Shown here one piece after another: positions 1 through 64,000 of a DNA stretch of 64,000 nucleotides. The translations under genes were made by a program, and so were the position numbers. How positions within the stretch are numbered: position 1 is the stretch's first letter; the number at the start of each line of letters is the position of its first letter. The notes under the pieces are model-generated. The model searched no databases. It had not been told where the DNA came from and saw nothing but the letters and a program-made list of their open reading frames with translations. The DNA is from a virus, in IMG/VR virus record IMGVR_UViG_3300005253_000144, positions 1-64,000 of that record; one strand, 5' to 3'.

Positions 1-1624
1 TCTTTAATTGGTCGCCTAGCTGGTTGAGTCCTACGTTGGTGAAGATGGCATAATTGAGGGTATCGCCCCTAGTTAGTGAATTTACATATAGACCATATTG
101 GTTAGTTAAGATTGGATTCGTACCGAGAGCATCAACGACTTCGAAATGCTTAAGATTAGATACAAGACCCGATGCCTGGTTTCCAAGATAAGCCTGTGAA
201 CGAAATCCAACAGAATTATCTACATTGATATTCGCTCTATTATCTGAAATAGCAAATATTGATTTATTTCCTATTACTAGCCCTGTGTGAGAACCTGCGA
301 CTCCCATGAAAGCAGTATTTTCTAATGAGACAACTGTTGCGTTAGGCTGGTCCCAAGCAGTATTTACCTTAATAAATGTCCTGACTCCCCGAATTTCTCT
401 ACCCCCTGTGGGAGCGAGTGAGGTAATAGTGGTCGTAAATTGCGTTCCTGCACTTGAATTGCTTGTATAATTCCCGCTAAACGTTGTTTGGAAATTATTT
501 ATTTGTCTAGAACCCGTATCAGGTGTTGTTACTGTCTGTAATATTCCACCATCGCCTAATATTGCCAACAGTGAACCTCCCCCACTTTCCTGCACCTCTA
601 CTATATTTTCTAATTGTGTAGCATTTGCCCGAATAGCCAATTGCAATTCATCAACACTACCAGCTATAATTAATGGCCCAGTCATGGTATATCCCGCCGC
701 TTCTACCCATTCCTCCGATGCAATTTCAGCATATGAGCCGCTAATAGTTGTCACAAATCCAGGACCAGAGAAATTTAGCCTATCTGCTGAACCAAGCGGC
801 ACGCCATCATCCAATATGATTACTGTGCCAGACACAGACACATCGGTGGAAAGTGGAGCAAGTCTAAGGTCGTAGATTTCGCTCCAATTTATCCATTGCG
901 TTCCTGATGTTAGATAAACCGCGGCAATAGGAATGCCTTGCTCCGAATCAGGCATAGCAATGAAATTGGTAAATGTTCCGCTGGGTTCATATGCATTGAA
1001 TTCGGGACCAGCAGTATATTGTAAAATCCCATCATCTGGGTCTATATAAACCGTGACGAATTTGCTGTTGTGCGCACCCGTGGGCTGGAAACTTTCAAAT
1101 CCGGCTGACCCACTACCAGGCCACCAATTATATTTCCCGTTTGCAAAATAATAGCCCGCTTCAACATAAATGGACTTAGTTCCGGTATCACTAGGGCGTG
1201 GAAGTAGCGGCATGAATTGTCGCTTGTAAATCCAGGCAATATCACCTCCGGTATTTGGTGCGCCCGCAAAGGAATGGTCAAGTCCATGGCTGGGCAAATA
1301 ACCGCCGCCGCCCCAATCAGCATAAGCACCAACATCGCGAGCAATCACCTTCCATCTAATGGGGTTATTTTCATCCCGCGCTACCAAAACGGGCAAGTCA
1401 AAATGCCTACCGACAGTATCATTAAATGCTTGAATAGGCTCGGACGTAGCCCCCCGAATTCGCACCCATACATAATCTGGACGGTTGGATACAGTAACTA
1501 CGGGACGCCCATCATCAAGATAAGCGCCTAGTAGTCCCGGATGGATAACTGGTTTATCAACCTTGCCTTTTAGGGCCTCTCCAAACGCGCCCTCAAAGGC
1601 CTTGCGCCCTTTATTTGCGACCAT
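1..1624 (-). CDS. Tail fiber / minor tail protein, partial (runs off the left edge; absent from the ORF track)
   Basis: Manual translation from ATG at 1624 (MVANKGRKAFEGAFGEALKGKVDKP...) stays open to position 2. Directly follows the 1044 aa tail protein; G/S/T/N-rich C-terminal part. Confidence 0.75.
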   Translation of the reverse strand, partial: MVANKGRKAFEGAFGEALKGKVDKPVIHPGLLGAYLDDGRPVVTVSNRPDYVWVRIRGATSEPIQAFNDTVGRHFDLPVLVARDENNPIRWKVIARDVGAYADWGGGGYLPSHGLDHSFAGAPNTGGDIAWIYKRQFMPLLPRPSDTGTKSIYVEAGYYFANGKYNWWPGSGSAGFESFQPTGAHNSKFVTVYIDPDDGILQYTAGPEFNAYEPSGTFTNFIAMPDSEQGIPIAAVYLTSGTQWINWSEIYDLRLAPLSTDVSVSGTVIILDDGVPLGSADRLNFSGPGFVTTISGSYAEIASEEWVEAAGYTMTGPLIIAGSVDELQLAIRANATQLENIVEVQESGGGSLLAILGDGGILQTVTTPDTGSRQINNFQTTFSGNYTSNSSAGTQFTTTITSLAPTGGREIRGVRTFIKVNTAWDQPNATVVSLENTAFMGVAGSHTGLVIGNKSIFAISDNRANINVDNSVGFRSQAYLGNQASGLVSNLKHFEVVDALGTNPILTNQYGLYVNSLTRGDTLNYAIFTNVGLNQLGDQLK

Positions 1625-1626
1625 GA

Positions 1627-4600
1627 CTAACTATCACCCCCAAAGGTCGCAATGAAGCCTAGCGGCTGTCCTAGGTCGCCCTGGGTCGTACTAGCAACGG
1701 TTAGGATATCTCCATTTCTATCTGCCCAGGAGCGACCACCATCATCGCTCCCAATTATGGTTGCAGGACCTGCAATCGAAGCCGTTATTGATTTAAACGC
1801 ATAGAATTTTGATGGGTCACCAGCATTTAATTGAAATCCATGCCGCTCAAATGAATCCCAAAATCTTAATAATTCCCAGCCGCCACCAAAACTAGCAGAG
1901 CGAGCGAACACGGTCTCAGGATTGGTCGTAGCCTGTTGAACAAACATACCATAAATCATTCCATCAGCGGGATGGACACGCAATGACCTCTGTCCATTGT
2001 GGTCTTTTCCTGCTGTCGTTCCGACCCATCCAAATGCACCAAATTGCATGGTTACATCTATACGATTCTCTAAACCATCAACAGAATAGATGAGCCGTGC
2101 AAGGTTACAACTCGCAAACCGCGTTCTGTCTAAGTATGAGGCCAAAACTGTAAACTGCCCTGAAATCACCAAATCACGAACACCGCCGCAGGTGTTGCCG
2201 GTCAATTCATCTAGCGTCCGAAACCATATATTCTTGCCGCCATTAATACTATAATATATTTGCGCCTCATCGTTTCCACTACCTGCCAAACTTGCGTAAA
2301 GTATTGTGCCCAAATCATCAAATGCTAAAAATCCAGGTGAAAGCGGATTTGAACCGGGACCAGCCGCCCCCGTCATTGTTCCAACATCATTTTCATCCCA
2401 TGTATCACCGCCATCAAATGTAACCGCTACTTGGTAATGAGGCCCGCCAGGTTTATTTCCATTACCAAAGAATACGACATGCGCGGGGTCTATGGGATTT
2501 ATTTGCAAATCAACATAATGAATATTGCCAGAATTAGTTATTATATCCTTCAATTCAGCATCACTGATTGACTGGACGAATCCGGCACCAGAAGACTTAT
2601 ATAGCCCATCACTAGCTGTCATAATCCACATAGACCCATCCGGCCCAATGCGAAAGGCCACGATGTCTGTGGCGGCAGAGATAGAGACCTCTTCCCAGTT
2701 CGGGCCAGAGAGTTCCCAGAAATTTTGTGTCCGGAAAACCCTGCCGCTAACCGTGTTATCAAAATAAATCACGTATACATATTCTTCGACAAGCGGCGGC
2801 GGTTCTGGTCCGGGAACATCCGGGAAGGGCGGAATCGGGGGTATGGGCGGAAAGTCTGGAAATTCAAATTCAGGTAAATCCGGGGTATCATAGGGCGGGT
2901 CTACGGGGATATTTACCTTTCTGCCGGTTATTGTTTTCAGCCCTTCGGTCTCTTCGCTGGCAGCAATGTTCATGAGCAATAGATTCTGTACCGGATTATA
3001 TTCATAGAATATTTCTTGCGGCACAAACTTCTTTCCATTCCAAATCAGCCCTCGGAAATTGTCCGCGGCCGCCAATGTGATTTCTACGCGCTCTTGCGGC
3101 GCAATGTCAATATGTCGATAATCCCCGGCAATGGGAATATCGATTCTAGGAAAGCGTGAATTTATTTTGTTATATGTCAGCGCAACAAGGTCATTTAGCT
3201 GCCCTTGACCAGCAAGAACTAGACCCGACTGCCTTTGGACGGACCCAAAATAGTCGGCTGGGTCACCTGGTGCGGATGAGATTATTGGAGTGTTGCTTCC
3301 GGTCTCTGGACCTGAATACGCAATTCCGCCCAACTCAACATATGCGACTATTGGCGTGGATTGCTCTTTTATATTTATTTCACCACGCCAATCCTGGTCG
3401 GTCATATTCATGGCTGTATTAAACGATGTGCGGGAACCCGTGGGGGTGAGCGACAAATCTATTTCAGCCCAGAGTTTACCGCCTCTATCTGCTATTAATG
3501 AGGCGAAGAGTGTATTTTGAAGGAAACCATTAGCTCCCGCATATAGTGAGCCACGTGCAAAATCCGCATATTGTACGGGTAAAGTATCCCCGGTTTGGGA
3601 AACATCGGCTATTTGCAATATTGTTGATTGCCAGCGTAGATAAGAAATAAGTGCCTTATCTACCGTCAAATATCTGGCCTCATTCCAGCTATTCGGATTT
3701 CTTTTGGATTCTAGTGTAGCCGAATAAGTACTTAAGGAATCCATTCTTTCCGTAATCGATACAGCTCGGAATTCAATTCGATTAGTTGCAAAATTCTTCC
3801 TAATCGAGTCGTCCTGGACATAGCCTACGAATAAGATATTATCACGGTAGCGGCCGCGCCCAATTTCCTTCCCCCTAACACTCCCTTCCCAATCTTCAGT
3901 AAAAAGAACTATCAATGCACCCTCAACAACTTTGTTGGCATCCGCTTCTTCAATAACCCATACATCCACACTATACCCCCCCTTTTCCCGTGAGCCTTCA
4001 AAGGAGCGTAGCCCCCAGCGCACAAAAGTCCGGGCCGGGCCTTCATCTGGTTTGTTGTAGACTAGGACGTGCCGTGTTCCTGTGAACTCTTTTCCAGTTG
4101 CCGCAGTAATTGTTAGCCGTGTTGTAAAATGTCCAACACCTATGTATTGCACCCATCCAGGGTCTGCATCTGTTGAGCCAGTAATATTTGTATTGCCTTC
4201 AAATATCCAAGAGTAAGTAGAGATTGTGGAATCTGGAACAAAGCTACCTGTACTAGAATAATAAACCCCAAATGCGCCTGTCTCCATGAAACCGGCCACA
4301 TTGCCGCCCATATGCACGACTGGGTCGAAATTACGCCCTTCGTCCAAATAAACCAAGTCATAGTCTTTATAGAATGTTGGCCTGTTCTTTGCATCTAGTG
4401 TGATACGTGGGAACACGGCCCAAGGCTCTCGGAATATTGTTACCGTGATGAACCATCCATTTTCCCAATCGTAATCATTTTCGGCAAGCGTGAGAGTGGT
4501 GCCGCTTCCAGTTATTGCCCGCAAGCGACCAATATTCTTCTGACCTTGCGTACCGCCTATATAGGCAGTCATGCCTTTCTCAACATCATCAATGTCACCG

Positions 4601-4761
4601 CTCAAGATAGTGACTATTATCTCGCGTGCGCCCTTCGCAATGCTGGGCTGATTAATTTGCATTTCAACAAGGGATTGCGGCTCAAAAATACCCATATGTA
4701 TGACCGAGCGATGGGGGCGTTGCCGCAGTTGTGTGATTTCAGATGGAGTTAGGGAAGCCAT
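1627..4761 (-). CDS. Large tail tip/hub protein: PKD-like domain, Pro-rich linker, C-terminal Asp-box (BNR) beta-propeller
   Basis: Second gene after the tape measure; PKD-like 'YSWIFEG...GHFTTRLTIT'; linker PPIPPIPPFPDVPGPEPPP; Asp-box-like TFDGGDTW, YSINGGKNIW, SDDGGRSW. Confidence 0.7.
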   Translation of the reverse strand: MASLTPSEITQLRQRPHRSVIHMGIFEPQSLVEMQINQPSIAKGAREIIVTILSGDIDDVEKGMTAYIGGTQGQKNIGRLRAITGSGTTLTLAENDYDWENGWFITVTIFREPWAVFPRITLDAKNRPTFYKDYDLVYLDEGRNFDPVVHMGGNVAGFMETGAFGVYYSSTGSFVPDSTISTYSWIFEGNTNITGSTDADPGWVQYIGVGHFTTRLTITAATGKEFTGTRHVLVYNKPDEGPARTFVRWGLRSFEGSREKGGYSVDVWVIEEADANKVVEGALIVLFTEDWEGSVRGKEIGRGRYRDNILFVGYVQDDSIRKNFATNRIEFRAVSITERMDSLSTYSATLESKRNPNSWNEARYLTVDKALISYLRWQSTILQIADVSQTGDTLPVQYADFARGSLYAGANGFLQNTLFASLIADRGGKLWAEIDLSLTPTGSRTSFNTAMNMTDQDWRGEINIKEQSTPIVAYVELGGIAYSGPETGSNTPIISSAPGDPADYFGSVQRQSGLVLAGQGQLNDLVALTYNKINSRFPRIDIPIAGDYRHIDIAPQERVEITLAAADNFRGLIWNGKKFVPQEIFYEYNPVQNLLLMNIAASEETEGLKTITGRKVNIPVDPPYDTPDLPEFEFPDFPPIPPIPPFPDVPGPEPPPLVEEYVYVIYFDNTVSGRVFRTQNFWELSGPNWEEVSISAATDIVAFRIGPDGSMWIMTASDGLYKSSGAGFVQSISDAELKDIITNSGNIHYVDLQINPIDPAHVVFFGNGNKPGGPHYQVAVTFDGGDTWDENDVGTMTGAAGPGSNPLSPGFLAFDDLGTILYASLAGSGNDEAQIYYSINGGKNIWFRTLDELTGNTCGGVRDLVISGQFTVLASYLDRTRFASCNLARLIYSVDGLENRIDVTMQFGAFGWVGTTAGKDHNGQRSLRVHPADGMIYGMFVQQATTNPETVFARSASFGGGWELLRFWDSFERHGFQLNAGDPSKFYAFKSITASIAGPATIIGSDDGGRSWADRNGDILTVASTTQGDLGQPLGFIATFGGDS

Positions 4762-4771
4762 AAAATTCCTA

Positions 4772-5128
4772 TTATTCTATCCGGATATTTGAAATTATGA
4801 TTATCATTCGACTTGGATATCCAGCAAAGAACGGCCCTATTTCAGGCTCTGTAATAAACACGCCTGAATATTCGGTAAATCCATAAACAGAACCAGTGGT
4901 AGTTGGGAATGTAGGAATCTCAACTACTGTCGTGCCCGTGGATTGTATATCGTCAAATACGGCTTGCGCATTTGCCCATTCGCTAAAATTGGTAAACCGC
5001 CACTCCAACTGGAATGAACGCATGGCAGGATAGATTGGGCGGCCATCGCCTTGAATATCAACAACTGGGCGCCCCATCCAGCGTCCGCGTGTTGGGCAAG
5101 CATCATGACCATTAATTTTCCAGGACAT
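4772..5128 (-). CDS. Distal tail (Dit-like) protein
   Basis: 118 aa gene immediately after the tape measure; positional inference. Confidence 0.5.
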   Translation of the reverse strand: MSWKINGHDACPTRGRWMGRPVVDIQGDGRPIYPAMRSFQLEWRFTNFSEWANAQAVFDDIQSTGTTVVEIPTFPTTTGSVYGFTEYSGVFITEPEIGPFFAGYPSRMIIIISNIRIE

Positions 5129-5132
5129 TTTA

Positions 5133-7769
5133 TTATCTACCTCTATGCGTGTTGCGGGTAATATTTGCTATGACTGCTGCAGATTCTTCCAGCCCTTCAT
5201 CAATGATACTTGCGATTAATCCTGAATCCAAACTAATATCCAGCATGACGGTTTGTTCGCCACCCCTTCCTCCAAACCCTGCAATTGGGTCGCCTGTTCC
5301 AGCACTGAGCGGCGAAACATTGACAAGTTCTGGGCGCTCACCAACCAATAGCATTGTAGGGGCTGTAAAGATTTCATTAATTGCTCCGCGTTGGCGCTCG
5401 CTCTCGCCCCCTATCCGACGACCTCCGGGTGTAGCCGAGGCAGTAGGAGATGTGCCAAACCCAGACAACATTTGATAATACCTGTTCATAAATGCTTCAA
5501 CCCAACCTCCCGGACCATAAGCATCCATCAGCATATCAAAGAGAGCCCTCAGCCCTTCGTTTGTCAATTTAAGTTCGTTCGTAATCCCTGCGAATATGGT
5601 TTCGATTCGTCGCTGATGGTTGAGCCGCAAGTCATCTAATTGACGTTGATATGCCCGTCTTGCATCCTCGATTTTGCGTTTATCGGATTCTTGCTGGTCT
5701 TCTATTTCCTGCAAAAAAGCCTGAAGGCGTAGTTCTCTGCGAATTTCTACTTGTTCTTGAACCTGCTTTAGCTCAAGGGCTAGGTCTTCTTTAATTCTTT
5801 TTTGCCTTAATCTAAAATCGCCTTCACGCTTACGCTTTTCAAGATTGAATCGCCGCTGGAGCATGAGAACTTGGCGTGCATCACGCTCACGAACAGCATC
5901 CTCAAGGTCTAACAAGAATCTGTTTTCTAGGTCACGAATATCCCGTAGAAAATCTTCACGAAGCCGGATTTCCTCAATTTGGGATTCCCGAATTGCGCCC
6001 ATGCGGGTAACGGCTCCCTGCTGCTCTAACCTTTGCAAATCGCGTTGCAAATCAAGTTCCATGTCCGCTCTACGGCGACCTGAAGCACGCGCCAAGTCCT
6101 CCATTGTTCGATTCAAATCCGTTCGTGCATCTTCCATTCCCTGCGCCAAATCTTGATTCAATTTGTCCATTGCTTTGGAAATATCTTCAAAGGCGGCGTT
6201 AACTTGCATTGCCATATTTTCTGCTTCTGGGCCTGGTTCACCAAATGCATCGCCCATATCTTCGGTAAAACCTATCATTTTCAGACCCACATCTTCAAAT
6301 GTTTTAAATGCCGCTAGATAAGTAGTATCAAAGACATTTGCCAATTTTTCTCCATCGAATACTAGGTTAACCATTTGAGTACGCAATTCTCCCAACACAG
6401 CAGCCGTCGCAATTGCAACAGCACCAAATGCCGATAATGCGTTAACCGCAAGAATACCAATAACCGTAACTAATTGGCTAAATGCTTCAAAGGCACTTCC
6501 CACAACTTCTTTTATGCTAATCCAGATTGGTGTTACTATGCGCCCAATATTTTCTGTCCCGCTCACCATCTTTTCTGATGCTTCTTCCGCACGCCCCGCC
6601 AATGTGTTTTGGAGGTCTGCCGCATCCTGCACGATTCCATTCGTTTGGTCAAGGATTATTTGATAGCGCACCAATTGCTTTTCGGCTTCGCTCATGTCAT
6701 TTTTAGACTTGAGAATTCCAAGTCCAAAAGCGGTCTGCTCAAATAAAGCCTCAGAATATTGAAGCCCTAAATTGCGTAAAGCGTCTGTATAGCCCGTTTG
6801 GATAAAGTCTGCCAATACTTCAGATGAGCCAGTAATATCTCCATTCGTTTTATTTAGAGCAATCCCCGCCGTAATGACATCTCTAATTTGTTGCTTATTA
6901 AGTGATAATTGTGTGCCCAACCGCGAAACGGCTTCAGCAATTTCATCATATGTTTGTGTTAAATCCCCGCCGAACTTCTCAACAATTTCTTCAGCGAATT
7001 CTTTCCATTCACCAATTGAACCCGCGGCTTCGCCTTGTATACGTTGATAGCGCCGCACTTGGATGGATAGACTTGACAACGCTTTATCATATTCAAGAGT
7101 AAGTTTAATACCCTCTCTAACTACTTGATTAATCATTTGCAAGCCTTTTATTATTAATGCCACAACCGCAAATTTTTTTAAGTAGCCGACAACTGCGCTC
7201 TTCGCATCATTAAAGATTTGGGCCATAGGAGACGCTTCGGCCTTTGTCTTTTGTAGACCTTCAATGGCCGCATCCGCAAAACTATTTACAGCCTGTTCCC
7301 CTTCTTCCAATGTTTCCGAGGTTTCTGCCGTCGTCTCCAGCATTTTACGTAGTGATTCCTCTGTTGCTTTATCTATTTTTAAACCGGCAGCTTCTGCTGC
7401 ATCGGCAATCCGATTCCATGCGTTTTCAATAACAGTCGCCACTTGCTTGTCATAAACATCAGCGAAATCTAATAATTCATCTAGTACAAACTCAGTATTT
7501 TCATGTAGTTTTTGAAAATCTGCGAGTGCGCCAAACTGACCACGCTCAACGCCCTCATATTTTTTTAGCAATGCAGAAAATTCTTTTCCAATTTCTTGTG
7601 CGCGTTTGCTTATCCCCTCAAGAGCCTCGTCAAATTTTTCTGTTTCCTCAACGGCGTCTTCAATCCCCTTTTCAATCTCTACTATTGCATCCGAAGCATC
7701 AATAGTAAGTTGAACAGCAACCTCTTCAATCGGGTCATTGCCGCCGCCAGCGCCACCAGGGAGTGCCAT
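5133..7769 (-). CDS. Tail tape measure protein
   Basis: 878 aa, helical/coiled-coil with hydrophobic stretches; N-terminal 'VAVQLTIDA'; C-terminal 'LLVGERPELV'; downstream of major tail protein and chaperones. Confidence 0.85.
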   Translation of the reverse strand: MALPGGAGGGNDPIEEVAVQLTIDASDAIVEIEKGIEDAVEETEKFDEALEGISKRAQEIGKEFSALLKKYEGVERGQFGALADFQKLHENTEFVLDELLDFADVYDKQVATVIENAWNRIADAAEAAGLKIDKATEESLRKMLETTAETSETLEEGEQAVNSFADAAIEGLQKTKAEASPMAQIFNDAKSAVVGYLKKFAVVALIIKGLQMINQVVREGIKLTLEYDKALSSLSIQVRRYQRIQGEAAGSIGEWKEFAEEIVEKFGGDLTQTYDEIAEAVSRLGTQLSLNKQQIRDVITAGIALNKTNGDITGSSEVLADFIQTGYTDALRNLGLQYSEALFEQTAFGLGILKSKNDMSEAEKQLVRYQIILDQTNGIVQDAADLQNTLAGRAEEASEKMVSGTENIGRIVTPIWISIKEVVGSAFEAFSQLVTVIGILAVNALSAFGAVAIATAAVLGELRTQMVNLVFDGEKLANVFDTTYLAAFKTFEDVGLKMIGFTEDMGDAFGEPGPEAENMAMQVNAAFEDISKAMDKLNQDLAQGMEDARTDLNRTMEDLARASGRRRADMELDLQRDLQRLEQQGAVTRMGAIRESQIEEIRLREDFLRDIRDLENRFLLDLEDAVRERDARQVLMLQRRFNLEKRKREGDFRLRQKRIKEDLALELKQVQEQVEIRRELRLQAFLQEIEDQQESDKRKIEDARRAYQRQLDDLRLNHQRRIETIFAGITNELKLTNEGLRALFDMLMDAYGPGGWVEAFMNRYYQMLSGFGTSPTASATPGGRRIGGESERQRGAINEIFTAPTMLLVGERPELVNVSPLSAGTGDPIAGFGGRGGEQTVMLDISLDSGLIASIIDEGLEESAAVIANITRNTHRGR

Positions 7770-7772
7770 AAG

Positions 7773-8132
7773 TTATACCTCTGCGGTTCCTTGAACTTCT
7801 GTCATGCCCAGAACCTTGGCCCCGCTCAATAGTTCTCCAAGCGGATTTTTAATAAGTCCTTGACCAAGTCGGGCTACAAATTCCATGCCGCCCTTTTCCT
7901 TCAACTCCAATACCAACTTCTCCAAATCCCCTTTATGTTCTGTGAGAGCTAATAAGCGCACAATACTCATCACGTCTTCCCTTTTCCTAGAACTTGGGAG
8001 CATATCGCGAACAGCATCAAAAACGGTCTTAGAGTTTGCAATTTCATTTCTATAGCGTGCTGCAATTTTCATGGCTTCAATGGCTTCGTAAATATTCATC
8101 GGTTCATATTGATTATAGTTATTGCTTTCCAT
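7773..8132 (-). CDS. Putative tail assembly chaperone
   Basis: Between major tail protein and tape measure. Confidence 0.45.
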   Translation of the reverse strand: MESNNYNQYEPMNIYEAIEAMKIAARYRNEIANSKTVFDAVRDMLPSSRKREDVMSIVRLLALTEHKGDLEKLVLELKEKGGMEFVARLGQGLIKNPLGELLSGAKVLGMTEVQGTAEV

Positions 8133-8136
8133 GGTT

Positions 8137-8799
8137 TTAAACTTCCCTTGCTGGTGATTTTATGATTTTACCAAGAGGGATGAACTTTGGGTCCACCTTT
8201 CCTATCGGATTTATTCGATTCCTAATTCCCATCATCATCCATGTTGGTATGGCCAAGGGGATATACTTAGATTTCTTGCTCACCTTGTCATAATCATAGG
8301 CCACTCTGGATAGGGAGTGCAGGAAATTGCGCTCCCTGAATTTCTCCGCTTGTATTTCCTGTATATATGCGACCGCATCTTCTGGCCAGAGATTAAGAAT
8401 TTCTTCCCTTGACCAATGATAGGCGTCGGCAATAATATGAATCCACACATTTGGGGCGCGCCCCGGATAATGCCATGCCTCCACTCTCCCACTTTTGGCA
8501 ACCCGTTGAATCAATATTGCAAAATCTTCCAATTCGGGTATCTGATTAATGGCATCAATAGCGTAATAGGCAGATAATATTTTCTGCCAATATACGACAT
8601 TAAATGTTTCCCGCCTTAATTCCGGCATTGCCACATTTAGAAAAGCGTAAAGACCATCCGCAATCTTTGCATTATTATCGATGCGGACAGCATATTTAAT
8701 CAGTTCATTTGCTCTCTTTAGAGCAAGGAATCCGCCTAAGCGGGAGCGGGCAATTGTATGCCCGCTCCCGCCCAATTGGATAGTAATGGGTTTTCCCAT
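8137..8799 (-). CDS. Putative tail assembly chaperone
   Basis: Position; 'IADAYHWSREEILNL' resembles the C-terminal segment of tail chaperones. Confidence 0.5.
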   Translation of the reverse strand: MGKPITIQLGGSGHTIARSRLGGFLALKRANELIKYAVRIDNNAKIADGLYAFLNVAMPELRRETFNVVYWQKILSAYYAIDAINQIPELEDFAILIQRVAKSGRVEAWHYPGRAPNVWIHIIADAYHWSREEILNLWPEDAVAYIQEIQAEKFRERNFLHSLSRVAYDYDKVSKKSKYIPLAIPTWMMMGIRNRINPIGKVDPKFIPLGKIIKSPAREV

Positions 8800-8811
8800 T
8801 CACGCTATTGG

Positions 8812-9444
8812 TTATGTAATTAAGGATGGGTCATAGCGGATGACGGTTGCAAACTTTTGTGCATCGGGTAGTGTATCATCCGCAAAAGCTCGAATCATAA
8901 TGCCGCCAATAGTCCATTTATCACCGCTGGCCATGTTGATACTAAACGCATCTACGAATTGGGCACGGTGAAGCGTGAAACTGACATAATCCGCCGCGGC
9001 TTCATCTGTGACCTTGGGCAACCACAATCGATAATAAGTAGAATTATCAATTGTGCCAATTCCCATCTTCTCAAAGGGAGCGCTTGTAGTAACAGGACTC
9101 GCCTTAAGAACGGGGCTGATGGTGGTTAGCGGGAACAGTGTTGAAAGCGTGATTGAAAATTCCAGGAAATTACGCTTCTGGATTACACCAATATCTCCTG
9201 ACCTATCACATCGAATAGCATTTACGGTGAGGTCTTCGCCGAGACTCACATCCTGATAACAGGCCAATTCAATAGCCGGTTCTGTGGCTGTTCCGCTCAT
9301 TCCCCAATAAAACCCGTCCCCATCAGGGTTATTGAGTGGTGAGGCCACAATGTCTTGATAATAAATCCACGGCGCGCCTTCAGGGAAAACGGTCGTGGTT
9401 TGTTGGGTAATACTACCCTCAGGTGTTCCGGTAATAAGTGCCAT
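8812..9444 (-). CDS. Major tail (tube) protein
   Basis: 210 aa beta-rich protein upstream of chaperones/TMP; RBS GGAGG upstream. Confidence 0.7.
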   Translation of the reverse strand: MALITGTPEGSITQQTTTVFPEGAPWIYYQDIVASPLNNPDGDGFYWGMSGTATEPAIELACYQDVSLGEDLTVNAIRCDRSGDIGVIQKRNFLEFSITLSTLFPLTTISPVLKASPVTTSAPFEKMGIGTIDNSTYYRLWLPKVTDEAAADYVSFTLHRAQFVDAFSINMASGDKWTIGGIMIRAFADDTLPDAQKFATVIRYDPSLIT

Positions 9445-9461
9445 AGTAGGAATCCTCCAAT

Positions 9462-9833
9462 TTAAGGAATATCAAAATACTTTCTTTCCACCGAGCCAGA
9501 ACCACAACAGGCCGCTAATTTGCGGTTCTTTTCCCGGAGAAATTCGATATCTTGTGAACGTACTGAAACCGCTGCGCCCGCTTTATCAAATACGTATTCT
9601 TCCCCACTAGGAGCACCACGTATTATCATTTTTCCGGGCAACAGACTGGTAACAGTTACGCGTTCTTCACTCCCAACAGAAGAAGCCATTGTGGATTTGG
9701 CCTTTTTTGTAGGCCTGCCACGCTTCACCTTTTTAATTGCAGGCTTAACCTCCGGGGAATCACTGGGAGTAATATCCGATTCCTCATCGACACCTAGTTT
9801 GTTGTCGTCATGTTCGTCTTTATTATCATCCAT
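9462..9833 (-). CDS. Hypothetical virion-region protein with C-terminal CCG motif
   Basis: ORF in the structural operon; acidic then basic N-terminus; 'LAACCGSG'. Confidence 0.6.
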   Translation of the reverse strand: MDDNKDEHDDNKLGVDEESDITPSDSPEVKPAIKKVKRGRPTKKAKSTMASSVGSEERVTVTSLLPGKMIIRGAPSGEEYVFDKAGAAVSVRSQDIEFLREKNRKLAACCGSGSVERKYFDIP

Positions 9834-9862
9834 AATTCACGCTACCCTTTCATCAAACATTT

Positions 9863-11032
9863 TTATATGTACAGTACCCATTTATCATTAAAATAAGCCT
9901 CTATATTTTTTCTATCACCAGCCAAAAAGACTCTGGCATAAACGTGAATTTCAAAGATGTCGCCATTGAAGAAATTTGAACGCACATTCTCTGCAAACCT
10001 TGCACCCAGACCGGCTTGATTCAAAGCGAGTACTCCCACATCTAGGTCTGTGTCTGAACTGCCAATTACCTTGCCGTCCAATCGCAATGTCCCCACTTGT
10101 CCTGTGAATTCTATGCTTAATAAATGTGAGGACAAATCGGGAGTTCCTGCACTAATTTGTTTGAGAGTGCCAGCATCGTCTCGCCTCAGAAACCGATAGC
10201 CTGTAGTGCCATTAATATCCAGCACCAACAATGAGACGGATGCGGGACCACCAAAATTAAAAAGGGTCTGAACTCCAGTATTGCTGGATTGCCGGAACGC
10301 CACAAATATGGATATTGGCACATCGCCGCCTTGAAACAGGTTTGCCAATGTAGTTGGAGGATTGAGAATATCATCTATCCCGTCCCAGAGTCCTCCGCTT
10401 AAGCCGTTCTGGATTGGCGATACATATCTCGGCGCCCAAGCACCTTCCTCACCTTGAATCGAATCATATCCGTTTCCGCTTTTGTCTTCTAGTGCTCCAA
10501 TTGCTTGAAGGGATGTGGTTACGGGATTTGTTTTAGCACTATCTTGAAATAAGGTAGCAATGTCAGATATATCCCCCCATAGCGTTATGTCTAGCTCAGT
10601 AGGTACAAGTTCGCTTGGATAAATATTTCCTATAAATGTAGCCATGGCCATCCACAAATTTTCCGATATTCTTACCGCCCCGGTCAAACCCGCGCTTCGC
10701 ACTCGCGGTATACTATATCCAGTTCCATATAACTGCTGGCGATGGAGCGCATCATTAATAGCACCGCCGAGATAATCCGCATTTTTGCTCGATGGTCCTT
10801 CTGTATAGCATCGAATCGTGAAGGATAATGTGGACAAATCGGTTTGGTCATGCGTGTTTCTAGGACTTTGAGGTAGCACATCCACGCGCACAGCCGGATA
10901 ACCAAAGGTTCTTCCTTGGTATTGGTCCTCGCGCACATCTGCCGCATCACTACCAGCAAGCAAATTCTGTATTGTCGAATCCGCTTTCAGGAAATCAACA
11001 ATATCCTTTTGAATAACATTCATACGTATCAT
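9863..11032 (-). CDS. Tail terminator/completion protein fused to a C-terminal LamG/concanavalin-A-like domain
   Basis: N-terminal ~140 aa 'DIVDFLKADSTIQNLL...YPAVRV...SFTIRCY' (DUF3168-like); C-terminal 'FNGDIFEIHVYARVF...IEAYFNDKW' typical of LamG-like domains. Confidence 0.65.
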   Translation of the reverse strand: MIRMNVIQKDIVDFLKADSTIQNLLAGSDAADVREDQYQGRTFGYPAVRVDVLPQSPRNTHDQTDLSTLSFTIRCYTEGPSSKNADYLGGAINDALHRQQLYGTGYSIPRVRSAGLTGAVRISENLWMAMATFIGNIYPSELVPTELDITLWGDISDIATLFQDSAKTNPVTTSLQAIGALEDKSGNGYDSIQGEEGAWAPRYVSPIQNGLSGGLWDGIDDILNPPTTLANLFQGGDVPISIFVAFRQSSNTGVQTLFNFGGPASVSLLVLDINGTTGYRFLRRDDAGTLKQISAGTPDLSSHLLSIEFTGQVGTLRLDGKVIGSSDTDLDVGVLALNQAGLGARFAENVRSNFFNGDIFEIHVYARVFLAGDRKNIEAYFNDKWVLYI

Positions 11033-11033
11033 A

Positions 11034-11537
11034 TTACTTCAACTGTGCCTTAATGCTGGTCAGCACTAATCGGACACCATCCGCTTTTGTCTCGTGTGCA
11101 GCCGGACGTAGATAGGGGTGCGCTGGAACTCCTGGATGGAAAACACGTTTGAAAAAATGCTTTCCGCTTTCTGGGTCATACGCAGAAATATCCTTTGGTC
11201 CGCCCGGCCAGAAAAAGGCTAAAGACTTTTTATTCTTCGCCTCTATTAATATAAGTTCGCGCTCTGATGGGTCAGATGCATGAATGCCCGAACCCAATTC
11301 GTGTGCGCGCGCATATACCAGATTAGAGCCAATCAAAATCGCCCAGATATATGGCTGGATTCCAAAAGGAATTCCCTGCGTAATGCTTCGTGCCAGACGC
11401 CCAGTTTGAACGGGCGCCTTTAATGAAGCGCGCTGCGCCGCAAGTTCTCCCCATGCTAATACACCTTTAAATACAGCGATATTTATAAGTTGTTTTAGCT
11501 TTTCTGGACCATGCTTGCGTGTGACTTTTGCGGCCAT
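11034..11537 (-). CDS. HK97 gp10-like tail completion/neck protein
   Basis: 'APVQTGRLARSI', 'YARAHELG', 'HPYLRPA' motifs; likely start at MAAKVTRK rather than 11645. Confidence 0.75.
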   Translation of the reverse strand: MAAKVTRKHGPEKLKQLINIAVFKGVLAWGELAAQRASLKAPVQTGRLARSITQGIPFGIQPYIWAILIGSNLVYARAHELGSGIHASDPSERELILIEAKNKKSLAFFWPGGPKDISAYDPESGKHFFKRVFHPGVPAHPYLRPAAHETKADGVRLVLTSIKAQLK

Positions 11538-11539
11538 TT

Positions 11540-11917
11540 TTATTGAACGCTCCGATTCGTCTGATACCGTTCCAGCGTTAATTGGATTAGAGAAATTTTC
11601 TGCGATATTGGCATTTGAGGGTAGTTTACTTTGATAATTCTCCAACGCGTATCTAAATAAGGATGATAAGACGGTGCGGTTATTAACAATTCATCCCGCT
11701 CCAAAATTATCATTGTCGCAGGGCGTACTAATGCGCGCCCCATTTTTTTTGTTTCAATACCTTGCTGTAGCAAAAGCATACTCGGCGGCATCTCCTGCAA
11801 TGTAGTAGCCACACACTCATAAACAGCCGTTCCTGTTAGTACCGCGCCACCTACATCGTCATCCGCAGCTTGATTCATGCGGATAATTGTTGTCTGCACA
11901 TTCATTCCAGCAGGCAT
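11540..11917 (-). CDS. Head closure / head-tail adaptor protein
   Basis: 125 aa beta-rich protein between the connector and the gp10-like gene. Confidence 0.55.
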   Translation of the reverse strand: MPAGMNVQTTIIRMNQAADDDVGGAVLTGTAVYECVATTLQEMPPSMLLLQQGIETKKMGRALVRPATMIILERDELLITAPSYHPYLDTRWRIIKVNYPQMPISQKISLIQLTLERYQTNRSVQ

Positions 11918-11936
11918 TTAGTATTTCTCCTATCTT

Positions 11937-12644
11937 CTAACCACGCATAGATGGAACTGCCAGAGTCCGCTTCGGCTTTTTTAAATGCTTTATGGTTTTG
12001 GCGACCATGTTCGCACGCGCGCTTTGCCCCCAGGGGGTCATAATGAGGTCTCGGCGAGACTCAGAATAGCCCAATGACCCATAGCTTTTTATTCCTGGGT
12101 CACCCGGTCCACCTTCATTTGCGGCGGGGTCAACAATCTCATTAAGCATGATTTCTGCGCCGAAGGCAAGCCCCATGTGTAAACTGGTATCGTCTGCAAT
12201 TGTTCCCGTAGAAAAGCCTGCCCGATACACTACTTCCATCTGAAATGGAACTACTGCATAGCCACAGGCACTTATTAGTGCGCCCTCCACTGGCTGTAAG
12301 AACACATAACCAAATCCGCTATCAAGTATTATTCCACAACCATCATTTCTTGTTAATGTACAGGAGCAACCACTATTCTTTGAAATAGCTGTTACCGCAT
12401 CAATACTTGTGATGCGCGCCTCAGGCAACGGCAAAGTATGCGACCCAAGCGGCCACGAAAAGGTACCTGTAATAACGGTATCTAAAATTGGCGACCCAGC
12501 AAAATCGATGAAACGCTGCTCAGACCATAGATATGCGGCCTGTCTTTGTTCTACCGTTCCTACATCGATACAACCAGGCACATAGGCAAAGAATACATCA
12601 TCCGTTAAAACAACAGGCGACGTGTGATACCACAGTGAAGACAT
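11937..12644 (-). CDS. Head-tail connector (adaptor) protein
   Basis: First neck gene; 'EVVYRAGF' and 'KSYGSLGYSES' typical of adaptors. Confidence 0.6.
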   Translation of the reverse strand: MSSLWYHTSPVVLTDDVFFAYVPGCIDVGTVEQRQAAYLWSEQRFIDFAGSPILDTVITGTFSWPLGSHTLPLPEARITSIDAVTAISKNSGCSCTLTRNDGCGIILDSGFGYVFLQPVEGALISACGYAVVPFQMEVVYRAGFSTGTIADDTSLHMGLAFGAEIMLNEIVDPAANEGGPGDPGIKSYGSLGYSESRRDLIMTPWGQSARANMVAKTIKHLKKPKRTLAVPSMRG

Positions 12645-12650
12645 TTTCTA

Positions 12651-12962
12651 TTACTTAAACCTCGATGCCCTGGGGTCATCTGGCGTTATGATGCTGCTAT
12701 TATTACTCTTCATCATCGCTTCTTGGTCTGCCCTTAACAGCATCTTTCTCGCCTCATGTTCCAAATACGCCGAGATAGCAAATAGTTGAAAAGGGGTTAT
12801 CAAATGCATGTCAACACCCACAGGAATTGCTGTGTTGCCAGCAAATCGAATCCTTATTAGGGAATCATCTTTGGCTGGAGTATAGCTGGGATGTAGGCTG
12901 GCCTTTGTAGGTTGGTCATCATTTATGTTATCTTTGTTTGTATTCTTAGTATCATCATCCAT
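12651..12962 (-). CDS. Hypothetical protein
   Basis: ORF translationally coupled to the upstream glycosyltransferase. Confidence 0.55.
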   Translation of the reverse strand: MDDDTKNTNKDNINDDQPTKASLHPSYTPAKDDSLIRIRFAGNTAIPVGVDMHLITPFQLFAISAYLEHEARKMLLRADQEAMMKSNNSSIITPDDPRASRFK

Positions 12963-13906
12963 TATAAATACCTATAAACGTCCCATTCCAAGCCGTTTAC
13001 CCAACGGCCGCGGAATATCTGTTCATTAGCGGCCAAATTAAAACCATCAGAACCAGCTCCCTGAATAATGGAGCCGCCAACAATATGATACGCCTCTGAT
13101 TGAGGAGAGTAAACTACTTTTTTACCATGCGCCCTAGCGTTGAAGCAATAATCCACGTCCTCAAACGTCCCCTTCCCATAACCTTCATGTAGACCGCCTA
13201 TATCAGTCCATAGGCCACGGCGTGTTATGAAACACGACCCGGTTATAGATGCCATTTCCTTGCGGGTATTGACCTTTGGATTATTGCGACTCCAACCCAA
13301 GTAGATATGGATTATCTTCCCTGATATATCAACGGCATGACCCGCATGTTGCACACTTCCGGGCGGACCATGAGGCGAATCCTGTTCAGGAAACAGCAGT
13401 TTTATTCCCACAACGCCTATCTCAGGATTGTCCATTTCATTTATCAAATTGGTAATTGCGCCATTGAGCAGAACAATATCTGCGGAAAGAATAAGGATTA
13501 ATGGTGCTTTCCCCTTGGATACAGCAAAATTAATGCCGCCCGGAAACCCCCTATTCTCTTCTAACCTGACTAATTTATCCGATTTTCTTAATAGCTTTTT
13601 TACTCCCGCGGACTGTGTTTCAGGAGAGATTGTTGTTCCATCATCATTGTTGAATTCGGGCGTGCCGTTATCAAGTACGATAATGTTGTATTCAGGGCTT
13701 CCCCAATCTTTCATACCTGCTTCTATGGATTTTATCGCGCTCTCTGCCAGTGCCCATTCTCCATAAACTGGAACGATAATATCTAAAAGGGGCTGAATAT
13801 AAGGTAACACCTGTGTGTTTTCTGCCAGAGGCGATTCTTGTGGTTTAGCTTGGCTACCACTATGCCTGCGTTTCCTTTTATTCTTCGACTTTTTCTTCTT
13901 CGCCAT
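12962..13906 (-). CDS. Glycosyltransferase family 2 (WbbL/rhamnosyltransferase-like)
   Basis: 'DIIVPVY', 'LDNGT', 'ENRGFPGGIN', 'ITGSCF', 'FEDVDYCF'. Confidence 0.9.
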   Translation of the reverse strand: MAKKKKSKNKRKRRHSGSQAKPQESPLAENTQVLPYIQPLLDIIVPVYGEWALAESAIKSIEAGMKDWGSPEYNIIVLDNGTPEFNNDDGTTISPETQSAGVKKLLRKSDKLVRLEENRGFPGGINFAVSKGKAPLILILSADIVLLNGAITNLINEMDNPEIGVVGIKLLFPEQDSPHGPPGSVQHAGHAVDISGKIIHIYLGWSRNNPKVNTRKEMASITGSCFITRRGLWTDIGGLHEGYGKGTFEDVDYCFNARAHGKKVVYSPQSEAYHIVGGSIIQGAGSDGFNLAANEQIFRGRWVNGLEWDVYRYL

Positions 13907-15224
13907 TTTGGTTTACCTCCGAATTCTCACTAATATCTTCCACGATTGGGGGTACAGGCTGTGGAACGCCTGAGGGTATTGTGCCGATTTGTTGAGCAGT
14001 GTTCTGCACCGGGTTCGCTGCCAGTTTTTCCTTGGCAATTTCCCTGTCAATCACATCCTCCAATAAAATCCCCGCAACATCCCAATTCCTGCCCTCGGCA
14101 TATAGTCTTGCTCTTGTAATAATCTCTGCCAAAGTCGAATTCTTGTTCTTGGTTTCCCAATATTTAATGATTTTTAATAATTGCGCCGCGCCAGCCTCCA
14201 CATCTACATAACTACGCCTCGAATTTCCCCATACATCAATATGCGTGAATTCCACCGGGATAGTAAAACCACGTTCACCATCATAGTTTGTATTTATGCG
14301 CGCTGTTTCCGCATCTTCAAAAATGTGTTCTATAAGAGCGGCGGCGTGGGTGGCAAGAACAGGAACGCCAGCCGCCATCGCTTCAATAGCTGGCATTCCC
14401 AAACCTTCGGCCTTGCTCGTTAGCATAAATAGGTTTGAAAGAGCAACCAGTCGCCACATTTCCGCAAATGAAATACCCCGCTCAAGGCATACAAAATTAC
14501 CTGTCATCCCATATTTTAGGGCAAGGTCATCTAATCTCCAACCCACTGGGGATTCTTTCCTTGTTACCAATATCCAATGAATCCTCGCATATTTTTCGCG
14601 CGCCTTGGCAATAATTTCCATCGTAGCAGATAGGTTTTTGCGTTCCTGATTATCCGCTACTGTGACAATCACGAAATCTTCGTCTTCAAAACCCATTGAC
14701 TTTCTTAGCTGCCTCTTTTCTCCCTCAATCGGCATTCTCCATGCCTTGGTATCTAGGCCAATACGAATATGTTCACATTCAGCCCCCGCATCTTCAAGCA
14801 TATTCTTTCCATGCTCACTAATAACCAATCGAGCGTTCAAATTACCTAGTCCCATCGCCCAGGTCTGGCAAATAGGACCATCTTCAACAGGGAAAATACC
14901 AATATGCGGCACAGGAATCTTTTTCGCATTTGCAATACCAATTTGCAACGGGATATCAAGGGCGATTACAACTGCTTCGACAGGTTCGTTTCTTCCCGAT
15001 ATGCCAAGTTGATGCAAATTATGCATCATGGCCGGGGCGTGAGTCATCCACATATGGGGCTGTACCGGAAGTAGGGAAAAAGGCCAGTGGTGTTCTTCGC
15101 CCGTATATCCAATACCAAGTGCCGTTACTTTTTTGCCACGCGCTACTAATTGATTGCATAGTGCAAGGGCAATGTTCATATACCCGCTCCCCTTTAAATC
15201 CAAATCACTTAAAAATATTATCAT
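13878..15224 (-). CDS. Glycosyltransferase family 4 (GT-B)
   Basis: 'NQERKNL', 'TSKAEGLGMPAIEAMAAGVPV' (E-x7-E motif). Confidence 0.9.
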   Translation of the reverse strand: MIIFLSDLDLKGSGYMNIALALCNQLVARGKKVTALGIGYTGEEHHWPFSLLPVQPHMWMTHAPAMMHNLHQLGISGRNEPVEAVVIALDIPLQIGIANAKKIPVPHIGIFPVEDGPICQTWAMGLGNLNARLVISEHGKNMLEDAGAECEHIRIGLDTKAWRMPIEGEKRQLRKSMGFEDEDFVIVTVADNQERKNLSATMEIIAKAREKYARIHWILVTRKESPVGWRLDDLALKYGMTGNFVCLERGISFAEMWRLVALSNLFMLTSKAEGLGMPAIEAMAAGVPVLATHAAALIEHIFEDAETARINTNYDGERGFTIPVEFTHIDVWGNSRRSYVDVEAGAAQLLKIIKYWETKNKNSTLAEIITRARLYAEGRNWDVAGILLEDVIDREIAKEKLAANPVQNTAQQIGTIPSGVPQPVPPIVEDISENSEVNQNGEEEKVEE

Positions 15225-16279
15225 GCTAATTTACCTCTTTCAAATAATTCTTCCCATCGTTCGGCCACTTTCTCATAGCTGAAACGGCGTTCTGCCCCAA
15301 GCTGCATTCGGGCTTGCTTATCTTGCAAAGATTCCCTGTCCGCCGTTAATGTCTCTATAATTCGATTACTGAACAATTCAATCCATAAATCTGAAGCCGG
15401 GTTGCCGGCAATTATCTGCCCAAACTCATTTGTAGTAGTTAAAGCCCCTCTATCAGACGTTATTGGCAATGCTCCAGCTATTTGACATTCAGCGGCGGAT
15501 ATACAAAATAGTTCATCATAGGTGCATGGGTAACTCAAAATCTCGGCTTGCAGTTGGTGTTTAATCAATTCTTTTCGCGGTATCCGGCCAAGGAAACTGA
15601 CATCCTTTTGTCCCATCCATGCTAGGCGGTGTTTGGTATTATTTGCGCTAGTACTTCCCCATAAACGATAATCACTCGTAATAACAAGGCTGGCATCTGG
15701 CACCTTTTCTTTAATCTGTGGCCATGCGCGTAGTAACTCAGCCAATCCCCGGTCGGGAATACTGCAATAAATTAGGCGATACGCCACCTTCTTAATAACA
15801 TCTTTATTTTCATATTCCCACGCTCTTACCCCTATATCGATATGGCCCATTTTTGTTAGCGGTATTCCATAATGCGCGTGATGATAATTTGTATGGAATG
15901 GCGAAATAGTAACTACATAATCAACTCTTTGGCCCAATTGATGAAAATCTCCAACCGTAAATTGGTCTGTTGACCAAAAGATGGTGCGTTGTTTTGTCGG
16001 AATACGGGTATGGAATACACGCGGGTTTGGGCTACGGAAGATGAGCAAAATATCACGTGGGTGTTCGGTAATGAATTCAGCCAAGGCACGGTAGGCAACC
16101 CCATCATATGTACCAGGATGGTCTGGGTCGTTATATACAGTCACTTCATGACCTCTCTTCGCCAATACCCGCATTAATGACATCATTGCCAATTCTGCAC
16201 CACCAACTCCGCGCCCATCTATAATTGGCGGTGTTACTCCAATGGGACTTCCGTCATTTGCAATCAGATGAATCTTCAT
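15221..16279 (-). CDS. Glycosyltransferase, GT4-like
   Basis: 'GVGGAE', 'SIPDRGL', 'YDELFCISAAECQIAG'. Confidence 0.85.
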   Translation of the reverse strand: MKIHLIANDGSPIGVTPPIIDGRGVGGAELAMMSLMRVLAKRGHEVTVYNDPDHPGTYDGVAYRALAEFITEHPRDILLIFRSPNPRVFHTRIPTKQRTIFWSTDQFTVGDFHQLGQRVDYVVTISPFHTNYHHAHYGIPLTKMGHIDIGVRAWEYENKDVIKKVAYRLIYCSIPDRGLAELLRAWPQIKEKVPDASLVITSDYRLWGSTSANNTKHRLAWMGQKDVSFLGRIPRKELIKHQLQAEILSYPCTYDELFCISAAECQIAGALPITSDRGALTTTNEFGQIIAGNPASDLWIELFSNRIIETLTADRESLQDKQARMQLGAERRFSYEKVAERWEELFERGKLA

Positions 16280-17583
16280 TAAATTTCACTCCTGAAAAAC
16301 CCGATGATTTTATTTGCGGTATAGGTCACCATTTCCGATGTCAGGCCAGGCCAAATACCTACCCAAAATGTATTGTCCGCTATTATGTCTGTGTTGGGCA
16401 CAGTAACGCTTGCATTTATAGCAGAATATGCAGGTTGCTTAAGTAAATTGCCTCCGAATAATCTGCGCGTCCCAATTTTGTGGCTTTCCAAATATTTTGT
16501 CAGTAGCACACAAATATTAGGTTCGCGAACTGTTATAGGAAACCCAAACCAGCTAGGCTCAGAATTTTTTGTCGCGCGTGGCAGATGAATAAATTCCTCA
16601 AGCCCGGATAGTAGCCCATACATTTGTTTAAAATTCTCCCTTCGTTTGGCCACAAATGTTTCTATCCGAAATGTCTGGGCTAATGCAATCGCTCCCTGAA
16701 AATCGGTTGATTTGAGATTGTATCCTATCCGGCTATAAATATATTTATGGTCATAATTATGAAGTTGCGGAAAATCCCATTCAAACCTTTTCCCGCAGGT
16801 GTTATCTTCACCAGTTTTGCACCAGCAATCACGTCCCCAATCACGATAGCTGTTTATCATTTTGTTGACTATTGGTGATTTGGTAAAAACGACCCCACCC
16901 TCACCCGCCGTTATATGATGTGCCGGATATAGTGAGAGAGTTGACATCAATCCAAATGTGCCTGTTAACTTACCTGCATATGTGGACCCAAGCGCATCAC
17001 AATTATCCTCTATTAGATGAATGCCTTTTTCCTTACAAAGAGCCAATACATCTTCGATGGGAAAAGGGTTGCCTAGTGTGTGCGCCATGAATATCCCAAC
17101 CGTATCTTTGTCTACTGCATTAGCAATCATATCAATGGTTGGCACATAGGTTTCAATCTCAACATCCACAAATCGTGGAATGAATCCGTTCTGAATAATA
17201 GGATTTATTGTAGTTGGGAATCCTGCCGCGGCGGTAATGATATTAGACCTGCCCTGTATCCTATCCACAATTTCTTTAAGTGTGGTTATTGCTAGTAGGT
17301 TTGCGCTAGAACCCGAATTGCACATGCTGGCAAATCGCAGCCCCAAATAATCGGCTATTCTTTTCTCAAACTTCTCCACAAATCGCCCCTCAGTAAAATG
17401 CATATCAAACGCGGCCGCAACCGCATTTTCTACTTCTAATCCGCCAACCACCTTGCCGCTTGCCGGAATAGGGGTTAGTCCAGGCTTAAATGATGTGACC
17501 TGCTTTTCAATCAATTTTGATTCACCATATTTATGCGCAAGGGTTTTGATATCAGCTTCTAGGGCTTCATAATTTATCATCAA
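16279..17583 (-). CDS. rfbH: CDP-4-keto-6-deoxyglucose 3-dehydrase (RfbH/DdhC/AscC, DegT fold)
   Basis: 'NSGSSANLLA', 'EDNCDALGS', 'YPAHHITAGEGG' (His in place of the PLP Lys) and Cys cluster 'DWGRDCWC...NTCGKRF'. Confidence 0.9.
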   Translation of the reverse strand: MMINYEALEADIKTLAHKYGESKLIEKQVTSFKPGLTPIPASGKVVGGLEVENAVAAAFDMHFTEGRFVEKFEKRIADYLGLRFASMCNSGSSANLLAITTLKEIVDRIQGRSNIITAAAGFPTTINPIIQNGFIPRFVDVEIETYVPTIDMIANAVDKDTVGIFMAHTLGNPFPIEDVLALCKEKGIHLIEDNCDALGSTYAGKLTGTFGLMSTLSLYPAHHITAGEGGVVFTKSPIVNKMINSYRDWGRDCWCKTGEDNTCGKRFEWDFPQLHNYDHKYIYSRIGYNLKSTDFQGAIALAQTFRIETFVAKRRENFKQMYGLLSGLEEFIHLPRATKNSEPSWFGFPITVREPNICVLLTKYLESHKIGTRRLFGGNLLKQPAYSAINASVTVPNTDIIADNTFWVGIWPGLTSEMVTYTANKIIGFFRSEI

Positions 17584-17589
17584 ATATCT

Positions 17590-17964
17590 CTATATTAGAT
17601 TATAGATAACTAAGAATTCTTCGATTGAAAGGCTATGAAATCCATCATAAGACATGGCCAATTGAGCAACATCGCCAGTAATGAAATAGGCTTCTGATAT
17701 ATCACCATGTTCTATGGCTGCACGTTGCGCCATTTCCGTTATTGCAAAGGACAGAGATTGATAATCACCGCCGAGAACTAATGTATAGTCTGGATGGAAT
17801 TCGGCTAAAATCCGATTCATTATTTTCGTGCTCTCCAACGCATCCGCATTTGATTCCATTATCACTGCCACAAGATTTCCCTCAGCCCGTAACTGCTCAA
17901 TAAGAATAACTATGAGGGGCATCCCTTTCAGAGCCGAGCTATCAAAAATATAAAGATTGGCCAT
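17590..17964 (-). CDS. Hypothetical protein in glycan cluster
   Basis: ORF tightly packed in the operon; weak HAD-like N-terminus (YIFD). Confidence 0.55.
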   Translation of the reverse strand: MANLYIFDSSALKGMPLIVILIEQLRAEGNLVAVIMESNADALESTKIMNRILAEFHPDYTLVLGGDYQSLSFAITEMAQRAAIEHGDISEAYFITGDVAQLAMSYDGFHSLSIEEFLVIYNLI

Positions 17965-17969
17965 ATCAG

Positions 17970-18467
17970 CTATTCCGAAATTTCCTTATTATATTCGCCA
18001 AGGCTGAGCGGGAAATTTAATAATGCCTCAAGCGGAGTGCGAATAATTTCATCTGGGTCATGCGGAATGCTTGCAATATTACAAATTATGGCTGAATTAA
18101 CGCTACCTTCTTTTGCCCTAAAAGCATTCCATATGTAGGGTGGGATAGTTAATAATACATAATGCGGACCATCCGCAGCAAGTTCAATTTTCATGGGTGT
18201 TCCAAAAGTTATGCCCCCAAAACGTTCATCGTATAAAAATATTGTGGCGCGTCCGCTTACGCACAGATAGCGTAACGTCATTTTTGTATGTAAGTGCCAT
18301 CCTTTGATAATCCCTGGATTTACCTCAGAGAAATAAATCTCGCCAATTTTGTTGTCTGCGGAAATGAACCATTCCTCATCAGTTCTTAATCCATGCTTTA
18401 CCGAACCGCGCAAATCGCGAATCACATCTCTTTTTATGGTTTCAACCCCTTGAATGATGTGCACCAT
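17970..18467 (-). CDS. NDP-4-keto-6-deoxyhexose epimerase (RmlC-like cupin)
   Basis: 'DLRG', 'IKGWHLH', 'LTIPPYIWNAF'. Confidence 0.85.
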   Translation of the reverse strand: MVHIIQGVETIKRDVIRDLRGSVKHGLRTDEEWFISADNKIGEIYFSEVNPGIIKGWHLHTKMTLRYLCVSGRATIFLYDERFGGITFGTPMKIELAADGPHYVLLTIPPYIWNAFRAKEGSVNSAIICNIASIPHDPDEIIRTPLEALLNFPLSLGEYNKEISE

Positions 18468-18469
18468 AT

Positions 18470-19483
18470 CTATTTGCTCCTAAAATAACTTTCATACCAA
18501 GCTATTGTGTTTAATAAATTTTTTGTGAATAGTCCCGAATTATCAGGACGTATCCAGCCCAAATCTTTCTTGGCCTTATCATCTCTAATAATTATTCTGC
18601 TACTCTCGCCTTTAGCGGTATTCAATATCTGCAATTGTAAATCTTCTCGCTTCATCAGACTCAATAATTGCTTCACCAAATCCCCTACCGTCCACCATAA
18701 ACCGCCAAAATTATATATTTCCGCAGTGTCGATATTGGGGAGTTGTTCATGAAGGCTATTGGCAAGAAGTAAATATGCATGAATGGCGGCTTCAACATTT
18801 ATATATTCCCGCACAGGCATACCATCGCTCCGGATTTGTGGACTCCGGTCATGTAGGATATCCCGAATTGTCTCTGGAATAAGCCGCTTAAAGTTCAAAT
18901 CTCCAGGTCCAAATATATTTGCCATGCGAGCAATGGTTATGGAAAGCTTATAGTGATTTGCATAGGATTGCGCAGCCAAATCCGCTGCGGCCTTGCTCGT
19001 GTCATAGGGATGTCCGGGATTTGGTATTAGCGTTTCCCTCAAACCGCCATGCGCCATTTCAGAACGGTCTTGCTTGCCATATGCTTTATCAGAGGAAGCG
19101 ATGATAATCTTGGCATTGGGAGCAATCCTTTTGGTCGCCTCTAAAAGATTAACAGTTCCCATAACGTTTGTGTCCCATGTCTGCCGCGGGACCTGCGCCG
19201 CCTCTGTCACTTGCGTAATCGCGGCCAAATGAAATATATAGTCGGGTTCAGCGATGGTAATTGCGCGTTCAATCTGTTCATAGTTCCGAATGTCGGCCTG
19301 GATTGTTCTTACCTGTAACGGCCAATCATTAGTAGGCGCATAGACTTGGCGCACGAAATCCGCATTATGCACTATGGCAAACAGATTTTCTGTTGCGTGA
19401 TTTAGCGCATACATTAAATGGCTACCCACAAAGCCATAAGCACCAGTAACTAGAATTCTTTGGTTCGTAAATATTGATAGCAT
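18470..19483 (-). CDS. rfbG: CDP-glucose 4,6-dehydratase-like extended SDR
   Basis: 'VTGAYGFVGS', 'FHLAA', 'SSDKAY', 'YDTSK', 'NIFGPGD'; adjacent to rfbF. Confidence 0.8.
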   Translation of the reverse strand: MLSIFTNQRILVTGAYGFVGSHLMYALNHATENLFAIVHNADFVRQVYAPTNDWPLQVRTIQADIRNYEQIERAITIAEPDYIFHLAAITQVTEAAQVPRQTWDTNVMGTVNLLEATKRIAPNAKIIIASSDKAYGKQDRSEMAHGGLRETLIPNPGHPYDTSKAAADLAAQSYANHYKLSITIARMANIFGPGDLNFKRLIPETIRDILHDRSPQIRSDGMPVREYINVEAAIHAYLLLANSLHEQLPNIDTAEIYNFGGLWWTVGDLVKQLLSLMKREDLQLQILNTAKGESSRIIIRDDKAKKDLGWIRPDNSGLFTKNLLNTIAWYESYFRSK

Positions 19484-19486
19484 TGA

Positions 19487-20299
19487 TTACCTTCCTTCCA
19501 GCCAAGGCTTTCCTGCCTTATAATCGCGTTCTAGTTGTCGGCGATTTCGCGGCGTATCCATCATCTGCCAATAGCCATTATGGATACATGCGCCTAGTTT
19601 ATTTTGTTCGGCCAAATTGGGCAATATATCAAATTCAAAACGCACACTCTCATTCCTAATGGTATCTAATAGTTTTGAATCAACAATGTAGAAACCGCCA
19701 TTAATATAGGCATTATCAATCTGCCGTTTTTCTGCAAACCTAGTTACATAGCCCGATTGTAATTCCAGAACACCAAAGCGTGCTGGAGGATGTACAGCCG
19801 TTAATGTAACCCACGTGTCTTTTTGAGATTGACAAAGCATATTGTGGAATACTTCTAATTTCGGCAAATTTATGTTTCCTAATCCGTCTCCATAAGTTAG
19901 AAAGAACCTTTCGCCCTCATCAAAATGATTTGCCAATCGCAATAGCCGCCCACCGGTTGGCGTTTCCAAACCAGTGTTGACTATTGTCAAATTTTCTACC
20001 CCGGCAGCCCTTTGATTATATCTTTCTCCCCATTCTCGAATAATTTCGTGTTTAAATCCAGCCGCAATGATAAACTCGCGATATCCCTGCTTGGTATAAA
20101 TATTAATGATTAGTTCAAGTATTGGGATTCCTCCGATGGTGACCATCGGCTTAGGAATCAACCCCTTTGTCTCTTCTTGCAGGCGCGTTCCCTTACCCCC
20201 GGCAAATATAACTACCTTACGAACAGAATCAATTTGGTTTACCATTTGTTTATTTCCTTGGCTATTTTTCATAGCCCATAATTCGCATTGCTTCAACAA
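19487..20299 (-). CDS. rfbF: Glucose-1-phosphate cytidylyltransferase
   Basis: 'AGGKGTRLQEET...PKPMV', 'TGGRL', 'LTYGDG', 'INGGF', 'WQMMDT'; true start may be slightly downstream. Confidence 0.9.
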   Translation of the reverse strand: MLKQCELWAMKNSQGNKQMVNQIDSVRKVVIFAGGKGTRLQEETKGLIPKPMVTIGGIPILELIINIYTKQGYREFIIAAGFKHEIIREWGERYNQRAAGVENLTIVNTGLETPTGGRLLRLANHFDEGERFFLTYGDGLGNINLPKLEVFHNMLCQSQKDTWVTLTAVHPPARFGVLELQSGYVTRFAEKRQIDNAYINGGFYIVDSKLLDTIRNESVRFEFDILPNLAEQNKLGACIHNGYWQMMDTPRNRRQLERDYKAGKPWLEGR

Positions 20300-21011
20300 T
20301 CCCGTTATCTTTCCAGAACGTCTTTATATGCTTGGCTTTAAAATGGTTTTTCCAGTCACCAATTTCCCCCTTGCGAAACGTTGGAGATTCATTAGGCTTA
20401 ATTCTTTGTGCCAATGTTGTAGATGATTCGTTACGAAACACATCAGGCGCGAACTTTATCATTTCTTGGCAAGTCGCCAGCGGAACTGTGCGAAAACTCT
20501 CGTATTTTAGCGGCAGGATATTCGCATCTTTGTAATCATTCGCACGACTAATCCAGGGCGTTATTTCTGCCAACCGTTCCCCCAGACCACATATTATATC
20601 CATCATCGGGTCAGGACGTGTGTGAAGAAGCTGGCCGGAAACCCTAAAATTTTGTGCTGAAGAAGCAAAGAATTTCTTAACATGGAACATATGGGCCACT
20701 ACGCAATCGCGCGGGTCTCGTATAAGTAATATTGTTTTGATTCCCATTTTCTCCAATAGATAATAAATGGTGTCGTTCCAGGGTACATGCCCAACACATC
20801 GCCTTTTATTCGTAAGCGGTTGAAAGCTTTCCCAAAGGTCTTCGCGTATAGCATCGATATCCCTTTTAATGCCCCCAACGTCTGTTTCATACCTACGGAT
20901 ATGCCAATCCGCCCTTACGATTTGCAAGAGCATATTAGTGCCTGAATTAGGGAATGAGTTGACCAATAAGTGTTGCATTATTATTCCACGGTTTGCATAG
21001 TCGAATGGCAA
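20262..21011 (-). CDS. PAPS-dependent sulfotransferase
   Basis: 5'-PSB-like 'SFPNSGTN', 3'-PB 'IRDPRDCVV', 'KYES', C-terminal 'FRKGEIGDWKNHF'. Confidence 0.85.
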   Translation of the reverse strand: MPFDYANRGIIMQHLLVNSFPNSGTNMLLQIVRADWHIRRYETDVGGIKRDIDAIREDLWESFQPLTNKRRCVGHVPWNDTIYYLLEKMGIKTILLIRDPRDCVVAHMFHVKKFFASSAQNFRVSGQLLHTRPDPMMDIICGLGERLAEITPWISRANDYKDANILPLKYESFRTVPLATCQEMIKFAPDVFRNESSTTLAQRIKPNESPTFRKGEIGDWKNHFKAKHIKTFWKDNGIVEAMRIMGYEK

Positions 21012-21652
21012 ATATACCGATATTCCACAATCGGGGGGTGCCGTGGGTCAGGAATAGTCACCTCTGGATTATGTACTTTATATATTTCAGCATTCATTTT
21101 AAGTGTGTCAATCCCAATAGGAAACCATCCTGCTCGCTTTAAATACCATTCTATTTGCACGTTATTCATCATTGAATAGTGGTTTCTGCCCGCATAGGTC
21201 CAATATTCAGGAGCGGGAGCAATTAGATATAACCATTTAATTGAAACCCGCTGCCATTCCATTAAAGTAATTAGCGGAAAGGGAGAATGTTCTAGGACGT
21301 GTCGGGCAAATAACAAATCAAATGAATTGTCAGGAAATGGCAAAAATGTCATGTCGGCTTCATGCACATTTAACCCCACCGCCTTGGCAATTGCGTAATC
21401 CTCCCCGCGTGTAACTCCAGTCCAATCATGTAGTCCAACTTGCGCAAATAATGGTTTACAAAAACCAGCCGCACAGCCAATGTCCAAAACATTTTTAGTT
21501 GATTCTTTAGCGGCGGTCTCGTAATATCTATTAATGGCGTCCTCTGCCCAGGCGCGGTGACCAGCGTCTTCTGGCTGGGGATAAATATCCTGTGCCAATT
21601 CTGATAAATACGCATCGAAATGTTTATATTTATTATTCAAATCGTTTGGCAT
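20981..21652 (-). CDS. Class I SAM-dependent methyltransferase
   Basis: 'VLDIGCAAG', 'DMTFLPFPDNSFDL', 'HVLEH'. Confidence 0.9.
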   Translation of the reverse strand: MPNDLNNKYKHFDAYLSELAQDIYPQPEDAGHRAWAEDAINRYYETAAKESTKNVLDIGCAAGFCKPLFAQVGLHDWTGVTRGEDYAIAKAVGLNVHEADMTFLPFPDNSFDLLFARHVLEHSPFPLITLMEWQRVSIKWLYLIAPAPEYWTYAGRNHYSMMNNVQIEWYLKRAGWFPIGIDTLKMNAEIYKVHNPEVTIPDPRHPPIVEYRYICHSTMQTVE

Positions 21653-22436
21653 AGTCTGGCAATTCCTTTAGTGGTCCAGCGAATTCTAGTGGGTGTTTTG
21701 TGTGCTCTCCCTGAACCGCATGATAAAATTCCAACTTAGTTTTGGTTGTTTCTTCATCTGGCCATGTGTAATGTAATAAACATACAGGCGGTTCAATGTA
21801 AAAGCGATTTTCACGTTCTGGAATATTCTCTATAGTCATACCGCCGTCTTCATCACCAATCTCTCTTGCCCGAACATCTACATCTGAGTGCCACGCCCAC
21901 ATACTTTGGCCGGGTTCGTTTAATAAGGGGAAGTATTTATCTAGCCCCCAAAGATACAGGCGATAAAGAAAGACTGCCTCATAATTATTATAATGAGCAG
22001 TTTCAATTAGCAGACGCCCCTGCTGCTTTAGTGCATAATTGGGAAGACTGTCACAATCGTCAAATATTATCCAATCAGCACCCTCCTCTTCAATTGCCCA
22101 ATCAATTAAGAAGTTCACATGCCTACCCTGTGGATTAAAATGATGACCATTCTTTTCTACGATGGTCGGGAATTCTCTTACTTCAACAAAGTCATACAAT
22201 GATGCAAACTTAACGGTATCGTCCGTGCTCCCTCCATCTGCAACTAATATTTTATCAGCCCAAACATAAGAACTGCAAAAAGGCTCAATATATTTTTCCT
22301 CGTTCATTGTTCTGACGATAACGACAATTTTTAGTTTATTTCCGTTTGATATAACTTGTTTGGTGTTTGGCATTGGACACACCTTTATTAAATAATTCAG
22401 ACGTATAAAAATAACACACAACCAACTGCTTGCCAT
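21633..22436 (-). CDS. Glycosyltransferase family 2
   Basis: 'NEEKYI', 'ADGGSTDDT', 'WIIFDDCD'; likely start at MPNTKQ (~22373). Confidence 0.85.
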   Translation of the reverse strand: MASSWLCVIFIRLNYLIKVCPMPNTKQVISNGNKLKIVVIVRTMNEEKYIEPFCSSYVWADKILVADGGSTDDTVKFASLYDFVEVREFPTIVEKNGHHFNPQGRHVNFLIDWAIEEEGADWIIFDDCDSLPNYALKQQGRLLIETAHYNNYEAVFLYRLYLWGLDKYFPLLNEPGQSMWAWHSDVDVRAREIGDEDGGMTIENIPERENRFYIEPPVCLLHYTWPDEETTKTKLEFYHAVQGEHTKHPLEFAGPLKELPDYAKRFE

Positions 22437-22821
22437 TATCAGAGATTCCCATTTCCATAGCTTGTGCGCCTGTAATTAAGACCGCCGGAGAGCCGCAAGT
22501 ACACATTGCGAACCACCTGCCGCGCCCACCTTCTCCCTGTTCTTCATAAAGTGGGTCAGCATAGATAAAATGCTCCCCATGATATTCAGCACATTTCACG
22601 GCTTCGGTCTGTGCAGGGCGGTTACCATCGCTGGGAACTGTAAAATAGATATACTCTTGCTTCTCTACCTTATGGCCGCTGTCCAAAACGGCGGATTTAG
22701 GGTCGCCGCGGCGTTTGATTAGATTAAGTCTAGTAGTCTTTAAGTCAAATCCATTATTGTCGCCTATGGTTTTCATAGCAAATCCATCTTTTCTAACAAT
22801 GTTTGAATACGTGCATCCCAA
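22336..22821 (-). CDS. Hypothetical Cys/His-containing protein
   Basis: ORF in the cluster; 'MCTCGS'; likely start ~22776. Confidence 0.55.
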   Translation of the reverse strand: MGCTYSNIVRKDGFAMKTIGDNNGFDLKTTRLNLIKRRGDPKSAVLDSGHKVEKQEYIYFTVPSDGNRPAQTEAVKCAEYHGEHFIYADPLYEEQGEGGRGRWFAMCTCGSPAVLITGAQAMEMGISDNGKQLVVCYFYTSELFNKGVSNAKHQTSYIKRK

Positions 22822-23681
22822 GTATGCGGCTCTACAGCTCGGCGTGCTGCAAAGCCCAGGCTTTTGGCCCTCTCTGTATCTTGCATTATCTCTTGAAACT
22901 TTTCTACTGCATCGGACACATTGTCAAACCCAATAAAATGTTCGCCATCAATGAAAAGTTCCATGAGGTCGGGAGTCCGATTCAGCAAAGGAACAATACC
23001 GAAGGCCATGAGTTCATATACTCGCGCTGTCGTATCCTTTAGGCTGGAATGATTGAATCCTACTTTTGTGTTGTGATAAATTTCTCTGGCATCATCATAG
23101 GCCAATCCTATATCAAAATAAGTGGCATAATTTTGGCTTTTTAGCAGATTAAAGAACTCGATTCTTTGCGTATATTGTAGTCCGATAAGACTCGCATCTA
23201 TCTCCCTTTCTGCCCATGGCTTGGGCGTTTGGGCATGATAAATCGGGTCATAGGCATAGGGTAGCCATACGTCATTTGGTTTCATATAGGGCTTTTGCAT
23301 ACAAAAGAATTTTGTCGCGCGCCCGCGTAGTTCATCATAATTCAATACATGTGGGTCGGTCCCAACAACTGCATATGGAGCATTAGTTGGGGCAGCAGGC
23401 GAAGTTAATCCGGCGTTGACCTCCAACCATAAATCGGGGGTCCAGGGGCATAGATTTTCAAGCATTTGGTAATTGATTAATGGCGGACTTGATAGCGGCA
23501 ATGGATAATCTGGCGTGTAAACATATTCGGGGGGGAGCACCATGCCCCCGCGCCACGGAATATTGCGACCAGTGAAAGGACCAGCAGTCCATATTTCTAC
23601 GTCTTTCCGGCGTAGCAACGCTTCAAGGAAATATCTTCCCATTGCTACTGGATAAAAAATAGTTGTGAAGGCAATTCTCAT
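22773..23681 (-). CDS. Glycosyltransferase, CgeB/Glyco_trans_1_2-like
   Basis: 'WLPYAYDP', 'KVGFN', 'ARVYELMAFG', 'HTWDARI'. Confidence 0.8.
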   Translation of the reverse strand: MRIAFTTIFYPVAMGRYFLEALLRRKDVEIWTAGPFTGRNIPWRGGMVLPPEYVYTPDYPLPLSSPPLINYQMLENLCPWTPDLWLEVNAGLTSPAAPTNAPYAVVGTDPHVLNYDELRGRATKFFCMQKPYMKPNDVWLPYAYDPIYHAQTPKPWAEREIDASLIGLQYTQRIEFFNLLKSQNYATYFDIGLAYDDAREIYHNTKVGFNHSSLKDTTARVYELMAFGIVPLLNRTPDLMELFIDGEHFIGFDNVSDAVEKFQEIMQDTERAKSLGFAARRAVEPHTWDARIQTLLEKMDLL

Positions 23682-24043
23682 GGCGCCAGATATAGGACTA
23701 TCCAGATTGACAATAAATGTAATGCTTGGTCATCCATCGCTTTTACAAAAAGATAATCATCTTTCTTGAATAGGCGATTCCATAAACTACCTAATTGAAA
23801 GCCATCAATTAATAGGTGTGTAATTGCTATCATTATGATTTGGCCGAGGGAAAATCCGAAGACTACAAATGGAAGTGCCGTAACCAATACATGTACGACG
23901 AGAACTTTCCGGCTTTCCCTCTTGTTCTTTGTCATCCAGGAATTTTGTAAGAGCCAATCTCCCAGCAAGTGTGCGACAAGGGCATTGATAAACATCGATT
24001 CTTCTCCTTTTATGGTTTTTCTGGAACATTTGGTAGCCCCCAC
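23678..24043 (-). CDS. DUF3307 family membrane protein
   Basis: 'AHLLGDWLLQ', 'THLLID', 'DQALHL'; likely start at MFINAL (~23995). Confidence 0.8.
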   Translation of the reverse strand: MGATKCSRKTIKGEESMFINALVAHLLGDWLLQNSWMTKNKRESRKVLVVHVLVTALPFVVFGFSLGQIIMIAITHLLIDGFQLGSLWNRLFKKDDYLFVKAMDDQALHLLSIWIVLYLAP

Positions 24044-24798
24044 TTTTCAGCGAAGACCGCACGCATTTTTATGGTTTGTTCTCTTCGTGCCGTTGAATAT
24101 CCTATCGTTCCCGCGCCTAAATGTTTTATTGGAAGTGTTGGAAAATCTTGGACTATATTTAATGGGACAATCCCAGCATTCTTTTCTGACAACAACTCTA
24201 CCTCGCGCGCGAGGTCGATGTCTTCATAGTCAAATGGGTAGTAACGCGTATCAAACCCCTTAATTGCTCGCCATGTTTTTTGTGTTAGCGCAAGCCAATA
24301 TCCTTCGCCATATGTAACGACAATGTTTGCAAAAGAATTCCAGCCTGAATTCCAATCCACCTTTCTATGGCACGCCAATCCACCGGCCTTGCAGTGCTCA
24401 TAAATTCTCAGCCCCACTTCTCCCCCCAAGAAATCGCCAAGCATCACTACATCATTTGAATACAAAATCAATACCTCACCCTCTGCTATTTTTGCGGCAT
24501 GATTAAATCCGCTCCCAAACCCATTATTCTCCATAACCCTATATGCCCTTAAATTCGGATATTCTTGGGCATTATGAACAAACATCTCTGAGATTTCAGA
24601 GCCAATACTTCCATTATCAATAAGAATGATTTCTGTGTCTTTGCGCGGAACTAGATATGAAATTGCCTCAGCCATGCGCTGGCGCGCTAGAGCAATTTTG
24701 TTGTAATTTAATATTAGAACTGAGTATTTATACCCGTGGGTTGAGGGGTTCATGAACAGCGCGCTCCTGGCTGTGATATTCCTCCAAAGCCTCTTCAA
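24010..24798 (-). CDS. Glycosyltransferase family 2
   Basis: 'SVLILNYN', 'IDNGS', 'NNGFGSGFN', 'GFDTRY..DYEDIDL'. Confidence 0.85.
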   Translation of the reverse strand: MKRLWRNITARSALFMNPSTHGYKYSVLILNYNKIALARQRMAEAISYLVPRKDTEIILIDNGSIGSEISEMFVHNAQEYPNLRAYRVMENNGFGSGFNHAAKIAEGEVLILYSNDVVMLGDFLGGEVGLRIYEHCKAGGLACHRKVDWNSGWNSFANIVVTYGEGYWLALTQKTWRAIKGFDTRYYPFDYEDIDLAREVELLSEKNAGIVPLNIVQDFPTLPIKHLGAGTIGYSTARREQTIKMRAVFAEKWGLPNVPEKP

Positions 24799-25567
24799 CT
24801 TTAAGAATTGGCAAGCCTAAACTTTTTGCCAATTCTATTGATAGACCTGCGTTTCGAGGTCGTGGAGCCGCGCCTTTAATTTTGTTCGTTGCTAATATAA
24901 GATTGTGGTCGTAATCAAATTTTTTCGCTATCAGCCTTGCAAATTCATATCGCGAAAGGATTGATTCGCCAGCAATATGTAACAGCCCTATTCTACTCTT
25001 TTTCGTAGCCAATTGCAATAGCGCATCTGCCAATGATGGAATATAGGTGGGATTTCCATAAAGGTTTTTAGGCATTTCTATTGGCTTATTGAGGGCAAGC
25101 ATTTCTCGGACAGCCCGCACAAAATCTATGCGTGAGCCATGGCCAAAGAGGTCTAGTGTTCGTACAACACAGGTTGGATTGCGAATATTGGCAGCTTGCT
25201 CTCCGCCAAACTTTGACCACCCATATTCGTTCAGTGGGTCCGGCTTATCATTTTCCGAATAATTCCCCTTCTCCCCATTAAATACATAGCCTGTCGATAT
25301 GTGAATGAAAAAGCCCAAAAATTCTTGGCGCAGAATACCTACACCACGATGATTAGAACTAAATAGGGCATCCTTCTCTGCCTCCTTCTCCGCATCATCA
25401 ACGGCTGTATATGCCGCGCAGTTTATTAATACATCAATGCTTTCCCGCTCCAACGCATCCCTAACCGCTTCACGGTCATCGATACGCATTTCAAGCGGGA
25501 CACACCCGCGTTTAATTAACTCACTGCCTAGCCGCCCATTTGGGCCAGTAACCCCTATCTTCATCAA
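24728..25567 (-). CDS. NDP-4-keto-sugar reductase (RmlD-like)
   Basis: 'VTGPNGRLG', 'INCAAYTAVDDAE', 'HISTGYVFNG', 'YGWSK', 'PRP'. Confidence 0.9.
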   Translation of the reverse strand: MMKIGVTGPNGRLGSELIKRGCVPLEMRIDDREAVRDALERESIDVLINCAAYTAVDDAEKEAEKDALFSSNHRGVGILRQEFLGFFIHISTGYVFNGEKGNYSENDKPDPLNEYGWSKFGGEQAANIRNPTCVVRTLDLFGHGSRIDFVRAVREMLALNKPIEMPKNLYGNPTYIPSLADALLQLATKKSRIGLLHIAGESILSRYEFARLIAKKFDYDHNLILATNKIKGAAPRPRNAGLSIELAKSLGLPILKVEEALEEYHSQERAVHEPLNPRV

Positions 25568-26353
25568 TCAGTTCTTTGAAGAGGCTTCGCGAATCCGCTG
25601 AATGCGCGGGGATGCGGGCGGCAAATCTTCACTACCACTTACTACATTTTCAACTGGTAGCCAATCTCCGGGGACACTCCCAACCTGATATGTGAATTCA
25701 CCCAACTTGGTCTTACCCGATAATACATGCTCATCGGTATCTGGATTGTTTATCATAATGCTAACGTCAGAGAATTCACCACCCGGAGGGGCAGAGATAT
25801 TTTCTTCAATTAAGAAATCCATTAAATCGGCGTCAAGACCGGCTTCATCTTCGGCTTCAGGTTCGGCGTCAGGTTCAGCTTCAATTTCGACCTCGGCTTC
25901 GGCCCCCGGTTCGGCTTCAGGTTCGGCGTCAGGTTCAGCTTCAATTTCGACCTCGGCTTCGGCCTCCGGTTCGGCTTCAGGTTCGGCGTCAGGTTCAGTT
26001 TCAATTTCGACCTCGGCTTCGGCCCCCGGTTCGGCTTCAGGTTCGGCGTCAGGTTCAGCTTCAATTTCGGCCTCTGGTTCGGCCTCCGGTTCGGCTTCAG
26101 GTTCGGCGTCAGGTTCAGTTTCAATTTCGACCTCGGCTTCGGCCCCCGGTTCGGCTTCAGGTTCGGCCTCTGGCTCAACCTCGGCCTCTGGCTCAACCTC
26201 GGCTTCTGGCTCAACCTCGGCTTCGGCCTCCGGTTCGGCTTCAGGTTCGGCGTCTGGCTCAACAGCACCCTCTGGTGTGGTTCCATCCATGCTAACGGGA
26301 AGTTCTTCCGTATCTTCGCTTTCTTCGGTTACATCTTTATCTTCATCAGCCAT
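25568..26353 (-). CDS. Highly acidic Glu/Pro/Ala repeat protein
   Basis: RBS GGAGA upstream; ([20 protein letters not shown])n. Confidence 0.75.
25850..26255. repeat. Tandem repeat with a 60 bp period (~5 copies) plus shorter 18 bp units
   Basis: Lines 25861-26160 are near-identical 60-mers (gttcggcgtcaggttcag[c/t]ttcaatttcg...). Confidence 0.95.
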
Positions 26354-26378
26354 AACAATTTCTCCGATTAATTAATAT

Positions 26379-26675
26379 TTAACGTCCGCCGCCGTTTGTC
26401 CAGCGGCGCACATCATTTTCATTTGCCAATACGATTATACCGGGCCTTTTCTCACCACAACAACCGCCTTTGGTAGCCAATGCGCAACCCATATCCTCTG
26501 GGGGTATCCAGGCCATGCTTATATTAGCTCTTATATTGAAAATATGGGTCAGCTTTTCCCCCGTGCCATTACACTGAATAGAAACGCGCTGTTGGCGTCT
26601 ATACTTTAATGCAACATTGCCATCCTCGTTTACAATGGCGTCATCTGGAATAATACTTGCTGATAACAAAGCCAC
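26379..26675 (-). CDS. Hypothetical protein with CCG motif
   Basis: ORF downstream of the capsid gene; 'GGCCGEK'. Confidence 0.6.
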   Translation of the reverse strand: MALLSASIIPDDAIVNEDGNVALKYRRQQRVSIQCNGTGEKLTHIFNIRANISMAWIPPEDMGCALATKGGCCGEKRPGIIVLANENDVRRWTNGGGR

Positions 26676-26701
26676 GATGATTTTATTATATCAGATAATC
26701 G

Positions 26702-27037
26702 TTATGGTCCCAGTTCCGCGGGGGCATCATACAGCATTATCCAACAAAGCCTATCATCAGCGGTATCAAAGTTTGCCCACAATACACTCAAGTTTGCCAA
26801 ACCTTCCAGCGTTAGCGAATCCGTATCTGTCGAAGTTATGGGGTAGCCAGTATCAGAACCAACCGCGACCCCAGTAGCAAAACCGACCCATATATTCCCT
26901 GCATTATCAGGATGTGGCCTTAACACGGCGCGCTCTCCAGCAAGGTTGGGGAGCTGGTAAGGCGTACCAGTTATTAAACCAACTAATTGGCCGGTTTGTA
27001 CAGATTTGCGGTACGGGTCAACCCTTTGGTCTCCCAT
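26702..27037 (-). CDS. Putative capsid decoration / small beta-sandwich virion protein
   Basis: Immediately after MCP; RBS GGAGA; 'HPDNAGNIWVG...GYPI'. Confidence 0.55.
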   Translation of the reverse strand: MGDQRVDPYRKSVQTGQLVGLITGTPYQLPNLAGERAVLRPHPDNAGNIWVGFATGVAVGSDTGYPITSTDTDSLTLEGLANLSVLWANFDTADDRLCWIMLYDAPAELGP

Positions 27038-27066
27038 GGCATCTCCTAGACAAATGATAGATTGGT

Positions 27067-27103
27067 AAAAAGGTCAGCCCTCAATAATCGACGGCTGACC
27101 TTT
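27067..27103 (-). terminator. Rho-independent terminator after the major capsid gene
   Basis: AAAGGTCAGCC...GGCTGACCTTT stem followed by a T run on the minus strand. Confidence 0.8.
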
Positions 27104-27133
27104 ATTATTTTGTGCTAACGACCTAGGCAGAAA

Positions 27134-28348
27134 TTAGCCGATTGTCGGACATGTGGTTTGGATACGCCCGGTGAACTGAGTCGTATACGCACCATGAGCG
27201 CAACAGTGTTTGATAATCAAGGCAGTCTTTGCCCAGACCTCAAAGCTAATCGCGGTACAACCCGGCACCAAATCTTTAAGTGCCAGCGGGATTTGCGTCA
27301 GCTTGTACACAAGGGGCACTCCATTATGATTCATGCGGAGCGCATAAACAATGCTTTGGAATGCGCCAGTGCCCATATCGGCGGAGGGGAAGTTGTTGTC
27401 AGCGACCACTGCTAAACGGCCAACACCCGTATTGACAAATCCGGCAAAGTTGAAACCGGGAACAATACGGTCGCCAGTAGAGAAGTTGACGATTTGGCTA
27501 CCTTGATAACCGAGCTGGAAATAGGCCGACAGCACTTCTTGCATTGCTTGCGGAGACCCAAATATATGGGTCGGTTTTGCGCAAGTTTCCGCCAGGAAGC
27601 GGTCAAAAGAGATGGCCGAAAATGTTCCAGAGGCTGAGTTGTCGTTGGTATTTGCGCCGCACGCCACATCACCTAGGCGATTGACAATACCATCAAATTC
27701 CAAAGAATTGTTGTCAACATCACCGTTCACCAACAAATTGTCCCAGCCGTTAAGAACTAGGGTCATCGATAAACGTACTTCCTTTTCCTTAACATCGGCA
27801 ACATGTTCTTGTTCAAATGTGCCAACATCGGAGCCGCCAGGAACGCCTTCACCGGCAGGAATCGCACCAACAAGTTGGTTTATTCCGTGCCAATTCGCGC
27901 CCGCGACAGCACGCGAATGCATGATGTCTGAGATGGACAGAGTTTTCTTTGCGCCGATATTCTTCAATGGGACAGTAGTGTTCTCGCCATCATGCGTGTA
28001 CTCTTCCGGACATTCACCATCGGCAAATGAGATATAGGCCGAACCAGACGTAAAGGCCAGCGAGTTTAGCTCACGCCAAGTATAGGCTTGGAGCGCGGTA
28101 GTGTCTTCGGGAAGTGCCTGCCAGACAGTAATTTCCTCGCACATTGCAATGACTTCTGTCGGGTCAAGGGGCGTCGGGTATTGAGCAGCAAAATCTGCTG
28201 GTGATACATAGGGTTGGGGCAAGATTACCGGGTCAGTGGTGCGCTGCACCGCAATTTCGGACTCGAATTCCTGCCCATGGCTTCCACCCAAATCCAGGAC
28301 TCTTTCGCCAGCAATATCAGGTGTAGATAGCGGATTATTGATAGTCAT
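27134..28348 (-). CDS. Major capsid protein
   Basis: 404 aa after protease/scaffold; strong RBS GAGGA; 'LLVNGD...LEFDGI' typical of HK97-fold MCPs; terminator downstream. Confidence 0.85.
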   Translation of the reverse strand: MTINNPLSTPDIAGERVLDLGGSHGQEFESEIAVQRTTDPVILPQPYVSPADFAAQYPTPLDPTEVIAMCEEITVWQALPEDTTALQAYTWRELNSLAFTSGSAYISFADGECPEEYTHDGENTTVPLKNIGAKKTLSISDIMHSRAVAGANWHGINQLVGAIPAGEGVPGGSDVGTFEQEHVADVKEKEVRLSMTLVLNGWDNLLVNGDVDNNSLEFDGIVNRLGDVACGANTNDNSASGTFSAISFDRFLAETCAKPTHIFGSPQAMQEVLSAYFQLGYQGSQIVNFSTGDRIVPGFNFAGFVNTGVGRLAVVADNNFPSADMGTGAFQSIVYALRMNHNGVPLVYKLTQIPLALKDLVPGCTAISFEVWAKTALIIKHCCAHGAYTTQFTGRIQTTCPTIG

Positions 28349-28469
28349 GTTATTTTCCTCATTTATTGATTAATTTGACTTCTTATCCTTGCTTAACGCT
28401 TGCGTTAGATATTTACGCTGCCCACAAAGAGATTAATAAAGTGGTTGCTCCACAAACAAATTATAAAGA

Positions 28470-30419
28470 TTAGTAATATTGTTGTGGAGGAGCAATGCCA
28501 GTAGAGCGCCGAATAATATCCTTCACCGAGCCTTTTTTGTAGCCCGGAGCCATAGGTGAAAGCGACGTTTCCCCGCTATCCCTTTCAATCACCAAAGTTG
28601 GTTTTGGGGTTACTGCCCGGCGCGCAGGTGAAGTAGTGATGGGCGTAGCGGTTCGCGTTCCCAATTGCGCAAGTACGACATTTAGCTGATTAGTAATTGG
28701 TGCCATTGCCTCTGCGACCGCTCTTTGAATAGCCTCTGCAGGCATTTCATCGGCCGCGGGTTCGCCATTTACGGTTTTTTGTACCCTTGCGGCTAATTCA
28801 TTCAAAGGCTCTTGAAGCATTTTTAACCGCTCAATGTTGGTAAGTGGCGTTGCCATTGCATCATCAAACTGCTGCGCAAAGGCATCAAAGTGGCTACGAA
28901 GAATATGCGGAGTGTCTTCAGTCACTATTTCTTCGGTCGCTGTTTCATCCTTCTTGGTTTTTTCTTGCTTAGTTTCTTCCGTCATGACGTTTATTCCTCC
29001 GGTAAGTTTATTGCGTACATCCATCAGGGTTTCAAGAGTAAGAATATCTAATCCCTGGTTGTATTCATCGACAACAGATTTTATGGCCTTTGTTGCCACT
29101 TCGTCTGCGCCAACTATATTTGCCAATACGCTTGAAAATACTTCAGCATGGTGGGGAGGCTCTTTCAGCGGATTGGCTTCCAGGAACTGTTCTGCCTCGC
29201 CAATGGATTTAGCCCCTGCGTAAGATTGCAGGCTTGTTTGGACCTTCGCCAATTCCTTTTCGTCATCTTCCTCTTCTTCTTCATCGTCCTTATCTTTCTT
29301 CATATGCTTTTTCTGTTTTTCAACTAGCTCGGAAGAAGGTTTGGATTTCTGCTTTGAGGAAGTTTCATCGCCTTCACCACTGTCATCATCGGACTCGCTT
29401 TTAATAACAGTGACGGCTTGAAGTGATTCGTCATCGGCTTCACTACGCCCAATCATTGCCTTACTTTTGTCTTCTAATTCGCTGGCCAAATCCTTCCCAA
29501 TTATGGATTCGGCATCATCTAATCGTGTGCTCATAGCTCGCTCCGTTAGTGCCATCGATGTTTCTTTATATGCAGGCACTCTTGTGGCCGCCAAATGTAT
29601 TAATTGTCCTTGGCGATAGATTTTCTCGCCAACGCCATCCACGCACATTGGGCATTGGTCCGTTAATTTCTTGCGTTCAAATATTCCTTCTCCCTCATGC
29701 TCATGTCCATAATCCAGAAAAGCGATTGAAATACGTATGCGCTCATCCTGGGGAACGTTCTTTGCAATATCTTTTTCTATGGCCGCATGAACGGCATCTC
29801 CCAGAGGCGTATTTGCAAATTCACCCTTTCCCTTGAATATATTACCGTCTACCCAAATTTTCTCGCTTGTTCCGGCCACACCTTTTCCATCAAGGTCCTG
29901 ATAATGAGCAACGCTTAGATAGGGCAGCCCACCATTAAAATAACTCGTGGAAAATAATTCTGGCAGTTTTGTGCGGGCTTCAATTTTTTGAATGAAGTCC
30001 TGGAATAGTTCCACAGACATACGGTCTTTATATTCATCATAATTAATCCCGCTGGCAGTCGCAAACCAATATTTCTTGCCGGTCTGCTTATTTTCTGACA
30101 CGCGGTTTATGAACATTGTGCGCCGTACAGTTGTGCTTGGCAACGTAGCTAATCCTGCATTCATATGTCCAGAACTCCTGATGGGTTCATAAAGATTACA
30201 AATATCGGAGGGTTCAATTGCACCCTCCACAATTTGGCATAAGGCGCCTTCAAGAAATCGGCAGTTCCCACAGAGGTTGTCTCCGTAGCCACCATTTTTA
30301 ACAAATCCTGATTCTTCCTTAGAATATTTTCGGCCGCGTTCATCTACAATTGCCAACCTATCATCAATTCTGGGTTCGTCATCAATAAAATTATCATATT
30401 CTGTACCATGGTCGCTCAT
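28470..30419 (-). CDS. Prohead protease/scaffold fusion with N-terminal HiPIP-like Cys motif
   Basis: N-terminal CGNCRF-x5-CQIVEG-x7-CNLY; central protease-like region ('VAHY', 'RISIAF', 'HLAATRVPAY'); acidic coiled C-terminus; precedes MCP. Confidence 0.65.
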   Translation of the reverse strand: MSDHGTEYDNFIDDEPRIDDRLAIVDERGRKYSKEESGFVKNGGYGDNLCGNCRFLEGALCQIVEGAIEPSDICNLYEPIRSSGHMNAGLATLPSTTVRRTMFINRVSENKQTGKKYWFATASGINYDEYKDRMSVELFQDFIQKIEARTKLPELFSTSYFNGGLPYLSVAHYQDLDGKGVAGTSEKIWVDGNIFKGKGEFANTPLGDAVHAAIEKDIAKNVPQDERIRISIAFLDYGHEHEGEGIFERKKLTDQCPMCVDGVGEKIYRQGQLIHLAATRVPAYKETSMALTERAMSTRLDDAESIIGKDLASELEDKSKAMIGRSEADDESLQAVTVIKSESDDDSGEGDETSSKQKSKPSSELVEKQKKHMKKDKDDEEEEEDDEKELAKVQTSLQSYAGAKSIGEAEQFLEANPLKEPPHHAEVFSSVLANIVGADEVATKAIKSVVDEYNQGLDILTLETLMDVRNKLTGGINVMTEETKQEKTKKDETATEEIVTEDTPHILRSHFDAFAQQFDDAMATPLTNIERLKMLQEPLNELAARVQKTVNGEPAADEMPAEAIQRAVAEAMAPITNQLNVVLAQLGTRTATPITTSPARRAVTPKPTLVIERDSGETSLSPMAPGYKKGSVKDIIRRSTGIAPPQQYY

Positions 30420-30435
30420 TACTTCTACCCATTAG

Positions 30436-31845
30436 TCATGAAAGCCGCACTTCGCCACGGTCCAACATTGTGGCTGTGCTCTTTTCCACAAAGCGCCCCA
30501 TGACCTTGGGATAGAAGGATAATTCGTTTGTCTTGCGCACTAGAATCATGCGCATAAGGATTGGCAAACCATTGGTATCTTTGACAAACTTTCGGAATTC
30601 CATTTCGCCCGTATCCTTGCGCCCCGGCAAAACTATCCCGCGCCAACCATCTAACCGCATATCATCAGCTACCTGAAAATAGTTGCGGCGGATTGCTCTG
30701 CGCATCAGTTCACTGCGCAAAGTTTTTTGATTTTGTGGCATCTTTCGCCAAGTTACGGATTCAATATAATCAGGGCGTTCAATAATTGTGTCGCCAGAAT
30801 GCTTTGTCAATAACTGCGCATCCAAATCAGCATCACCAATACGTGCAGCGGTTCGTTCAACAAACCAATTTGGCAGATTTGACGCGGATAATCGGTCATT
30901 TGAAATCGCTGATTTCCAAATTTGAGGAATCAAGTCCATCAAACCTAATAGACCAGCGCGCTTAATAATATGATTGCGTGCCTGTTCTGGATTTTGAGCG
31001 CGGTCAATAGCTCTAATCGCATATTCAAGGTCTTTTTGATTCTCAATTGGGAAACTGCCGTCTGCCATGGCCTTTCCCGCTTTTATTAACAGTTCGCGGT
31101 TTTTTGTGGAAAAAACGCGGTAATTAATTAGGTCAGCATGGGTCTCGGTGGGCTTTTCGTTTTTATTACGCAGGATAGCACTTAATTCTTCAACAATGTT
31201 TGGGTCAATAGGTTGAAATTTACCAGCGTCATCCAAAGATTTTTGTGCCCAGACAGAATGGCCAAGGCTGGCATACCTATAGGCCAATTCAACAAGTTCT
31301 TTTGCCCGTTTATCGGTCACTAAATCTAGTGCTGTTTTTTTTCTAGGCTTCTGACCACCTGCAATAGCCCCGAAAAACTTTTTTTGCTTATCCGTTAGGG
31401 GCTTGCCGTCAATTTCCCCATCCTCCAGTATTTTTTTGGCCTTCGCGGAAGTGACCCCCCCGGCCTTTTCTACCCTTAAAACACCCCAAGCCACTTTAGC
31501 CGCGCATACATGCGGTGCATCTGCATCGCGGCATTCGCCGTCGATTGCCTGCAAATAGGCCGCATTCCAATTGTCCGCCTCTTTGCTACCTAAATTTTTG
31601 GGAGTGGGAATCTTATCTGCCCGGTCTTGGAAAGAAACCATGATGTCGTCTTCAATCCGGGTCCGCAAAACGAGCCAAGCGGTTTTAGTAGCATGGACGC
31701 GGCGCGCCGATAGGTCAGATTGTGTATTTTTCTCTTCATATGCATTTAGATATGCATCGGTGAAAATCTGTGCCTGCTGAGAACTTAAATTATCAGGAAG
31801 CGGAACAGCTATTTGCTCATCCATCATCCCCCATACTATATTCAA
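30436..31845 (-). CDS. Multidomain head-associated protein with tandem ChaB-like domains
   Basis: 'LPDNLSSQQAQIFTDAYLNAY...TAW' and a second copy 'WNAAYLQA...AKVAW'; also a 'DGSFPIEN..DL..AIRA' domain. Confidence 0.6.
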   Translation of the reverse strand: MNIVWGMMDEQIAVPLPDNLSSQQAQIFTDAYLNAYEEKNTQSDLSARRVHATKTAWLVLRTRIEDDIMVSFQDRADKIPTPKNLGSKEADNWNAAYLQAIDGECRDADAPHVCAAKVAWGVLRVEKAGGVTSAKAKKILEDGEIDGKPLTDKQKKFFGAIAGGQKPRKKTALDLVTDKRAKELVELAYRYASLGHSVWAQKSLDDAGKFQPIDPNIVEELSAILRNKNEKPTETHADLINYRVFSTKNRELLIKAGKAMADGSFPIENQKDLEYAIRAIDRAQNPEQARNHIIKRAGLLGLMDLIPQIWKSAISNDRLSASNLPNWFVERTAARIGDADLDAQLLTKHSGDTIIERPDYIESVTWRKMPQNQKTLRSELMRRAIRRNYFQVADDMRLDGWRGIVLPGRKDTGEMEFRKFVKDTNGLPILMRMILVRKTNELSFYPKVMGRFVEKSTATMLDRGEVRLS

Positions 31846-32021
31846 AGCGCTTTTTTGAAAACTACATTTTCACCATACGCAAAATGCTATGGTTGCTTTC
31901 TGTACTCTATTTAAGTATGCTGTCTTTCAAAACAAAATTCCCAACTAATACGGTATCGCGCTCCCCGCCGATGTCTATTTTCAATTCATGAAAATATTTG
32001 CGCGGGAGTACGCGCAGATTG

Positions 32022-32255
32022 CTATTCTGCTTTTCCCCGTTTACTTATAACAATGACTCTCTTTTCGTTGCCTTTTGGCTCAGGCGGTAATGGAGGTAGA
32101 GAATCTCCCCATGAAGCGTTTTTCTTTTGGGTATCTTCGTCATTGGCCCGCCGTTCTATGACAGCCAAACGTAACTGCTCAGTAAGCACTATTTGCCGTG
32201 CAGTATACCGTTTTCCCAATGAGCGTTTTTTATTATTATTCATCTTCTTCGCCAC
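32022..32255 (-). CDS. Hypothetical basic protein
   Basis: ORF overlapping the end of the upstream gene. Confidence 0.5.
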   Translation of the reverse strand: MAKKMNNNKKRSLGKRYTARQIVLTEQLRLAVIERRANDEDTQKKNASWGDSLPPLPPEPKGNEKRVIVISKRGKAE

Positions 32256-33018
32256 TCTCTTCTATATAACTATCATAGGAATTTTCGCCTTCTTTTTCCA
32301 TGATAGTTACTGTAGCATCAAAATCTTTGCGGCTATTACTCACTCCTGCGGTATTAAAACTTTCAGTTATCAAATCAGCGGCACTCAAATGTTTTTTTGC
32401 ATCCCCTCCCCACTGGGGCACGCTTACAGCGCGTAAAGCTTTCTGATTGCCGTCATTATACCACGTCCAGCCGCCAATACCACGCGCCACCATAAGGTTT
32501 TGTACAATATCTCGCTCTTTATCGCTTATAGAGCCGCCAAATGTCCACGTTACTACCGGGGAACATCCCGCCCCTTTACAGGCCTCATATATTAATACAC
32601 CATCCTGATTAAACTTTTTTGCTGTTTTGGCAATTAGGCTCAATGCATCCCCGTCGCCATCAAAGGAAATTACCCAAGTTGGTTCGCTACCGCCTTCCCA
32701 CCCGCCTTCACCAAGTTCTACGGACACTTGCGACACTCCGGCAATCTCTTTGAGCAATGCTTCAAACTCAAGCATATCTTCTAATACAGTTTCTTCTTCC
32801 TCGCGCCCAGGTCTGGCAGAGGTAAGGCCGACATGCTTTTCCCCTTTTCCTTTTCCACCGCCCTTGCCAGCGGGCAAACTCCCACCAACCTCGTCCGCTG
32901 CGTCTCGACCAGCATGACCAAAGTGGCCGCTTCCTGGACCGCCGCGCTTTATTACTCTTTTCAGGATTGATAAATTGCTATCGCGCTCCACAACTCTTCC
33001 CAAAATACTAAGCCGCAT
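32236..33018 (-). CDS. Head-region protein with GGPGSGHFGH motif
   Basis: 'KRGGPGSGHFGHAGR...VGGSLP'. Confidence 0.6.
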   Translation of the reverse strand: MRLSILGRVVERDSNLSILKRVIKRGGPGSGHFGHAGRDAADEVGGSLPAGKGGGKGKGEKHVGLTSARPGREEEETVLEDMLEFEALLKEIAGVSQVSVELGEGGWEGGSEPTWVISFDGDGDALSLIAKTAKKFNQDGVLIYEACKGAGCSPVVTWTFGGSISDKERDIVQNLMVARGIGGWTWYNDGNQKALRAVSVPQWGGDAKKHLSAADLITESFNTAGVSNSRKDFDATVTIMEKEGENSYDSYIEESGEEDE

Positions 33019-34021
33019 TATCTTTCCCCTCTCCCCGACTAATAATTTGATTCAAACTGTGCATCATCCTTTTGAGTAACTTCAAAGGCACGTCCTTAAG
33101 CGAAATGCTTTTCACGTCTTCAAAATCTTCACGGGCAAAATTAATCTTGCTTATGGGTATAGTGCCATGAAAGGTAAACTCAGGGATGTCCATCCCTTCC
33201 TCTACCTCGTTCCCTATGGTAATGTGAGGCGAATAATTTGATATTGATGAAAACTTGTTAACGACAACACCTGCTTGTGTGGCCGCACTTACAATCATGG
33301 CTTGCAGACTTAATAGTGCTTCTGATGGTTGTACCCGAAGCACCAATGGGCGCCCCTCAGCCTCAATGAATGTGCCCAGAAAATCCAATTCAATTGAAAA
33401 TTCTGAAGGGTAAATAATGTTTTCAACCATTTCTTTGATTTGGGAATCGCTAACATTCTCTACCCAAAGCAAGGTTAGGTGAAATTCATCAGATGCAACC
33501 GGAATATAGAAAGTATCAGCCAACAAATTGTTGACCAGCGCCTGAACATTCTTAACAACCTCATTATCTTTGAGCGGCAGGTAGATAAACAAATTGCTGA
33601 CTTCCCCGGTTTCTTCGATTTTATCACCCGCATTAAATGCCCGATTCTTTTTTAGGGACAATTCATGCAGCAGTGATAATAAATCTTCCTCTGGCAATTC
33701 CTGTCCACTGTTTTCCCAAACCAATTCTCCATCCTCGCCACTCTTTTCCCCTACCACGCCATCACTAAGATAGGCTCTAACAGGCTCATGCCCTTCCCCT
33801 TGCAGAAATTTTTCTACGTGTGAATAACAGAACCAGGCGCGCGCATTTCCATCAGCCCACTGTAAGTCTACAATCGGCGCGCTATCACACTGCATACACT
33901 TAGAGCGGGTCTGCTGCACGCGCGTCAGTGCCCCTTTAGACTTTGGCACTGACGCCCTTTTGTCCTTTGACATATTCCTTGCGGGCACTCTCTTTGGCAG
34001 TTCTTGCAATCCAGCCACCAA
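33008..34021 (-). CDS. 2H phosphoesterase (2'-5' RNA ligase/Acb1-like) with N-terminal Cys/His domain
   Basis: Two HxT motifs 'FHLTL' and 'PHITI'; N-terminal CMQC...CYSH; likely start at MSKDKR. Confidence 0.8.
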   Translation of the reverse strand: MVAGLQELPKRVPARNMSKDKRASVPKSKGALTRVQQTRSKCMQCDSAPIVDLQWADGNARAWFCYSHVEKFLQGEGHEPVRAYLSDGVVGEKSGEDGELVWENSGQELPEEDLLSLLHELSLKKNRAFNAGDKIEETGEVSNLFIYLPLKDNEVVKNVQALVNNLLADTFYIPVASDEFHLTLLWVENVSDSQIKEMVENIIYPSEFSIELDFLGTFIEAEGRPLVLRVQPSEALLSLQAMIVSAATQAGVVVNKFSSISNYSPHITIGNEVEEGMDIPEFTFHGTIPISKINFAREDFEDVKSISLKDVPLKLLKRMMHSLNQIISRGEGKDNAA

Positions 34022-34313
34022 ACCAAAATGACGTGGTGAATATTCCGGCAGATGTGAAGGCCAATATCCATGGCTTTAGAACGACTTCAATATCTGTAGG
34101 TGAATTAATTGCGGAACGTAGCCATTCCTGAAAAATCAAAAAGATGGCCATTATAGCTATCCAGGCCTTAACATCATAATGTTTAATTCGCGAAAAACTA
34201 AACCCAAGCGTGATGGCAGCCGCTATCATCAATCCGAACCGGAATGGAAATCCTGGCGTTAGCAGGAAGCTTGTTAATATGTTGTACATAATATCTATAA
34301 TGCTGTTATCCAT
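33936..34313 (-). CDS. Membrane protein (3 TM)
   Basis: Three hydrophobic segments. Confidence 0.6.
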   Translation of the reverse strand: MDNSIIDIMYNILTSFLLTPGFPFRFGLMIAAAITLGFSFSRIKHYDVKAWIAIMAIFLIFQEWLRSAINSPTDIEVVLKPWILAFTSAGIFTTSFWFGGWIARTAKESARKEYVKGQKGVSAKV

Positions 34314-34585
34314 TAGTCTTTACCTCCGCGATTATCGATATTGGCGGCACGCGCCAGAGCCAATTCTAATTCCTTTTCATATTCTTCCTGCGCGTCTAGT
34401 TTATTGACCACAATTCCCATCCCAACTTTCACTTCAATAGTCAAGATGTCGATTGTGATTCGCAATCCTTCAAGTGTTTTGTTTCCTTTAAATAACAAAA
34501 AGGATGCGACCGCAATGGGGAAGGTTAGTTCAGCCAAGCCTTTCAGCCAAGCATTGAAAGCATCGATGTCTATCGGCATGGGCAT
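34313..34585 (-). CDS. Small membrane protein, YvrJ/holin-like
   Basis: 'TFPIAVASFLLF' followed by coiled coil. Confidence 0.5.
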   Translation of the reverse strand: MPMPIDIDAFNAWLKGLAELTFPIAVASFLLFKGNKTLEGLRITIDILTIEVKVGMGIVVNKLDAQEEYEKELELALARAANIDNRGGKD

Positions 34586-34597
34586 AACTCCTACTAT

Positions 34598-34897
34598 CTA
34601 ATTCTCCAAATATGTTATTCCATACTTCGCGTTCCATCCCATGCGCGCAAGGTGTGTCGCAAAAGATGAGGCGATACCGGTAATTATTTCGCTTATGAAC
34701 GGTATATAGATGGGCGCAAGAAAGTTAATACCCATAATATAGGCAAGGAATGGGAATATCCATACGCCAACGCAAAAATCGCATTCTCCAAGTGCCGTTA
34801 AATAGCTATTAAGTTTCCATAACCATTTTGTTGCGCCGCTGGTCTGGAGTGTCCATACCAATAAACGACCAAAAACAAAATATACAACTAGGGTCAT
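34598..34897 (-). CDS. Membrane protein, DUF1360-like
   Basis: 'LGECDFCVGVW' CxxC within a TM protein. Confidence 0.55.
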   Translation of the reverse strand: MTLVVYFVFGRLLVWTLQTSGATKWLWKLNSYLTALGECDFCVGVWIFPFLAYIMGINFLAPIYIPFISEIITGIASSFATHLARMGWNAKYGITYLEN

Positions 34898-35673
34898 CGC
34901 ACCATAACCCAGAAACAGTTAATGCCAGCTTCGGAAAAGCCCAGCGTTTCAAAATGCGCCAATTCCCAACCTTGCTCCAAATAACTGGTAAGGAAGCTGT
35001 CCGCATGGAATCCGGAAAGACCGCCAACCTGAGTAATGACAATATAAATCTCGGTATGCAATGATTCCCGATTTTCAGGTTGTATAAAGACCAGCATGAT
35101 GTTATGCCCGCTTACCTCGGCCAACGTTTCTACGCCAATATGGGAGACGAACGCCATTTCATAGCCATTCGCAAAGTAGACTTCCTCAATATAAGCTTTG
35201 GCACTTAGTACAGTATCTATCTCAATATGGCTTTCAGCGACTTTCTGATTTACTTCATTTGTTGGAACGATTAAACGCTTCCAATGCACGGCGCGTGTCT
35301 TCAATTTGCTCTTGGCAGGTGCTGGCAGGGGTTCCTCTGTCCCCGATTTCTCTGACACTTCAGTGGCGGTATCTTCAACTGCAGGCGGTTTGTCTAAAGG
35401 TTCTGGCTCAACCTTTTCGCTCTCACCCGCCTCATCCTCTTGGGCCAACTGCTCGCGGATAACAAGTGCTGTCGTGATGCTGTCTGCAATATCATTCTTC
35501 CTGGTTGCGCCTTCCAGTCCTATATCCTCTTCCTTGGCATAGGCACGCAATTCATCAACGGTCGGACAATCTTCAAGCAGCGCATTCCTTACTTCTTGGA
35601 AGCGCGACGGCGGCGTTTCCTCTTCTTGCACCTCTGCGGTCTCTTGCTTGTCAACAACTAGCTGGTCAGTCAT
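34894..35673 (-). CDS. Protein with Rho-N/HeH-like nucleic-acid-binding motif
   Basis: 'TVDELRAYAKEEDIGLEGATRKNDIADSI'; RBS AAGGAG. Confidence 0.6.
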   Translation of the reverse strand: MTDQLVVDKQETAEVQEEETPPSRFQEVRNALLEDCPTVDELRAYAKEEDIGLEGATRKNDIADSITTALVIREQLAQEDEAGESEKVEPEPLDKPPAVEDTATEVSEKSGTEEPLPAPAKSKLKTRAVHWKRLIVPTNEVNQKVAESHIEIDTVLSAKAYIEEVYFANGYEMAFVSHIGVETLAEVSGHNIMLVFIQPENRESLHTEIYIVITQVGGLSGFHADSFLTSYLEQGWELAHFETLGFSEAGINCFWVMVR

Positions 35674-35731
35674 GTTACTTCTCCTTCACAATTCATGTCT
35701 GGGATAAATATCATAGCCTATCTGCTGGCTA

Positions 35732-38215
35732 TTAATCTCCGGTCCAAGGAACGAATTCCCCGCTACCAACAATTTTGAATAAGTCCTTTTCAGCAAAATG
35801 AATAATACAATGGCACACGCCGGGATGTCCAGGCGGATGCTGAATGGTTTCGTTCTTGAATACTGTTTGGTACTCAAAATTTATAGGCACTACGCCAGCG
35901 GCCTCATTAAGTGTGCAGACTGGGCAAGGATGCTCGTTGCCCGCATCGGTTTGTCCGCGTTTGCCAAGATGTCGCCACAATTTTTGGGTTAGGCTAGAGC
36001 GTTTGTATTGTTCTAGGCGCGCCTCATTTTCGGCTTTATTAATTTCGGTATTAACAATGGAAATGGCTCGGCTACTGGAAATTTTTGCGAGCGCATTTCT
36101 AGTTCGCGCAATGCTTGTGCCCACAAAATCTGCATCTCCCAAAATGTCTTCAAGAGCCGCCCCGCTACGGATTGCCTCGGCAATATCAGGCGATGCAAGC
36201 CCCGTCCTAACGCCGCTAATGATTGCGTTTTTAATGTAATAGCGCGTACCCTCATCGATGCGCCGAACCAATAATGCGGCTGAATTGTCCAATATACTCA
36301 ATGTCACTGGATTGCTCAATGAAAAGGAAATTCCCAAGAGTTGCGGCGTATCTCTTAATCCCGACTCATAAAGAGCGCGCGCAATCGACAATGCGCTATC
36401 ATAAAGCCCATGCTCAAATGCCCTGCGAAAAACCCTGATAATTTCTGCCTTGGTTGCCTCTGATGATGTCTGCCACCAAGATTCTTTCGCTAAAAGATTA
36501 TCCAGTTGTTGGCGGATTTCATCATTATGCGCGCGCAAAACCGCTAGTCCTTCTTCCTCAAAATTGGTCTGGTGGTAATTTCCATCAGTAACATCGTTCA
36601 TTTGTGACAGCCAAGAAAGTTGGATATTTTCATTGCTCATGGATGGAAAGATGCGTTGGACATTCGGGAACATCTGCTTGGTAGCGGCACGGATAAGACG
36701 CGTAAGTTGTGTATCCCCCGCATTTTCTGTTATTTGTGCCAACTGTGCATTGACCAGATTCCCCAATTCATTAATAAGTTCGGGGTGTGTGACAGGAATC
36801 GGCGTCGCCGATGTTCCGCGCCTCTTTGGCATGATTCTGGCAATTGTCCTTTTGATTGTGCCGGTCACATCACCGCGGCCGCCCTGAGTAGCTGGAACCT
36901 TTTGGTTTTCAGCGTTTTCTTCATTGCCCTGCTTGGCCAATTCATCAAACGGATTGGATTCCTGCTGATTGCCTTCATCCTCTTCTTGTTCTGGCAATTC
37001 ATCCGGGTCAAGGTCGATTGTCAGATGACCATCAGCTATTAATTGTTTGCGCCCTTCTAGTCTACTGATAAATTGCTTATCCACAGCCGTACCAAGTGCT
37101 TGTGCGCTCGTCAGCAGTCCGCGGCTACGCATCATAGTATCTTCGGAATCACTTTCAATCCAAATAAATTTTAGGCCAGTGCCTTTTAGCAATCGATTGA
37201 AATGATTGGCGGTTTTAGTGCGGATAGTGGCAAACCCATTTCGCTTGGTCTGTCTTTCGCCGCGAATAACGCCCGCTAATGTTTTTTCTCCGCTTTGCTC
37301 CGCCATTCCAATATCACTCAAGCGTAAGCCGTAGCCCGCTGCCACAATCTGGGCATATTTATGTGTGGTCTTATCCAATAATAGTTCTTGGGGAGGGCGG
37401 CCAAAAGATATAAATTTGGCGGGTATTTCGTGTTCATACAATACAGGGATTTTCATCCCGTCAATCCCACTGAAAAGCGTGCGGAATCCTTCCAGCCACT
37501 CATTGGCAGATTGCTCACTCATATCCATCAGGTCCAAGATACCCGCTTCTGGCGTGTCTAACAAAAGACCTGCATAATATGTATCACCGCGGAACAGCAT
37601 GAGGATTGCCAAATAGATTTTTTGCGGCGGAGACATTCCCCAGCCCTTTAATCTAATTTCTGGTCTCGGCGTCATGAACATACGGTCGATAGAATGTTTG
37701 GGGAAAACAACTGTTTGGGTTGGGACCCCTGGAACGGTTTGGATAACAGGGAATTCTGGAACATTTGTGGGGGCGAGCGTTGCTCCATCCACATGGTTTA
37801 CCCATAGGAGACGGCCATCTGGGTCATCGTTCTCTCGCCCCAATTCTGACAATGCGCCAAATGGTAGGTCAAGCATATCTTGACAAATTAATTCAATATA
37901 GATATCGAAATCCCCTTCTAGCTCTTGGAATAAGTCCTTATGGTGTTGTATATCCGTCTTTTTCCGAATGGCGTCGTCAGTCTCATCATCATCGGATTCT
38001 TCTGGCACGATATCCCATTCCAGACTTAATAGATTGGCGATTAATGTATCGCGGCATACCTCGGCAATGGGTTGCTGGCGAACGACCAATCGCCATTGCT
38101 CTCCAGTTAAATAACTTGGGAAGCCCCATGTCTGTGTTAACCTAGACAGATAGGGCTTAATTTTAACAGCGCGCTCCCCCTTATTTTTCATTGGAGAAGA
38201 AGATTTCTTTGCCAT
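35732..38215 (-). CDS. Portal protein fused to a MuF/SPP1 gp7-like head morphogenesis domain
   Basis: Follows TerL; portal-like N-terminus ('GWGMSP'); C-terminal 'RAISIVNTE...KLW...CPVC...PPGHPGVCHC'. Confidence 0.85.
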   Translation of the reverse strand: MAKKSSSPMKNKGERAVKIKPYLSRLTQTWGFPSYLTGEQWRLVVRQQPIAEVCRDTLIANLLSLEWDIVPEESDDDETDDAIRKKTDIQHHKDLFQELEGDFDIYIELICQDMLDLPFGALSELGRENDDPDGRLLWVNHVDGATLAPTNVPEFPVIQTVPGVPTQTVVFPKHSIDRMFMTPRPEIRLKGWGMSPPQKIYLAILMLFRGDTYYAGLLLDTPEAGILDLMDMSEQSANEWLEGFRTLFSGIDGMKIPVLYEHEIPAKFISFGRPPQELLLDKTTHKYAQIVAAGYGLRLSDIGMAEQSGEKTLAGVIRGERQTKRNGFATIRTKTANHFNRLLKGTGLKFIWIESDSEDTMMRSRGLLTSAQALGTAVDKQFISRLEGRKQLIADGHLTIDLDPDELPEQEEDEGNQQESNPFDELAKQGNEENAENQKVPATQGGRGDVTGTIKRTIARIMPKRRGTSATPIPVTHPELINELGNLVNAQLAQITENAGDTQLTRLIRAATKQMFPNVQRIFPSMSNENIQLSWLSQMNDVTDGNYHQTNFEEEGLAVLRAHNDEIRQQLDNLLAKESWWQTSSEATKAEIIRVFRRAFEHGLYDSALSIARALYESGLRDTPQLLGISFSLSNPVTLSILDNSAALLVRRIDEGTRYYIKNAIISGVRTGLASPDIAEAIRSGAALEDILGDADFVGTSIARTRNALAKISSSRAISIVNTEINKAENEARLEQYKRSSLTQKLWRHLGKRGQTDAGNEHPCPVCTLNEAAGVVPINFEYQTVFKNETIQHPPGHPGVCHCIIHFAEKDLFKIVGSGEFVPWTGD

Positions 38216-38284
38216 ACCTAATTACTACACTATAGCATAATTGTATGCGTATTATATAACAATAACCTTTTCACCATTCAGGGA

Positions 38285-39907
38285 TTATACCGATACAAAT
38301 TTCGATTCCCTGAATCTGGTTTCTTCGCCCGTTATGAGCTTGTATGCGCCAGACAAACTATCTACTTGGTCATCATGGCCACCAAATGGAAACCCCGCCA
38401 ATTCATTCAGCCATTCTCTGTTCCATATAGCTTTAAGAACCAATAGATTGCCAGCATTGAATTGACCTGCTATCGGAGTTGCGCGAACAGCTTTTTTGCC
38501 CGTTGGACTATCACCATCAACATCAAATCCCTGCAACAAAATTATATAGCCGTGAATTAGGGTTTTACCTGCTGCCCCGCCTTCCTGTTCAATTCTTATA
38601 GGAACTTTCGCGGTATCCAATATTGCTGTATCATATATTAGGTCGGCCACCCCTTCCGGGTCTAATCTGCGCCGAATAACATCCAGCACGTAGGGACGGA
38701 ATATTATTTTTCCAATCGCATTAACTTTGTCGGTTCTATATAATGCCATTAATGTCCCAACAGTGTAATCCGGATTGCGGCTAAACATTTCCTCTTCGGT
38801 GGCTGCCAAATCCCAATAACGCACATACCAAACGCCTTTCCCAAAACCCAAGGAAAGTAATTCGCCAGTATCGGGATGTAAAGTGCCAACAGCTTCTGGA
38901 AGTGAATCAACATAATTAACATTGCCAATCTTAAACATTTGCCCCTTTGGTTTTGTGGGTCGCTGTTGATATTCAGCCAAGAAAACCCGCGGAGCGTCTT
39001 TCTCTATCTCACGTAGGTATTCATAGGAATACCGTGAAGGGGCTAGAGCTTCACCAGGCTCACGTCCCAAAATATCTGGTAAGATTCCCAATTTCTCATC
39101 TGGTTCTTCCGCGATAGCCGCATATGAAAGGACTTTCCATCTCCCGCCCTCCTCAACCCTTCCTTCGCTGGCCAATATCTGTCCGCCCAAATCTTCCTCA
39201 TGCCAGCGGGTCATCATAAGGATTATAGAACCTTCCTCCCACATTCTAGTTTTGAATGTGCCTTTCCACCATTGCCAAGCATTTTCGCGAATAACGTCAG
39301 ATTGAGCCGCAGCCCAATTTTCAATTGGGTCATCAATTATTCCTAAACCAAAGCCATGCCCAGTTATGGGACCATCCAATCCCGCTGATATAACGTATCC
39401 CTTATGATTTGCAACGTGCCAATCCTTCATGCGCCAATTTTCTTTATCAGGCATCATGTGTGGAAATACCTGTTTGTATTGCGGCGTTAAAAAAACATCG
39501 CGCGCCATCCTTGAATTGCGTTTCGCAAGTGTGTCCCCGTAAGATATTAATGCGATAGGCATATCTGGTCGTTTTGCTAACCAAAAAGGTGGTAGACGTA
39601 CTGAAACCAGCTCGGATTTTCCATGTTGGGGTGGCGCGAATAACATAAGGTGGCGGGTTTCACCAGCAACTACTTTATCAAGATTTTCGCAAATGTGTGC
39701 GTGGAACTTTTCTGTCTTATAGCGCAGATAGGTATGTTCTGTAAAATCTATCAGGTTTTCGCGGGCAAGCACTACCTTCTTTGAATCTGGACCAGAAAGC
39801 TTTTCGCCCTCTAACGGTTCTATAAAATGCTCTGTAACAGCCTTGACAAGATGTGGATTGTGGTCATGAAAACCCCCCTTGGGCACGGTCGGCGTTTTAA
39901 CTACCAT
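38285..39907 (-). CDS. terL: Terminase large subunit
   Basis: Walker A 'PPQHGKSE', Walker B 'IIDDP', 'MTRWHEEDL', nuclease 'YWDLA', 'HDDQVD'. Confidence 0.95.
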   Translation of the reverse strand: MVVKTPTVPKGGFHDHNPHLVKAVTEHFIEPLEGEKLSGPDSKKVVLARENLIDFTEHTYLRYKTEKFHAHICENLDKVVAGETRHLMLFAPPQHGKSELVSVRLPPFWLAKRPDMPIALISYGDTLAKRNSRMARDVFLTPQYKQVFPHMMPDKENWRMKDWHVANHKGYVISAGLDGPITGHGFGLGIIDDPIENWAAAQSDVIRENAWQWWKGTFKTRMWEEGSIILMMTRWHEEDLGGQILASEGRVEEGGRWKVLSYAAIAEEPDEKLGILPDILGREPGEALAPSRYSYEYLREIEKDAPRVFLAEYQQRPTKPKGQMFKIGNVNYVDSLPEAVGTLHPDTGELLSLGFGKGVWYVRYWDLAATEEEMFSRNPDYTVGTLMALYRTDKVNAIGKIIFRPYVLDVIRRRLDPEGVADLIYDTAILDTAKVPIRIEQEGGAAGKTLIHGYIILLQGFDVDGDSPTGKKAVRATPIAGQFNAGNLLVLKAIWNREWLNELAGFPFGGHDDQVDSLSGAYKLITGEETRFRESKFVSV

Positions 39908-40653
39908 TAAATATCGTTGGTCCCATCCCCAATCAATGTGTTTTCAGCGGCTGGAAAATAGCTACGGATACGATTAATATATGCTTTCCTATCCTGAGGA
40001 TTGGGGATAAATATAAACGCGGCCTGCTGCAAGAAAACCATCACTTCAATGACCTCGCTAACTGGCACATTTTGTAGGTTCTCTCTTGCCCATTTCTTTT
40101 GGGTATCTGAATTTTTCCTCATGAATTCTGTCACCTGCAAGATTTGTAACCATAGGTTGTGTTCCCGATTCGAATCCTCAAGCAATGACCGAATCTCCCA
40201 CAACGCCTCCTTTGCAGTAAGGATGCCCTTATCCCCTTGCCCCACATATTTTATTGCACGGTTAACCTGTTTTAAAACCGCTGCAACATCAACCCCTTCA
40301 TGTTTCAAATCGTCCAATTTAAGTACTAATTGTTCCCACCTTGCACCCATTGCGGCCTGCTGCTCCACCATTTCCCAAATAGTGCTGTTCCCCATGATGC
40401 GATTAAATGCCGCTTCAATTTTTCTGGCAATGGAAAACTTTGAGCCGGGCGGACGACCGCCACGCGCGCCATGCATCCGGCAAACTTTATATCCTTCTAC
40501 CGGTCTATTCTTACAACGTCTATCGGTTTTACATTCAGGACATTTCCAGGTCTTATCCCCCTTGGTAAATCGATGTTTACAGTTTGAGCATTTCTTTTTT
40601 CTTGCCTTGCACCTAGCCTTTTCAGCCGCGGCCTTTTCATCAGCTTTAGTCAT
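39907..40653 (-). CDS. Terminase small subunit (Zn finger, HGGxSTG-like)
   Basis: Coupled upstream of terL; 'RCKN...VCRMHGA'. Confidence 0.7.
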   Translation of the reverse strand: MTKADEKAAAEKARCKARKKKCSNCKHRFTKGDKTWKCPECKTDRRCKNRPVEGYKVCRMHGARGGRPPGSKFSIARKIEAAFNRIMGNSTIWEMVEQQAAMGARWEQLVLKLDDLKHEGVDVAAVLKQVNRAIKYVGQGDKGILTAKEALWEIRSLLEDSNREHNLWLQILQVTEFMRKNSDTQKKWARENLQNVPVSEVIEVMVFLQQAAFIFIPNPQDRKAYINRIRSYFPAAENTLIGDGTNDI

Positions 40654-40793
40654 TTATCACCCTTCCCTGCATCATATTATATTGTATTTGTGTATGGGGC
40701 GTGGCGGGATAGCGGTGCCTATTGCGCGCAACCTCTGCCTCTTTATTCATGGTTTGCGGCATTTATTTTCTGCTTTTATGAATAGCTAATACG

Positions 40794-41165
40794 GTGAATG
40801 ATATAATATCATATATGTCTGAGATAAACGAGCGCGCCATAGTGATATTCTTGCTCAATCAGATGGGGTTCAAATCTGCCGATGAACGCAATTATAAGCG
40901 GCCTTATTACCAGTTGACAGGCGGCAAAATCATCTTATTTGCTGTGAAAAGCGAACCTGGGTTTTACTTTTTTCCTTTCAGCGACATAAAACATGCGTGG
41001 ATGGTAATGAAGAGTTTGGGTAATGATGAAGATGCGCAAGATAAATTTGAGGGTTATTTTGTATATAACCAACTGGACATCATAGATATTACGCCACGCC
41101 ATATTTGCATCGCCGCCGTAAAAGCACTTGCTGATGATGAGCAGTGCAAGGAGTGGGGATTGTGA
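40794..41165 (+). CDS. Phage protein, ABA-sandwich-like (paralog of 53720..54001 and 52679..53170)
   Basis: 'PFSDIKHAWMV...ICIAAVKAL'. Confidence 0.6.
   Translation: MNDIISYMSEINERAIVIFLLNQMGFKSADERNYKRPYYQLTGGKIILFAVKSEPGFYFFPFSDIKHAWMVMKSLGNDEDAQDKFEGYFVYNQLDIIDITPRHICIAAVKALADDEQCKEWGL
41106..41165 (+). repeat. 60 bp perfect repeat, inverted copy at 53720-53779
   Basis: tgcatcgccgccgtaaaagcacttgctgatgatgagcagtgcaaggagtggggattgtga matches the reverse complement of 53720-53779 exactly. Confidence 0.95.
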
Positions 41166-41836
41166 GCGAACAAGAACTAGCAAAGCATGTTGTGGCATGG
41201 CTTGAAGAGCAGCACTGGGATGTTTATCAAGAAGTACAGATTTTTAGGGGCGGGAAAGTAGCAGATATTATTGCCGTAAGAGGCAGTTTGTTATGGGTTA
41301 TTGAATGTAAAAAATCTTTATCATTAGCAGTTATGGAGCAGGCTTCTTATTGGCGTACTCATTATCGCTCTGTTGCAGTACCCAGACAAAAAAATGAAAT
41401 GCGAAGAGTGGGAATTGGTGTGGCGAAAAATTATTACCAGATTGGTGTGCTCACAGTAGGTGAAGGCTATTTTGATTTTGGGGTTGATGAAATTGTTTCT
41501 GCACCCCTAAAAAGGGAATTTCATAGATTTGCAAAAGATATTCAGAAATGTTTATTGCCGGAACATAAAACATATGCAATGGCAGGCTCAAACGATGGCG
41601 GACATTACACGCCTTATAAACGAACTATGGATGCTGTGAAAAGCTTTATTGAGAAAAACCCTGGTTGCACATTAAAGGAAATAATTGATTCCATTGGCAA
41701 AGGACATTATGCAAATAGTCAATCTGCAAGAGGGACTATCAGGGTAGCCCTATCAAACTGGGAAAGCGATTGGTGCCATATAGAGATAGCTACAAAGCCC
41801 TATAAATATTTTCTTGTTAGCAGCGCAAGGGATTGA
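41162..41836 (+). CDS. PD-(D/E)XK nuclease-like protein
   Basis: 'YQEV...ADII...VIECKKS'; GTG start overlapping the upstream stop. Confidence 0.65.
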   Translation: MSEQELAKHVVAWLEEQHWDVYQEVQIFRGGKVADIIAVRGSLLWVIECKKSLSLAVMEQASYWRTHYRSVAVPRQKNEMRRVGIGVAKNYYQIGVLTVGEGYFDFGVDEIVSAPLKREFHRFAKDIQKCLLPEHKTYAMAGSNDGGHYTPYKRTMDAVKSFIEKNPGCTLKEIIDSIGKGHYANSQSARGTIRVALSNWESDWCHIEIATKPYKYFLVSSARD

Positions 41837-42618
41837 GGATTATGAGTTTTCCAAAAGATTTAATTAGAGAACATCCAGGTCTAGGGGATTGGAACATTTT
41901 ACATGCCTATAGGGGTTCAATAGCTCATGGAATGTATATTCCTAAAAACGACCCTATTTCAATTGATGATAAGGACACGATGGGGATTTGCGTTCCCCCA
42001 AAAGAATATTTCATCGGTACGAAAAGGTTTGCAAATAGGGGCACAAAAGAAATCAAGCGGGATGAATGGGATATTGTCATCTATGAAATCCGCAAGGCAA
42101 TCAGCTTGCTCACGAAGGGAAATCCCAATATGCTATCACTATTATGGGTTACCCCTCAATATTATATAAATATCACTTGGGCAGGACAACTCTTGATTGA
42201 TAATCGCGACCTGTTTTCTGGCAGGCATGTTTATAAATCATTCGCCGGGTATGCCAGCGGGCAACTTAAAAGGATGACCAAGGGGAATCGGCAGGGGCAT
42301 ATGGGAGAAAAGCGTAAAGAGCTAATCGAACAATTTGGATATGACACGAAAAACGCTGCGCACTTAATGCGGTTATTGAGGATGGGTATTGAATTCTTAT
42401 CAACCGGCGAACTCAACATTGAAAGGCATGACGCCAAAGAACTATTAGAAATCAAGCGCGGGGAATGGTCTCTTGTAAAAGTTAAGCGAGAGGCAGAATT
42501 GCTTTTCTCGGACCACAGGCAAGCATTGATAAATTCCCCATTGCCCCTAGCTCCTGATAAGGAAGCCATTAATGCCCTTTGTATGGCCGTGGTTGAACTA
42601 GCACACAAAGGGCACTAG
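41833..42618 (+). CDS. Pol-beta superfamily nucleotidyltransferase (RlaP/YcgL-like)
   Basis: 'RGSIAHG', 'DDKD', 'NPNMLSLL', 'GYDTKNAAHLMRLL'. Confidence 0.85.
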   Translation: MRIMSFPKDLIREHPGLGDWNILHAYRGSIAHGMYIPKNDPISIDDKDTMGICVPPKEYFIGTKRFANRGTKEIKRDEWDIVIYEIRKAISLLTKGNPNMLSLLWVTPQYYINITWAGQLLIDNRDLFSGRHVYKSFAGYASGQLKRMTKGNRQGHMGEKRKELIEQFGYDTKNAAHLMRLLRMGIEFLSTGELNIERHDAKELLEIKRGEWSLVKVKREAELLFSDHRQALINSPLPLAPDKEAINALCMAVVELAHKGH

Positions 42619-42630
42619 AAGGACGGTGAT

Positions 42631-43362
42631 ATGAGACCAACACTTGCGCAGGGCAGATTGTTAAGATTGATGAGGGATAATCCAGAGGTTTATTTGCAGC
42701 GTAGTCAATATGGCAAAACAATACAATTCTCCATTGCGGGGAATTACAAAATGCGCAAGAAGATTCGTAGACAAACCGGGGAGGCATTAGAAAAGGCGGG
42801 GTTTATAGAAGAGTGGTCTGGCGGCAGAACGTGGGAGAATGGATATAAAATAAGTGCGCTTGGAAAGAGCGCAATCGAAAATTGGAAGGATATTGACTTT
42901 GAGGGCGACAAACACGGTGAGGCAAAACTGAGCCACCGCCAAGTATTTAGTGCTCTGTTGATAGCATTCTCTGAAAAACACCCTGGATGGCCAAGAAGAT
43001 ATATTTGCATTCCTGAATTGGTAAGCGACCAAATTGATAGGCGTATCGATTTATTTGTAATGGATTGCTGGAAACCATATGTGAAAAGCAGTTATGAAAT
43101 CAAGGTGAACAGGTCTGATTTCATAAAAGAAATGAAGTCGCCAGAGAAGAGACAGTTTGCCTTATCCATAAGCAACCGTTTTTATTTCGCCACGCCAGAG
43201 GGACTAATTTCGCCAGATGAACTTCCAATAGAGGCGGGTCTAATAGAGGTAGCAGATGACAACACCATTTCAACTGTTGTAGAAGCCCCCTACAGGGATG
43301 CCATTCCGCCAACCTGGGGGCTAATAACAAAGATATTCAGGTCAATGAATGGTGACAAATGA
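42631..43362 (+). CDS. MmcB-like PD-(D/E)XK protein with N-terminal winged-helix-like region
   Basis: 'RRIDL...YEIKVNRSDF...NRFYFATPEGLI...ELP..AGLIEV'. Confidence 0.75.
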   Translation: MRPTLAQGRLLRLMRDNPEVYLQRSQYGKTIQFSIAGNYKMRKKIRRQTGEALEKAGFIEEWSGGRTWENGYKISALGKSAIENWKDIDFEGDKHGEAKLSHRQVFSALLIAFSEKHPGWPRRYICIPELVSDQIDRRIDLFVMDCWKPYVKSSYEIKVNRSDFIKEMKSPEKRQFALSISNRFYFATPEGLISPDELPIEAGLIEVADDNTISTVVEAPYRDAIPPTWGLITKIFRSMNGDK

Positions 43363-43735
43363 GAAGGCCGCTAAATCCCCCCCTCACAATGGTCTAATAA
43401 TGAGAAGCGATGGGCGCGATAGGTATAAGTCCGAGGTTTCTGCAATTGTCTTTAGTTATCGTCAAGCTCTTGGAAGAAAGAAAATAGGGAAACAATCATA
43501 TGAACTTTCATTTCGGGACTTCGCCGCTATTCTCAACACAACTCTTAATCCCCTAGGAATGAAATGTAGCCATACGACGATATCAAATTGGGAGAACCAA
43601 ATTCACCTTCCGACATGGCATATTATGTACTCTCTGTCTCAACATGCACCGATTGGTATTATTAGGGACTTTGCATTAGAGGTGTTTGGAGTCCTTCTAA
43701 GAAGACGTATGCATATAAAAGAAGAAAGGGAATAA
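43349..43735 (+). CDS. Xre-like HTH DNA-binding protein
   Basis: 'LSFRDFAAIL...CSHTTISNWEN'. Confidence 0.65.
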   Translation: MVTNEKAAKSPPHNGLIMRSDGRDRYKSEVSAIVFSYRQALGRKKIGKQSYELSFRDFAAILNTTLNPLGMKCSHTTISNWENQIHLPTWHIMYSLSQHAPIGIIRDFALEVFGVLLRRRMHIKEERE

Positions 43736-43820
43736 ATTGAGTTAAATAAACGAACTCCCTAGCTCGCGGAGGAAGTTCGTTTAAACATAGGTTGGGTAAC
43801 TAACACTATTATTAGAATAC

Positions 43821-43852
43821 AAAAAAGGCCTCCCGGATTTCGGGAGGCCTTT
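43821..43852. terminator. Intrinsic terminator between convergent genes
   Basis: AAAAAAGGCCTCCCG-gattt-CGGGAGGCCTTT; a second hairpin lies at 43747-43783. Confidence 0.85.
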
Positions 43853-43890
43853 CACCTTATACAAGATTGATTAGATTTGGAGCCGCGGGG

Positions 43891-44535
43891 TTATTGTGTG
43901 CAGCTTAACGGGTATTTCAAAAATAGGTCTTCACAATCCGGTACTGATGTTTGGTCAACGCGCACGAAAAAGCCTGCCCCATACTCACCGGCGATTTCAT
44001 ACAAATGCATTGCACCATCACCGCGCCAACGACCAGGGAATTCCTTTTCATATATAACCGGGTCAGTGTCGGGAACGGCAATTGAGCCTTGAGCATTAGC
44101 AGCGTCATTGAAAACTTGGTCGTAACTGATGGCATTATATGAGTTGTAAACTACAATAACTTCGTCAGCACCAATAGTTTTCGCTGTGGGCACAAAGATG
44201 GGGAATCCGTTTGCGTTTATACCGACAAGTTCATATACGAACAAGTCTTGTTCAGCCTTTAGGTATAAGACGCCCCATTCTGCCGGGCAAGTATCCCAGG
44301 ACATGCCTTCAACATCTTCCGGCCAGCCAGGTGGACAGGGGCTTTCTGTAGCGGTGGGTTCTGGAAGTGCCTCGGTAGGCGCGGCGGCTACAGCAGGGTC
44401 TACGGGTAGGGCTGGTGCGGGTGCCTCCGTAGCTTCATCGGCTTGGCCTCTCCAGCCACAGGCAGTCAAAAATAATCCCAAGATAAGCAGGGCTAAAAAG
44501 GTAGCGATTTTCTTTGGTCCAAATATCCTCTTCAT
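43891..44535 (-). CDS. Lipoprotein with Pro/Thr/Ala linker
   Basis: Signal peptide with lipobox LTAC; 'APTEALPEPTATESP'; RBS AAGGAG. Confidence 0.8.
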   Translation of the reverse strand: MKRIFGPKKIATFLALLILGLFLTACGWRGQADEATEAPAPALPVDPAVAAAPTEALPEPTATESPCPPGWPEDVEGMSWDTCPAEWGVLYLKAEQDLFVYELVGINANGFPIFVPTAKTIGADEVIVVYNSYNAISYDQVFNDAANAQGSIAVPDTDPVIYEKEFPGRWRGDGAMHLYEIAGEYGAGFFVRVDQTSVPDCEDLFLKYPLSCTQ

Positions 44536-44589
44536 GATGTTTTACTCTCCTTATGGTTAGTTGGATAAAAAAAGCTTATAATTTTCTAT

Positions 44590-45480
44590 TTAATTTTCAT
44601 TGGCAGCTCCCAAATAATCCTGCAATAGGCGGGTCCAATAATCCACCTTGTCACTATATGTCCAGCCCCCAAAGGAATAGCATCTATCAGCCAATAACGA
44701 TGCCCAGCTACAATTATAAGCAGCCATTGCCGCCCTAGTCGCATCACGTCCGGGCTGAAAGCCCTTTTCAATGGCCTGCTCAATAATTTGGTTGATTATT
44801 CTTGTCCCGCATTCGATATTCTTTGCTGGGTTTTTGAGTTGCTCGGCAGTAAGTCCACAGTTTCCGGGTGTCAGTGCCATGAGACCGATTGCGCAAGTCC
44901 CTCTTTTGGTGTCAAAATCGTTGCATTCAGCATAGTTATCACCCTGCGATTCCTGTGCAATGATACCAAGAACTATTATATCCGTGGCATAGGGATAATC
45001 ATTTCTTGCCAAAACATCATCAACTATGTATTTCCACCGTACAATTCTGCCCATCTGCCAAGCCAAAATCCTAGGCGGGTTTACAAACGTAATAACATTC
45101 TTATCCTCTGGAGGTGTGTAACGGTATTGTTTTATGGTGGGTAAGGATGCCTTTGGTTTGTTATTTGCATCATTGATATCTGGAACAGGCTTAATCGAAA
45201 AGGGCGAATTGAGAATCAGACTAACGCCATTGTTAATTGGTTTCGCAACGTCACTCCTTGTAATAACGGCTTGACGCGGATACTCAATAGCGTACGCAGG
45301 TTTAACCCTAGCAGGTCCACCGAGTACCAAATCAACGCCAGCGTTAACTGGCTTTCCGGTATCGCTTCTGGTAATAACGGCCTGACGTGGATATCCAATT
45401 GCCTGGACAGCTTGGGCATCAACGACCAAGAACATAACTGCCATAAAGACGCCCAGAAAAATATATCTAAATCTTTCCAT
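44590..45480 (-). CDS. Secreted lytic transglycosylase (SLT/GH23-like)
   Basis: N-terminal signal; duplicated 'YPRQAVITRSD' repeat; 'IIAQESQG', 'AIGLM', 'NIECG', 'AAYN'. Confidence 0.8.
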   Translation of the reverse strand: MERFRYIFLGVFMAVMFLVVDAQAVQAIGYPRQAVITRSDTGKPVNAGVDLVLGGPARVKPAYAIEYPRQAVITRSDVAKPINNGVSLILNSPFSIKPVPDINDANNKPKASLPTIKQYRYTPPEDKNVITFVNPPRILAWQMGRIVRWKYIVDDVLARNDYPYATDIIVLGIIAQESQGDNYAECNDFDTKRGTCAIGLMALTPGNCGLTAEQLKNPAKNIECGTRIINQIIEQAIEKGFQPGRDATRAAMAAYNCSWASLLADRCYSFGGWTYSDKVDYWTRLLQDYLGAANEN

Positions 45481-45832
45481 TGGAAACCAGACGTACTATT
45501 TTTTCTCCGTCATGAATTAGGCCAGCCACAGGTACTCCGATTATCGCGGTCACTAAATAGCTCACATAATCGAAAGCAACTCCTGAGCCTTCAATACCAG
45601 ACAATGTGAAGAGATTTATTTCGGTGGCCGCGGCCATCAAAAAGACAAAGACAAATACAGCGTAGTGCTCCAACTGCGCTTTGTCTTGCCTAACCAACTT
45701 GAAAACATTGATAGCGGAAAACGCAAATCCAGTAAGTAACGCGAGCGGTTCAAGTGCTTCCATGGGTATTCTCCTATAAGGGGTTTGTGGGGGATGCGCC
45801 TGACTCGGCGCAAGATATTCTATACTATACAC
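45467..45832 (-). CDS. Holin-like membrane protein
   Basis: Three hydrophobic segments, adjacent to a muralytic gene; likely start at MEALEP. Confidence 0.55.
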   Translation of the reverse strand: MYSIEYLAPSQAHPPQTPYRRIPMEALEPLALLTGFAFSAINVFKLVRQDKAQLEHYAVFVFVFLMAAATEINLFTLSGIEGSGVAFDYVSYLVTAIIGVPVAGLIHDGEKIVRLVSNGKI

Positions 45833-45851
45833 AGTTTCAGGGAAATTGCAA
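45824..45851 (-). promoter_or_regulatory. Putative sigma70 promoter
   Basis: TTGCAA-N16-TATAGT on the minus strand upstream of holin/SLT. Confidence 0.45.
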
Positions 45852-45887
45852 GTGAATTAAATTAAAGATTCCATAAATTAAAATCAC

Positions 45888-45923
45888 GGGAAGTCTGTTT
45901 GCCCGCCGCCAGACTTCCCTTTT
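45888..45923. terminator. Hairpin/terminator
   Basis: GGGAAGTCTG...CAGACTTCCC followed by TTTT. Confidence 0.6.
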
Positions 45924-45963
45924 GTTGGGTTTATATATTTTATCCTGGAAGGAAAACTTATTG

Positions 45964-46155
45964 TCATTTCCAAGATTCCCTTTTGTTATAGGGAATAAAA
46001 TATTGCAACCTGCCCTTAAATTTGTAAACTACATCAACCGATTCTCCTGTGCGGCCTTCAACAAACGCGGCCGCTTCCTCTGGAGAGCAATGTGTGATAA
46101 TCCACAAATCGCATTCAGGCAGTTCTTTCACGTTTTTAATTTCAATCAGTTTCAC
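45964..46155 (-). CDS. Hypothetical protein
   Basis: RBS GGAGG with GTG start. Confidence 0.5.
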   Translation of the reverse strand: MKLIEIKNVKELPECDLWIITHCSPEEAAAFVEGRTGESVDVVYKFKGRLQYFIPYNKRESWK

Positions 46156-46403
46156 AATTTGTTACCTCCCAACTTAGTCTCATTGTTCGTTGGGGTATTT
46201 ACCCAGTTTATAAACGGCTCTTTCTTACTGCGTTCCGGCATTCCCTGCCAACGCGCCCGACCAACCGTACCAGCCGACATGAGCCTGGGCTTGAGGTCTT
46301 TCCCTCGGTCACGCAGTTCTCTGCGAACGAGACCGGATGTCCAGGCCTCCAGGTAGTTCTCTACCAACGAGCCTTATGGGACAGGCAATTCCAGCACAAA
46401 TGC

Positions 46404-46775
46404 CTAAGAAATAGGCATTTGTGTAGCACCTAAATTATAAGCCAATCCCAATTCTTTTGGTAGTTGAGTATATGTTTCCGCGGATAGCCAATCTTTGGGA
46501 TGGGTGTTTCCCTTTGAATTATTGCATTCATGACAAGCGGGGACTAAGTTTTCCAATGCTTCAACTCCGCCCAGGATTTTCGGGATGAAGTGGTCAACAG
46601 TAAAAGCGGTAGGGTTTTTCATTCGCGGTTTTCCAAAATTCAGCTTTCTCCAACAATAGATACAGTTACCCTGTGTTTTTCCTAATATGCAAGCGCGCAA
46701 ATTTATATCGATTGTTATCCAATAACCTTGTACTTTAACCCTAGGATTTTTGAAGCCGCCTAAAATACGTTTCAT
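46404..46775 (-). CDS. HNH endonuclease
   Basis: 'CIYC', 'TVDHFIP', 'NLVPACHECNNSKG'. Confidence 0.9.
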   Translation of the reverse strand: MKRILGGFKNPRVKVQGYWITIDINLRACILGKTQGNCIYCWRKLNFGKPRMKNPTAFTVDHFIPKILGGVEALENLVPACHECNNSKGNTHPKDWLSAETYTQLPKELGLAYNLGATQMPIS

Positions 46776-47530
46776 TTGCGGTTCACTAATTTTATTAATT
46801 CATATAGACAGCCGCTTGAGGGAATTTCAGGGTCAGGCGGCGGGTCTACCGGAGGCACATCTTGAACTTTTAGATAGCTATCCCAATCCCATAGGAAGTC
46901 GTTCCTATCCAATGTATGACCTGCTGTTTTATCCCAAGGGCTGAATTGATGGGCAACAACATCTTCCAGAACATAGCCTCTAGGGATACCAAAGCGTGCA
47001 AAGTTTATGCCATAATACGCCGCCCATAAAGGATGCCGGAGGATTGAGATGGGGATATTTCTTGGCAATTCATAATCCCACCACCATTTCCCGGTATAGT
47101 TCCAGATAAATTCTTCGTCCCACCACTTTCTTGCCTCTGCGAAAGCATCCACCAGCATATGCAGGCGCGCTAATTTACTAATATGTGCTATCTGCCGGGG
47201 ATGCTGTTCCACGTCTATCGCATAAATATCCTCGTCTTTGTGGTCTCCAATATGGTCGATACCAAGTTTTACTTGCTGCGCAGGACTGAGACCGCCTGAA
47301 AGATTAGCGTCAAATGTAATAAATGTTGTTGCACCGCGTAGCTCAAACATGTTTGCGGCAGTCCAATTATTTTCAAATTGTGAATCAATATGCCCCCTAT
47401 AGTCAGGCGCCATAAAATAGCCGTCTGATACTTTACACATCGCCCCCTTGACCCCGGCATCTCTAAGCCTATTCCAGGGAAGAACTCCATTATGATGCGA
47501 AACATCGATGAAATCCATTACTGGAGCCAT
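46772..47530 (-). CDS. GH25 muramidase (endolysin)
   Basis: 'IDVSHHNG', 'KVSDG', 'IDVE', 'LWAAYY', 'HQFS', 'LDRN'. Confidence 0.85.
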   Translation of the reverse strand: MAPVMDFIDVSHHNGVLPWNRLRDAGVKGAMCKVSDGYFMAPDYRGHIDSQFENNWTAANMFELRGATTFITFDANLSGGLSPAQQVKLGIDHIGDHKDEDIYAIDVEQHPRQIAHISKLARLHMLVDAFAEARKWWDEEFIWNYTGKWWWDYELPRNIPISILRHPLWAAYYGINFARFGIPRGYVLEDVVAHQFSPWDKTAGHTLDRNDFLWDWDSYLKVQDVPPVDPPPDPEIPSSGCLYELIKLVNRK

Positions 47531-47645
47531 GTCTTTTCTCCTGTTTGTCTGATGGTCTATGCTTTTCTTCTACTTTATCACAGATTTATTCCATTAGTCA
47601 ATAAGCTGAAGCGGTAAATGTTAATGTGCATTTGGATTTTTAATC

Positions 47646-47943
47646 AAAAAACCCCGCAAATAATTGGGCGGTTAGCGTCAAGCATTTACGCTATACTCCA
47701 GGGCCTACTCCGCTTAAGCATCCGTATATCTGGCGGTCTTCCTTTAGCGTAATCTCTTGATTGGTTGGCTCTGTTTGCAGAGATTTCTCAACTAGGGTGC
47801 AATTATTCACCTAGCCTTCTTCTCACTATACCCCAGAAGCGGTTTTTCTCCTTGGTTTGAGTCTAGCGCGCCTAGCTCGGTATAGCGGCATCCACATCTC
47901 AGCTTGTTTTATAGCCAATCGCCCAATTAGTTACGGGATTTTT
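47646..47943 (-). ncRNA. ~300 nt structured non-coding RNA of unknown family
   Basis: No plausible gene here; 5' and 3' ends pair over ~30 bp with G-U wobbles only on the minus strand; nested helices; ends in a U run. Confidence 0.65.
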
Positions 47944-47973
47944 CGGTTTTTAAGGTTCACTTCTTTTCTTAGG

Positions 47974-48118
47974 ATTGAATATTTTCTTAGGCCGACAGGA
48001 CTTGCACCTGTGACCTCCGTGCTTTTGGCAACGGTGCTCTATCAGCGCTACTTACTTGGCCGGGAGCGACCCATTCTTTCGGCACCTATCTGAGCTACAG
48101 CCTAAGAAAATATTCAAT
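47974..48118 (-). ncRNA. tRNA-like RNA with extended acceptor stem, D-loop insertion and non-canonical anticodon arm
   Basis: TAGCTCAG..AGAGC D-arm, AGGTC variable loop, ACAGG-TGCAAGT-CCTGT T-arm, flanked by a 19 bp perfect inverted repeat. Confidence 0.7.
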
Positions 48119-48142
48119 TATTAATTTTCTGAATTCCATGTA

Positions 48143-48171
48143 ATATTACCATTTGCGCTATAATTTGTCAA
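48143..48171 (-). promoter_or_regulatory. Near-consensus sigma70 promoter upstream of the ncRNA unit
   Basis: TTGACA-N17-TAATAT with TG extension. Confidence 0.8.
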
Positions 48172-48192
48172 GTGTTTTATATCAGATATATA

Positions 48193-49770
48193 TCAGAAAA
48201 GATTCTGCTGGATACCTAAACTCAACCAATAATCTAGCCGCGCTTTAGCAATGTCAATGTATGCCCGTAAAAATTCTACACCAACTATGCATTCCCAGCC
48301 TGCCTGGAACGCGCCTATCATTTCGCTACCAGTTCCCGCAAATGGCACGAAAATACGGCGTGGGGCATATTCATCTGGTGGGAGTAGCAGAGTTGCTAAG
48401 TGTTTGATTAGGGCAATCGTTTTTATGGTGGGGTGTACATTGCGCTTACAGGGTTCATCCTCTCCCTTGTCATTTATATGATGGGTGCTGTGTAGGTCCC
48501 CGCATTTGGCGCAGGGGATGTGATGGATTAATCCTTTCTCGCGCTCAACATTTCCGGTCTTTGCCATATATTTGAAGGCCGCTTCCTGTTCTAGCTTTTC
48601 GTATACATAATCAGCGTTGAAAAAGAATTGTGACGCGCCGCCAGAGTCGCCATAGGTATCCTGCAAAGTCGGTCTATCGCGGTCTCCTTTGTGCCAACCC
48701 CAGTTTTTAGCATTGTGTTCGGGAGTCATCAGTCCACTTTTCAAATGCCCGCTCTGCCTATCCAGTTCTCTTGCCGGACATCCTTCAACGCATTCCCAGA
48801 CCGCACTTTCACCGCCAACTTCCTCGCCTTCGTAATCTTCGCCGACCGCGTCTCCGAACGGTTTTGCGCCGTCTGTAAATCGGTTGATAATATAGCCGTC
48901 CGGGGAAGTGCCAATGCGCTTGCAGTCTGGGGAATGTTGGATTATGAAGTTGGCTGGCCAGCGGCCAGAGGAACCACCCCATTCCTTTTCTTTCTCTGTT
49001 TCCGCCCACCCATAAATGTGAGACGGCCCGCTCCCGGTCGGTCCTACTGGTTTTCCAATCCTCCCCCCATCAATATTCAACGCCCCCGCCCCCGTGCGCG
49101 TGATGTCGTCTACCGGTCTACCTTTCTCTGTGTACGGTTTCTGGAATACGATTATCGGCTCAAGTGCGGGCTTTTGAGCTTGCAGTCCGTAGCGGTGACC
49201 TTCCCAGGTTTTGGCTAGGTCGGTGGTAGCCTGTTCTCTATAATTGGTGTGTCTACCATCAAATATACTATTCTCTTGAATATCTTGTGTTTGTCTAGTA
49301 CCACCATCTCTATATCGGTCATACCATTCTGATTCTCTCTCTGCCCCCGCCGCCTTATCAATCTGCGTATCAATCCGAGTAGCTTTCGGAAATCCACTCC
49401 CATAAACCCAACCCATCATCGGGTGGATAATATAACCACTGTCCTCAATCGCAACCGCCATCCGGTGTGCTGTTCTACTGCCGCCGAATGTCATACAAAA
49501 TGCGCCGGGATATAGTAAGTCCCAAAAGGCGCGCCATGTTTCTGGTCGGAATGCCACATCGCCTCCGTCCCATTCCTGTGACATAAAACCGCGGGATACC
49601 CGCTGAAATGCACCATCGCTCCCAAACTGAGCAGGTGCCGCGCCATCTTTTCCAAAACGTTTGGTGATACTGGTTAGATGATAGGGAGGGTCCGCGAGGA
49701 GTGCGTGAAAAGGCGCACCATCATAATGTTTAGCAAAACGTATTACATCACCATTTAATATTCTATTCAC
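48193..49770 (-). CDS. DNA methyltransferase (N6-A/N4-C, beta class)
   Basis: 'ADPPY', 'WVYGSGFPK', 'HPTIK', 'PFAGTGS'. Confidence 0.9.
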   Translation of the reverse strand: MNRILNGDVIRFAKHYDGAPFHALLADPPYHLTSITKRFGKDGAAPAQFGSDGAFQRVSRGFMSQEWDGGDVAFRPETWRAFWDLLYPGAFCMTFGGSRTAHRMAVAIEDSGYIIHPMMGWVYGSGFPKATRIDTQIDKAAGAERESEWYDRYRDGGTRQTQDIQENSIFDGRHTNYREQATTDLAKTWEGHRYGLQAQKPALEPIIVFQKPYTEKGRPVDDITRTGAGALNIDGGRIGKPVGPTGSGPSHIYGWAETEKEKEWGGSSGRWPANFIIQHSPDCKRIGTSPDGYIINRFTDGAKPFGDAVGEDYEGEEVGGESAVWECVEGCPARELDRQSGHLKSGLMTPEHNAKNWGWHKGDRDRPTLQDTYGDSGGASQFFFNADYVYEKLEQEAAFKYMAKTGNVEREKGLIHHIPCAKCGDLHSTHHINDKGEDEPCKRNVHPTIKTIALIKHLATLLLPPDEYAPRRIFVPFAGTGSEMIGAFQAGWECIVGVEFLRAYIDIAKARLDYWLSLGIQQNLF

Positions 49771-50356
49771 GCTCTGCCCTTTGTAATTTTATTTCTCTGA
49801 TACGATGACATCTGGGGCATACAGTTATAAGATTTTTAATCTGGTTTGCTTTTGAATAATCATTAAATTTCCTAGAAGGAACGATATGATGTACATGTAA
49901 TGAGTGCCCTATATTTTCCAGACACTCACTTTCCGTTATTAAACAATCTTGACATGTATTATTATCTCGGTTTTTTACGGCTCTACGCTGTGCATACCAG
50001 TTTGCTCCGTGATGATTTATACCATTTCCATGAATAAACTGTGGATGATTTTTACCAATTCGGTATTCATCTCTGCATGGCCTAGAGCAATATTTTCCCG
50101 CCCCTTTATGTTGTTCAAGTTTGCTTTTGGCTATTACAAAGTTCTTTCCACAATTTAAACATTGTTTTTTGGCTAACCTAAGATGTGGTCTTGCTTTAAT
50201 TGCAGCGTACTGGCAATCTTTTGAACAATGTTTACCGCGGCCATGTTTGATACGTGAAGGATTCCTACTAAATATTTTTCCACAACATTCACATATGAAG
50301 TCCATTTTATTATTATAAGATAAATCATGGGACGAGGCAATTGAAATACATAGCAA
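49763..50356 (-). CDS. HNH endonuclease with Zn-ribbon repeats
   Basis: CECCGK..HCSKDC repeats; 'RDNNTCQDC...HVHH...NLITVCPRCH'; likely start ~50305. Confidence 0.85.
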   Translation of the reverse strand: MLCISIASSHDLSYNNKMDFICECCGKIFSRNPSRIKHGRGKHCSKDCQYAAIKARPHLRLAKKQCLNCGKNFVIAKSKLEQHKGAGKYCSRPCRDEYRIGKNHPQFIHGNGINHHGANWYAQRRAVKNRDNNTCQDCLITESECLENIGHSLHVHHIVPSRKFNDYSKANQIKNLITVCPRCHRIREIKLQRAERE

Positions 50357-50427
50357 AGGCTATAACATCCCCTGTAATTATCCTTGCATTTATGCTTTCC
50401 ATTTCTTAATTATACCAATATTGATAC

Positions 50428-50456
50428 TTGACATTTCACATCGCATCTGCTATACT
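50428..50456 (+). promoter_or_regulatory. Near-consensus sigma70 promoter, antisense to the local genes
   Basis: TTGACA-N17-TATACT with TG extension. Confidence 0.75.
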
Positions 50457-50462
50457 TTGGTT

Positions 50463-50512
50463 ATAACCCCTTGGCCTGCCCCCCTCAGGTCCGGGGGTTT
50501 ATTTTATTTTCT
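50463..50512 (+). ncRNA. Putative ~50 nt hairpin small RNA with C-rich loop
   Basis: AACCCCTTGGCCTG-CCCCCCT-CAGGTCCGGGGGTT followed by TATTTTATTTT, directly after the promoter. Confidence 0.5.
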
Positions 50513-50826
50513 GTAAATAGTCTTTCGGCATGATTACTATCCAATAGAGTAACGACCTCTTTAGTCGTGTTGCTGTAAATGGGGTAATAATCTTTATCTC
50601 CGCATCTCACCATATGCAGAGTCCGCGATTTTGTCAGCCTCACATATCGCTTGCTTTTATTCCTTCTTATCGAATGTAGAATTTCCGTTCTTAATTCATC
50701 CGTGAAGTTGATATCCAGCTTTTCTCTGGCTCTTTTTATCGTATGGCGGCGATAACCCACTTCGCGCGTATAGCGTGCCCTTTTCCTTCTTCTTCTTCGC
50801 TTTGATGACCCGCGCCTACGCGGCAT
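50485..50826 (-). CDS. Basic protein with HxxxRxxE...VVT motif (possible BECR/RelE-like RNase fold)
   Basis: 'RHTIKRAREK', 'EVVTLL'; Arg-rich N-terminus. Confidence 0.5.
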   Translation of the reverse strand: MPRRRGSSKRRRRRKRARYTREVGYRRHTIKRAREKLDINFTDELRTEILHSIRRNKSKRYVRLTKSRTLHMVRCGDKDYYPIYSNTTKEVVTLLDSNHAERLFTENKINPRT

Positions 50827-50833
50827 CTAATGT

Positions 50834-51499
50834 CTACGCGTTGCCGTAGATATTATCAACCATGCCAGCCTTGATAGCCATATCAGCATTGAACCAAGTA
50901 TTATGCTTTAATGATTTCTCAACATCCTCCCGCTTAAGAGTGCTATTATTCAGATAAAATGTGGTGATGCGTTCTATCATCATATCCAATAGCTTAACAT
51001 CGTCTTTAATTTGTGTATATGTACCCCACATAAATGCCGACAATTCGTGGATAAGCATGTAGGCCGAGGGTTGGATATATCTTTGTGAACAGGCCATCGA
51101 AATGAACGTGGCCGCACTCGCGCACATTCCCTCAACAATGGAATAGATGGGCGTCTGGATTTGTTTGATTTGGTCTGAAATCGCAAACCCATCAGTCACC
51201 GAACCGCCCCAAGAATTTATATGAAGCCAGATGGGAATGGGTGGAAAGTCAGGTGGGAGTGCTCTTGAAATGTGTTCACTACGCAAGAAATTGTCCGCTT
51301 CCCTAAGCCGCTGCAACAATGTTAATCCCCTATCCGAATTAACATCAGCATAGAAATAGACATGATTATTAATTGCTTCGACAGTAGTTGGTGCAATAAA
51401 TCGTGGTCCCTCATCTGCCGTTGGGGGAGTTGGTGATTCAAATGTTGGTTTTGGATACATAATTTCTTTCTCCTTTTGTTTGATTTTCTGCCGGTGCAA
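50834..51499 (-). CDS. clpP: ClpP-family serine protease
   Basis: 'HINSWGGSV', 'GMCASAAT', 'IHEL', 'GMVD'; likely start at MYPKP (~51460). Confidence 0.85.
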   Translation of the reverse strand: MHRQKIKQKEKEIMYPKPTFESPTPPTADEGPRFIAPTTVEAINNHVYFYADVNSDRGLTLLQRLREADNFLRSEHISRALPPDFPPIPIWLHINSWGGSVTDGFAISDQIKQIQTPIYSIVEGMCASAATFISMACSQRYIQPSAYMLIHELSAFMWGTYTQIKDDVKLLDMMIERITTFYLNNSTLKREDVEKSLKHNTWFNADMAIKAGMVDNIYGNA

Positions 51500-52277
51500 G
51501 TCCGGGCAGATGAACGCTCGCTAATAAACCTTTTGCCATTTTACAATATTTTTCTACAACTTCAATTCCAATCCCCTTGCGCCCTATATCTTGGGCTGCC
51601 CGCAATGTAGTGCCGCTCCCCATAAATGGGTCTACAACAGTATCGCCTAGATATGAGTACAATTTTATCAGACGTTTTGGCAATTCATAGGGAAATGGAG
51701 CTGGATGTTTAGATGCCGTTACAGGCGTAAAGAACCAAGTCTCTTGGGTATAGGTCAAAAACTCTTTGCGTTCCCAAGGACCTGATTCCATCCCTTCCGA
51801 ACTACGTTTCTCTCCCCATTTCTCGGCCACAATAATATATTCATGGCGCCCTCGAAGAACGGGAGCACTGGCACTTTGCCAGCTACCCCATGCGGTCGTA
51901 CCTAATGGAGTTTGTTTGTCCCAAACAATAATCCCAAGTAGCCGCATTAATCGGCGTAGCTGAATCGTGATATCGGCATGGATAGGGTAGTAAGGATTAC
52001 GGCCTTGGTCATTAATATTTATGCATAATCGACCGCCACCAATTAATATTCTCTGGCAGGCTATCCAAACAGAATCAAGCCAAGCCAAATAGTCCCAATA
52101 TTCTTTGCTGTCATTGGTTTGATGATTCTCATCGCCATATTCTTTGCCAACATTATAGGGTGGCGATGTGACAATAAGGGCTATGGAATTCATTGGAATC
52201 GCACTCAATATTTCTAAACTATCGCCATGAAATATTGTGGAATTTTCATTCTGATAAAATGGCTTAAGATATCTCAT
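51438..52277 (-). CDS. DNA methyltransferase (N4-C/N6-A, beta class)
   Basis: 'TSPPY', 'HPAPFP', 'DPFMGSGTT'. Confidence 0.9.
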   Translation of the reverse strand: MRYLKPFYQNENSTIFHGDSLEILSAIPMNSIALIVTSPPYNVGKEYGDENHQTNDSKEYWDYLAWLDSVWIACQRILIGGGRLCININDQGRNPYYPIHADITIQLRRLMRLLGIIVWDKQTPLGTTAWGSWQSASAPVLRGRHEYIIVAEKWGEKRSSEGMESGPWERKEFLTYTQETWFFTPVTASKHPAPFPYELPKRLIKLYSYLGDTVVDPFMGSGTTLRAAQDIGRKGIGIEVVEKYCKMAKGLLASVHLPGLAPAENQTKGERNYVSKTNI

Positions 52278-52634
52278 TTATTCCGCGGGGTCAACTTGAA
52301 TGTAGGGCATTAAATATGTGCCCATGTTCCGCTGCGTTTGTATGAAATCCTTCCCTATTTTGTGGCGGATGCGGGAGACAAGATTGGAAAGATTGTTCAT
52401 TCCAAGCTGCATTTCTTTCATTATCTCATCTCTTGACACGGCATCCCCAATATTGTTAGCCAGCAATAACAAAAATTTATATTCCATCATCGTAAGAAAA
52501 ATCTCCCTATCATTTAAGAATATTTTTGCACGGTGAAAATCAATCGTTAAATTTCCATTTTGTAGCATTATGTCACCACAACTTCGGGGATTTATTGTTT
52601 TGGTAATTCTGATAGAGGATATATCCGGCAGCAA
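52278..52634 (-). CDS. OmpR/PhoB-type winged-helix DNA-binding protein without receiver domain
   Basis: 'LTMMEYKFL..LA..G..VSRDEI...VSRIRHKI...IQT'. Confidence 0.8.
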   Translation of the reverse strand: MLPDISSIRITKTINPRSCGDIMLQNGNLTIDFHRAKIFLNDREIFLTMMEYKFLLLLANNIGDAVSRDEIMKEMQLGMNNLSNLVSRIRHKIGKDFIQTQRNMGTYLMPYIQVDPAE

Positions 52635-52678
52635 GAAGAATCGATATGACCACCGAAATTATATTTATGGTATTCAGT

Positions 52679-53170
52679 TTATTTTTTGTCATTGGCAGCT
52701 CTACTCTCTTCTGTAATCGAATAATCGTCGATTCCCCATTCCTTTAATTGCTCCCATGTAGTAGCTAAAACGCGCGCCGCGGCGATAGTTCTTTGTTTGG
52801 GGGAAGCATGAGCCAGCAGAAACATTTTTCTAAATATGCGCTTTTCCAACACTATTCTATCCAATTCAGATGCATATTTAGCCATCGCCTTTTCCCCCAT
52901 CTTTTCAATCATATCTTCCGCCATATATGCATGGTCAATATATCTCATAGGAAACCAGCTTTTTGCATACCAATAATCAATAGTGTCACAATAACTAAGG
53001 TCATGTTCTGTTATCCAGAAACATGGGCGCGGCAAAGACTTGATGTTTTCATTGGTTATATTTTCAATGTCCACTTCTTCCCATTTCATTAACTCTGATG
53101 CCAGAAACTTAACTATCGCTAGTTCTTCCGTTGAGGGATTTCCCTTAAGAGAAAATTTGTCTTCGCTCAA
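52679..53170 (-). CDS. Phage protein, ABA-sandwich-like paralog
   Basis: 'AIVKFLASELM', 'WFPMRYIDHAYM', 'KEWGI'. Confidence 0.6.
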   Translation of the reverse strand: MSEDKFSLKGNPSTEELAIVKFLASELMKWEEVDIENITNENIKSLPRPCFWITEHDLSYCDTIDYWYAKSWFPMRYIDHAYMAEDMIEKMGEKAMAKYASELDRIVLEKRIFRKMFLLAHASPKQRTIAAARVLATTWEQLKEWGIDDYSITEESRAANDKK

Positions 53171-53466
53171 TGCGGTCCTCCTGTAAGCGACCCATTTTTA
53201 ATATCGCTTTTGGCCTTCCTCTCCCAGCCCGCCTCCTCCAATAATTCTGGGTGTATATGTTCTAAGCTTATCAAATCCCCTTCCTTCGCAAGGATGACAA
53301 AAAAGCTTTTGTTGGAAAACCTTTCTTGTAAGTTCATTATGAGGTCAGTAATAGGCTCATAATCAACCTCTTCTCCTATTGTCATGATATAAATCGCCCC
53401 GTGATTCACGTCCACGCGCTTGATATCAATAATCGTTTTCAGTAATTTGAATAATATTTTTAACAC
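53167..53466 (-). CDS. Hypothetical protein
   Basis: Coupled ORF in operon. Confidence 0.55.
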   Translation of the reverse strand: MLKILFKLLKTIIDIKRVDVNHGAIYIMTIGEEVDYEPITDLIMNLQERFSNKSFFVILAKEGDLISLEHIHPELLEEAGWERKAKSDIKNGSLTGGPH

Positions 53467-53723
53467 CGTTCAGCCATTTCCTTTCCGCGCTGATTCAATG
53501 CAAAATAGGTGACTGTCCCCTCGGTATGCCTTTTCTTGATAAGCATTTTTTTCCAAAGTGAGTAACCTATTTTACCCCCAATCCTTGTCAAATCACAATA
53601 CCATCCTCCGGGTACTGCGCACACCAAATCTTTTCCGGCTACCATTTCAAGCAACACAAAATGCTCACGCGGGGTAATGTGCAAGGTGTTTATATCAGGA
53701 ACAGGAATGCCAATAATCATCAC
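53460..53723 (-). CDS. Hypothetical protein
   Basis: Start overlaps the stop of the upstream gene. Confidence 0.5.
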   Translation of the reverse strand: MMIIGIPVPDINTLHITPREHFVLLEMVAGKDLVCAVPGGWYCDLTRIGGKIGYSLWKKMLIKKRHTEGTVTYFALNQRGKEMAERC

Positions 53724-54001
53724 AATCCCCACTCCTTGCACTGCTCATCATCAGCAAGTGCTTTTACGGCGGCGATGCAGATGGCTTTTGCCGCCTCCCC
53801 CGCATTCCTTGTAAAAACATGTCTGCCCATTAGTTGTTTATTGAATTTGTTGAGCTTTTTATTGCTACCATTTTGAAATATCCGCTCCACCACCATCCAC
53901 GCGTGTTCTATCTTGTTCATGGGGTCGAACAGTTTAGGAAAAATAATGTAGTCTTTCCTCATCTGTTCTGCCAGGAACTTCACTATCGCGGATTCGTTCA
54001 T
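53720..54001 (-). CDS. Phage protein, ABA-sandwich-like paralog
   Basis: C-terminus identical to that of 40794..41165. Confidence 0.6.
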   Translation of the reverse strand: MNESAIVKFLAEQMRKDYIIFPKLFDPMNKIEHAWMVVERIFQNGSNKKLNKFNKQLMGRHVFTRNAGEAAKAICIAAVKALADDEQCKEWGL

Positions 54002-54222
54002 CTCAGCCGCATCTTCTTAAACAATTCTACAAAGTAATCCATATTGCGCACATAATAAGTATACGTTCGCCTATGCTTCAGCCAGTGCTTGCAGACTACC
54101 ATGTGACCATCAACAATCGCGAGAATGTACAGTTTGGCAATGTTGTTTGGGTCATCCTTGCCGAAATCTATCCTATACGTCTTGCCCACTTCTACTACCG
54201 CCTTTTCGTTCATCTCAGACAT
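53998..54222 (-). CDS. Hypothetical protein
   Basis: Coupled ORF. Confidence 0.55.
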   Translation of the reverse strand: MSEMNEKAVVEVGKTYRIDFGKDDPNNIAKLYILAIVDGHMVVCKHWLKHRRTYTYYVRNMDYFVELFKKMRLR

Positions 54223-54898
54223 TCAGCACCTTGAATTCCACGACCCATACCCAGGGATTGGATTCCCAGGGATAGCCGCGCTTGGCGTTGATAGGATTCC
54301 ATATCTCTCTAAAGGCCATACCTGGAATATCATTGGGATGAAATTCTGGAAACTTAGCATATTTATCAAGATGCCGCTGATGTATTCCTTCTGCAATAAC
54401 ATCCCCTACCGTGATTTCATGTAGTCGCTCCACGCGCACATCTGTTATTTCTAAAGTAATACGACTCGCCCAACGGGGCATGTGGATTGAGGGTGACCAA
54501 CGGTAGTTTTCTTCAAGCGTAAATGGGTCAAGATAGTTTGGTTCATCCGCGCGGAATATTATTCGGCAATCCTTCATATCTTCTGGTGGGTCCATGTCAG
54601 GCCATTCATAGAAAAATGTTTCCCGTACCCACAACCTTTCCCCAGGAACACCATAGGGACAATGATACAAAAGCCCATATGCTGCTTTTAGCTGATGTAA
54701 TGTTGAGCCTGAAAATCCGCCAGCCCCCTTCTTCCATTCCCAGGCTTCTCCAAAAGATTTAATTCCCTGAGACTTTGGCTGAGGCTTAATAACCCGCCTC
54801 GTCTGAGACTTGCGCCCATCCAGAATAGCGCGAACCATATCGCTATTGAAAATAATCGGGCGTGTTTTTATCTCAATTGCTGAATTCGGGGACATCAC
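54215..54898 (-). CDS. ASCH/PUA-like phage protein
   Basis: 'MVRAILDGRKSQTRR', 'CPYG..GERLWVRE', 'PSIHMPRWASR', 'NPWVWVVEF'. Confidence 0.85.
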   Translation of the reverse strand: MMSPNSAIEIKTRPIIFNSDMVRAILDGRKSQTRRVIKPQPKSQGIKSFGEAWEWKKGAGGFSGSTLHQLKAAYGLLYHCPYGVPGERLWVRETFFYEWPDMDPPEDMKDCRIIFRADEPNYLDPFTLEENYRWSPSIHMPRWASRITLEITDVRVERLHEITVGDVIAEGIHQRHLDKYAKFPEFHPNDIPGMAFREIWNPINAKRGYPWESNPWVWVVEFKVLNV

Positions 54899-54960
54899 CT
54901 ATCAAACATCGTCTCCAATTTTATCAATTATTATAGATGTAGATTAAAAATTCCTAATAT

Positions 54961-54989
54961 ATTATAGTCCAATAAATGACTAATTGCAA
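54961..54989 (-). promoter_or_regulatory. sigma70 promoter
   Basis: TTGCAA-N17-TATAAT. Confidence 0.65.
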
Positions 54990-55008
54990 CACCCGCTAAT
55001 GGTTTATG

Positions 55009-55302
55009 TTACGTAATCCAGATATCTTCTACATCGTCAAAGCACAATACTTCTGGTACTCCGCCAATTCGGAAATCTGCCTCGCGCAATCTTCGGTCGT
55101 AGGAAGGGGAATAGTCGTTCTTAGCGCACATCTTGCACAATCTGCCTTTTCTGCTTAATGTGAGGCGGTGATTATGTCCAGTCCAACATATCACTTGACA
55201 TGCTGGGCCAATTGACGGATTATCGGTATTGGTGCCATACAGCATGGCGTGGTGTCTTACATTTCGTAGTGGTGATTTGTAATATATGAGCCTGTTGCTC
55301 AT
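55009..55302 (-). CDS. Hypothetical Cys-rich protein
   Basis: Coupled ORF; 'LCKMCAK'. Confidence 0.5.
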   Translation of the reverse strand: MSNRLIYYKSPLRNVRHHAMLYGTNTDNPSIGPACQVICWTGHNHRLTLSRKGRLCKMCAKNDYSPSYDRRLREADFRIGGVPEVLCFDDVEDIWIT

Positions 55303-55691
55303 TTCCTTGAAAACATAGCTTTTATGTCACTATAAATTTGCTTGAGCAAAGCTTGCCCTTTTCCCGACATCGGCTTATCTTCAAATACCTGCTCTTCAAC
55401 AGATAATGTGGCCGTGCAAGTGACAATCACCATTCTCTGTTTTTCATCAACGCGGACTATTTTGAAAATTATTTGCTCATCTTTAATTTCTTCTTCTACA
55501 ATCATGCTCGTCATTCTAATAGCATGTAAAAGATGTTGGCGGCCATAGTGAATGCCATCGCTGTATGGGCCAAGTTCGTTGAATGGATTTATATACTCCC
55601 CCTTAAAGTTTTGACTTTCGCCAAACTTGGTCTCTTCCTCTTCAATGAACTTCAGCATTTCCTTAACTAGTCTGCCCTTATCTTCAGCCAT
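55299..55691 (-). CDS. Hypothetical protein
   Basis: ORF with RBS. Confidence 0.55.
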   Translation of the reverse strand: MAEDKGRLVKEMLKFIEEEETKFGESQNFKGEYINPFNELGPYSDGIHYGRQHLLHAIRMTSMIVEEEIKDEQIIFKIVRVDEKQRMVIVTCTATLSVEEQVFEDKPMSGKGQALLKQIYSDIKAMFSRK

Positions 55692-55694
55692 CGC

Positions 55695-56102
55695 TCATCC
55701 CTCCGCTTCCGGCATTGGGTCCAACCAATTGCCAACAACCTCATACTTTTGTCCAGCCCAATAACGAAAACCCTGAAACCCTTTATATGGAATCGGTCGA
55801 ATCCATGTCCAGGTATCAGCCGGTATTGCAATATAATATCCTGCTCCCCACTCCTCCCCGCTTACTTCATCGGTCATATATCCGCGCCATGCAGTATTGG
55901 TAACTACCCCAAAACCGCGGATATAGCCATCTTCAACATAAAATATTTTGGTCTCGCCTGTACGTAATAGCTTTGGTAAGCGCGCGAATTTACGGAAATA
56001 ATAACCACCGCCATGTTTAATACAGGCCGCCGCTTCGCGGGCAGCATGTTTGATTTGGTTGATGGGCGTGGTGACCAATATATCGTGATTGGATGAAAGC
56101 AT
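55695..56102 (-). CDS. PUA/EVE-like domain protein
   Basis: 'KIFYVEDGYIRGF', 'PIPYKGFQGFRY'. Confidence 0.55.
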   Translation of the reverse strand: MLSSNHDILVTTPINQIKHAAREAAACIKHGGGYYFRKFARLPKLLRTGETKIFYVEDGYIRGFGVVTNTAWRGYMTDEVSGEEWGAGYYIAIPADTWTWIRPIPYKGFQGFRYWAGQKYEVVGNWLDPMPEAEG

Positions 56103-56692
56103 TATTCCTGCTTCTCCTCTTTCAGCGTTACGATAACACTTGAACTTGTGGGTTCATGCCCCAGCTTTTTCCCGGTGGCCGTCACTGCTTCAGAAAAATA
56201 CCACCACATATTAAACTTATCTGTGCCAAGTAATGCCAATAATTTGATTAATCTGCGCACAAGCAGTTCCTGGTCTCCCTGATTTTCAAAAAATCTTATC
56301 GTTCCCTTGAATGGTGTATACGTGCAGTGGCTAATATCATTATTGTGACTATGCTCATCCACGACCCATCTTCGCTCATCAATCTTTCCATAACAGTCAA
56401 AGCTTGAACCAACATCGCTATCATCATGCGCAGATACAAGCAATAGTTCACAATTCAAATCAGGGCAACATCTTGGACGGGCCGGACCAGGACATTGGCT
56501 CCCGCTCCAGGCATCCTTTTCATGCCATGTAATTTGACACCATTCACATAACCAGATACCTTGCTTGGTTAGTGATATATTAATTCTATGACCAGTCAAT
56601 TTTCCTCTAGCCTCCACCGCCGCCGCCAGATGAGCCGCCAGATGATTTTCCCCCGCTTCTAATACCGGGGCTAATGCCGGGGAACGGGCCAA
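56102..56692 (-). CDS. Hypothetical Cys/His-rich protein
   Basis: ORF with several Cys motifs. Confidence 0.5.
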   Translation of the reverse strand: MARSPALAPVLEAGENHLAAHLAAAVEARGKLTGHRINISLTKQGIWLCEWCQITWHEKDAWSGSQCPGPARPRCCPDLNCELLLVSAHDDSDVGSSFDCYGKIDERRWVVDEHSHNNDISHCTYTPFKGTIRFFENQGDQELLVRRLIKLLALLGTDKFNMWWYFSEAVTATGKKLGHEPTSSSVIVTLKEEKQE

Positions 56693-57122
56693 TCACCATT
56701 CCAGTTTCTGATTCTATCAGATGGGGTGTACCGCTTAATGAAAACTCTTCGTAACCCTGTTGCAGCAATTTGTGCCAAAGAGTTTCCAGTCTTTCAAACA
56801 AAAGCTTCACCTCTTCCAATGGAGTTAGATTTTCAATATTCAGAGCGTCCTCCCATTGGTTCTCTGTAATCTCATTACCTTCGCTATCCAAATATTTAAA
56901 TGAGTCTGAATGTTTGGCCTTGATAACCTCCATGGCCTGGCTTAATGCGTCGCTGATAAATATCTTGTTCATTCTCTCAACCTTCAATTCCTCCTCCGCT
57001 TGCGCAAGCCGCTCCAGCTTCAACCGGACATCTTCCCCTATTTCCTTAACTTGTTTTTCAACGTTTTTCATATCAACCGGCATCTGAAACCTCCATACAA
57101 TTCTCATTAAGCCGAATCTCAT
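56607..57122 (-). CDS. Hypothetical coiled-coil protein
   Basis: ORF; likely start ~57083. Confidence 0.5.
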   Translation of the reverse strand: MRFGLMRIVWRFQMPVDMKNVEKQVKEIGEDVRLKLERLAQAEEELKVERMNKIFISDALSQAMEVIKAKHSDSFKYLDSEGNEITENQWEDALNIENLTPLEEVKLLFERLETLWHKLLQQGYEEFSLSGTPHLIESETGMVIGPFPGISPGIRSGGKSSGGSSGGGGGG

Positions 57123-57675
57123 AAAGTGCCTGGGGAATCACTTCGGTAAGGCGCAGGTCTGCCTTATAGCCATCGTCCCAGGGCGCGCCATCATACCAAG
57201 CCGTTTCGCGGTATCGCTTCATGACTTCATATAGCCCCACAAAGCCATCAATCAAAATGGCCCCTACAAGCGGGAGATTATTTATTGAACCCTCTAACTC
57301 GCGCTCCACTTCAGGATGTTCTATCGGATATTTGAAATCAAGCTGAAGCTGCTCAGGCCTAAACATGAACATTCCTTCATAGGGCGGAAATGGAATGCGA
57401 TTCTTGTAAGGTGAGGATTCTTCCATATAAGGCCTTCCAGCGTTCATTTCCTTATTTCGATGGTGGTGCCATTCACCGCAATACCACCATCGATTTACTT
57501 CCTTTGGCATCTTCAATTTTGCGCGCCAGCGCGCGGTGGTAATATATGGCGTCAAAAACAGCCATTGCCAAGGCGGTCGTACATATTTCATGTTCGTCAT
57601 TTTGTCTCCTGGGAAGCCTCTGTCTTTACGAGTATTCCACATATGGTTAGCCCCCTGTTTATGTTTATGCCCCAT
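57073..57675 (-). CDS. Hypothetical protein
   Basis: ORF in operon. Confidence 0.5.
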   Translation of the reverse strand: MGHKHKQGANHMWNTRKDRGFPGDKMTNMKYVRPPWQWLFLTPYITTARWRAKLKMPKEVNRWWYCGEWHHHRNKEMNAGRPYMEESSPYKNRIPFPPYEGMFMFRPEQLQLDFKYPIEHPEVERELEGSINNLPLVGAILIDGFVGLYEVMKRYRETAWYDGAPWDDGYKADLRLTEVIPQALYEIRLNENCMEVSDAG

Positions 57676-58061
57676 TGAACTTTGGTGACTACCCCGACCA
57701 ATTCGCTTTCTTCTTTTTTGGTAGATGGATAAACCAAAAGGATTTCATCTCCGAGCCGTGGCACATCTTCCATTTCCATTTCCCAAACAATACTTTCTTT
57801 GCCTGCGTGAACTTCATAAATTATGACCTTTGTTATATGTATCATTTTGCAATCCAGGACTCTACTACGTTCCCAGATACAGTCCTCATCATGGGAAAAG
57901 GGTTTGCCTCGGACTTCTGAGCGACGGCAATATTTACAATAGTCCAAACGCGTATCATTGGCCTCATTGATATGCGTTCCTATGGGATGGCTTTTTGCTA
58001 TTTCTGCAATTATCTTAACGTGTTCATTCATCCTTGAAAACTCCTTACTTTCCTTTAGCAT
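57597..58061 (-). CDS. Hypothetical protein
   Basis: ORF; 'CKYC...H.EDC'. Confidence 0.5.
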   Translation of the reverse strand: MLKESKEFSRMNEHVKIIAEIAKSHPIGTHINEANDTRLDYCKYCRRSEVRGKPFSHDEDCIWERSRVLDCKMIHITKVIIYEVHAGKESIVWEMEMEDVPRLGDEILLVYPSTKKEESELVGVVTKVQWGININRGLTICGILVKTEASQETK

Positions 58062-58078
58062 CCTTTCTGCTCATCTAC

Positions 58079-58312
58079 TCAATTAGATAAATGAACAAGG
58101 TTTTGTTTTTCCAATTGGCTCTCTCTTTTCCGCACAAGTAACTCTAGCCCAAGCAATTTGTCTGCTAATCTATTTGATTTATTGCATTCTTTAAGGAACG
58201 CTTGGTCGGTTTTTGACAGGGAAGATAATACACCAAATAATGTGTCGTAATTAATAGTTAGATGAAACTCTTTGCTCATATTATTTGCGTTATGCCAATA
58301 AGTTAGCTTCAC
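58079..58312 (-). CDS. Hypothetical protein
   Basis: ORF with RBS AAAGGTG. Confidence 0.5.
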   Translation of the reverse strand: MKLTYWHNANNMSKEFHLTINYDTLFGVLSSLSKTDQAFLKECNKSNRLADKLLGLELLVRKRESQLEKQNLVHLSN

Positions 58313-58354
58313 AATTCACACCTTTCTGCTTGCGATAAGATAGATTATAGCAAG

Positions 58355-58597
58355 CTAGTCTTCTCTCTGAACAATACCACCTAATTTGATATATAAATCC
58401 ACAGCTCCCTGTGCCTTTTGGGTAAGTATATTGTATCCATCATTGGTTCGCTCCACCAAGCCCAATGCCACCAATTTATCTCTTTCGATTTTTCCGATTA
58501 AATCCCCGTCATAAACTCCAGCTTTTCTTGTGACGATTGATAAAAGCTGGTCAAACATTCCTATAGTAAATATTTGTTCCATTGTCTTGTTCTCCAT
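58355..58597 (-). CDS. Hypothetical protein (winged-helix-like)
   Basis: 'LVALGLVE...YNILTQK'. Confidence 0.5.
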   Translation of the reverse strand: MENKTMEQIFTIGMFDQLLSIVTRKAGVYDGDLIGKIERDKLVALGLVERTNDGYNILTQKAQGAVDLYIKLGGIVQRED

Positions 58598-58603
58598 TTG
58601 CTT

Positions 58604-59119
58604 TCATGTATTTCTTATTATTGTTTCTCCGCTTTCAACCGCTTCCTTGGTTTGAATAATCAAAAATCCCGCCCCCGCCATCTCTAAAGCAAGCGGGGCG
58701 TCTGCATCAATCATCATTGTTTCAGGAGTTATCAGCTCCCAAACCCCAAGTAATTTTCCTAACCCCATTGCCGCCATCGCAAGCCCTTGGTCGCCAATAT
58801 CTGCACCCATCTCCAAATAATTATGTTCTTTGCCGTCTAACCAATGGGGAAATTGGTTTTTGATTAGTTCTGTAAACTCTTCCTTGTCACCTCCTATCTT
58901 AGAAACCTTGAAGAAAATCATATCGGTGGTATGGCCATCGGGCTGATGTGCTTCCGGGTCTTCAGGCGCATCAAAACAGCGACCGCACTTACATGCCCCC
59001 TTTTCGGCATTTTGGTTAACGTAGTCAATCAATTCTCTCAATCCCATACTATTACTCTCCTTTGATAACTCATCCAAATAACCTACTATACATAACGATT
59101 GAACCTGCAACCGCCACAT
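58604..59119 (-). CDS. Hypothetical protein
   Basis: Likely start at MGLRE (~59047) with RBS AAGGAG; 'CKCGRC'. Confidence 0.55.
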   Translation of the reverse strand: MWRLQVQSLCIVGYLDELSKESNSMGLRELIDYVNQNAEKGACKCGRCFDAPEDPEAHQPDGHTTDMIFFKVSKIGGDKEEFTELIKNQFPHWLDGKEHNYLEMGADIGDQGLAMAAMGLGKLLGVWELITPETMMIDADAPLALEMAGAGFLIIQTKEAVESGETIIRNT

Positions 59120-59504
59120 TATAAGATGGTATGTTGATGGCCTCTAGTGATACTAGCATATTGCAATCGTCCACAATCACATCGGGTAATCCGTTATCTT
59201 CCGCCCCTAATATGTAAATGGCGCGTTCAGGATGGGCAAATGACGATAATGCGGTACCGCCCATCTCTACTGCCACAGTCAGGCAATTCTTGGGCATATG
59301 ACTCTTGAATTCATCCCAGTCTAAATAATGATAAAGCGGAAGATGCAAATATGCTTTGCTGGTATCGCTGGCTTGTTTTTTGTAGCGGCGGCCAATGGTA
59401 AAGATGAATGCCGCGCCAAGCTGTTGAGCAGAGCGCCATAGAGTACCGATATTCACTTCCATTTTAGTATGATAAATGCCTATTCCAAAATAGCCGCGTC
59501 TCAT
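59070..59504 (-). CDS. SpoU/TrmH-family RNA 2'-O-methyltransferase (SPOUT)
   Basis: 'NIGTLWRSA', 'ILGAEDNGL', 'SYNVAVAGSIVMY'. Confidence 0.9.
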   Translation of the reverse strand: MRRGYFGIGIYHTKMEVNIGTLWRSAQQLGAAFIFTIGRRYKKQASDTSKAYLHLPLYHYLDWDEFKSHMPKNCLTVAVEMGGTALSSFAHPERAIYILGAEDNGLPDVIVDDCNMLVSLEAINIPSYNVAVAGSIVMYSRLFG

Positions 59505-59695
59505 CTTGTTGCAATCTCCTCTGCCAAGTCTATCTCTAAATTAAGTTTATCCAGGGTCTTTAAAACACAACCGCAGCATATTTTCGATACGCCGGATATG
59601 CCGCTTGGAAACTTGTAAACGAATTGCGGCTCTTTCCCGCATCGCCTACACATGAAGGCCTTGTCCTTAGGCAATACATATATGAAATTATTCAT
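59501..59695 (-). CDS. Small Zn-finger protein
   Basis: CRRC...CCGC. Confidence 0.45.
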   Translation of the reverse strand: MNNFIYVLPKDKAFMCRRCGKEPQFVYKFPSGISGVSKICCGCVLKTLDKLNLEIDLAEEIATR

Positions 59696-59867
59696 AACTA
59701 CTGAATGCTATAAATACAGAGTCCATCCGGTCCTCTTGCCGATAATCCTGGTCTGAGTATTGTTTCCATTGTCTAACAAATTCCTTTTCAAATCGGCGTT
59801 TCCTTATATGCCGCCAAATGCGTAGCCCAATCAGATATAAGAATATGTAGCCTAGTATTTCAATCAT
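59688..59867 (-). CDS. Small membrane-anchored protein (59 aa, not in track)
   Basis: Manual translation MIEILGYIFLYLIGLRIWRHIRKRR...; overlaps both neighbours. Confidence 0.45.
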   Translation of the reverse strand: MIEILGYIFLYLIGLRIWRHIRKRRFEKEFVRQWKQYSDQDYRQEDRMDSVFIAFSSYE

Positions 59868-60081
59868 TTATAACCTCAACTTCAATTCCGCTTGCATATT
59901 TATGTGCCCCATAACCACCCAAAATCAACCCAGCACAATACTCACAATACTTATGGTTCTCCCAGTGTGGCCTATTGTGTAGTATGTACCCGGCAACATT
60001 CGGGCAGTATTCTGTGGGAACCATCTCATTATCAATTAAATCCCATGCTCTCCAGGAGCTACATGCAACGTCAGCCATCAA
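59860..60081 (-). CDS. Hypothetical protein
   Basis: ORF with RBS GAGGAG. Confidence 0.5.
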   Translation of the reverse strand: MMADVACSSWRAWDLIDNEMVPTEYCPNVAGYILHNRPHWENHKYCEYCAGLILGGYGAHKYASGIEVEVIND

Positions 60082-60168
60082 TCTTACTCCTCAAATCCCC
60101 TACCTAATGCAGTACCAATAGCCAATATATCTTTTGGTAATTTGGGTTTCATGTACCTAGTATTTCAA

Positions 60169-60528
60169 TCATTTTAGCCTAGGTAGCCAATAGATTAGCT
60201 CTTTTCCATTAGGGTCGCGGTAGTCAAATACCCAAAACTGATAATGCCCATCGCTATCCCCAACCGCAGTCCACATAAATATTATTCGGAAATTCTTTGG
60301 CTCTCCTGCTGGAAAAGCAAAGTAGTAATGAATTAGTCCCCAGCATATTGAATCAGAATAATATTCGTATGTTAGAGAATTAACTCTAACCTCTGTGGTG
60401 TTCTGCCTTCCAACACAGTCTGGATGACCATAGCCAGGTTCTGTTTTTACTTCGTACGGCACAACCAAAATCAGTATAACCAGTAAAACTATCCATTTGC
60501 GCTTCATAACTTCACCATTTCCAATCAA
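60169..60528 (-). CDS. Signal-anchored protein, paralog 1 of tandem triplet
   Basis: N-terminal TM ending in VPYE; conserved Cys. Confidence 0.6.
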   Translation of the reverse strand: MIGNGEVMKRKWIVLLVILILVVPYEVKTEPGYGHPDCVGRQNTTEVRVNSLTYEYYSDSICWGLIHYYFAFPAGEPKNFRIIFMWTAVGDSDGHYQFWVFDYRDPNGKELIYWLPRLK

Positions 60529-60880
60529 TCAGGGTCCGAATTAACTTTAGGTCTTCTCTGGTATAGTTTTCCCAGTCAAATGCTCGGTAGTCACTTATAT
60601 GAAGAAAGTTGCTTTCATCCCAACACTCGCACCAAATGTAATTTACAGATAATGACTTTGGATAATCACCCCCAATAATTACTATAATGGCAAACAAATT
60701 ATCACATTTATATTCTAAATAAGCCGAATAAATGATAGCGTCTAGCTGTATGGATTTGTTTTCTAGCCCGGCCTCACAGTCAGGCCATTCGGGGACATCA
60801 GAGGTTCTTGTGCTGTAAGGCATGAAGAAAACCCCGACCAGCAATCCTACAAGTAAATAAAGAAACGTTCTTGGCTTCAT
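60512..60880 (-). CDS. Signal-anchored protein, paralog 2
   Basis: TM + MPY; 'WCECWD', 'DWEN', 'LIDWKW'. Confidence 0.6.
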   Translation of the reverse strand: MKPRTFLYLLVGLLVGVFFMPYSTRTSDVPEWPDCEAGLENKSIQLDAIIYSAYLEYKCDNLFAIIVIIGGDYPKSLSVNYIWCECWDESNFLHISDYRAFDWENYTREDLKLIRTLIDWKW

Positions 60881-60883
60881 ATA

Positions 60884-61243
60884 TCACCACTCCCAGTCAA
60901 TAAGTAGAACATTCATTTTATCTTCCCATGTTGGGTTTTCCCAGTCATATTCCCAAAAGTTTTCCGCAGTGAGCATGTTCTTTTTTTCCCAGCACACACA
61001 CCATGCATACCTTACGGACAAAGCCCTTGGGCGGTATTCTGCTCCAAGATACATCCTGAATATATATAGCTTGCCACACATAAAATCGGCATTCGCAGAG
61101 TAGACTAATGCAGCTATTTGTATTCTTTTCTCTTCGCGGCCACATATATGCCATGGGGGATTATCAGAGGTATCTATTTCATATGGAACAATCAAAATAA
61201 GCAACGCAATCAGTGCTAACCCTAGCCTCCACCTTCTCTTCAT
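60884..61243 (-). CDS. Signal-anchored protein, paralog 3
   Basis: TM + VPYE; 'WCVCWE', 'DWEN', 'LIDWEW'. Confidence 0.6.
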   Translation of the reverse strand: MKRRWRLGLALIALLILIVPYEIDTSDNPPWHICGREEKRIQIAALVYSANADFMCGKLYIFRMYLGAEYRPRALSVRYAWCVCWEKKNMLTAENFWEYDWENPTWEDKMNVLLIDWEW

Positions 61244-61374
61244 TTGCGCATATCCGCGATTATGAGCACGCCGATAATTAATAAAATAAAGCCCCCAATT
61301 TCCTTTGTCGTTTCAATATCAGCAAGTAAGACGCCCCAAACTACTAGGATAATACCAATTATTATTTCTACCAT
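61240..61374 (-). CDS. Small 2-TM protein (44 aa, not in track)
   Basis: Manual translation MVEIIIGIILVVWGVLLADIETTKEIGGFILLIIGVLIIADMRK; RBS GGAG. Confidence 0.5.
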   Translation of the reverse strand: MVEIIIGIILVVWGVLLADIETTKEIGGFILLIIGVLIIADMRK

Positions 61375-61388
61375 TCTACGCTCCAATT

Positions 61389-61874
61389 TCAGCTAACAAT
61401 AAAACCGCCTACAGGAATAGGTCTTTCCGCAAGGTCGAAAAGCCACCGCGTTCTTTCCTTCGCCCACTCCAAATCGGCCTCCCGGTTGGCAATCATTTCA
61501 GATATCTTAATAAGGTCTGAATCTTCTGCTTCACCCGCTTCAATTGAATTCTTGACTTTCTTTCTATAATATTGCTGAAGCCCGTAGGCAGTAGTAGATA
61601 ATCCTAAATAAGAAATTTTTGGCGCGTGTTCATTAACGTTCCATCCCCAAAAAACTCCGCCAACATATAAACAGGGTTGTGCCGTTGCGCCTTTGTCAAA
61701 TTCTGCGCTTTCCCACTCCTCACCCTTTGGTCGATTGTTCGGATTACACCATAATGAAAAACCCGCCATTAGTGGTTCGTAAACAGCATTGGGTGCAGGT
61801 GAGCGGAACACATCAAATATTCGTGCCTGCTCTATGACCGACGCATAAATCAAATGTTCCATTTGGTGACTCAT
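61389..61874 (-). CDS. Hypothetical protein
   Basis: ORF. Confidence 0.55.
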   Translation of the reverse strand: MSHQMEHLIYASVIEQARIFDVFRSPAPNAVYEPLMAGFSLWCNPNNRPKGEEWESAEFDKGATAQPCLYVGGVFWGWNVNEHAPKISYLGLSTTAYGLQQYYRKKVKNSIEAGEAEDSDLIKISEMIANREADLEWAKERTRWLFDLAERPIPVGGFIVS

Positions 61875-61929
61875 ATTTTCTGCCTTAAGAATTCTATATA
61901 ATCTTTTTCAATAGCCTCCACGTATTCTC

Positions 61930-62304
61930 TCATTCCACAATACACGCTTCGAGATTAATCATATTGCTACCATCGCGTTCTTGCACAAAACACCAGATTT
62001 CCCGCGGTTCAAATATGGTGTCAATGATTTCTTCATCGTGAGGAACAAGTGGTGCTTGGGGCTGACTTTCGAGCCACAGGTAAATCAGCATATCTTTTCT
62101 TTTCCTCATATCCTTTTGCATCCGTTGTATTTCCGCCGAATACCCGAAGCGCATCAAATCCGTAGAACTTTGCGCGTCTACAAAATAAACTTGTAGTTGA
62201 TGGCGATTCTTCGCGCTCTCGTCTGCCACAACTTGTTGTAAAACTACCCATGATAAAGCTACTGAAATTATTACCGTCAATGCGTATTTCCAAATGTTCT
62301 TCAT
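61930..62304 (-). CDS. Hypothetical protein with N-terminal TM
   Basis: RBS AAGGAG; hydrophobic N-terminus. Confidence 0.55.
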   Translation of the reverse strand: MKNIWKYALTVIISVALSWVVLQQVVADESAKNRHQLQVYFVDAQSSTDLMRFGYSAEIQRMQKDMRKRKDMLIYLWLESQPQAPLVPHDEEIIDTIFEPREIWCFVQERDGSNMINLEACIVE

Positions 62305-62325
62305 CGGTACTCCTTTGTGTAAATG

Positions 62326-62976
62326 TTACTTGGGAAAATCCTTATGCTTAATCTTGGTAATTATGCGGTTGCCGCGCCGATTAAGTAATTCAACTTCAGG
62401 GCGCATCACCATTCCTTCTGCTTGGAAGTCCCCCCAGCGGGACATAAATCCATTCCTGGTTTGCTCCACAGCAGTATACAAATTGCCTTGGCCGATAATA
62501 GGCGTAATTTGCAACCCCAGTTTTTCTGCGACGTCTTCAACGTTTTCGCGTTCTAAGAACATTTCACCGACCTTTACATCAAAGAGGCAAAAGTCAACAC
62601 CATCAGAAATGTAATTCCCGCCGCCTTTTTGAATCCGTGCCCCAAACCCTTCGCCGTAGAGACAAACACCAGTGTCATAATCAAAGGCATTCTGTACGTT
62701 TTCCAAAGTGAACACCTCTTGTAATTTGCTTTCCAGGAACGGTGGTATCTGTGCTTTATCGGTCTTACCGCCAAATCGTATTCCTTCAGCATCATACATT
62801 ACTCGAATGTTAGTGCCGTCTACCTTTTCGGTAAATACCCAATTGTTGCTTTTGAGATAGTCGAATTCAGGATGTGCAAATTCGTCTAACAATGTCTTGT
62901 AATTATTAGTTGGGTCTCGCTTGTAAACTGTTGTGATTTTATGATATGGGTACATCGGGTATTTGCGGTCGGGCAT
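62326..62976 (-). CDS. ATP-dependent RNA ligase (Rnl2-like adenylation domain)
   Basis: Motif I 'TEKVDGTN', III 'LYGEG', IIIa 'FCLFDV', IV 'EGMVMRP', V 'KIKHKDF'. Confidence 0.85.
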   Translation of the reverse strand: MPDRKYPMYPYHKITTVYKRDPTNNYKTLLDEFAHPEFDYLKSNNWVFTEKVDGTNIRVMYDAEGIRFGGKTDKAQIPPFLESKLQEVFTLENVQNAFDYDTGVCLYGEGFGARIQKGGGNYISDGVDFCLFDVKVGEMFLERENVEDVAEKLGLQITPIIGQGNLYTAVEQTRNGFMSRWGDFQAEGMVMRPEVELLNRRGNRIITKIKHKDFPK

Positions 62977-62981
62977 CGTTA

Positions 62982-63431
62982 CTATTGCTCAATTTCCATT
63001 ATTTGTTCCAGTTCAAAAGTTGCATATTGCCCACCATGTACCTTATGTGCACGCAACTGTGCTGCGATAACAATTCCAGTATCGGTCATGCGCACGCCCC
63101 CACTCGTGAGCGTTAGAAACTCTACAAATCCTGCCTTGACCATATTTTCTAGGCAATCCCAATCATCATGCTCTTTAATTACATTTGGTTTCTCTTCGGT
63201 GTGTCCTTTGAGGCGTGTTCCATATTTATAGCCGTAGGGAGGTTTTTCAAGAGCAAGGATTGCCCTAGCTTGTATATGACCTACAAGTAATGGATGTGTT
63301 CTGATATTCACGCGTAGTTTGTTCCGGTCTATTTGCCCCCATTGGTCCAACGCATCTACACAAATGGTTTCAAGATAAGCTAACAAACTCCAATGGTCGC
63401 GTCCAAATTTTTCAACTGGCACAGTTTCCAT
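62982..63431 (-). CDS. Conserved phage hypothetical protein
   Basis: 'FGRDHWSLLAY', 'TRLK', 'HDDWDC'; RBS GAGGAG. Confidence 0.6.
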   Translation of the reverse strand: METVPVEKFGRDHWSLLAYLETICVDALDQWGQIDRNKLRVNIRTHPLLVGHIQARAILALEKPPYGYKYGTRLKGHTEEKPNVIKEHDDWDCLENMVKAGFVEFLTLTSGGVRMTDTGIVIAAQLRAHKVHGGQYATFELEQIMEIEQ

Positions 63432-63464
63432 GGTGTGAACTCCTCATCATTAACATTCCCGCCA

Positions 63465-63493
63465 ATTGTAGCACCTTGGTTAGTATATGTCAA
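63465..63493 (-). promoter_or_regulatory. sigma70 promoter
   Basis: TTGACA-N17-TACAAT with TG extension. Confidence 0.75.
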
Positions 63494-63687
63494 TCGGTTT
63501 GCCTCTTTAATATACGAAGGCATTTTTTACAAGTCACATTATCCTTTTCGGTTGTCCATAAAGCTTGTCCCAAATTTATTGCTCTAGGCCGCTTAAAACA
63601 AAGGGCCGACACATGACCATCTGACCTAATATGTGATGCCATATGATAAATCTTGTCATCGTAATATGGGTCATTTTTAGGTGACAT
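63490..63687 (-). CDS. Small Cys-containing protein
   Basis: 'ALC...VTCKKC'. Confidence 0.5.
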   Translation of the reverse strand: MSPKNDPYYDDKIYHMASHIRSDGHVSALCFKRPRAINLGQALWTTEKDNVTCKKCLRILKRQTD

Positions 63688-63700
63688 ATTTCATATTGAA

Positions 63701-64000
63701 TCACTGCTCCCGCTCTTTTGCCGACCAAAGCGGCAATAACGATAAATCTTTTCCCTCCCCATCCTTCCCTTGGCCAGCTTCCCAGCTTTGCAATGCCTTT
63801 AATCCTAGGCGCTTACTTGCTAGTTTTAGATAATCCATAGCTATGTCTAGGCCAATGCCGTGCCTACCTAACTTGCGAGCCACGATAAGCGTTGTGCCAG
63901 AGCCGATAAAGGGGTCTAAAACCAAAGATGGCTCAAGCTCAATTTCCAAAACGCCCGCGCCCAAACAATCTGAACAAACAATTTCCAGTTTGTCCTCTGG
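63701..64000 (-). CDS. DNA methyltransferase, C-terminal part (starts beyond the window)
   Basis: 'VLDPFIGSGTT...GIGLD'; frame stays open to 64000 (PEDKLEIVCSDCLG). Confidence 0.8.
   Translation of the reverse strand, partial: PEDKLEIVCSDCLGAGVLEIELEPSLVLDPFIGSGTTLIVARKLGRHGIGLDIAMDYLKLASKRLGLKALQSWEAGQGKDGEGKDLSLLPLWSAKEREQ

Follow-up and report, generated by a model that had tools for sequence, protein, structure and literature searches.

Over-represented Ser/Thr-Gly-Ser/Thr tripeptides in the outer particle proteins of an uncultured sediment phage: lineage-preferred glycine turn or signal for sugar attachment

A structural operon enclosing a glycosyltransferase cluster

The DNA analysed here (the window) is a stretch of 64,000 nucleotides from an uncultured 102-kb sediment phage, whose outer particle proteins carry the tripeptide Ser/Thr-Gly-Ser/Thr, written [ST]G[ST], about threefold too often. 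Its tail and neck genes are followed by a cluster for sugar-nucleotide synthesis and glycosyl transfer, and then by the genes of capsid, portal and terminase (Table 1). The fibre reading frame runs past the contig start, so the fibre count is a lower bound. A family search with the 123-aa ORF gave no match, and no homologue of the 111-aa ORF was detected in G001 and G002.

Table 1. Features of the window, with [ST]G[ST] sites found and, where computed, expected
Feature	Coordinates	Strand	Basis and sites
Tail fibre, N-terminal 541 aa, open at contig start	2..1624	-	7 sites vs 1.48 expected
Tail hub / tip protein, 1044 aa	1627..4761	-	7 sites vs 2.33 expected
Small Dit-like protein, 118 aa	4772..5128	-	2 sites vs 0.28 expected
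Tape measure protein (TMP), 878 aa	5133..7769	-	phrog_1535; 2 sites vs 0.67 expected
Tail tube protein, 210 aa	8812..9444	-	2 sites, T5-G6-T7 and S50-G51-T52
Putative virion ORF, 123 aa	9462..9833	-	1 site (GSGSV)
Head-closure-like neck protein, 125 aa	11540..11917	-	1 site
Connector / head-tail adaptor-like protein, 235 aa	11937..12644	-	2 sites
Sugar-nucleotide synthesis and glycosyltransferase (GT) cluster	12962..25567	-	Pfam/PHROG
ORF adjoining MCP, 111 aa, putative 'decoration'	26702..27037	-	1 site (ITGTP)
Major capsid protein (MCP), 404 aa	27134..28348	-	phrog_212 (weak); 2 sites
Portal	35732-38215		Internal set
TerL	38285-39907		Internal set

The 12.6-kb cluster holds three GT2 genes, two GT4 genes and a GT1-like gene, together with RmlA/RmlB/RmlD-like genes, an FdtA-like cupin, a DegT aminotransferase, a methyltransferase, a sulfotransferase and a DUF3307 gene. 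In every clade member with enough DNA, a cluster is placed between the MCP and connector genes. The genes of the cluster in the window reach no curated cut-off in NCBIfam, and the GTs show no match above curated cut-offs to known protein O-GTs, with only a faint match to SdgA. The Pfam search of the cluster revealed no GT9/BAHT-type enzyme (no Glyco_transf_9), nothing named in the family searches is a lipid-carrier priming transferase, a flippase or a polymerase, and no gene of the GT41 or oligosaccharyltransferase type was seen. MCP-based searches for a clade relative lacking GTs returned GT-bearing phages only; every relative found thus has the cluster, which makes a contrast of members with and without GTs impossible within the clade.

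Relatives among cultured phages were found neither by megablast nor by tblastn, the hub has no pattern-level relatives in IMG/VR, and searches of IMG/VR and JGI contigs did not recover two distant homologues of the tube, P0147 and P0154. Three short contigs are binned in metagenome-assembled genomes of Anaerolineae, Woesearchaeota and Bathyarchaeia, assignments that are mutually inconsistent and uninformative on the host. Sequence searches for solved-structure relatives of fibre and tube returned none. The AF2 model of the tube is confident (pLDDT 87.5) and its Foldseek matches are siphophage tail tube proteins; the MCP model (pLDDT 47) is too poor for placing sites. In the single-chain tube model both sites fall in non-strand segments, T5-G6-T7 in the N-terminal arm and S50-G51-T52 in a structured loop ahead of the long beta-hairpin.

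Motif excess beyond amino acid composition

The earlier note counted [ST]G[ST] by hand and proposed it as acceptor motif of the neighbouring GTs. Each pentapeptide that it listed was found again in the protein named, and its counts for fibre, hub, Dit-like protein, tube, ORF 9462, head-closure protein, connector, putative decoration protein and MCP are those of Table 1; all hub sites lie in the N-terminal half, two of them overlapping in ITGSGTT. For the external set, which includes the 'decoration' ORF and ORF 9462 as only putative virion proteins, the 25 sites stand and the length is corrected from ~3,500 to 2,911 aa. The internal set (portal, TerL, the 649-aa and 469-aa ORFs upstream of MCP, and TMP) contains 3 sites in 3,363 aa, in agreement with the 3 in ~3,400 reported before.

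The composition-corrected enrichment test proposed at that stage was run, and the excess persists after correction for Ser, Thr and Gly content, with 25 sites against 6.47 expected in the external set (3.9-fold) and 3 against 3.02 in the internal one (1.0-fold; conditional binomial p=0.009 for external vs internal). In the tail/neck module (3.3-fold), 24 sites compare with 7.2 expected from global shuffles or 8.2 from local 30-aa shuffles (p<5e-4; analytic p=7.7e-7). The permuted motifs G[ST][ST] and [ST][ST]G stand at 1.1-fold and 0.96-fold in the same module, and a pure composition effect is ruled out by these and the shuffles. Elsewhere in the genome the motif reaches no significance (head/packaging proteins 1.9-fold, GT cluster 1.6-fold, remainder 1.25-fold). 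A motif at the level of DNA is likewise ruled out, the 24 sites being encoded by 22 different 9-mers that use all Ser, Thr and Gly codon types; codon diversity of this kind places the selection at the protein level. By form, the enrichment decreases from TGT (4.7-fold) through TGS (3.7) and SGT (3.2) to SGS (2.0), indicating a bias for Thr.

The motif was picked by eye and post hoc, after the sequences had been read, and the Bonferroni correction over 729 class-tripeptides leaves p~6e-4 for G000 alone. Control tail modules have idiosyncratic best-of-729 motifs of their own, at p=1e-3 to 5e-6. Phages outside the clade bear on the question from two sides: no excess is found in six model phages without virion GTs (1.23-fold), which rules out a generic property of all tail proteins and agrees with the earlier expectation, and the GT-bearing outgroup G003 is also without excess, which speaks against the motif as acceptor for these GTs. 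In G003, homologues of GT2a, GT4a, GT4b and the GT1-like gene adjoin the connector, and the motif occurs 13 times against 10.3 expected (1.26-fold).

Conserved columns, accessory proteins and the fibre repeat

Each of 13 clade genomes is enriched 2.2- to 4.6-fold, and the pooled value, computed on 11 of them, is 3.42-fold; the genomes are homologous, and site counts among them are not independent. [ST]G[ST] ranks at the top of the 729 class-tripeptides independently in G000, G014 and G008 (p down to 5e-11), it is the sole outlier cell in the matrix of residues flanking Gly in three genomes, and the top rank holds for clade members whose hubs and fibres share only 25-35% identity. Among named proteins the excess is confined to tube, Dit-like protein, hub, fibre, connector, head-closure protein and MCP; it is missing from TMP, chaperones, Neck1, tail-completion protein, portal and TerL. 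The clade TMPs have 13 sites against 8.4 expected and no conserved column, and the two sites in the TMP of the window are not kept in relatives. Non-homologous accessory tail proteins, which lack the fibre repeat, show 23 sites against 9.8 (2.4-fold; p=0.003 relative to an empirical baseline).

Fourteen columns are conserved. In these, Gly is retained in 85% and the preceding Ser/Thr in 84% of sequences, and a hydroxyl is kept on both flanks of the Gly in 84%; Ser and Thr interchange freely, Asn and Asp together make up ~2% of position 1, and Ala is also almost absent there. That the sites are mere parts of the most conserved blocks is not upheld (mean flank percentile 0.57). In the smaller proteins, a T-G-T column is kept in 9/12 members for the Dit-like protein and in 11/12 for the connector, the head-closure site is kept with Ser/Thr swaps in 10/13, and S50, G51 and T52 of the tube each reach at least 90% conservation across 80 homologues with identities as low as 25%; the tube homologue P0133 has Q-A-T as a natural variant. 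The whole excess of connector, head-closure protein, tube and Dit-like protein resides in one or two such columns and a few of mid frequency, rare sites being at or below chance (0.44- to 0.85-fold). The MCP sites S-G-S 101-103 and S-G-T 240-242 are each kept in 17-18/20 clade MCPs. Three hub columns stay conserved in half or more of 11 sequences, and sites in rare columns occur at 2.2-fold expectation.

Among 12 clade fibres, four columns are kept in half or more of the sequences. A ~33-aa tandem repeat, defined with a repeat HMM and holding one or two motif copies per unit, multiplies the fibre counts; S-G-[ST] belongs to the best-conserved positions of the unit, and an extra G-T-G-T is present in a subset. 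The fibre of the window has one repeat copy at aa 270-301, complete homologues of 811 and 824 aa have 16 and 17 sites, and one fibre reaches 21 sites from 7 repeats.

Structural turn, acceptor site and known systems

[ST]G[ST] is a real, selected protein element. The reading to which we give preference, tentatively and at a little under an even chance, is that it represents a structural glycine-turn motif with no sugar attached. The tripeptide would form a turn or loop at the glycine with hydroxyl residues on both sides, and often hydrophobic ones beyond, and may be understood as the clade's own version of a generic polar-Gly-Ser/Thr turn used across tail proteins, with position 1 usually Asn/Asp in control phages and Ser/Thr in the clade, and with TGT as the form most enriched. 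Three sources would then make up the excess. Each of seven unrelated virion folds would contribute one to four turns at conserved positions, the fibre would add its tandem repeat, and a modest extra would come from sites in hub, fibre and accessory tail proteins that are not conserved. The hydroxyls may cap and stabilise the turn, and the motif would remain free of sugar. More speculatively, Ser/Thr might be used over Asn/Asp because Asn-Gly and Asp-Gly bonds are chemically labile, a drawback in long-lived particles. Comparison with control phages is informative in this respect. In controls, [ND]-G-[ST] is enriched 1.9-fold, [ND]-G 1.37-fold and polar-G-polar 1.47-fold; in the clade, [ND]-G-[ST] is at 0.98-fold and [ND]-G at 0.83-fold, with [ST]-G at 1.41-fold beside the pooled excess of [ST]G[ST]. 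Controls enriching the Asn/Asp form and the clade the Ser/Thr form, part of the signal is thus a swap at position 1, and in T5, which has no virion GTs, the top tail motif is [ND]-G-[ST] (2.3-fold). The swap alone is insufficient, for the combined class [NDST]-G-[ST] still stands at 2.40-fold in the clade vs 1.51-fold in controls, although turn physics is universal. The turn is favoured further by the confinement of the small-protein excess to one or two columns, the multiplication of a conserved S-G-[ST] by the fibre repeat, the lack of excess in G003 despite homologous GTs, and the idiosyncratic top tripeptides of control tail modules; Thr bias and hydrophobic neighbours suit strand-edge positions, and the confident tube model places both sites outside its strands, with S50-G51-T52 near-invariant down to 25% identity. 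It is strained by the spread of the excess over seven unrelated folds and non-homologous accessory proteins, by the rarity of Asn/Asp at conserved columns although Asx- and ST-turns are structurally equivalent, by flanks that are not especially conserved, and by a lineage-specific candidate reader, the GT cluster, that shares the late operon in every member.

The proposal of the earlier note, taken broadly, makes the GTs the readers of the motif. A substantial subset of [ST]G[ST] turns would serve as acceptor or recognition loops for cytoplasmic O-GTs from the cluster, with folded or folding virion proteins decorated before assembly and a phage-made glycan coating tube, tip, fibres, neck and capsid; we consider this possible, if on balance doubtful. 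The composition-corrected excess is specific to the lineage (the pooled value vs that of GT-less model phages) and to residue order, arises at the protein level, ranks first independently in three genomes and is limited to particle-exposed proteins, being absent from TMP, chaperones, portal, TerL and enzymes. It recurs in accessory proteins and in the non-conserved columns of hub and fibre (2.2-fold), and the free exchange of Ser and Thr at hydroxyl-bearing flanks, with Asn/Asp or Ala almost excluded, fits an acceptor, as does the constant position of a cluster in which no lipid-carrier priming transferase, flippase or polymerase is named. Against it speak the outgroup with homologous GTs, the conserved columns and the fibre repeat: the small proteins have no surplus past their one or two columns, hence no sign of selection for site number. 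The motif is not avoided in the phage's non-virion proteins (1.25- to 1.6-fold), the GTs are unlike known protein O-GTs save for the faint match to SdgA and include none of GT9/BAHT type, and a requirement for hydroxyls on both sides of the Gly is atypical for an acceptor site. We know of no precedent for [ST]G[ST] in phage virion glycosylation or among cytoplasmic O-GTs. The accessory proteins and the combined [NDST]-G-[ST] class call for some lineage-specific cause, which could also be another Ser/Thr modification such as phosphorylation or acylation, a shared assembly chaperone, a function in binding glycans on the host surface, or selection against Asn-Gly, which is prone to deamidation, and Asp-Gly, which is prone to isomerisation. 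The under-use of [ND]-G in clade tail proteins relative to controls points to the last of these; the annotated neighbours, however, include no kinase or acyltransferase, [ND]-G is not depleted in the same phage's head/packaging proteins (1.34-fold), and avoidance of labile bonds leaves the hydroxyl after Gly unaccounted for, so that a factor of this group appears improbable. Selection of the motif by eye, the low p values of the best control motifs and the non-independence of homologous genomes could even suggest chance or a post-hoc artefact inflated by shared ancestry. Such an origin is hard to reconcile with the Bonferroni-corrected significance in one genome, the sole outlier cell in three, the recurrence in non-homologous proteins and the top rank at 25-35% identity, and we regard it as highly improbable.

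At its boldest, and in our estimate unlikely, the acceptor interpretation would be that a large and abundant clade of ~50-110-kb sediment/aquatic siphophages makes its own amino-deoxyhexose glycan, perhaps methylated and sulfated, and coats the whole particle with it, attachment being directed by a hydroxyl-Gly-hydroxyl loop motif that cytoplasmic GT2/GT4 enzymes read. Were the acceptor signal true, it would stand as the first described case of motif-directed O-glycosylation in phage virions; glycosylation sites of uncultured phage particles would become predictable from sequence alone, the glycan coats of virions, with their bearing on immune evasion, stability and the masking of host range, would be open to genome-scale study, and a compact set of tag plus enzymes would be available for glyco-engineering. 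If the motif is a structural turn only, the study has importance as a warning that over-represented tripeptides of an idiosyncratic kind are common in tail modules, and that fibre repeats, shared ancestry and the choice between Asn/Asp and Ser/Thr at glycine turns can mimic a sequon beside GT genes.

Classical sequons are short motifs that mark the acceptor residue, N-x-[ST] in N-glycosylation (including that by cytoplasmic NGT/HMW1C) and D-[ST]-[AILVMT] in O-glycosylation of Bacteroidota. The candidate motif is alike in kind; neither sequon is enriched in the tail proteins (0.81-fold and 0.90-fold). In Asx- and ST-turns and in type I' and II' beta-turns with glycine, a side-chain oxygen of Asn/Asp or Ser/Thr precedes Gly in a tight turn. 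The hydroxyl directly before a conserved Gly and the loop positions of the tube sites are in keeping with an ST-turn. Such turns should accept Asn/Asp too, which the conserved columns do not, though controls use Asn/Asp and the clade Ser/Thr; universal turn physics accounts neither for a clade-specific excess nor for its spread to unrelated proteins.

In the mycobacteriophage system, the acceptors reportedly lie in tails rich in Ser/Thr at the C-termini of the capsid and tube subunits. Alternative acceptors of this type were not found here, MCP and tube having ordinary ends with no window of at least 6 Ser/Thr in 10 aa, which counts against the acceptor reading; the candidate is instead an internal tripeptide. 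A precedent for loop-directed cytoplasmic O-glycosylation is provided by TibC/AAH, the autotransporter heptosyltransferases for TibA and AIDA-I, which modify many Ser in short inter-strand loops of repetitive beta-structure, mapped TibA sites including Ser in an N-S-G-G context in beta-helix repeat loops (PMC4358343). The likeness lies in recognition of a structural loop rather than a long linear sequon. TibC/AAH are GT9-type enzymes with an iron-finger, unlike the GT2, GT4 and GT1-like domains of the cluster, and BAHTs modify Ser, not Thr (PMC4358343), whereas the clade-wide excess is Thr-biased, although every unit of the fibre repeat contains S-G-[ST]. According to the citation of Freeman et al. 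2023 in PMC12363180, virions of the mycobacteriophages Che8, Corndog and Myrna are O-glycosylated by phage-encoded GTs. That system reportedly involves few GTs, compared with six in a 12.6-kb pathway inside the structural operon here; it shares with the arrangement proposed for this clade the phage-encoded GTs, the capsid and tail proteins as targets, and assembly after cytoplasmic modification.

Excess of [ST]G[ST] in exposed particle proteins

Every site listed in the earlier note is present in the sequence, and its contrast between outer and inner proteins holds when the expectation is derived, protein by protein, from S/T and G content: the external proteins (partitioned as in that note), 2,911 aa in total, carry 25 sites where 6.47 are expected (observed/expected 3.9×), and the internal ones, 3,363 aa, carry 3 where 3.02 are expected (1.0×); conditional binomial test, p = 0.009. 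The tail/neck module, 12 proteins in all, has 24 sites where global shuffles yield 7.2 and local ones over 30 aa yield 8.2 (p<5e-4), and reordering the motif to G[ST][ST] or [ST][ST]G brings the ratio down to 1.1× or 0.96×. Gly is the top middle residue among [ST]x[ST], and [ST]-G-[ST] is the sole strong outlier in a 9×9 residue-class matrix around Gly. Since the 24 sites are encoded by 22 different nonamers, the signal lies at the protein level. Values for the glycosyltransferase (GT) cluster (1.6×), the head/packaging genes (1.9×) and the rest of the genome (1.25×) are not significant.

The observation is confirmed and extends to the whole clade. Tail modules, fetched for twelve further members, range from 2.2 to 4.6× genome by genome, and 11 genomes pooled hold 318 sites against 92.9 expected (3.42×). 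Chaperones, Neck1 and the tail-completion protein are almost devoid of sites across the clade, and both sites in the major capsid protein (MCP) are kept in 17-18 of 20 MCPs. There is a residue bias toward Thr (TGT 4.7×, TGS 3.7×, SGT 3.2×, SGS 2.0×). In six model phages without virion GTs, namely lambda, SPP1, T7, T4 (long fibre), HK97 and T5, 60 tail and neck proteins totalling 24,285 aa hold 64 sites against 51.9 expected (1.23×), and no single protein exceeds 3.9×, a value based on 4-5 sites. The excess is thus no general property of tail proteins.

Gene layout and the glycosyltransferase cluster

The window comprises the first 64 kb of one 102,174-bp virus contig, with genes for the most part on the minus strand.

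Structural region in transcription order, with clade-wide [ST]G[ST] values
Feature	Position	Remark	Clade observed/expected
TerL	38285-39907	first in transcription order	
Portal fused to head-morphogenesis domain	35732-38215	after TerL	
469-aa ORF	30436-31845	directly upstream of MCP, with 649-aa ORF	
649-aa ORF	28470-30419	directly upstream of MCP, with 469-aa ORF	
MCP	27134-28348	weak phrog_212	
Three small ORFs		between MCP and GT cluster	
261-aa protein	25568-26353	between GT cluster and small head ORFs	
Sugar/GT cluster	12962-25567	12.6 kb	
Connector	11937-12644	neck	4.7×
Head-closure	11540-11917	neck	6.3×
Neck1	11034-11645	neck	
gp17-like tail-completion protein	9863-11032	neck	
Tail tube	8812-9444	AlphaFold model	5.3×
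Two chaperones		between tube and tape measure	
Tape measure protein	5133-7769		1.5×
Small Dit-like protein		after tape measure	6.5×
Hub		1044 aa, after Dit-like protein	3.1×
Fibre	2-1624	after hub; runs off contig start	4.4×

The tube assignment is borne out by an AlphaFold model (pLDDT 87.5) that matches siphophage tail tube proteins. The 649-aa and 469-aa ORFs, downstream of the true portal and TerL, are kept in relatives at 29-41% identity and match nothing in Pfam or PHROG. An acidic N-terminal region rich in Glu and Pro, with a weak PARP-repeat match, marks the 261-aa protein, which may act as a linker or in a scaffold-like role. The tail-completion protein joins a gp17-like N-terminal domain to a C-terminal part whose match to concanavalin-A-like/LamG is weak; its homologues in relatives are far shorter (132-215 aa). 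MCP and tube are both rich in conserved cysteines (C70, C113, C256, C364 and C400 invariant in 20 MCP sequences, C62 and C79 in 80 tube sequences), a pattern that may mean that disulfides or bound metal stabilise the particle.

The cluster encodes RmlA-, RmlB- and RmlD-like proteins, an FdtA-like cupin, a DegT aminotransferase, a methyltransferase, a sulfotransferase, three GT2, two GT4, one GT1-like and one DUF3307 protein. MCP searches of IMG/VR returned 23 loci (46-77% identity), and wherever the DNA reaches far enough downstream, a homologous cluster lies between MCP and neck. A cluster between MCP and connector characterises the clade throughout (MCP identity of at least 57%) and is seen in the window and in loci L002, L004, L009, L026, L028-L039 and L041; L040 and L042 end too soon. 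The conserved core consists of the RmlD-like gene, GT2c, the GT1-like gene, GT2b, GT4b, GT4a and GT2a, and the sugar-nucleotide genes vary. The sulfotransferase was detected in this phage and L029 only. L032 and L033 carry about 8 kb of extra DNA (about 11.2-19.3 kb) between MCP and the first conserved cluster gene, a homologue of ORF 26379-26675. L042 (IMGVR_UViG_3300037339_000150) has two tandem MCP copies (10001-11155 and 12629-13807), 72% and 69% identical to that of the window. Three short contigs with a clade MCP (L056, L057, L058) were placed in MAGs assigned to Anaerolineae, Woesearchaeota and Bathyarchaeia; these placements contradict one another and are probably binning noise.

Location and conservation of the sites

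In the small proteins one or two columns, shared by at least half of the members, together with a few of intermediate frequency account for the entire surplus, and rare sites are at or below chance (0.44-0.85×). At the 14 conserved columns, 85% of sequences retain the Gly, and each flank has a hydroxyl residue in 84%; S and T swap freely, and N/D, A or V/I seldom appear. The six flanking residues per side are averagely conserved (mean percentile 0.57), and the tripeptides thus form conserved islands. In the tube model, S50-G51-T52 occupies a confidently modelled loop ahead of a long hairpin, and T5-G6-T7 a low-confidence N-terminal arm.

The fibres contain a tandem repeat of ~33 aa, in 1 to 7 copies per fibre (for example aa 270-301 in the window, L018:8289-10763 and the L050 fibre), of the pattern hydrophobic-x-D-E-G-x-x-L-G ... 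L-N-F-x-G ... S-G-[ST], which has no match in Pfam, PHROG or PDB. S-G-[ST] is among its best-conserved positions, some units add a second G-T-G-T, and complete fibres hold 7-21 sites each. Non-conserved sites in hub and fibre are also in surplus (2.2×), judged from alignments at 25-35% identity that are unreliable. Eleven accessory ORFs (8 inside clade tail modules, 3 just upstream of the connector), putative virion proteins that neither BLAST nor the repeat HMM links to the core families, have 23 sites against 9.8 expected (2.4×, p = 0.003 versus an empirical baseline).

Turn, acceptor motif or other origin

We lean, tentatively, towards a structural origin, in which a hydroxyl-capped glycine turn is amplified by the fibre repeats. 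In control tail proteins the Asn/Asp form of the turn is enriched ([ND]-G-[ST] 1.9×, [ND]-G 1.37×, polar-G-polar 1.47×), whereas clade tail/neck proteins (11 genomes) under-use [ND]-G (0.83×), show [ND]-G-[ST] at 0.98× and over-use [ST]-G (1.41×). Some of the signal therefore comes from S/T having taken the place of N/D ahead of the turn glycine throughout the lineage, in keeping with the equivalence of Asx-turns and ST-turns in protein structure. The swap explains part, not all: with N, D, S and T pooled at the first position, [NDST]-G-[ST] still stands at 2.40× in the clade against 1.51× in controls. A calibration for the post-hoc choice of the motif moderates the contrast with the controls, since favourite tripeptides peculiar to one tail module are common: in each control module the top-scoring of 729 class-tripeptides has a p between 1e-3 and 5e-6 (for example P-[ND]-G in T7 and [ND]-[FWY]-hydrophobic in T4 fibres), values that this phage passes just modestly (7.7e-7). 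The clade genomes G014 and G008 reach ~1e-10 with [ST]G[ST] again ranked first, and we consider chance highly improbable as the source of the excess; some other lineage-specific reader or selective pressure is unlikely.

The earlier note had proposed that [ST]G[ST] is the acceptor sequon of the neighbouring GTs. This interpretation is partly supported, since its statistical predictions hold, yet it is unproven and contested. In its favour, the excess is lineage-specific, occurs in unrelated folds as well as in accessory proteins and is limited to exposed particle proteins; a hydroxyl is required at the motif; and the GT cluster is universally co-located, with no lipid-carrier priming transferase, flippase or polymerase named by family searches of it. 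Against it, the outgroup G003/G004 (MCP 46% identical) shows 13 tail-module sites with 10.3 expected despite an even larger GT cluster, in which homologues of GT2a (at 36% identity), GT4a, GT4b and the GT1-like gene lie beside the connector. Moreover, small proteins lack a surplus of new sites, no cluster GT passes a curated cut-off for similarity to a known protein O-GT, neither of the established sequons N-x-[ST] and D-[ST]-[AILVMT] is over-represented in these tail proteins, and C-terminal Ser/Thr-rich tails of the mycobacteriophage kind were not found. A role as acceptor or recognition motif for the phage's own GTs is, on balance, possible but rather doubtful.

Phage-encoded virion glycosylation is established in mycobacteriophages (PMC12363180), where it is not known to use an internal tripeptide motif like the candidate here. 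The closest mechanistic analogue is TibC/AAH, of an enzyme family different from the cluster GTs and absent in this phage, which O-heptosylate Ser, not Thr, in the cytoplasm at short loops of β-helix repeats, the mapped TibA sites including N-S-G-G (PMC4358343).

Follow-up and report, generated by a model that had tools for sequence, protein, structure and literature searches.

What is a block of sugar-making and sugar-adding enzymes doing between the head and neck genes of a tailed phage? The question is raised by an uncultured marine-sediment phage known from a 102-kb record (IMGVR_UViG_3300005253_000144), whose first 64,000 nucleotides form the window analyzed here. In this window 16 open reading frames, all on the minus strand, fill positions 12962–25567 between the major capsid gene (27134–28348) and the neck genes (12644 downward). 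An initial annotation had described them as a self-contained virion glycosylation locus of tightly coupled, co-oriented genes, and coordinates, gene junctions and Pfam/NCBIfam assignments agree with the content it gave, namely six glycosyltransferases (GTs), five nucleotide-sugar enzymes, a sulfotransferase, a methyltransferase, a DUF3307 protein and two unknown proteins. Neighbouring genes overlap or are separated by no more than 6 nt. On the capsid side the first sugar gene follows an acidic protein with a gap of 0, on the neck side the last GT overlaps the next gene by 1 nt, and promoter- or terminator-like sites do not exceed chance frequency. The placement of a block of soluble enzymes of this kind between capsid and neck genes suggests that the particle is probably sugar-coated. 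We therefore propose, with a probability of about 60%, that the island encodes a cytoplasmic glycosylation system, expressed late, which would decorate the phage's own particle.

The structural genes on both sides define the island. The capsid protein (27134–28348, minus strand) was recognized by its match to the major head protein family phrog_212 (E 7e-5) and by distant homologs scoring above the SU10_MCP cut-off of Pfam; it has at least 1582 metagenomic homologs, and its AF2 model has a pLDDT of 28. A conserved small protein of 98 aa (26379–26675, minus strand), for which a family search gave zero matches, stands directly after the capsid gene in 21 related loci. It is followed by a 261-aa hyper-acidic protein (25568–26353, minus strand) whose translation contains (E-P-E-A)n repeats; its Pfam matches are of low complexity only, and repeat-bearing counterparts are found in the related genomes G001 and G002. 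The downstream boundary is formed by neck/connector genes (11034–12644, minus strand; 235 aa, 125 aa and a Neck1/tail completion protein), and this call is based on the phrog_5 Neck1/tail completion match at 11034–11645 (E 1e-9). Homologs of the neck genes follow the last GT in G001, G002, G003, L031, L037, L048, L049 and L055 as well. The tape measure gene (5133–7769) and the terminase gene (38285–39907) are located further outside.

Judged by enzyme families, the locus encodes a CDP-3,6-dideoxyhexose pathway of the ascarylose type without its E3 reductase. Its predicted parts are a glucose-1-phosphate cytidylyltransferase, a 4,6-dehydratase, the E1 3-dehydrase RfbH, a cupin and an RmlD-like reductase. 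The RfbF-like cytidylyltransferase (19487–20299) matches PDB 1TZF with E 4.6e-50, the next PDB match reaching only 5.5e-16, and its best model TIGR02623 gives 212 bits, under the cut-off of 300. The NDP-glucose 4,6-dehydratase (18470–19483), a member of the SDR family, is assigned to CDP by context, since TIGR02622 (165 bits) and TIGR01181 (153 bits) score similarly and both under cut-off, and its PDB matches comprise dTDP- as well as CDP-glucose dehydratases. The gene at 16279–17583 had been called aminotransferase-like and belongs to the DegT family, but a transaminase was rejected: the CDP-4-keto-6-deoxy-D-glucose 3-dehydrase model NF011936 scores 546.6 bits (cut-off 423), and in the alignment with PDB 3BCX (E 1.3e-127; 3BB8 is also found at about 1e-127) the YPAHHIT-GEGG region is kept with histidine in place of the Schiff-base lysine of transaminases. 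The C-x-C-x7-C motif of the [2Fe-2S] cysteines is also retained. The cupin (17970–18467) resembles RmlC/FdtA-like epimerases or isomerases, with weak matches to PF05523 and PF00908 and to the "dTDP sugar isomerase" 3EJK (E 1.5e-15). The last part is a putative NDP-4-keto-6-deoxyhexose 4-reductase (24728–25567; PF04321 172 bits; TIGR01214 159 bits, under its cut-off of 224), which is found in 18 relatives. A Fer2 domain, as expected for the [2Fe-2S] flavoprotein reductase E3 (AscD/RfbI), is absent from all four phage genomes (G000–G003). This means that a host reductase must be assumed for the electrons of E1 and that the locus is not fully self-contained, even if the phage brings its own CDP-3,6-dideoxyhexose enzymes. 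The enzyme families support the proposal that the phage makes its own rare sugar, although the predicted product is a CDP-3,6-dideoxyhexose rather than an amino sugar.

All six GTs are soluble. Five of them belong to the core that is shared with relatives: GT2a (12962–13906; PF00535 43.6 bits), the last gene before the neck, with a 36% identical homolog in G003 that also immediately precedes the neck genes; GT4a (13878–15224; PF00534 53.9 bits), whose place in the gene order is conserved; GT4b (15221–16279; PF00534 and PF13439), which stands before GT4a, GT2a and the neck in each relative where this end is visible; GT2c (24010–24798; PF00535 E 1e-10), whose profile matches many GT-A structures; and a CgeB-like enzyme of GT-B fold (22773–23681; Glyco_trans_1_2, PF13524 67 bits). 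The sixth, GT2b (21633–22436), has only a weak Pfam GT2 match under cut-off; an 11-sequence profile confirms its GT-A fold and finds GmaR as best solved relative (E 3.6e-8), followed by SunS-type enzymes. GmaR is the flagellin O-GlcNAc transferase of Listeria, and SunS-type enzymes are peptide S-glycosyltransferases. For CgeB-family GTs the Pfam description gives the spore crust as site of action.

The remaining genes of the locus comprise tailoring enzymes, a membrane protein and two orphans. The PAPS-type sulfotransferase (20262–21011; Sulfotransfer_1, PF00685 57.9 bits), with PNSGTN and RDPRD motifs in its translation, is a rare accessory with a single weak homolog (24%, in L029) among the relatives, and the SAM-dependent methyltransferase (20981–21652; Methyltransf_11, PF08241 43 bits) has homologs in about 11 related loci. 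The 121-aa DUF3307 protein (23678–24043; PF11750 50.8 bits), identified also by its hydrophobic segments, is the sole membrane protein of the locus and has counterparts in those of G001 and G002. A 146-aa orphan (22336–22776) carries a zinc-site-like H/C-x-C/C/H signature: in a 19-sequence alignment F70, C92, C94, C121 and H138 are invariant and H69 is nearly so. Its AF2 model (pLDDT 82.5) gave zero fold matches in PDB or BFVD. The 124-aa protein encoded at 17590–17964 has no family match and no homolog among the relatives. At its position G002 holds a HAD phosphatase and an NTP_transf_3 gene.

Conservation was surveyed in 27 related IMG/VR loci, among them some duplicate contigs, that extend at least 7 kb beyond the capsid gene and have a capsid identity of 55–74% to this phage. 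The same island skeleton follows the capsid gene in all 27, which come from many metagenomes, with a variable sugar-supply middle, and the neck follows wherever it is reached; the suggested check of the position in related contigs thus turned out positive. Homologs of GT2c and of the CgeB-like GT are found after the capsid gene in 26 and 25 of these loci, respectively, all loci reaching the neck genes end with GT4b-GT4a-GT2a-neck, and even G003, with a capsid identity of only 46%, has this ending. Islands of relatives can exceed 25 genes. As read from these gene contents, the GT core is lineage-wide, and genes for sugar supply and tailoring are exchanged from one relative to another. Auxiliary metabolic genes, by contrast, are usually patchy. 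The interval has a further side: in G002 it contains an LCP-family lipoprotein with lipobox signal and an M23+SH3 peptidase, in G003 PhnD/PhnE transporter parts and two sulfatase-family genes, so it also behaves as a cargo hot-spot. Since such envelope- and uptake-related cargo shares the interval, position alone is no proof of a virion target. These envelope-type genes are sporadic and absent from the retrieved flanks of the other relatives, which reach up to 10 kb past the capsid gene.

If the particle is the target, the route would be as follows. According to the family assignments, phage enzymes would convert glucose-1-phosphate and CTP to a CDP-3,6-dideoxyhexose via cytidylyltransferase, 4,6-dehydratase, E1 3-dehydrase (supplied with electrons by a reductase of the host), cupin epimerase and RmlD-like 4-reductase; epimerisation of C5 by the cupin would make the product an ascarylose-type L-sugar. 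The soluble GT core (GT2c, CgeB-like, GT4b, GT4a and GT2a, often with GT2b) may then work in the cytoplasm, without lipid carrier or export, and assemble an oligosaccharide directly on Ser/Thr residues of proteins of the capsid, neck or tail. Finally, the glycan might be tailored by the methyltransferase and, in this phage, by the PAPS sulfotransferase, and the swapping of sugar-supply and tailoring genes could lead to clade-specific coats as in the fibrils of Megavirinae. Decoration of the virion is supported by the translational coupling of the island to capsid-side and neck genes at both ends, and by the relationship of GT2b to GmaR and of another GT to the CgeB family. Moreover, the motif [ST]-G-[ST] occurs 20 times in the structural proteins versus 7.8 in within-protein shuffles (2.6-fold over), partly within a repeated tail-fibre module, but without comparable excess in the enzymes of the locus (5 versus 3.1); the pattern holds likewise in G001 and G002. 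This excess could be structural in origin.

The main rival places the glycan on the host. In such envelope remodelling the soluble GTs would extend a host undecaprenyl-PP or wall-polymer intermediate with the phage-made 3,6-dideoxyhexose, and enzymes of the host (primer transferase, flippase, polymerase or ligase) would take over export; a late surface change might prevent adsorption of progeny to debris or block superinfection. 3,6-Dideoxyhexoses are classic O-antigen sugars (PMC5399914), sugar clusters of T4-like cyanomyoviruses are traditionally read as cell-surface genes (PMC1079782), DUF3307 is a membrane-embedded protein retained in the locus, and the exported LCP lipoprotein and M23+SH3 peptidase of G002 and the PhnD/PhnE parts of G003 show that the interval also takes up extracytoplasmic-acting or host-physiology genes. 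The last three points also count against a virion target. On the other hand, the initial annotation had recognised no flippase, Wzy polymerase or GtrA/B-type gene, and the complete record agrees: no flippase, polymerase, ligase or GtrA/GtrB/GtrC membrane protein was found in the 102 kb, which encode zero proteins with four or more hydrophobic segments. Flippase, polymerase, polytopic proteins and the priming phosphoglycosyl transferase (Bac_transf, PF02397) are absent from four complete or near-complete genomes. Placement in a head–neck operon without separate promoter signal gives late expression only, and a universal, position-fixed core is unusual among surface-modifying accessory genes, whereas the envelope-type genes are sporadic. 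We consider envelope remodelling unlikely, but it deserves to be taken seriously.

Other targets are even harder to reconcile with these data. The acceptor could be another cytoplasmic or released molecule, such as a non-virion phage or host protein, a small molecule or a free polysaccharide; the acidic repeat protein, serving as decoy or scaffold, would be one example of such a protein. The acidic repeat protein and the conserved zinc-site orphan lie in or beside the locus, and GT-A and GT-B folds are uninformative on the acceptor; nevertheless export and polymerase functions are absent, specific support is lacking and the conserved site beside structural genes would be left unexplained, which makes this quite improbable. 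Glycosylation of modified bases in phage DNA is very improbable. DNA is a frequent substrate of phage GTs (PMC12619734, citing Pyle 2024), but no DNA glycan system is known to employ as many as six GTs together with a dideoxyhexose pathway. The genes sit in a late operon, the thymidylate-synthase/dCMP-hydroxymethylase family (PF00303) is absent from the four genomes, and the DNA methylases of the phage record, three N6/N4 enzymes and one C5 enzyme, imply ordinary cytosine. The earlier case against DNA hypermodification is thereby strengthened. Finally, the enzymes are of bacterial type, as an assembly chimera or recent host insertion would predict. Such an origin, which would make the island absent from relatives, can practically be dismissed given its conserved position in all 27 loci, near-identical DNA in marine-sediment runs of two studies, a GC content of 43.1% versus 44.5% in the remainder of the record and translational coupling to the neighbouring genes.

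Decoration of the virion has precedents. In mycobacteriophages (Corndog of cluster O, Che8 of cluster F, and Myrna; Freeman et al. 2023 as cited in PMC11600133 and PMC12363180; PMC4351075 for the gene map) genes for soluble GTs and an O-methyltransferase are likewise embedded in the head-morphogenesis/structural operon. Their targets are capsid and tail tube, and 2–4 enzymes act without a nucleotide-sugar pathway. In contrast, the present system has 16 genes (more than 25 in relatives), its own CDP-dideoxyhexose pathway and a sulfotransferase. Sequence homology to the GTs of these actinophages (Che8/Corndog) was not detected when the CgeB-like GT and GT2a were searched by tblastn against 50,697 cultured phage records, where the CgeB-like GT had zero matches, and this also counts against a virion target. 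The autonomous glycosylation clusters of Megavirinae and chloroviruses (6 to 33 genes; PMC10117803, PMC4691112) share virus-encoded nucleotide-sugar pathways and several GTs in one cluster, clade-specific content, rare bacterial-type sugars and a glycan destined for the particle surface, as proposed here. The giant viruses concerned belong to eukaryotic hosts and produce amino sugars, whereas here a tailed phage of about 100 kb has its cluster fixed between capsid and neck genes. The earlier comparison holds for the logic of organisation and not as homology.

With the asc/rfb pathway of Yersinia pseudotuberculosis and Salmonella (3BCX/3BB8, RfbF 1TZF) the locus shares cytidylyltransferase, a 4,6-dehydratase assigned to CDP by context, E1 with its His-for-Lys change and Fe-S cysteine motif, and RmlC-like and RmlD-like finishing enzymes. 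It differs by the lack of E3 in all four phage genomes and by its location outside any O-antigen locus, without Wzx, Wzy and WbaP. The clusters of T4-like cyanophages (P-SSM2 "LPS genes", PMC1079782; S-H68) also contain a 3-dehydrase homolog (33% identity), epimerases and several GTs, but they lie in hyperplastic accessory regions with pstS and hli genes as neighbours and have a patchy distribution even among close relatives, unlike the universal core inside the head–neck operon described here. In bacterial cytoplasmic O-glycosylation islands (flagellin GmaR/Maf; Bacillus spore crust CgeB/Sps) soluble GTs decorate a self-assembling protein surface with sugars from a dedicated pathway, much as proposed for the phage; these are cellular systems, and the likeness is confined to GT folds and families.

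A wider proposal, which we put forward tentatively and rate slightly short of even odds, is that uncultured sediment phages of a very large and widespread lineage, with at least 1582 capsid homologs, are obliged to cover their virions with a complex and hypervariable glycan coat containing 3,6-dideoxyhexose, methyl and sulfate, made by means of a conserved core of 5–6 soluble GTs and swappable sugar-supply modules, and possibly attached at [S/T]-G-[S/T]. If this is true, the lineage-wide coat would represent the phage counterpart of O-antigen diversity and of the glycan toolboxes of giant viruses.

The 16-gene island (window 25567 down to 12962) is embedded in one long minus-strand operon of a linear IMG/VR phage record of 102,174 bp, estimated to be 91% complete, of which the first 64 kb form the window. 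This operon runs through the large terminase (38285-39907, Terminase_6), two large head genes, the capsid gene (27134-28348), three small genes, the island and the neck genes (12644 down to 11034, phrog_5). They are followed by a tail-completion protein with a gp17-like N-terminus joined to a LamG/ConA-like lectin-fold domain (9863-11032), the likely tail tube (8812-9444) with chaperones, the tape measure (5133-7769) and distal tail proteins, all on the minus strand. All 16 island ORFs are real and co-oriented; adjoining genes, also at both structural flanks, overlap or lie no more than 6 nt apart. A scan for promoters and terminators gave counts at chance level. The product of 9863-11032 has 389 aa; its homologs in the two closest full genomes, G001 and G002, are short (142-210 aa) and match the N-terminal ~140-146 residues only. 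A 261-aa hyper-acidic protein with (E-P-E-A)-type repeats is encoded at 25568-26353 (minus strand), ahead of the first sugar gene and behind the small genes on the capsid side. It has repeat-bearing counterparts in G001 and G002 and might serve as scaffold, decoration protein or acceptor. Beyond the window the record carries four DNA methyltransferases, three of N6/N4 and one of C5 type (63701-65332, 90601-93736 and 95035-96312 of the whole record, retrieved segments L060 and L061). RtcB (65338-66702) is encoded there as well, as are a HerA-like ATPase and a radical SAM protein.

The capsid protein shows a weak match to phrog_212 (E 7e-5), and its AF2 model, built on a 5-sequence alignment, failed (pLDDT 28). 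When 1.84 billion representatives were searched with a profile, distant homologs were found, and because four of them exceed the Pfam SU10 major-capsid cut-off we accept 27134-28348 as the putative major capsid protein, via the PHROG match and these transitive SU10_MCP matches. Comparison of the capsid and neck profiles with PDB sequences gave no useful match. Metagenomes contain at least 1582 capsid homologs, among them one of 85% identity on a 110-kb contig, and none was found among 50,697 cultured phage records. In one relative there are tandem capsid-like genes (L054:10001-11155 and about 12629 onward) with 71% and 68% identity to the window capsid. Near-identical DNA was detected by sequencing-run search in marine-sediment metagenomes of two studies; the listed runs are DNA runs of such metagenomes, with no RNA runs among them. 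Contigs with capsid homologs (P0078, L057-L059) were binned to MAGs of Hodarchaeales, Woesearchaeota, Bathyarchaeia and Anaerolineae. These mutually contradictory bins, which suggest that the phage contigs were binned inconsistently, were rejected for host assignment.

A scan of IMG/VR gave 41 related loci, which were then searched with all window proteins; 27 of them (capsid identity 55-74%, a few near-identical duplicate contigs included) continue for 7 kb or more past the capsid gene. All 27 possess the glycosyltransferases (GTs) GT2c and CgeB-like downstream of the capsid gene on the same strand, and the order GT4b-GT4a-GT2a-neck closes all loci that extend as far as the neck genes, so that the position between capsid and neck pointed out in the initial annotation is kept in relatives. 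The shortest islands (~7.5-9.5 kb in L055, L049, L037, L048 and L031) consist mainly of the GT core, and L049, L037 and L031 show no sugar-supply genes. The capsid-to-neck island of the window spans 14.5 kb, and the syntenic islands of G001 and G002 (~17.6 and 25 kb, 37-60% protein identity) contain extra genes. In the more distant relative G003 (capsid identity 46%) the interval reaches ~37 kb and the sugar set differs, with an HldE-like kinase/nucleotidyltransferase, a B12-radical SAM enzyme, a CmcI-like methyltransferase and more GT4s, while the same four GT types come last before the neck genes. By its predicted genes the island thus combines conserved core GTs with a middle part whose supply and tailoring genes can be swapped. 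GC content is 43.1% in the island and 44.5% outside. From this conservation and composition we conclude that it represents an ancestral component of the morphogenesis module with a fixed position, and a chimeric insertion is ruled out by the skeleton shared at a fixed position and by the GC values. As a measure of co-divergence with the capsid, rank correlations of pairwise identities were weak (rho 0.14-0.56) for the GTs and a structural control alike and so gave no information.

Among the genes of the relatives, G002 encodes within its island an LCP (LytR-CpsA-Psr) protein carrying a lipoprotein signal peptide, and also an SH3-domain M23 peptidase (L015:12862-13860 and L015:13877-15532, both minus strand). 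The segment L022:1614-8633 (plus strand) of the G003 island comprises the B12-binding radical SAM protein, two cytoplasmic sulfatase-family proteins, PhnD-/PhnE-like phosphonate transporter parts and the CmcI-like sugar O-methyltransferase, which might reflect phosphonate- or sulfate-related glycan chemistry or be plain cargo.

The gene families listed in the initial annotation agree with our assignments, with two refinements: the DegT-family gene is RfbH/E1, and its partner reductase E3 (AscD/RfbI) is absent from this phage and three relatives. RfbH/E1, the predicted PMP-dependent CDP-4-keto-6-deoxyglucose 3-dehydrase, scores above the NCBIfam equivalog cut-off, matches PDB 3BCX (E 1.3e-127), has His at the position of the transaminase Schiff-base Lys and retains the C-x-C-x7-C iron-sulfur motif. 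The cytidylyltransferase is clearly nearest to Salmonella RfbF, and the remaining sugar enzymes are a 4,6-dehydratase, an RmlC/FdtA-like cupin and an RmlD-like reductase. This set of five genes, RfbH/E1 included, is predicted to specify a CDP-3,6-dideoxyhexose. The product would be of ascarylose type if the cupin epimerises C5, the last step being assumed by analogy with the known asc pathway. As E3 is absent, electrons for the pathway must come from a donor of the host, which supplies PAPS and SAM as well. A 146-aa orphan (22336-22776, minus strand) occurs in 18 of the 27 surveyed loci. In the alignment of 19 sequences in all, F70, C92, C94, C121 and H138 are invariant and H69 is nearly so, a pattern that looks like a zinc site; its confident AF2 model (pLDDT 82.5) matched no PDB or BFVD fold, and a language-model search gave no match either.

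What these enzymes decorate has to be deduced from gene context, and virion glycosylation is our preferred reading, with a probability of about 0.6. For a particle target we count the universal, position-fixed GT core coupled to head and neck genes. Also counted are one GT of the spore-crust CgeB family and GT2b, a sub-threshold third GT2 that proved real: its 11-sequence profile matches GmaR (E 3.6e-8), the Listeria flagellin O-GlcNAc transferase, and then SunS-type enzymes, which are peptide S-glycosyltransferases. The GT2c and GT2a profiles match a wide range of unrelated GT-A enzymes and say nothing about the acceptor. Remodelling of the host envelope by the island enzymes is the less likely alternative. 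In its favour, the LCP lipoprotein and M23+SH3 peptidase of G002 and PhnD/PhnE of G003 indicate that the interval also gathers cargo acting outside the cytoplasm. Moreover, the conserved DUF3307 protein is membrane-embedded, and sugar clusters in accessory regions of cyanomyoviruses are usually taken as surface genes (PMC1079782). The envelope-type genes of G002 and G003 were missing from all other relatives as far as the retrieved flanks extend (up to 10 kb past the capsid gene). All six island GTs are soluble, and the lack of classical O-antigen or seroconversion machinery remarked on earlier holds for the whole record: none of the ORFs in the 102 kb contains more than three hydrophobic segments, and a Bac_transf priming transferase is absent in four genomes. 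Modification of DNA by the island GTs had been disfavoured from late-gene placement and is unlikely also by gene content, since a gene of the thymidylate-synthase/hydroxymethylase family is absent in four genomes and the phage encodes four DNA methylases (three N6/N4, one C5).

The tripeptide [S/T]-G-[S/T], a possible attachment signal, was counted against within-protein shuffles. It occurs 20 times in the structural proteins of the window (7.8 expected, p about 0.001), 24 times in those of G001 (5.7 expected) and 31 times in those of G002 (7.6 expected). Counts are 5 in the window island enzymes (3.1 expected) and 3 each in the non-structural ORFs downstream of the tail genes of G001 and G002 (2.5 and 3.7 expected). 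A large share of the excess falls in one distal tail protein, whose window copy (1-1624, minus strand) is cut by the record start. Its homologs in G001 and G002 (811 and 824 aa; L062:9260-11695, plus strand, and L063:9237-11711, reverse strand) have 16-17 copies each, mostly in a repeated ~35-aa module ending SG(S/T)YAxVxI. With copies concentrated in a repeated tail module the tripeptide could therefore be structural; the excess is consistent with an attachment signal without being evidence for one. The motif S-G-E is not enriched (3 versus 1.8 expected).

To our knowledge, phage virion glycosylation has been proven for a few mycobacteriophages only, each with two to four enzymes. In logic, the island would work alike on a larger scale. 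It shows no detectable homology to the actinophage glycosylation systems and falls outside both the O-antigen/Gtr and the DNA glycosylation systems. Its logic also resembles that of the Megavirinae clusters, which comprise 6-33 genes with clade-specific rare sugars (PMC10117803). Cyanomyovirus S-H68 has an RfbH homolog (33%) in an accessory-region sugar cluster. The distinguishing features of the island are its own predicted CDP-3,6-dideoxyhexose pathway, a rare sulfotransferase and five or six GTs that form a core throughout the lineage. With its swappable supply module, this conserved core represents a defined, clonable system. Should the particle indeed be coated by this island, an abundant phage lineage of the environment would have complex glycans of its own making as a core structural trait; they would be clade-specific and include a rare dideoxy sugar, methylation and sulfation. 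This would bear on particle stability, adsorption and evasion of host or grazer recognition, as well as on the interpretation of metagenomic “LPS/AMG” genes in phages.

What the first reader, a model, noticed from the sequence alone, without database searches (positions are those of the whole stretch)
47646..47943. Unclassified ~300 nt multi-helix ncRNA directly downstream of the tRNA mimic
The 5' end AAAAAUCCCGUAACUAAUUGGGCGAUUGGC pairs with the 3' end GCUAACCGCCCAAUUAUUUGCGGGGUUUUU. Several differences are G-U wobbles on the minus strand only, which points to selection on RNA structure. Nested helices: AAGC/GCUU, CGCUAUAC/GUAUAGCG, CCGCUU/AAGCGG. Hairpins: GAGCUAG..CUAGACUC, CUAGGUG..CACCCUAG, CUCUG-CAAA-CAGAG. 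I recognise no RNase P, tmRNA, SRP or 6S signature. It is probably co-transcribed with the tRNA-like RNA, recalling tRNA-linked large phage RNAs such as GOLLD and ROOL.
Basis: partly seen in the sequence, partly recalled or inferred. Interest (0 to 1): 0.75.

Follow-up and report, generated by a model that had tools for sequence, protein, structure and literature searches.

The report
Orphan folded RNA candidate in phage
A 300-base non-coding stretch of an uncultured marine-sediment phage is closed by a real 30-base-pair helix and sits between a promoter and a run of U, so it is probably the tail of a non-coding transcript, but it matches no known RNA family, no relative could be found, and its inner fold is only weakly supported.

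Summary
The sequence features are real. On the minus strand, 47945-47914 pairs with 47676-47645 (26 Watson-Crick pairs, 4 G-U, 2 mismatches) and ends in U6. The unit lies in a 662-bp ORF-free gap of a 102-kb phage. Upstream are a strong sigma-70 promoter, one of a five-member phage promoter family, and a closed tRNA mimic. Downstream is the endolysin gene.

Most of the folding signal comes from the closing stem: z is -5.1 with it and -1.97 for the inner 237 nt. The inner helices reuse four copies of a near-palindromic (G/C)UAUA(G/C) motif that also marks the promoter spacers.

Rfam gives nothing. A covariance model and BLAST found no homologue in about 180 related viral records or loci, about 550 Chloroflexota genomes, GenBank phages or plasmids. 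So covariation could not be tested, and no RNA data exist.

Best reading (about 0.4): it is the terminator-closed 3' module of an orphan phage non-coding transcript. Rivals are a bare terminator or insulator, a DNA-level site cluster, and a mobile-element remnant. The same stretch was noted earlier in this scan; that follow-up is withheld. Interest is modest.

The parts
48143..48171 (-). Sigma-70-type promoter: TTGACA, 17 nt, TG-n-TAATAT (extended -10). It is a member of a phage promoter family whose spacers share TATAGCG.
   Evidence: 10 of 12 matches, TG present; the same cTTGACA-N3/4-TATAGCG-N7-TG-n-TAtAAT layout occurs at 73614(-), 82720(-) and 84515(+), and with TATAGCA at 82852(+).
47974..48118 (-). 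Closed tRNA mimic, the upstream module of the same transcription unit and the subject of a separate finding.
   Evidence: Perfect 19-bp inverted repeat (I2). Fold z = -5.08. ARAGORN and Rfam are negative. Its T-arm is 96% identical over 24 nt to tRNAs of Chloroflexota genomes.
47914..47945 (-). 5' strand of the closing helix P1 (RNA positions 4-35, counting 47948 as position 1).
   Evidence: pair probability 0.89-0.99, I1.
47645..47676 (-). 3' strand of the closing helix P1 (RNA positions 273-304). It includes the U6 run at 47651-47646, which gives a terminator-like end.
   Evidence: The simple terminator scan does not call it, because the 'loop' is 237 nt.
47824..47887 (-). Branch A. CGCUAUACC (47887-47879) pairs with GGUAUAGUG (47832-47824). 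It encloses the hairpin GAGCUAG/CUAGACUC (47878-47859) and a small hairpin AGGAG/CUUCU.
Evidence: probability 0.99 in the ensemble.
47790..47816 (-). Hairpin B: GGCUAGGUG / CACCCUAGUU.
   Evidence: probability about 0.75.
47769..47782 (-). Hairpin C: CUCUG-CAAA-CAGAG.
   Evidence: probability 0.56.
47678..47760 (-). Branch D. UCAAG..UUACGCUA (47760-47745) pairs with UAGCGUAA..CUUGA (47693-47678) and encloses a poorly defined 51-nt loop.
Evidence: probability 0.67-0.69, I6.
47683..47695 (-). 13-mer TATAGCGTAAATG. It equals the promoter spacer sequence TATAGCGCAAATG (48162-48150) with one mismatch.
   Evidence: D3; it is the only match with one mismatch or fewer in the 64-kb window. TATAG[CT]G occurs three times in the element and once in the promoter, the only such cluster in the genome.
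47572..47601 (-). Weaker promoter-like site (TTGACT, 18 nt, TAAAGT, with TG) between the U-run and the endolysin start.
46772..47530 (-). GH25 endolysin gene, the first gene downstream. The lysis and structural genes follow on the same strand.
48193..49770 (-). DNA methyltransferase-like gene, the last gene upstream.
   Evidence: phrog_67, E = 9e-16.

Best explanation
The element is the 3' module of a two-module non-coding transcription unit of about 490 nt on the minus strand of a 102-kb phage, probably of Chloroflexota. A phage-family sigma-70 promoter (48171-48143) would start an RNA that first forms the closed tRNA mimic (48118-47974) and then this module of about 300 nt.

The 5' and 3' ends of the module zip into a 30-bp helix that runs straight into U6. 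That helix would end transcription and protect the 3' end. Like the 21-bp stem of the tRNA mimic, it is long enough to be an RNase III-type processing stem that would separate the two modules.

The helix encloses about 240 nt that form four short branches. I take the product to be a stable, phage-specific structured RNA of a new family. It would belong to this phage's unusually rich set of tRNA-like and structured RNAs, which sits beside RNA-repair enzymes (RtcB and an RNA ligase). The likeliest role is as a protein-binding scaffold or decoy.

What is shown: the sequence anatomy, the promoter family, the stem with its U-run, the absence of an ORF, and the absence of any known family. What is inferred: transcription, termination, processing, stability and any trans-acting role.
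For: - ORF-free gap of 662 bp. The only ORFs in it have no Pfam match.
- The promoter scores 10/12 with an extended -10. It shares a spacer motif with four other intergenic promoters of the phage, one of which heads the DUF7873/YrlA-like/tRNA operon.
- The closing helix has 30 bp at probability 0.89 or higher and is followed by U6. Its arms are 35 nt long and 80% complementary.
- The minus strand folds 13.5 kcal/mol better than the plus strand.
- The phage uses compact canonical terminators elsewhere on the same strand, at 43826 and 27071. A 240-nt 'loop' is therefore not needed just to terminate.
- The inner part shows a modest excess of perfect helices of 7 bp or more (4 against 0.83 expected) and z = -1.97.
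- The same phage carries other structured RNAs: a YrlA-like permuted tRNA mimic inside an 811-nt stretch with z = -12. It also carries RtcB and an RNA ligase.
Against: - No homologue was found, so there is no covariation evidence.
- Most of the thermodynamic signal is the closing stem alone. The inner z of -1.97 is borderline, the MFE has a frequency of 0.0003, and two topologies tie.
- The inner helices are built from repeated copies of a motif that also marks promoter spacers. These could be DNA-level sites that merely mimic RNA helices.
- A relative whose endolysin is 52% identical has only a 200-bp gap upstream of that gene and no such element.
- The G-U asymmetry is not significant.
Confidence: 0.4

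Rival explanations
1. The element is only a cis-acting terminator or insulator. The long inverted repeat with its U-run marks the end of the early/RNA-repair region and shields the lysis and structural genes from read-through, possibly with regulated read-through in the manner of lambda PR'-tR'. The interior would have no function of its own.
For: - The element sits exactly at the boundary. Upstream are methyltransferases, HNH genes, small unknown ORFs, an RNA ligase and RtcB. Downstream are the endolysin, the terminase, the portal and the tail genes, all on the same strand.
- The stem runs into U6.
- A separate promoter-like site precedes the endolysin gene.
- The inner fold is weak.
Against: - The phage's other terminators are compact hairpins of 8-10 bp.
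- A stem that closes only after 240 nt have been transcribed is a poor design for termination.
- The promoter is of the same family as the tRNA-operon promoter, not a unique late promoter.
- No antiterminator was identified, and none was searched for exhaustively.
Confidence: 0.25
2. The element is a DNA-level feature: a cluster of binding sites for a factor that recognises TATAG(C/T)G, the motif in the spacers of the phage's promoter family. Sites in opposite orientations would automatically look like RNA helices.
For: - TATAG[CT]G occurs three times in the element and once in the adjacent promoter. This is the only cluster of three or more in the 102-kb genome, which holds 23 copies in all.
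- GTATAG/CTATAC occurs three times in 195 bp, against 31 copies in the whole genome.
- The 13-mer at 47683-47695 equals the promoter spacer with one mismatch, the only such match in 64 kb.
- The inner helices all use these copies.
Against: - No such factor is known, and the promoter motif may simply reflect common descent of the promoters.
- The counts are not independent, because a helix implies two copies.
- The 30-bp closing stem with its U-run and hairpins B and C do not contain the motif.
Confidence: 0.15
3. The element is a remnant of a small non-autonomous mobile element (MITE-like) with 35-bp terminal inverted repeats, inserted between the tRNA mimic and the endolysin gene.
For: - It has imperfect terminal inverted repeats of 35 nt, and its size of about 300 bp is typical of MITEs.
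- A 7-nt TTTTTAA lies just outside both arms (D4).
- A relative with a 52%-identical endolysin lacks the element.
Against: - It is single-copy in the phage.
- No copy was found in 401 Chloroflexota genomes, in 164 genomes searched with the covariance model, in GenBank phages or in plasmids.
- No IMG/VR contig has the same arm cores at this spacing.
- The flanking direct repeat is AT-rich, not flush with the arms, and is expected next to A and U tracts.
- The inner part of the arms, not the tips, is best conserved.
Confidence: 0.08
4. The element is a highly diverged member of a known structured RNA class, for example a minimal RNase P-like RNA. The order P1 / P2 / P3 hairpin / long-range CCGCUU-AAGCGG resembles P1-P4 of RNase P RNA.
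For: A tRNA-like potential substrate lies immediately upstream.
Against: - No RNase P, group I intron, tmRNA, 6S, SRP, GOLLD, ROOL, HEARO or YrlA model scores at E <= 10 on 331-751 nt with lax filters.
- That topology is 10 kcal/mol worse than the MFE.
- No CR-I or CR-V consensus is visible.
Confidence: 0.03

Closest known systems
Small stable RNAs of unknown function encoded next to tRNA genes in large lytic phages (T4 species 1 and 2 RNAs; T5 stable RNAs).
   Same: Phage-encoded, non-coding, transcribed together with tRNA or tRNA-like genes, with base-paired 5' and 3' ends, and of unknown function.
   Different: About 300 nt rather than about 120-140 nt. It has no tRNA-like end, no sequence similarity, and a 30-bp closing helix that doubles as a terminator.
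Second Y RNAs (YrlB, Yrn2), which are co-transcribed with a tRNA-like Y RNA and processed from one precursor (Chen et al. 2014, PMC4201824).
   Same: A tRNA-mimicking RNA and a second RNA with a long stem formed by its own ends lie in one transcription unit. The phage also has RtcB and a YrlA-like RNA elsewhere.
   Different: About three times larger and multi-branched, not a long hairpin. The 5' region reads ACCGAAAA and does not fit the Ro-binding motif GNCGAAN0-1G. There is no Ro60/Rsr (TROVE) gene in the phage, and the YrlA model does not match here.
GOLLD and ROOL, large non-coding RNAs of phages and prophages.
   Same: Phage context and adjacency to tRNA-type genes.
   Different: Neither Rfam model matches at any threshold tried. 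The element is half their size or less, and there is no conserved family behind it.
Lambda PR'-tR' leader ('6S RNA' of lambda), a short terminated transcript just upstream of the lysis genes.
   Same: A strong constitutive-type promoter, then a few hundred nt of non-coding transcript, a terminator, and then lysis and late genes on the same strand.
   Different: There is no Q-type antiterminator and no qut-like evidence. The promoter belongs to a multi-member family that also drives the tRNA operon. The transcript contains a tRNA mimic.
RNase III processing stems, as in T7 early transcripts and rRNA precursors.
   Same: Each module of the transcript is enclosed by 20 or more base pairs of near-perfect duplex.
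   Different: No cleavage data exist. The phage has no RNase III gene of its own, so a host enzyme would be needed.

Membership tests
Any Rfam 15 family (including RNase P A/B/archaeal/T, tmRNA, SRP, 6S, group I intron, GOLLD, ROOL, HEARO, OLE, raiA, YrlA, self-cleaving ribozymes) | Score at or above the family's gathering threshold with its covariance model | tested here: not met
   whole window, 0 matches. E <= 10 on 751 nt and 331 nt gave only fstAT (17 bits, E = 4) and mir-216 (14 bits, E = 7.8), which is noise.
GOLLD / ROOL | Size of about 500-800 nt with the conserved multi-domain architecture | tested here: not met
   The element is 307 nt from 47948 to 47642.
GOLLD / ROOL | Frequent adjacency to tRNA genes in phages or prophages | tested here: met
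   A tRNA-derived mimic ends 25 nt upstream. This feature is not specific.
Intrinsic (Rho-independent) terminator | A G+C-rich stem immediately followed by a U-run | tested here: met
   CCCG/CGGGG at the base of P1 is followed by U6 at 47651-47646.
Intrinsic (Rho-independent) terminator | A compact hairpin with a loop of a few nucleotides | tested here: not met
   The arms are 237 nt apart, so the scan does not call it. The phage's other terminators are compact.
MITE / non-autonomous transposon | Terminal inverted repeats | tested here: met
   Arms of 35 nt, 80% complementary (I1).
MITE / non-autonomous transposon | Multiple copies in a genome or across genomes | tested here: not met
   Single-copy in the phage. 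No copy was found.
MITE / non-autonomous transposon | Target-site duplication flush with the repeats | tested here: inconclusive
   TTTTTAA lies near both ends but is offset by 1-3 nt and is AT-rich (D4).
Bacterial Y RNA (YrlA / YrlB / Yrn) | The motif GNCGAAN0-1G near the 5' end, in the Ro-binding stem (PMC4201824) | tested here: not met
   The 5' region reads AACCGAAAAAUCCCG: there is no G at the first motif position and no closing G.
Bacterial Y RNA (YrlA / YrlB / Yrn) | Encoded near a Ro60/Rsr (TROVE) gene | tested here: not met
   No TROVE match in the 102-kb phage record. The host genome is unknown.
RNase P RNA | The P4 helix with the conserved CR-I and CR-V sequences | tested here: not met
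   No RNase P model matches at E <= 10. The only P4-like pairing is 6 bp (CCGCUU/AAGCGG), in a topology 10 kcal/mol above the MFE.
Conserved structured ncRNA (generic criterion) | Compensatory base changes among homologues | not testable with these tools
   No homologue could be retrieved.

The most novel reading that the evidence does not exclude
The element founds a new class of phage structured RNA that is made together with a closed tRNA mimic from a dedicated 'RNA regulon' promoter. It would work with the phage's RNA-repair enzymes (RtcB, RNA ligase) or against host tRNA- or RNA-targeting defences, for example as a decoy or scaffold released by cleavage of its long closing stem.
Probability: 0.2. 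Interest if true: 0.65.

Novelty: new variant of a known kind. Interest (0 to 1): 0.3.

Why it matters
If the RNA is real and stable, it adds a new family to the poorly understood set of phage-encoded structured RNAs made together with tRNA-like genes. Here that set occurs in a phage that also carries two RNA ligases and a YrlA-like RNA. That combination would make the phage a good model for RNA-level conflict between phages and hosts.

As it stands, this is a single-sequence candidate. Its only strong feature is a long inverted repeat with a U-run, and it could equally be a terminator or insulator, or a cluster of DNA sites. Its present value is mainly as a pointer to a locus worth checking once relatives or transcript data are available.

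Tried and rejected
**Known families**
- Rfam at gathering threshold on the window and on a locus copy, and at E <= 10 on 751 nt and 331 nt: nothing.
- ARAGORN tRNA and tmRNA search: nothing in the window.

**Homologue searches**
- blastn against GenBank phages and plasmids: no match.
- Single-protein scans of IMG/VR with the endolysin, the methyltransferase and TerL: no relatives.
- An 18-nt motif scan of IMG/VR gave one chance hit, L002, with no wider similarity.
- An arm-core pattern with a 235-265 nt gap gave 0 hits.
- The endolysin alignment retrieved metagenome and viral loci. The best, L003, has no element upstream.
- The TerL alignment gave 80 viral loci and 67 MAG loci. The DUF7873 alignment gave 78 viral loci.
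- nhmmer and blastn on the loci then held, which did not yet include the MAG and DUF7873 loci: nothing.
- Covariance model R1: only terminator-like fragments in 96 loci, and nothing in 31 viral records, 13 MAGs, 151 Anaerolineae genomes or 50 DUF7873-phage records. The positive control scored 400 bits.
- blastn on 401 Chloroflexota genomes hit only the T-arm of the tRNA mimic, plus one chance 38-nt match.
- No paralogue in the phage.

The contigs of the closest relatives could therefore not be fetched: endolysin 81-85% identical, DUF7873 83%, TerL about 60%.
- Sequencing runs: three DNA runs from one study, which may be the source sample. No RNA holder is listed.
- Laying those contigs showed no variants.

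**Other ideas tested**
- Retron, integrase/attP, own RNase III and Ro60: no RT, tyrosine integrase, RNase III or TROVE gene in the phage.
- The tmRNA-like tag idea (GCA AAC ... UAC GCU) was rejected, because there is no tRNA-like end, ARAGORN is negative and the tag ending is atypical.
- Hammerhead and GNRA-receptor motifs were checked by eye: none.
- RNA-RNA duplex scan against neighbouring RNAs: uninformative.
- Small ORFs in the gap: no Pfam match.

Full report
**Context**

The window is the first 64 kb of a 102,174-bp IMG/VR virus record, estimated 91% complete. It was assembled from a marine-sediment metagenome: three DNA runs of one study hold the stretch, and these may be the source sample.

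The finding lies in a 662-bp ORF-free gap, 47531-48192. Upstream is a DNA methyltransferase-like gene (48193-49770). Downstream is a GH25 endolysin gene (46772-47530). Both are on the minus strand.

Further downstream on the same strand come an HNH endonuclease, an SLT transglycosylase, the large terminase, the portal and the tail genes. Upstream come another HNH gene, a ClpP-like protease, a second methyltransferase, many small unknown ORFs, an RNA ligase (62326-62976) and RtcB (65362-66462). The element therefore sits at the junction between an early/RNA-metabolism region and the lysis and structural genes.

TerL's nearest prophage-like relatives are in Anaerolineae MAGs (36-42% identity). 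The T-arm of the neighbouring tRNA mimic is 96% identical over 24 nt to tRNAs in Chloroflexota genomes. The host is thus probably a member of Chloroflexota; this is an inference.

The terminal pairing is the outstanding feature. The arms are 35 nt long and 80% complementary, 237 nt apart. In the RNA ensemble they form a 30-bp helix (47945-47914 with 47676-47645) with pair probabilities of 0.89-0.99. It has 26 Watson-Crick pairs, 4 G-U pairs and 2 single mismatches.

The helix runs into U6 (47651-47646). With the A5 on the other side, it looks like the base of an intrinsic terminator.

Four of the arm differences are G-U on the minus strand, but two are A.C there, which would be G-U on the plus strand. 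The better strand evidence is threefold:
- The fold energy is -104.7 kcal/mol on the minus strand against -91.2 on the plus strand.
- All neighbouring genes are oriented on the minus strand.
- A strong minus-strand promoter lies upstream.

**Transcription signals**

A sigma-70-type promoter (TTGACA, 17 nt, TG-n-TAATAT) lies at 48171-48143. It is not an isolated consensus match. Four other intergenic promoters of the phage share the layout cTTGACA-N3/4-TATAGC(G/A)-N7-TG-n-TAtAAT. They lie at 73614(-), 82720(-), 82852(+) and 84515(+). The one at 73614 heads the DUF7873 / YrlA-like RNA / tRNA operon.

Between this promoter and the U-run there is no predicted terminator. The tRNA mimic (48118-47974) and the 300-nt element would therefore be made as one precursor of about 490 nt. 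A weaker promoter-like site (47601-47572) follows the U-run, ahead of the endolysin gene.

**How good is the inner fold?**

The full element gives z = -5.1. Once the closing stem is removed, the inner 237 nt give z = -1.97 on the minus strand, with 6 of 200 shuffles folding as well, and -0.84 on the plus strand.

The MFE has an ensemble frequency of 0.0003, and two different topologies tie at -104.7 kcal/mol.

Perfect helices of 7 bp or more are somewhat over-represented: 4 observed against 0.83 in shuffles. However, they compete for the same strands, because they are built from four copies of a near-palindromic core, (G/C)UAUA(G/C).

The best-supported local elements are these:
- Branch A (47887-47824), with the GAGCUAG/CUAGACUC hairpin, at probability 0.99.
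- Hairpin B (47816-47790), at about 0.75.
- Branch D (47760-47745 with 47693-47678), at about 0.68.

In a genome-wide sliding scan the element is not the most structured stretch. That place belongs to 72.0-72.6 kb.

**An unexpected link to the promoters**

The repeated core is the same motif that marks the promoter spacers. TATAG[CT]G occurs three times in the element and once in the adjacent promoter. This is the only such cluster in the genome, which holds 23 copies in all.

The 13-mer TATAGCGTAAATG (47695-47683) equals the spacer of the upstream promoter with one mismatch. It is the only match with one mismatch or fewer in 64 kb.

Two readings are possible. The similarity may be a relic of common descent or recombination between promoter-bearing intergenic cassettes. 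Alternatively, these may be DNA sites for a factor, in which case the inverted copies would mimic RNA helices. This keeps a DNA-level rival alive.

**Known families**

Rfam 15 gives no match at gathering thresholds. It gives only noise at E <= 10 on 751 nt and on 331 nt. ARAGORN finds no tRNA or tmRNA here.

The element is therefore not a recognisable member of RNase P, tmRNA, SRP, 6S, group I intron, GOLLD, ROOL, HEARO or YrlA, nor a known self-cleaving ribozyme. The phage has no reverse transcriptase, Ro60/TROVE, tyrosine integrase or RNase III gene.

**Search for relatives**

This was the main effort, and it failed.
- The phage has no close relative in IMG/VR or GenBank. The best TerL identities are 51% and 36%.
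- A covariance model of the element (R1) scores 400 bits on its own genome. It found only terminator-like fragments in 96 loci. It found nothing in 31 TerL-related viral records, 13 MAGs, 151 Anaerolineae genomes or 50 DUF7873-carrying phage records.
- blastn, nhmmer and pattern scans were equally empty.
- A metagenomic relative with a 52%-identical endolysin has only 200 bp upstream of that gene and no element.
- Closer relatives exist in ENA and Logan: endolysin 81-85%, DUF7873 83%, TerL about 60%.
- The source-sample contigs show no variants.

Covariation, the test that would decide the matter, could therefore not be made.

**Interpretation**

I favour, at about 0.4, the reading that this is the terminator-closed 3' module of an orphan non-coding transcript. 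The reasons are these:
- It has a bona fide family promoter.
- It has no ORF.
- The phage uses compact terminators elsewhere on the same strand (43826, 27071), so 240 nt between the arms is not needed for termination.
- This phage demonstrably invests in structured and tRNA-like RNAs and in RNA-repair enzymes.

Both modules of the precursor are enclosed by 20 or more base pairs of duplex, the classical shape of RNase III processing stems. Processing is inferred, not shown. A scaffold or decoy role is speculation.

The rivals are:
- A bare terminator or insulator at the early/late boundary (0.25).
- A DNA-level cluster of TATAG(C/T)G sites (0.15).
- A MITE-like remnant (0.08). It has terminal repeats but only a single copy, and nothing like it was found elsewhere.
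- A diverged known ribozyme (0.03).

**Comparison with known systems**

The element works most like the small stable RNAs that large lytic phages encode beside their tRNA genes. It also resembles the 'second' Y RNAs that are co-transcribed with a tRNA-like Y RNA (PMC4201824). It fails the testable membership criteria of the Y RNA family: it has no GNCGAAN0-1G motif, no Ro60 gene nearby and no match to the model. It likewise fails those of GOLLD and ROOL.

The position upstream of the lysis genes recalls the lambda PR'-tR' leader. Nothing else supports that mechanism.

**Verdict**

The closing stem with its U-run and the promoter are real and non-random. The claim of a selected multi-helix RNA is unproven, and the inner fold is ambiguous.

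It is an orphan candidate of modest interest (0.3). If close relatives show compensatory changes, it would become a new phage RNA family linked to a tRNA mimic.

Its follow-up is withheld, and this report is independent of it.

Noticed in passing
G000:C1:71871-72693 (outside the window; locus L175 1371-2193), minus strand: An 823-bp ORF-free gap lies upstream of the tRNA-Pro/Met/Asn cluster, and it is the most structured stretch of the phage. An 811-nt stretch folds at -330.9 kcal/mol with z = -12. It contains a circularly permuted tRNA-like module with YrlA topology (Rfam RF02553: 33 bits, E = 3e-4, below the gathering threshold of 69). It lies just downstream of a DUF7873 (PF25283) gene.
   Followed up: partly
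48143-48171(-) in the window; also 73614(-), 82720(-), 82852(+), 84515(+) in G000: The phage has a family of promoters with a shared extended consensus, cTTGACA-N3/4-TATAGC(G/A)-N7-TG-n-TAtAAT. One member drives the DUF7873/YrlA-like/tRNA operon and another drives the tRNA mimic plus this element.
   Followed up: partly
window 62326-62976(-) and G000:C1:65362-66462(-): The phage encodes two RNA ligases: an Rnl-type ligase (PF09414, E = 3e-19) and RtcB (PF01139, 183 bits). Together with three tRNAs and several tRNA mimics, they form an RNA-repair toolkit.
   Followed up: partly
window 48076-48083(-): The 44-nt insertion in the D-loop of the tRNA mimic contains GCCGAAAG, which fits the Ro-binding motif GNCGAAN0-1G described for bacterial Y RNAs (PMC4201824). 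By chance about 0.24 such matches are expected in 490 nt, and the phage has no Ro60 gene.
   Followed up: no
window 47995-48018(-): The T-arm region of the tRNA mimic is 96% identical over 23-24 nt to tRNA genes in many Chloroflexota genomes. TerL's nearest prophage-like relatives are in Anaerolineae MAGs. Together these point to a Chloroflexota host.
   Followed up: partly
window 46404-46775(-) and 49763-50356(-): Free-standing HNH endonuclease genes overlap the ends of the endolysin and methyltransferase genes that flank the non-coding gap. This is typical of homing-endonuclease insertions in a plastic region.
   Followed up: no
window 48193-49770(-): The 525-aa methyltransferase-like protein aligns to only about 220 profile positions of phrog_67 across its whole length. 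It therefore carries large insertions or an extra domain and has no Pfam match.
   Followed up: no
window 47848-47856(-) versus 47533-47541(-): The element contains AGGAGAAAA, identical to the Shine-Dalgarno region of the endolysin gene (AGGAGAAAAGACAUG), but no start codon follows it. It may be a coincidence or a ribosome-binding-site mimic.
   Followed up: no
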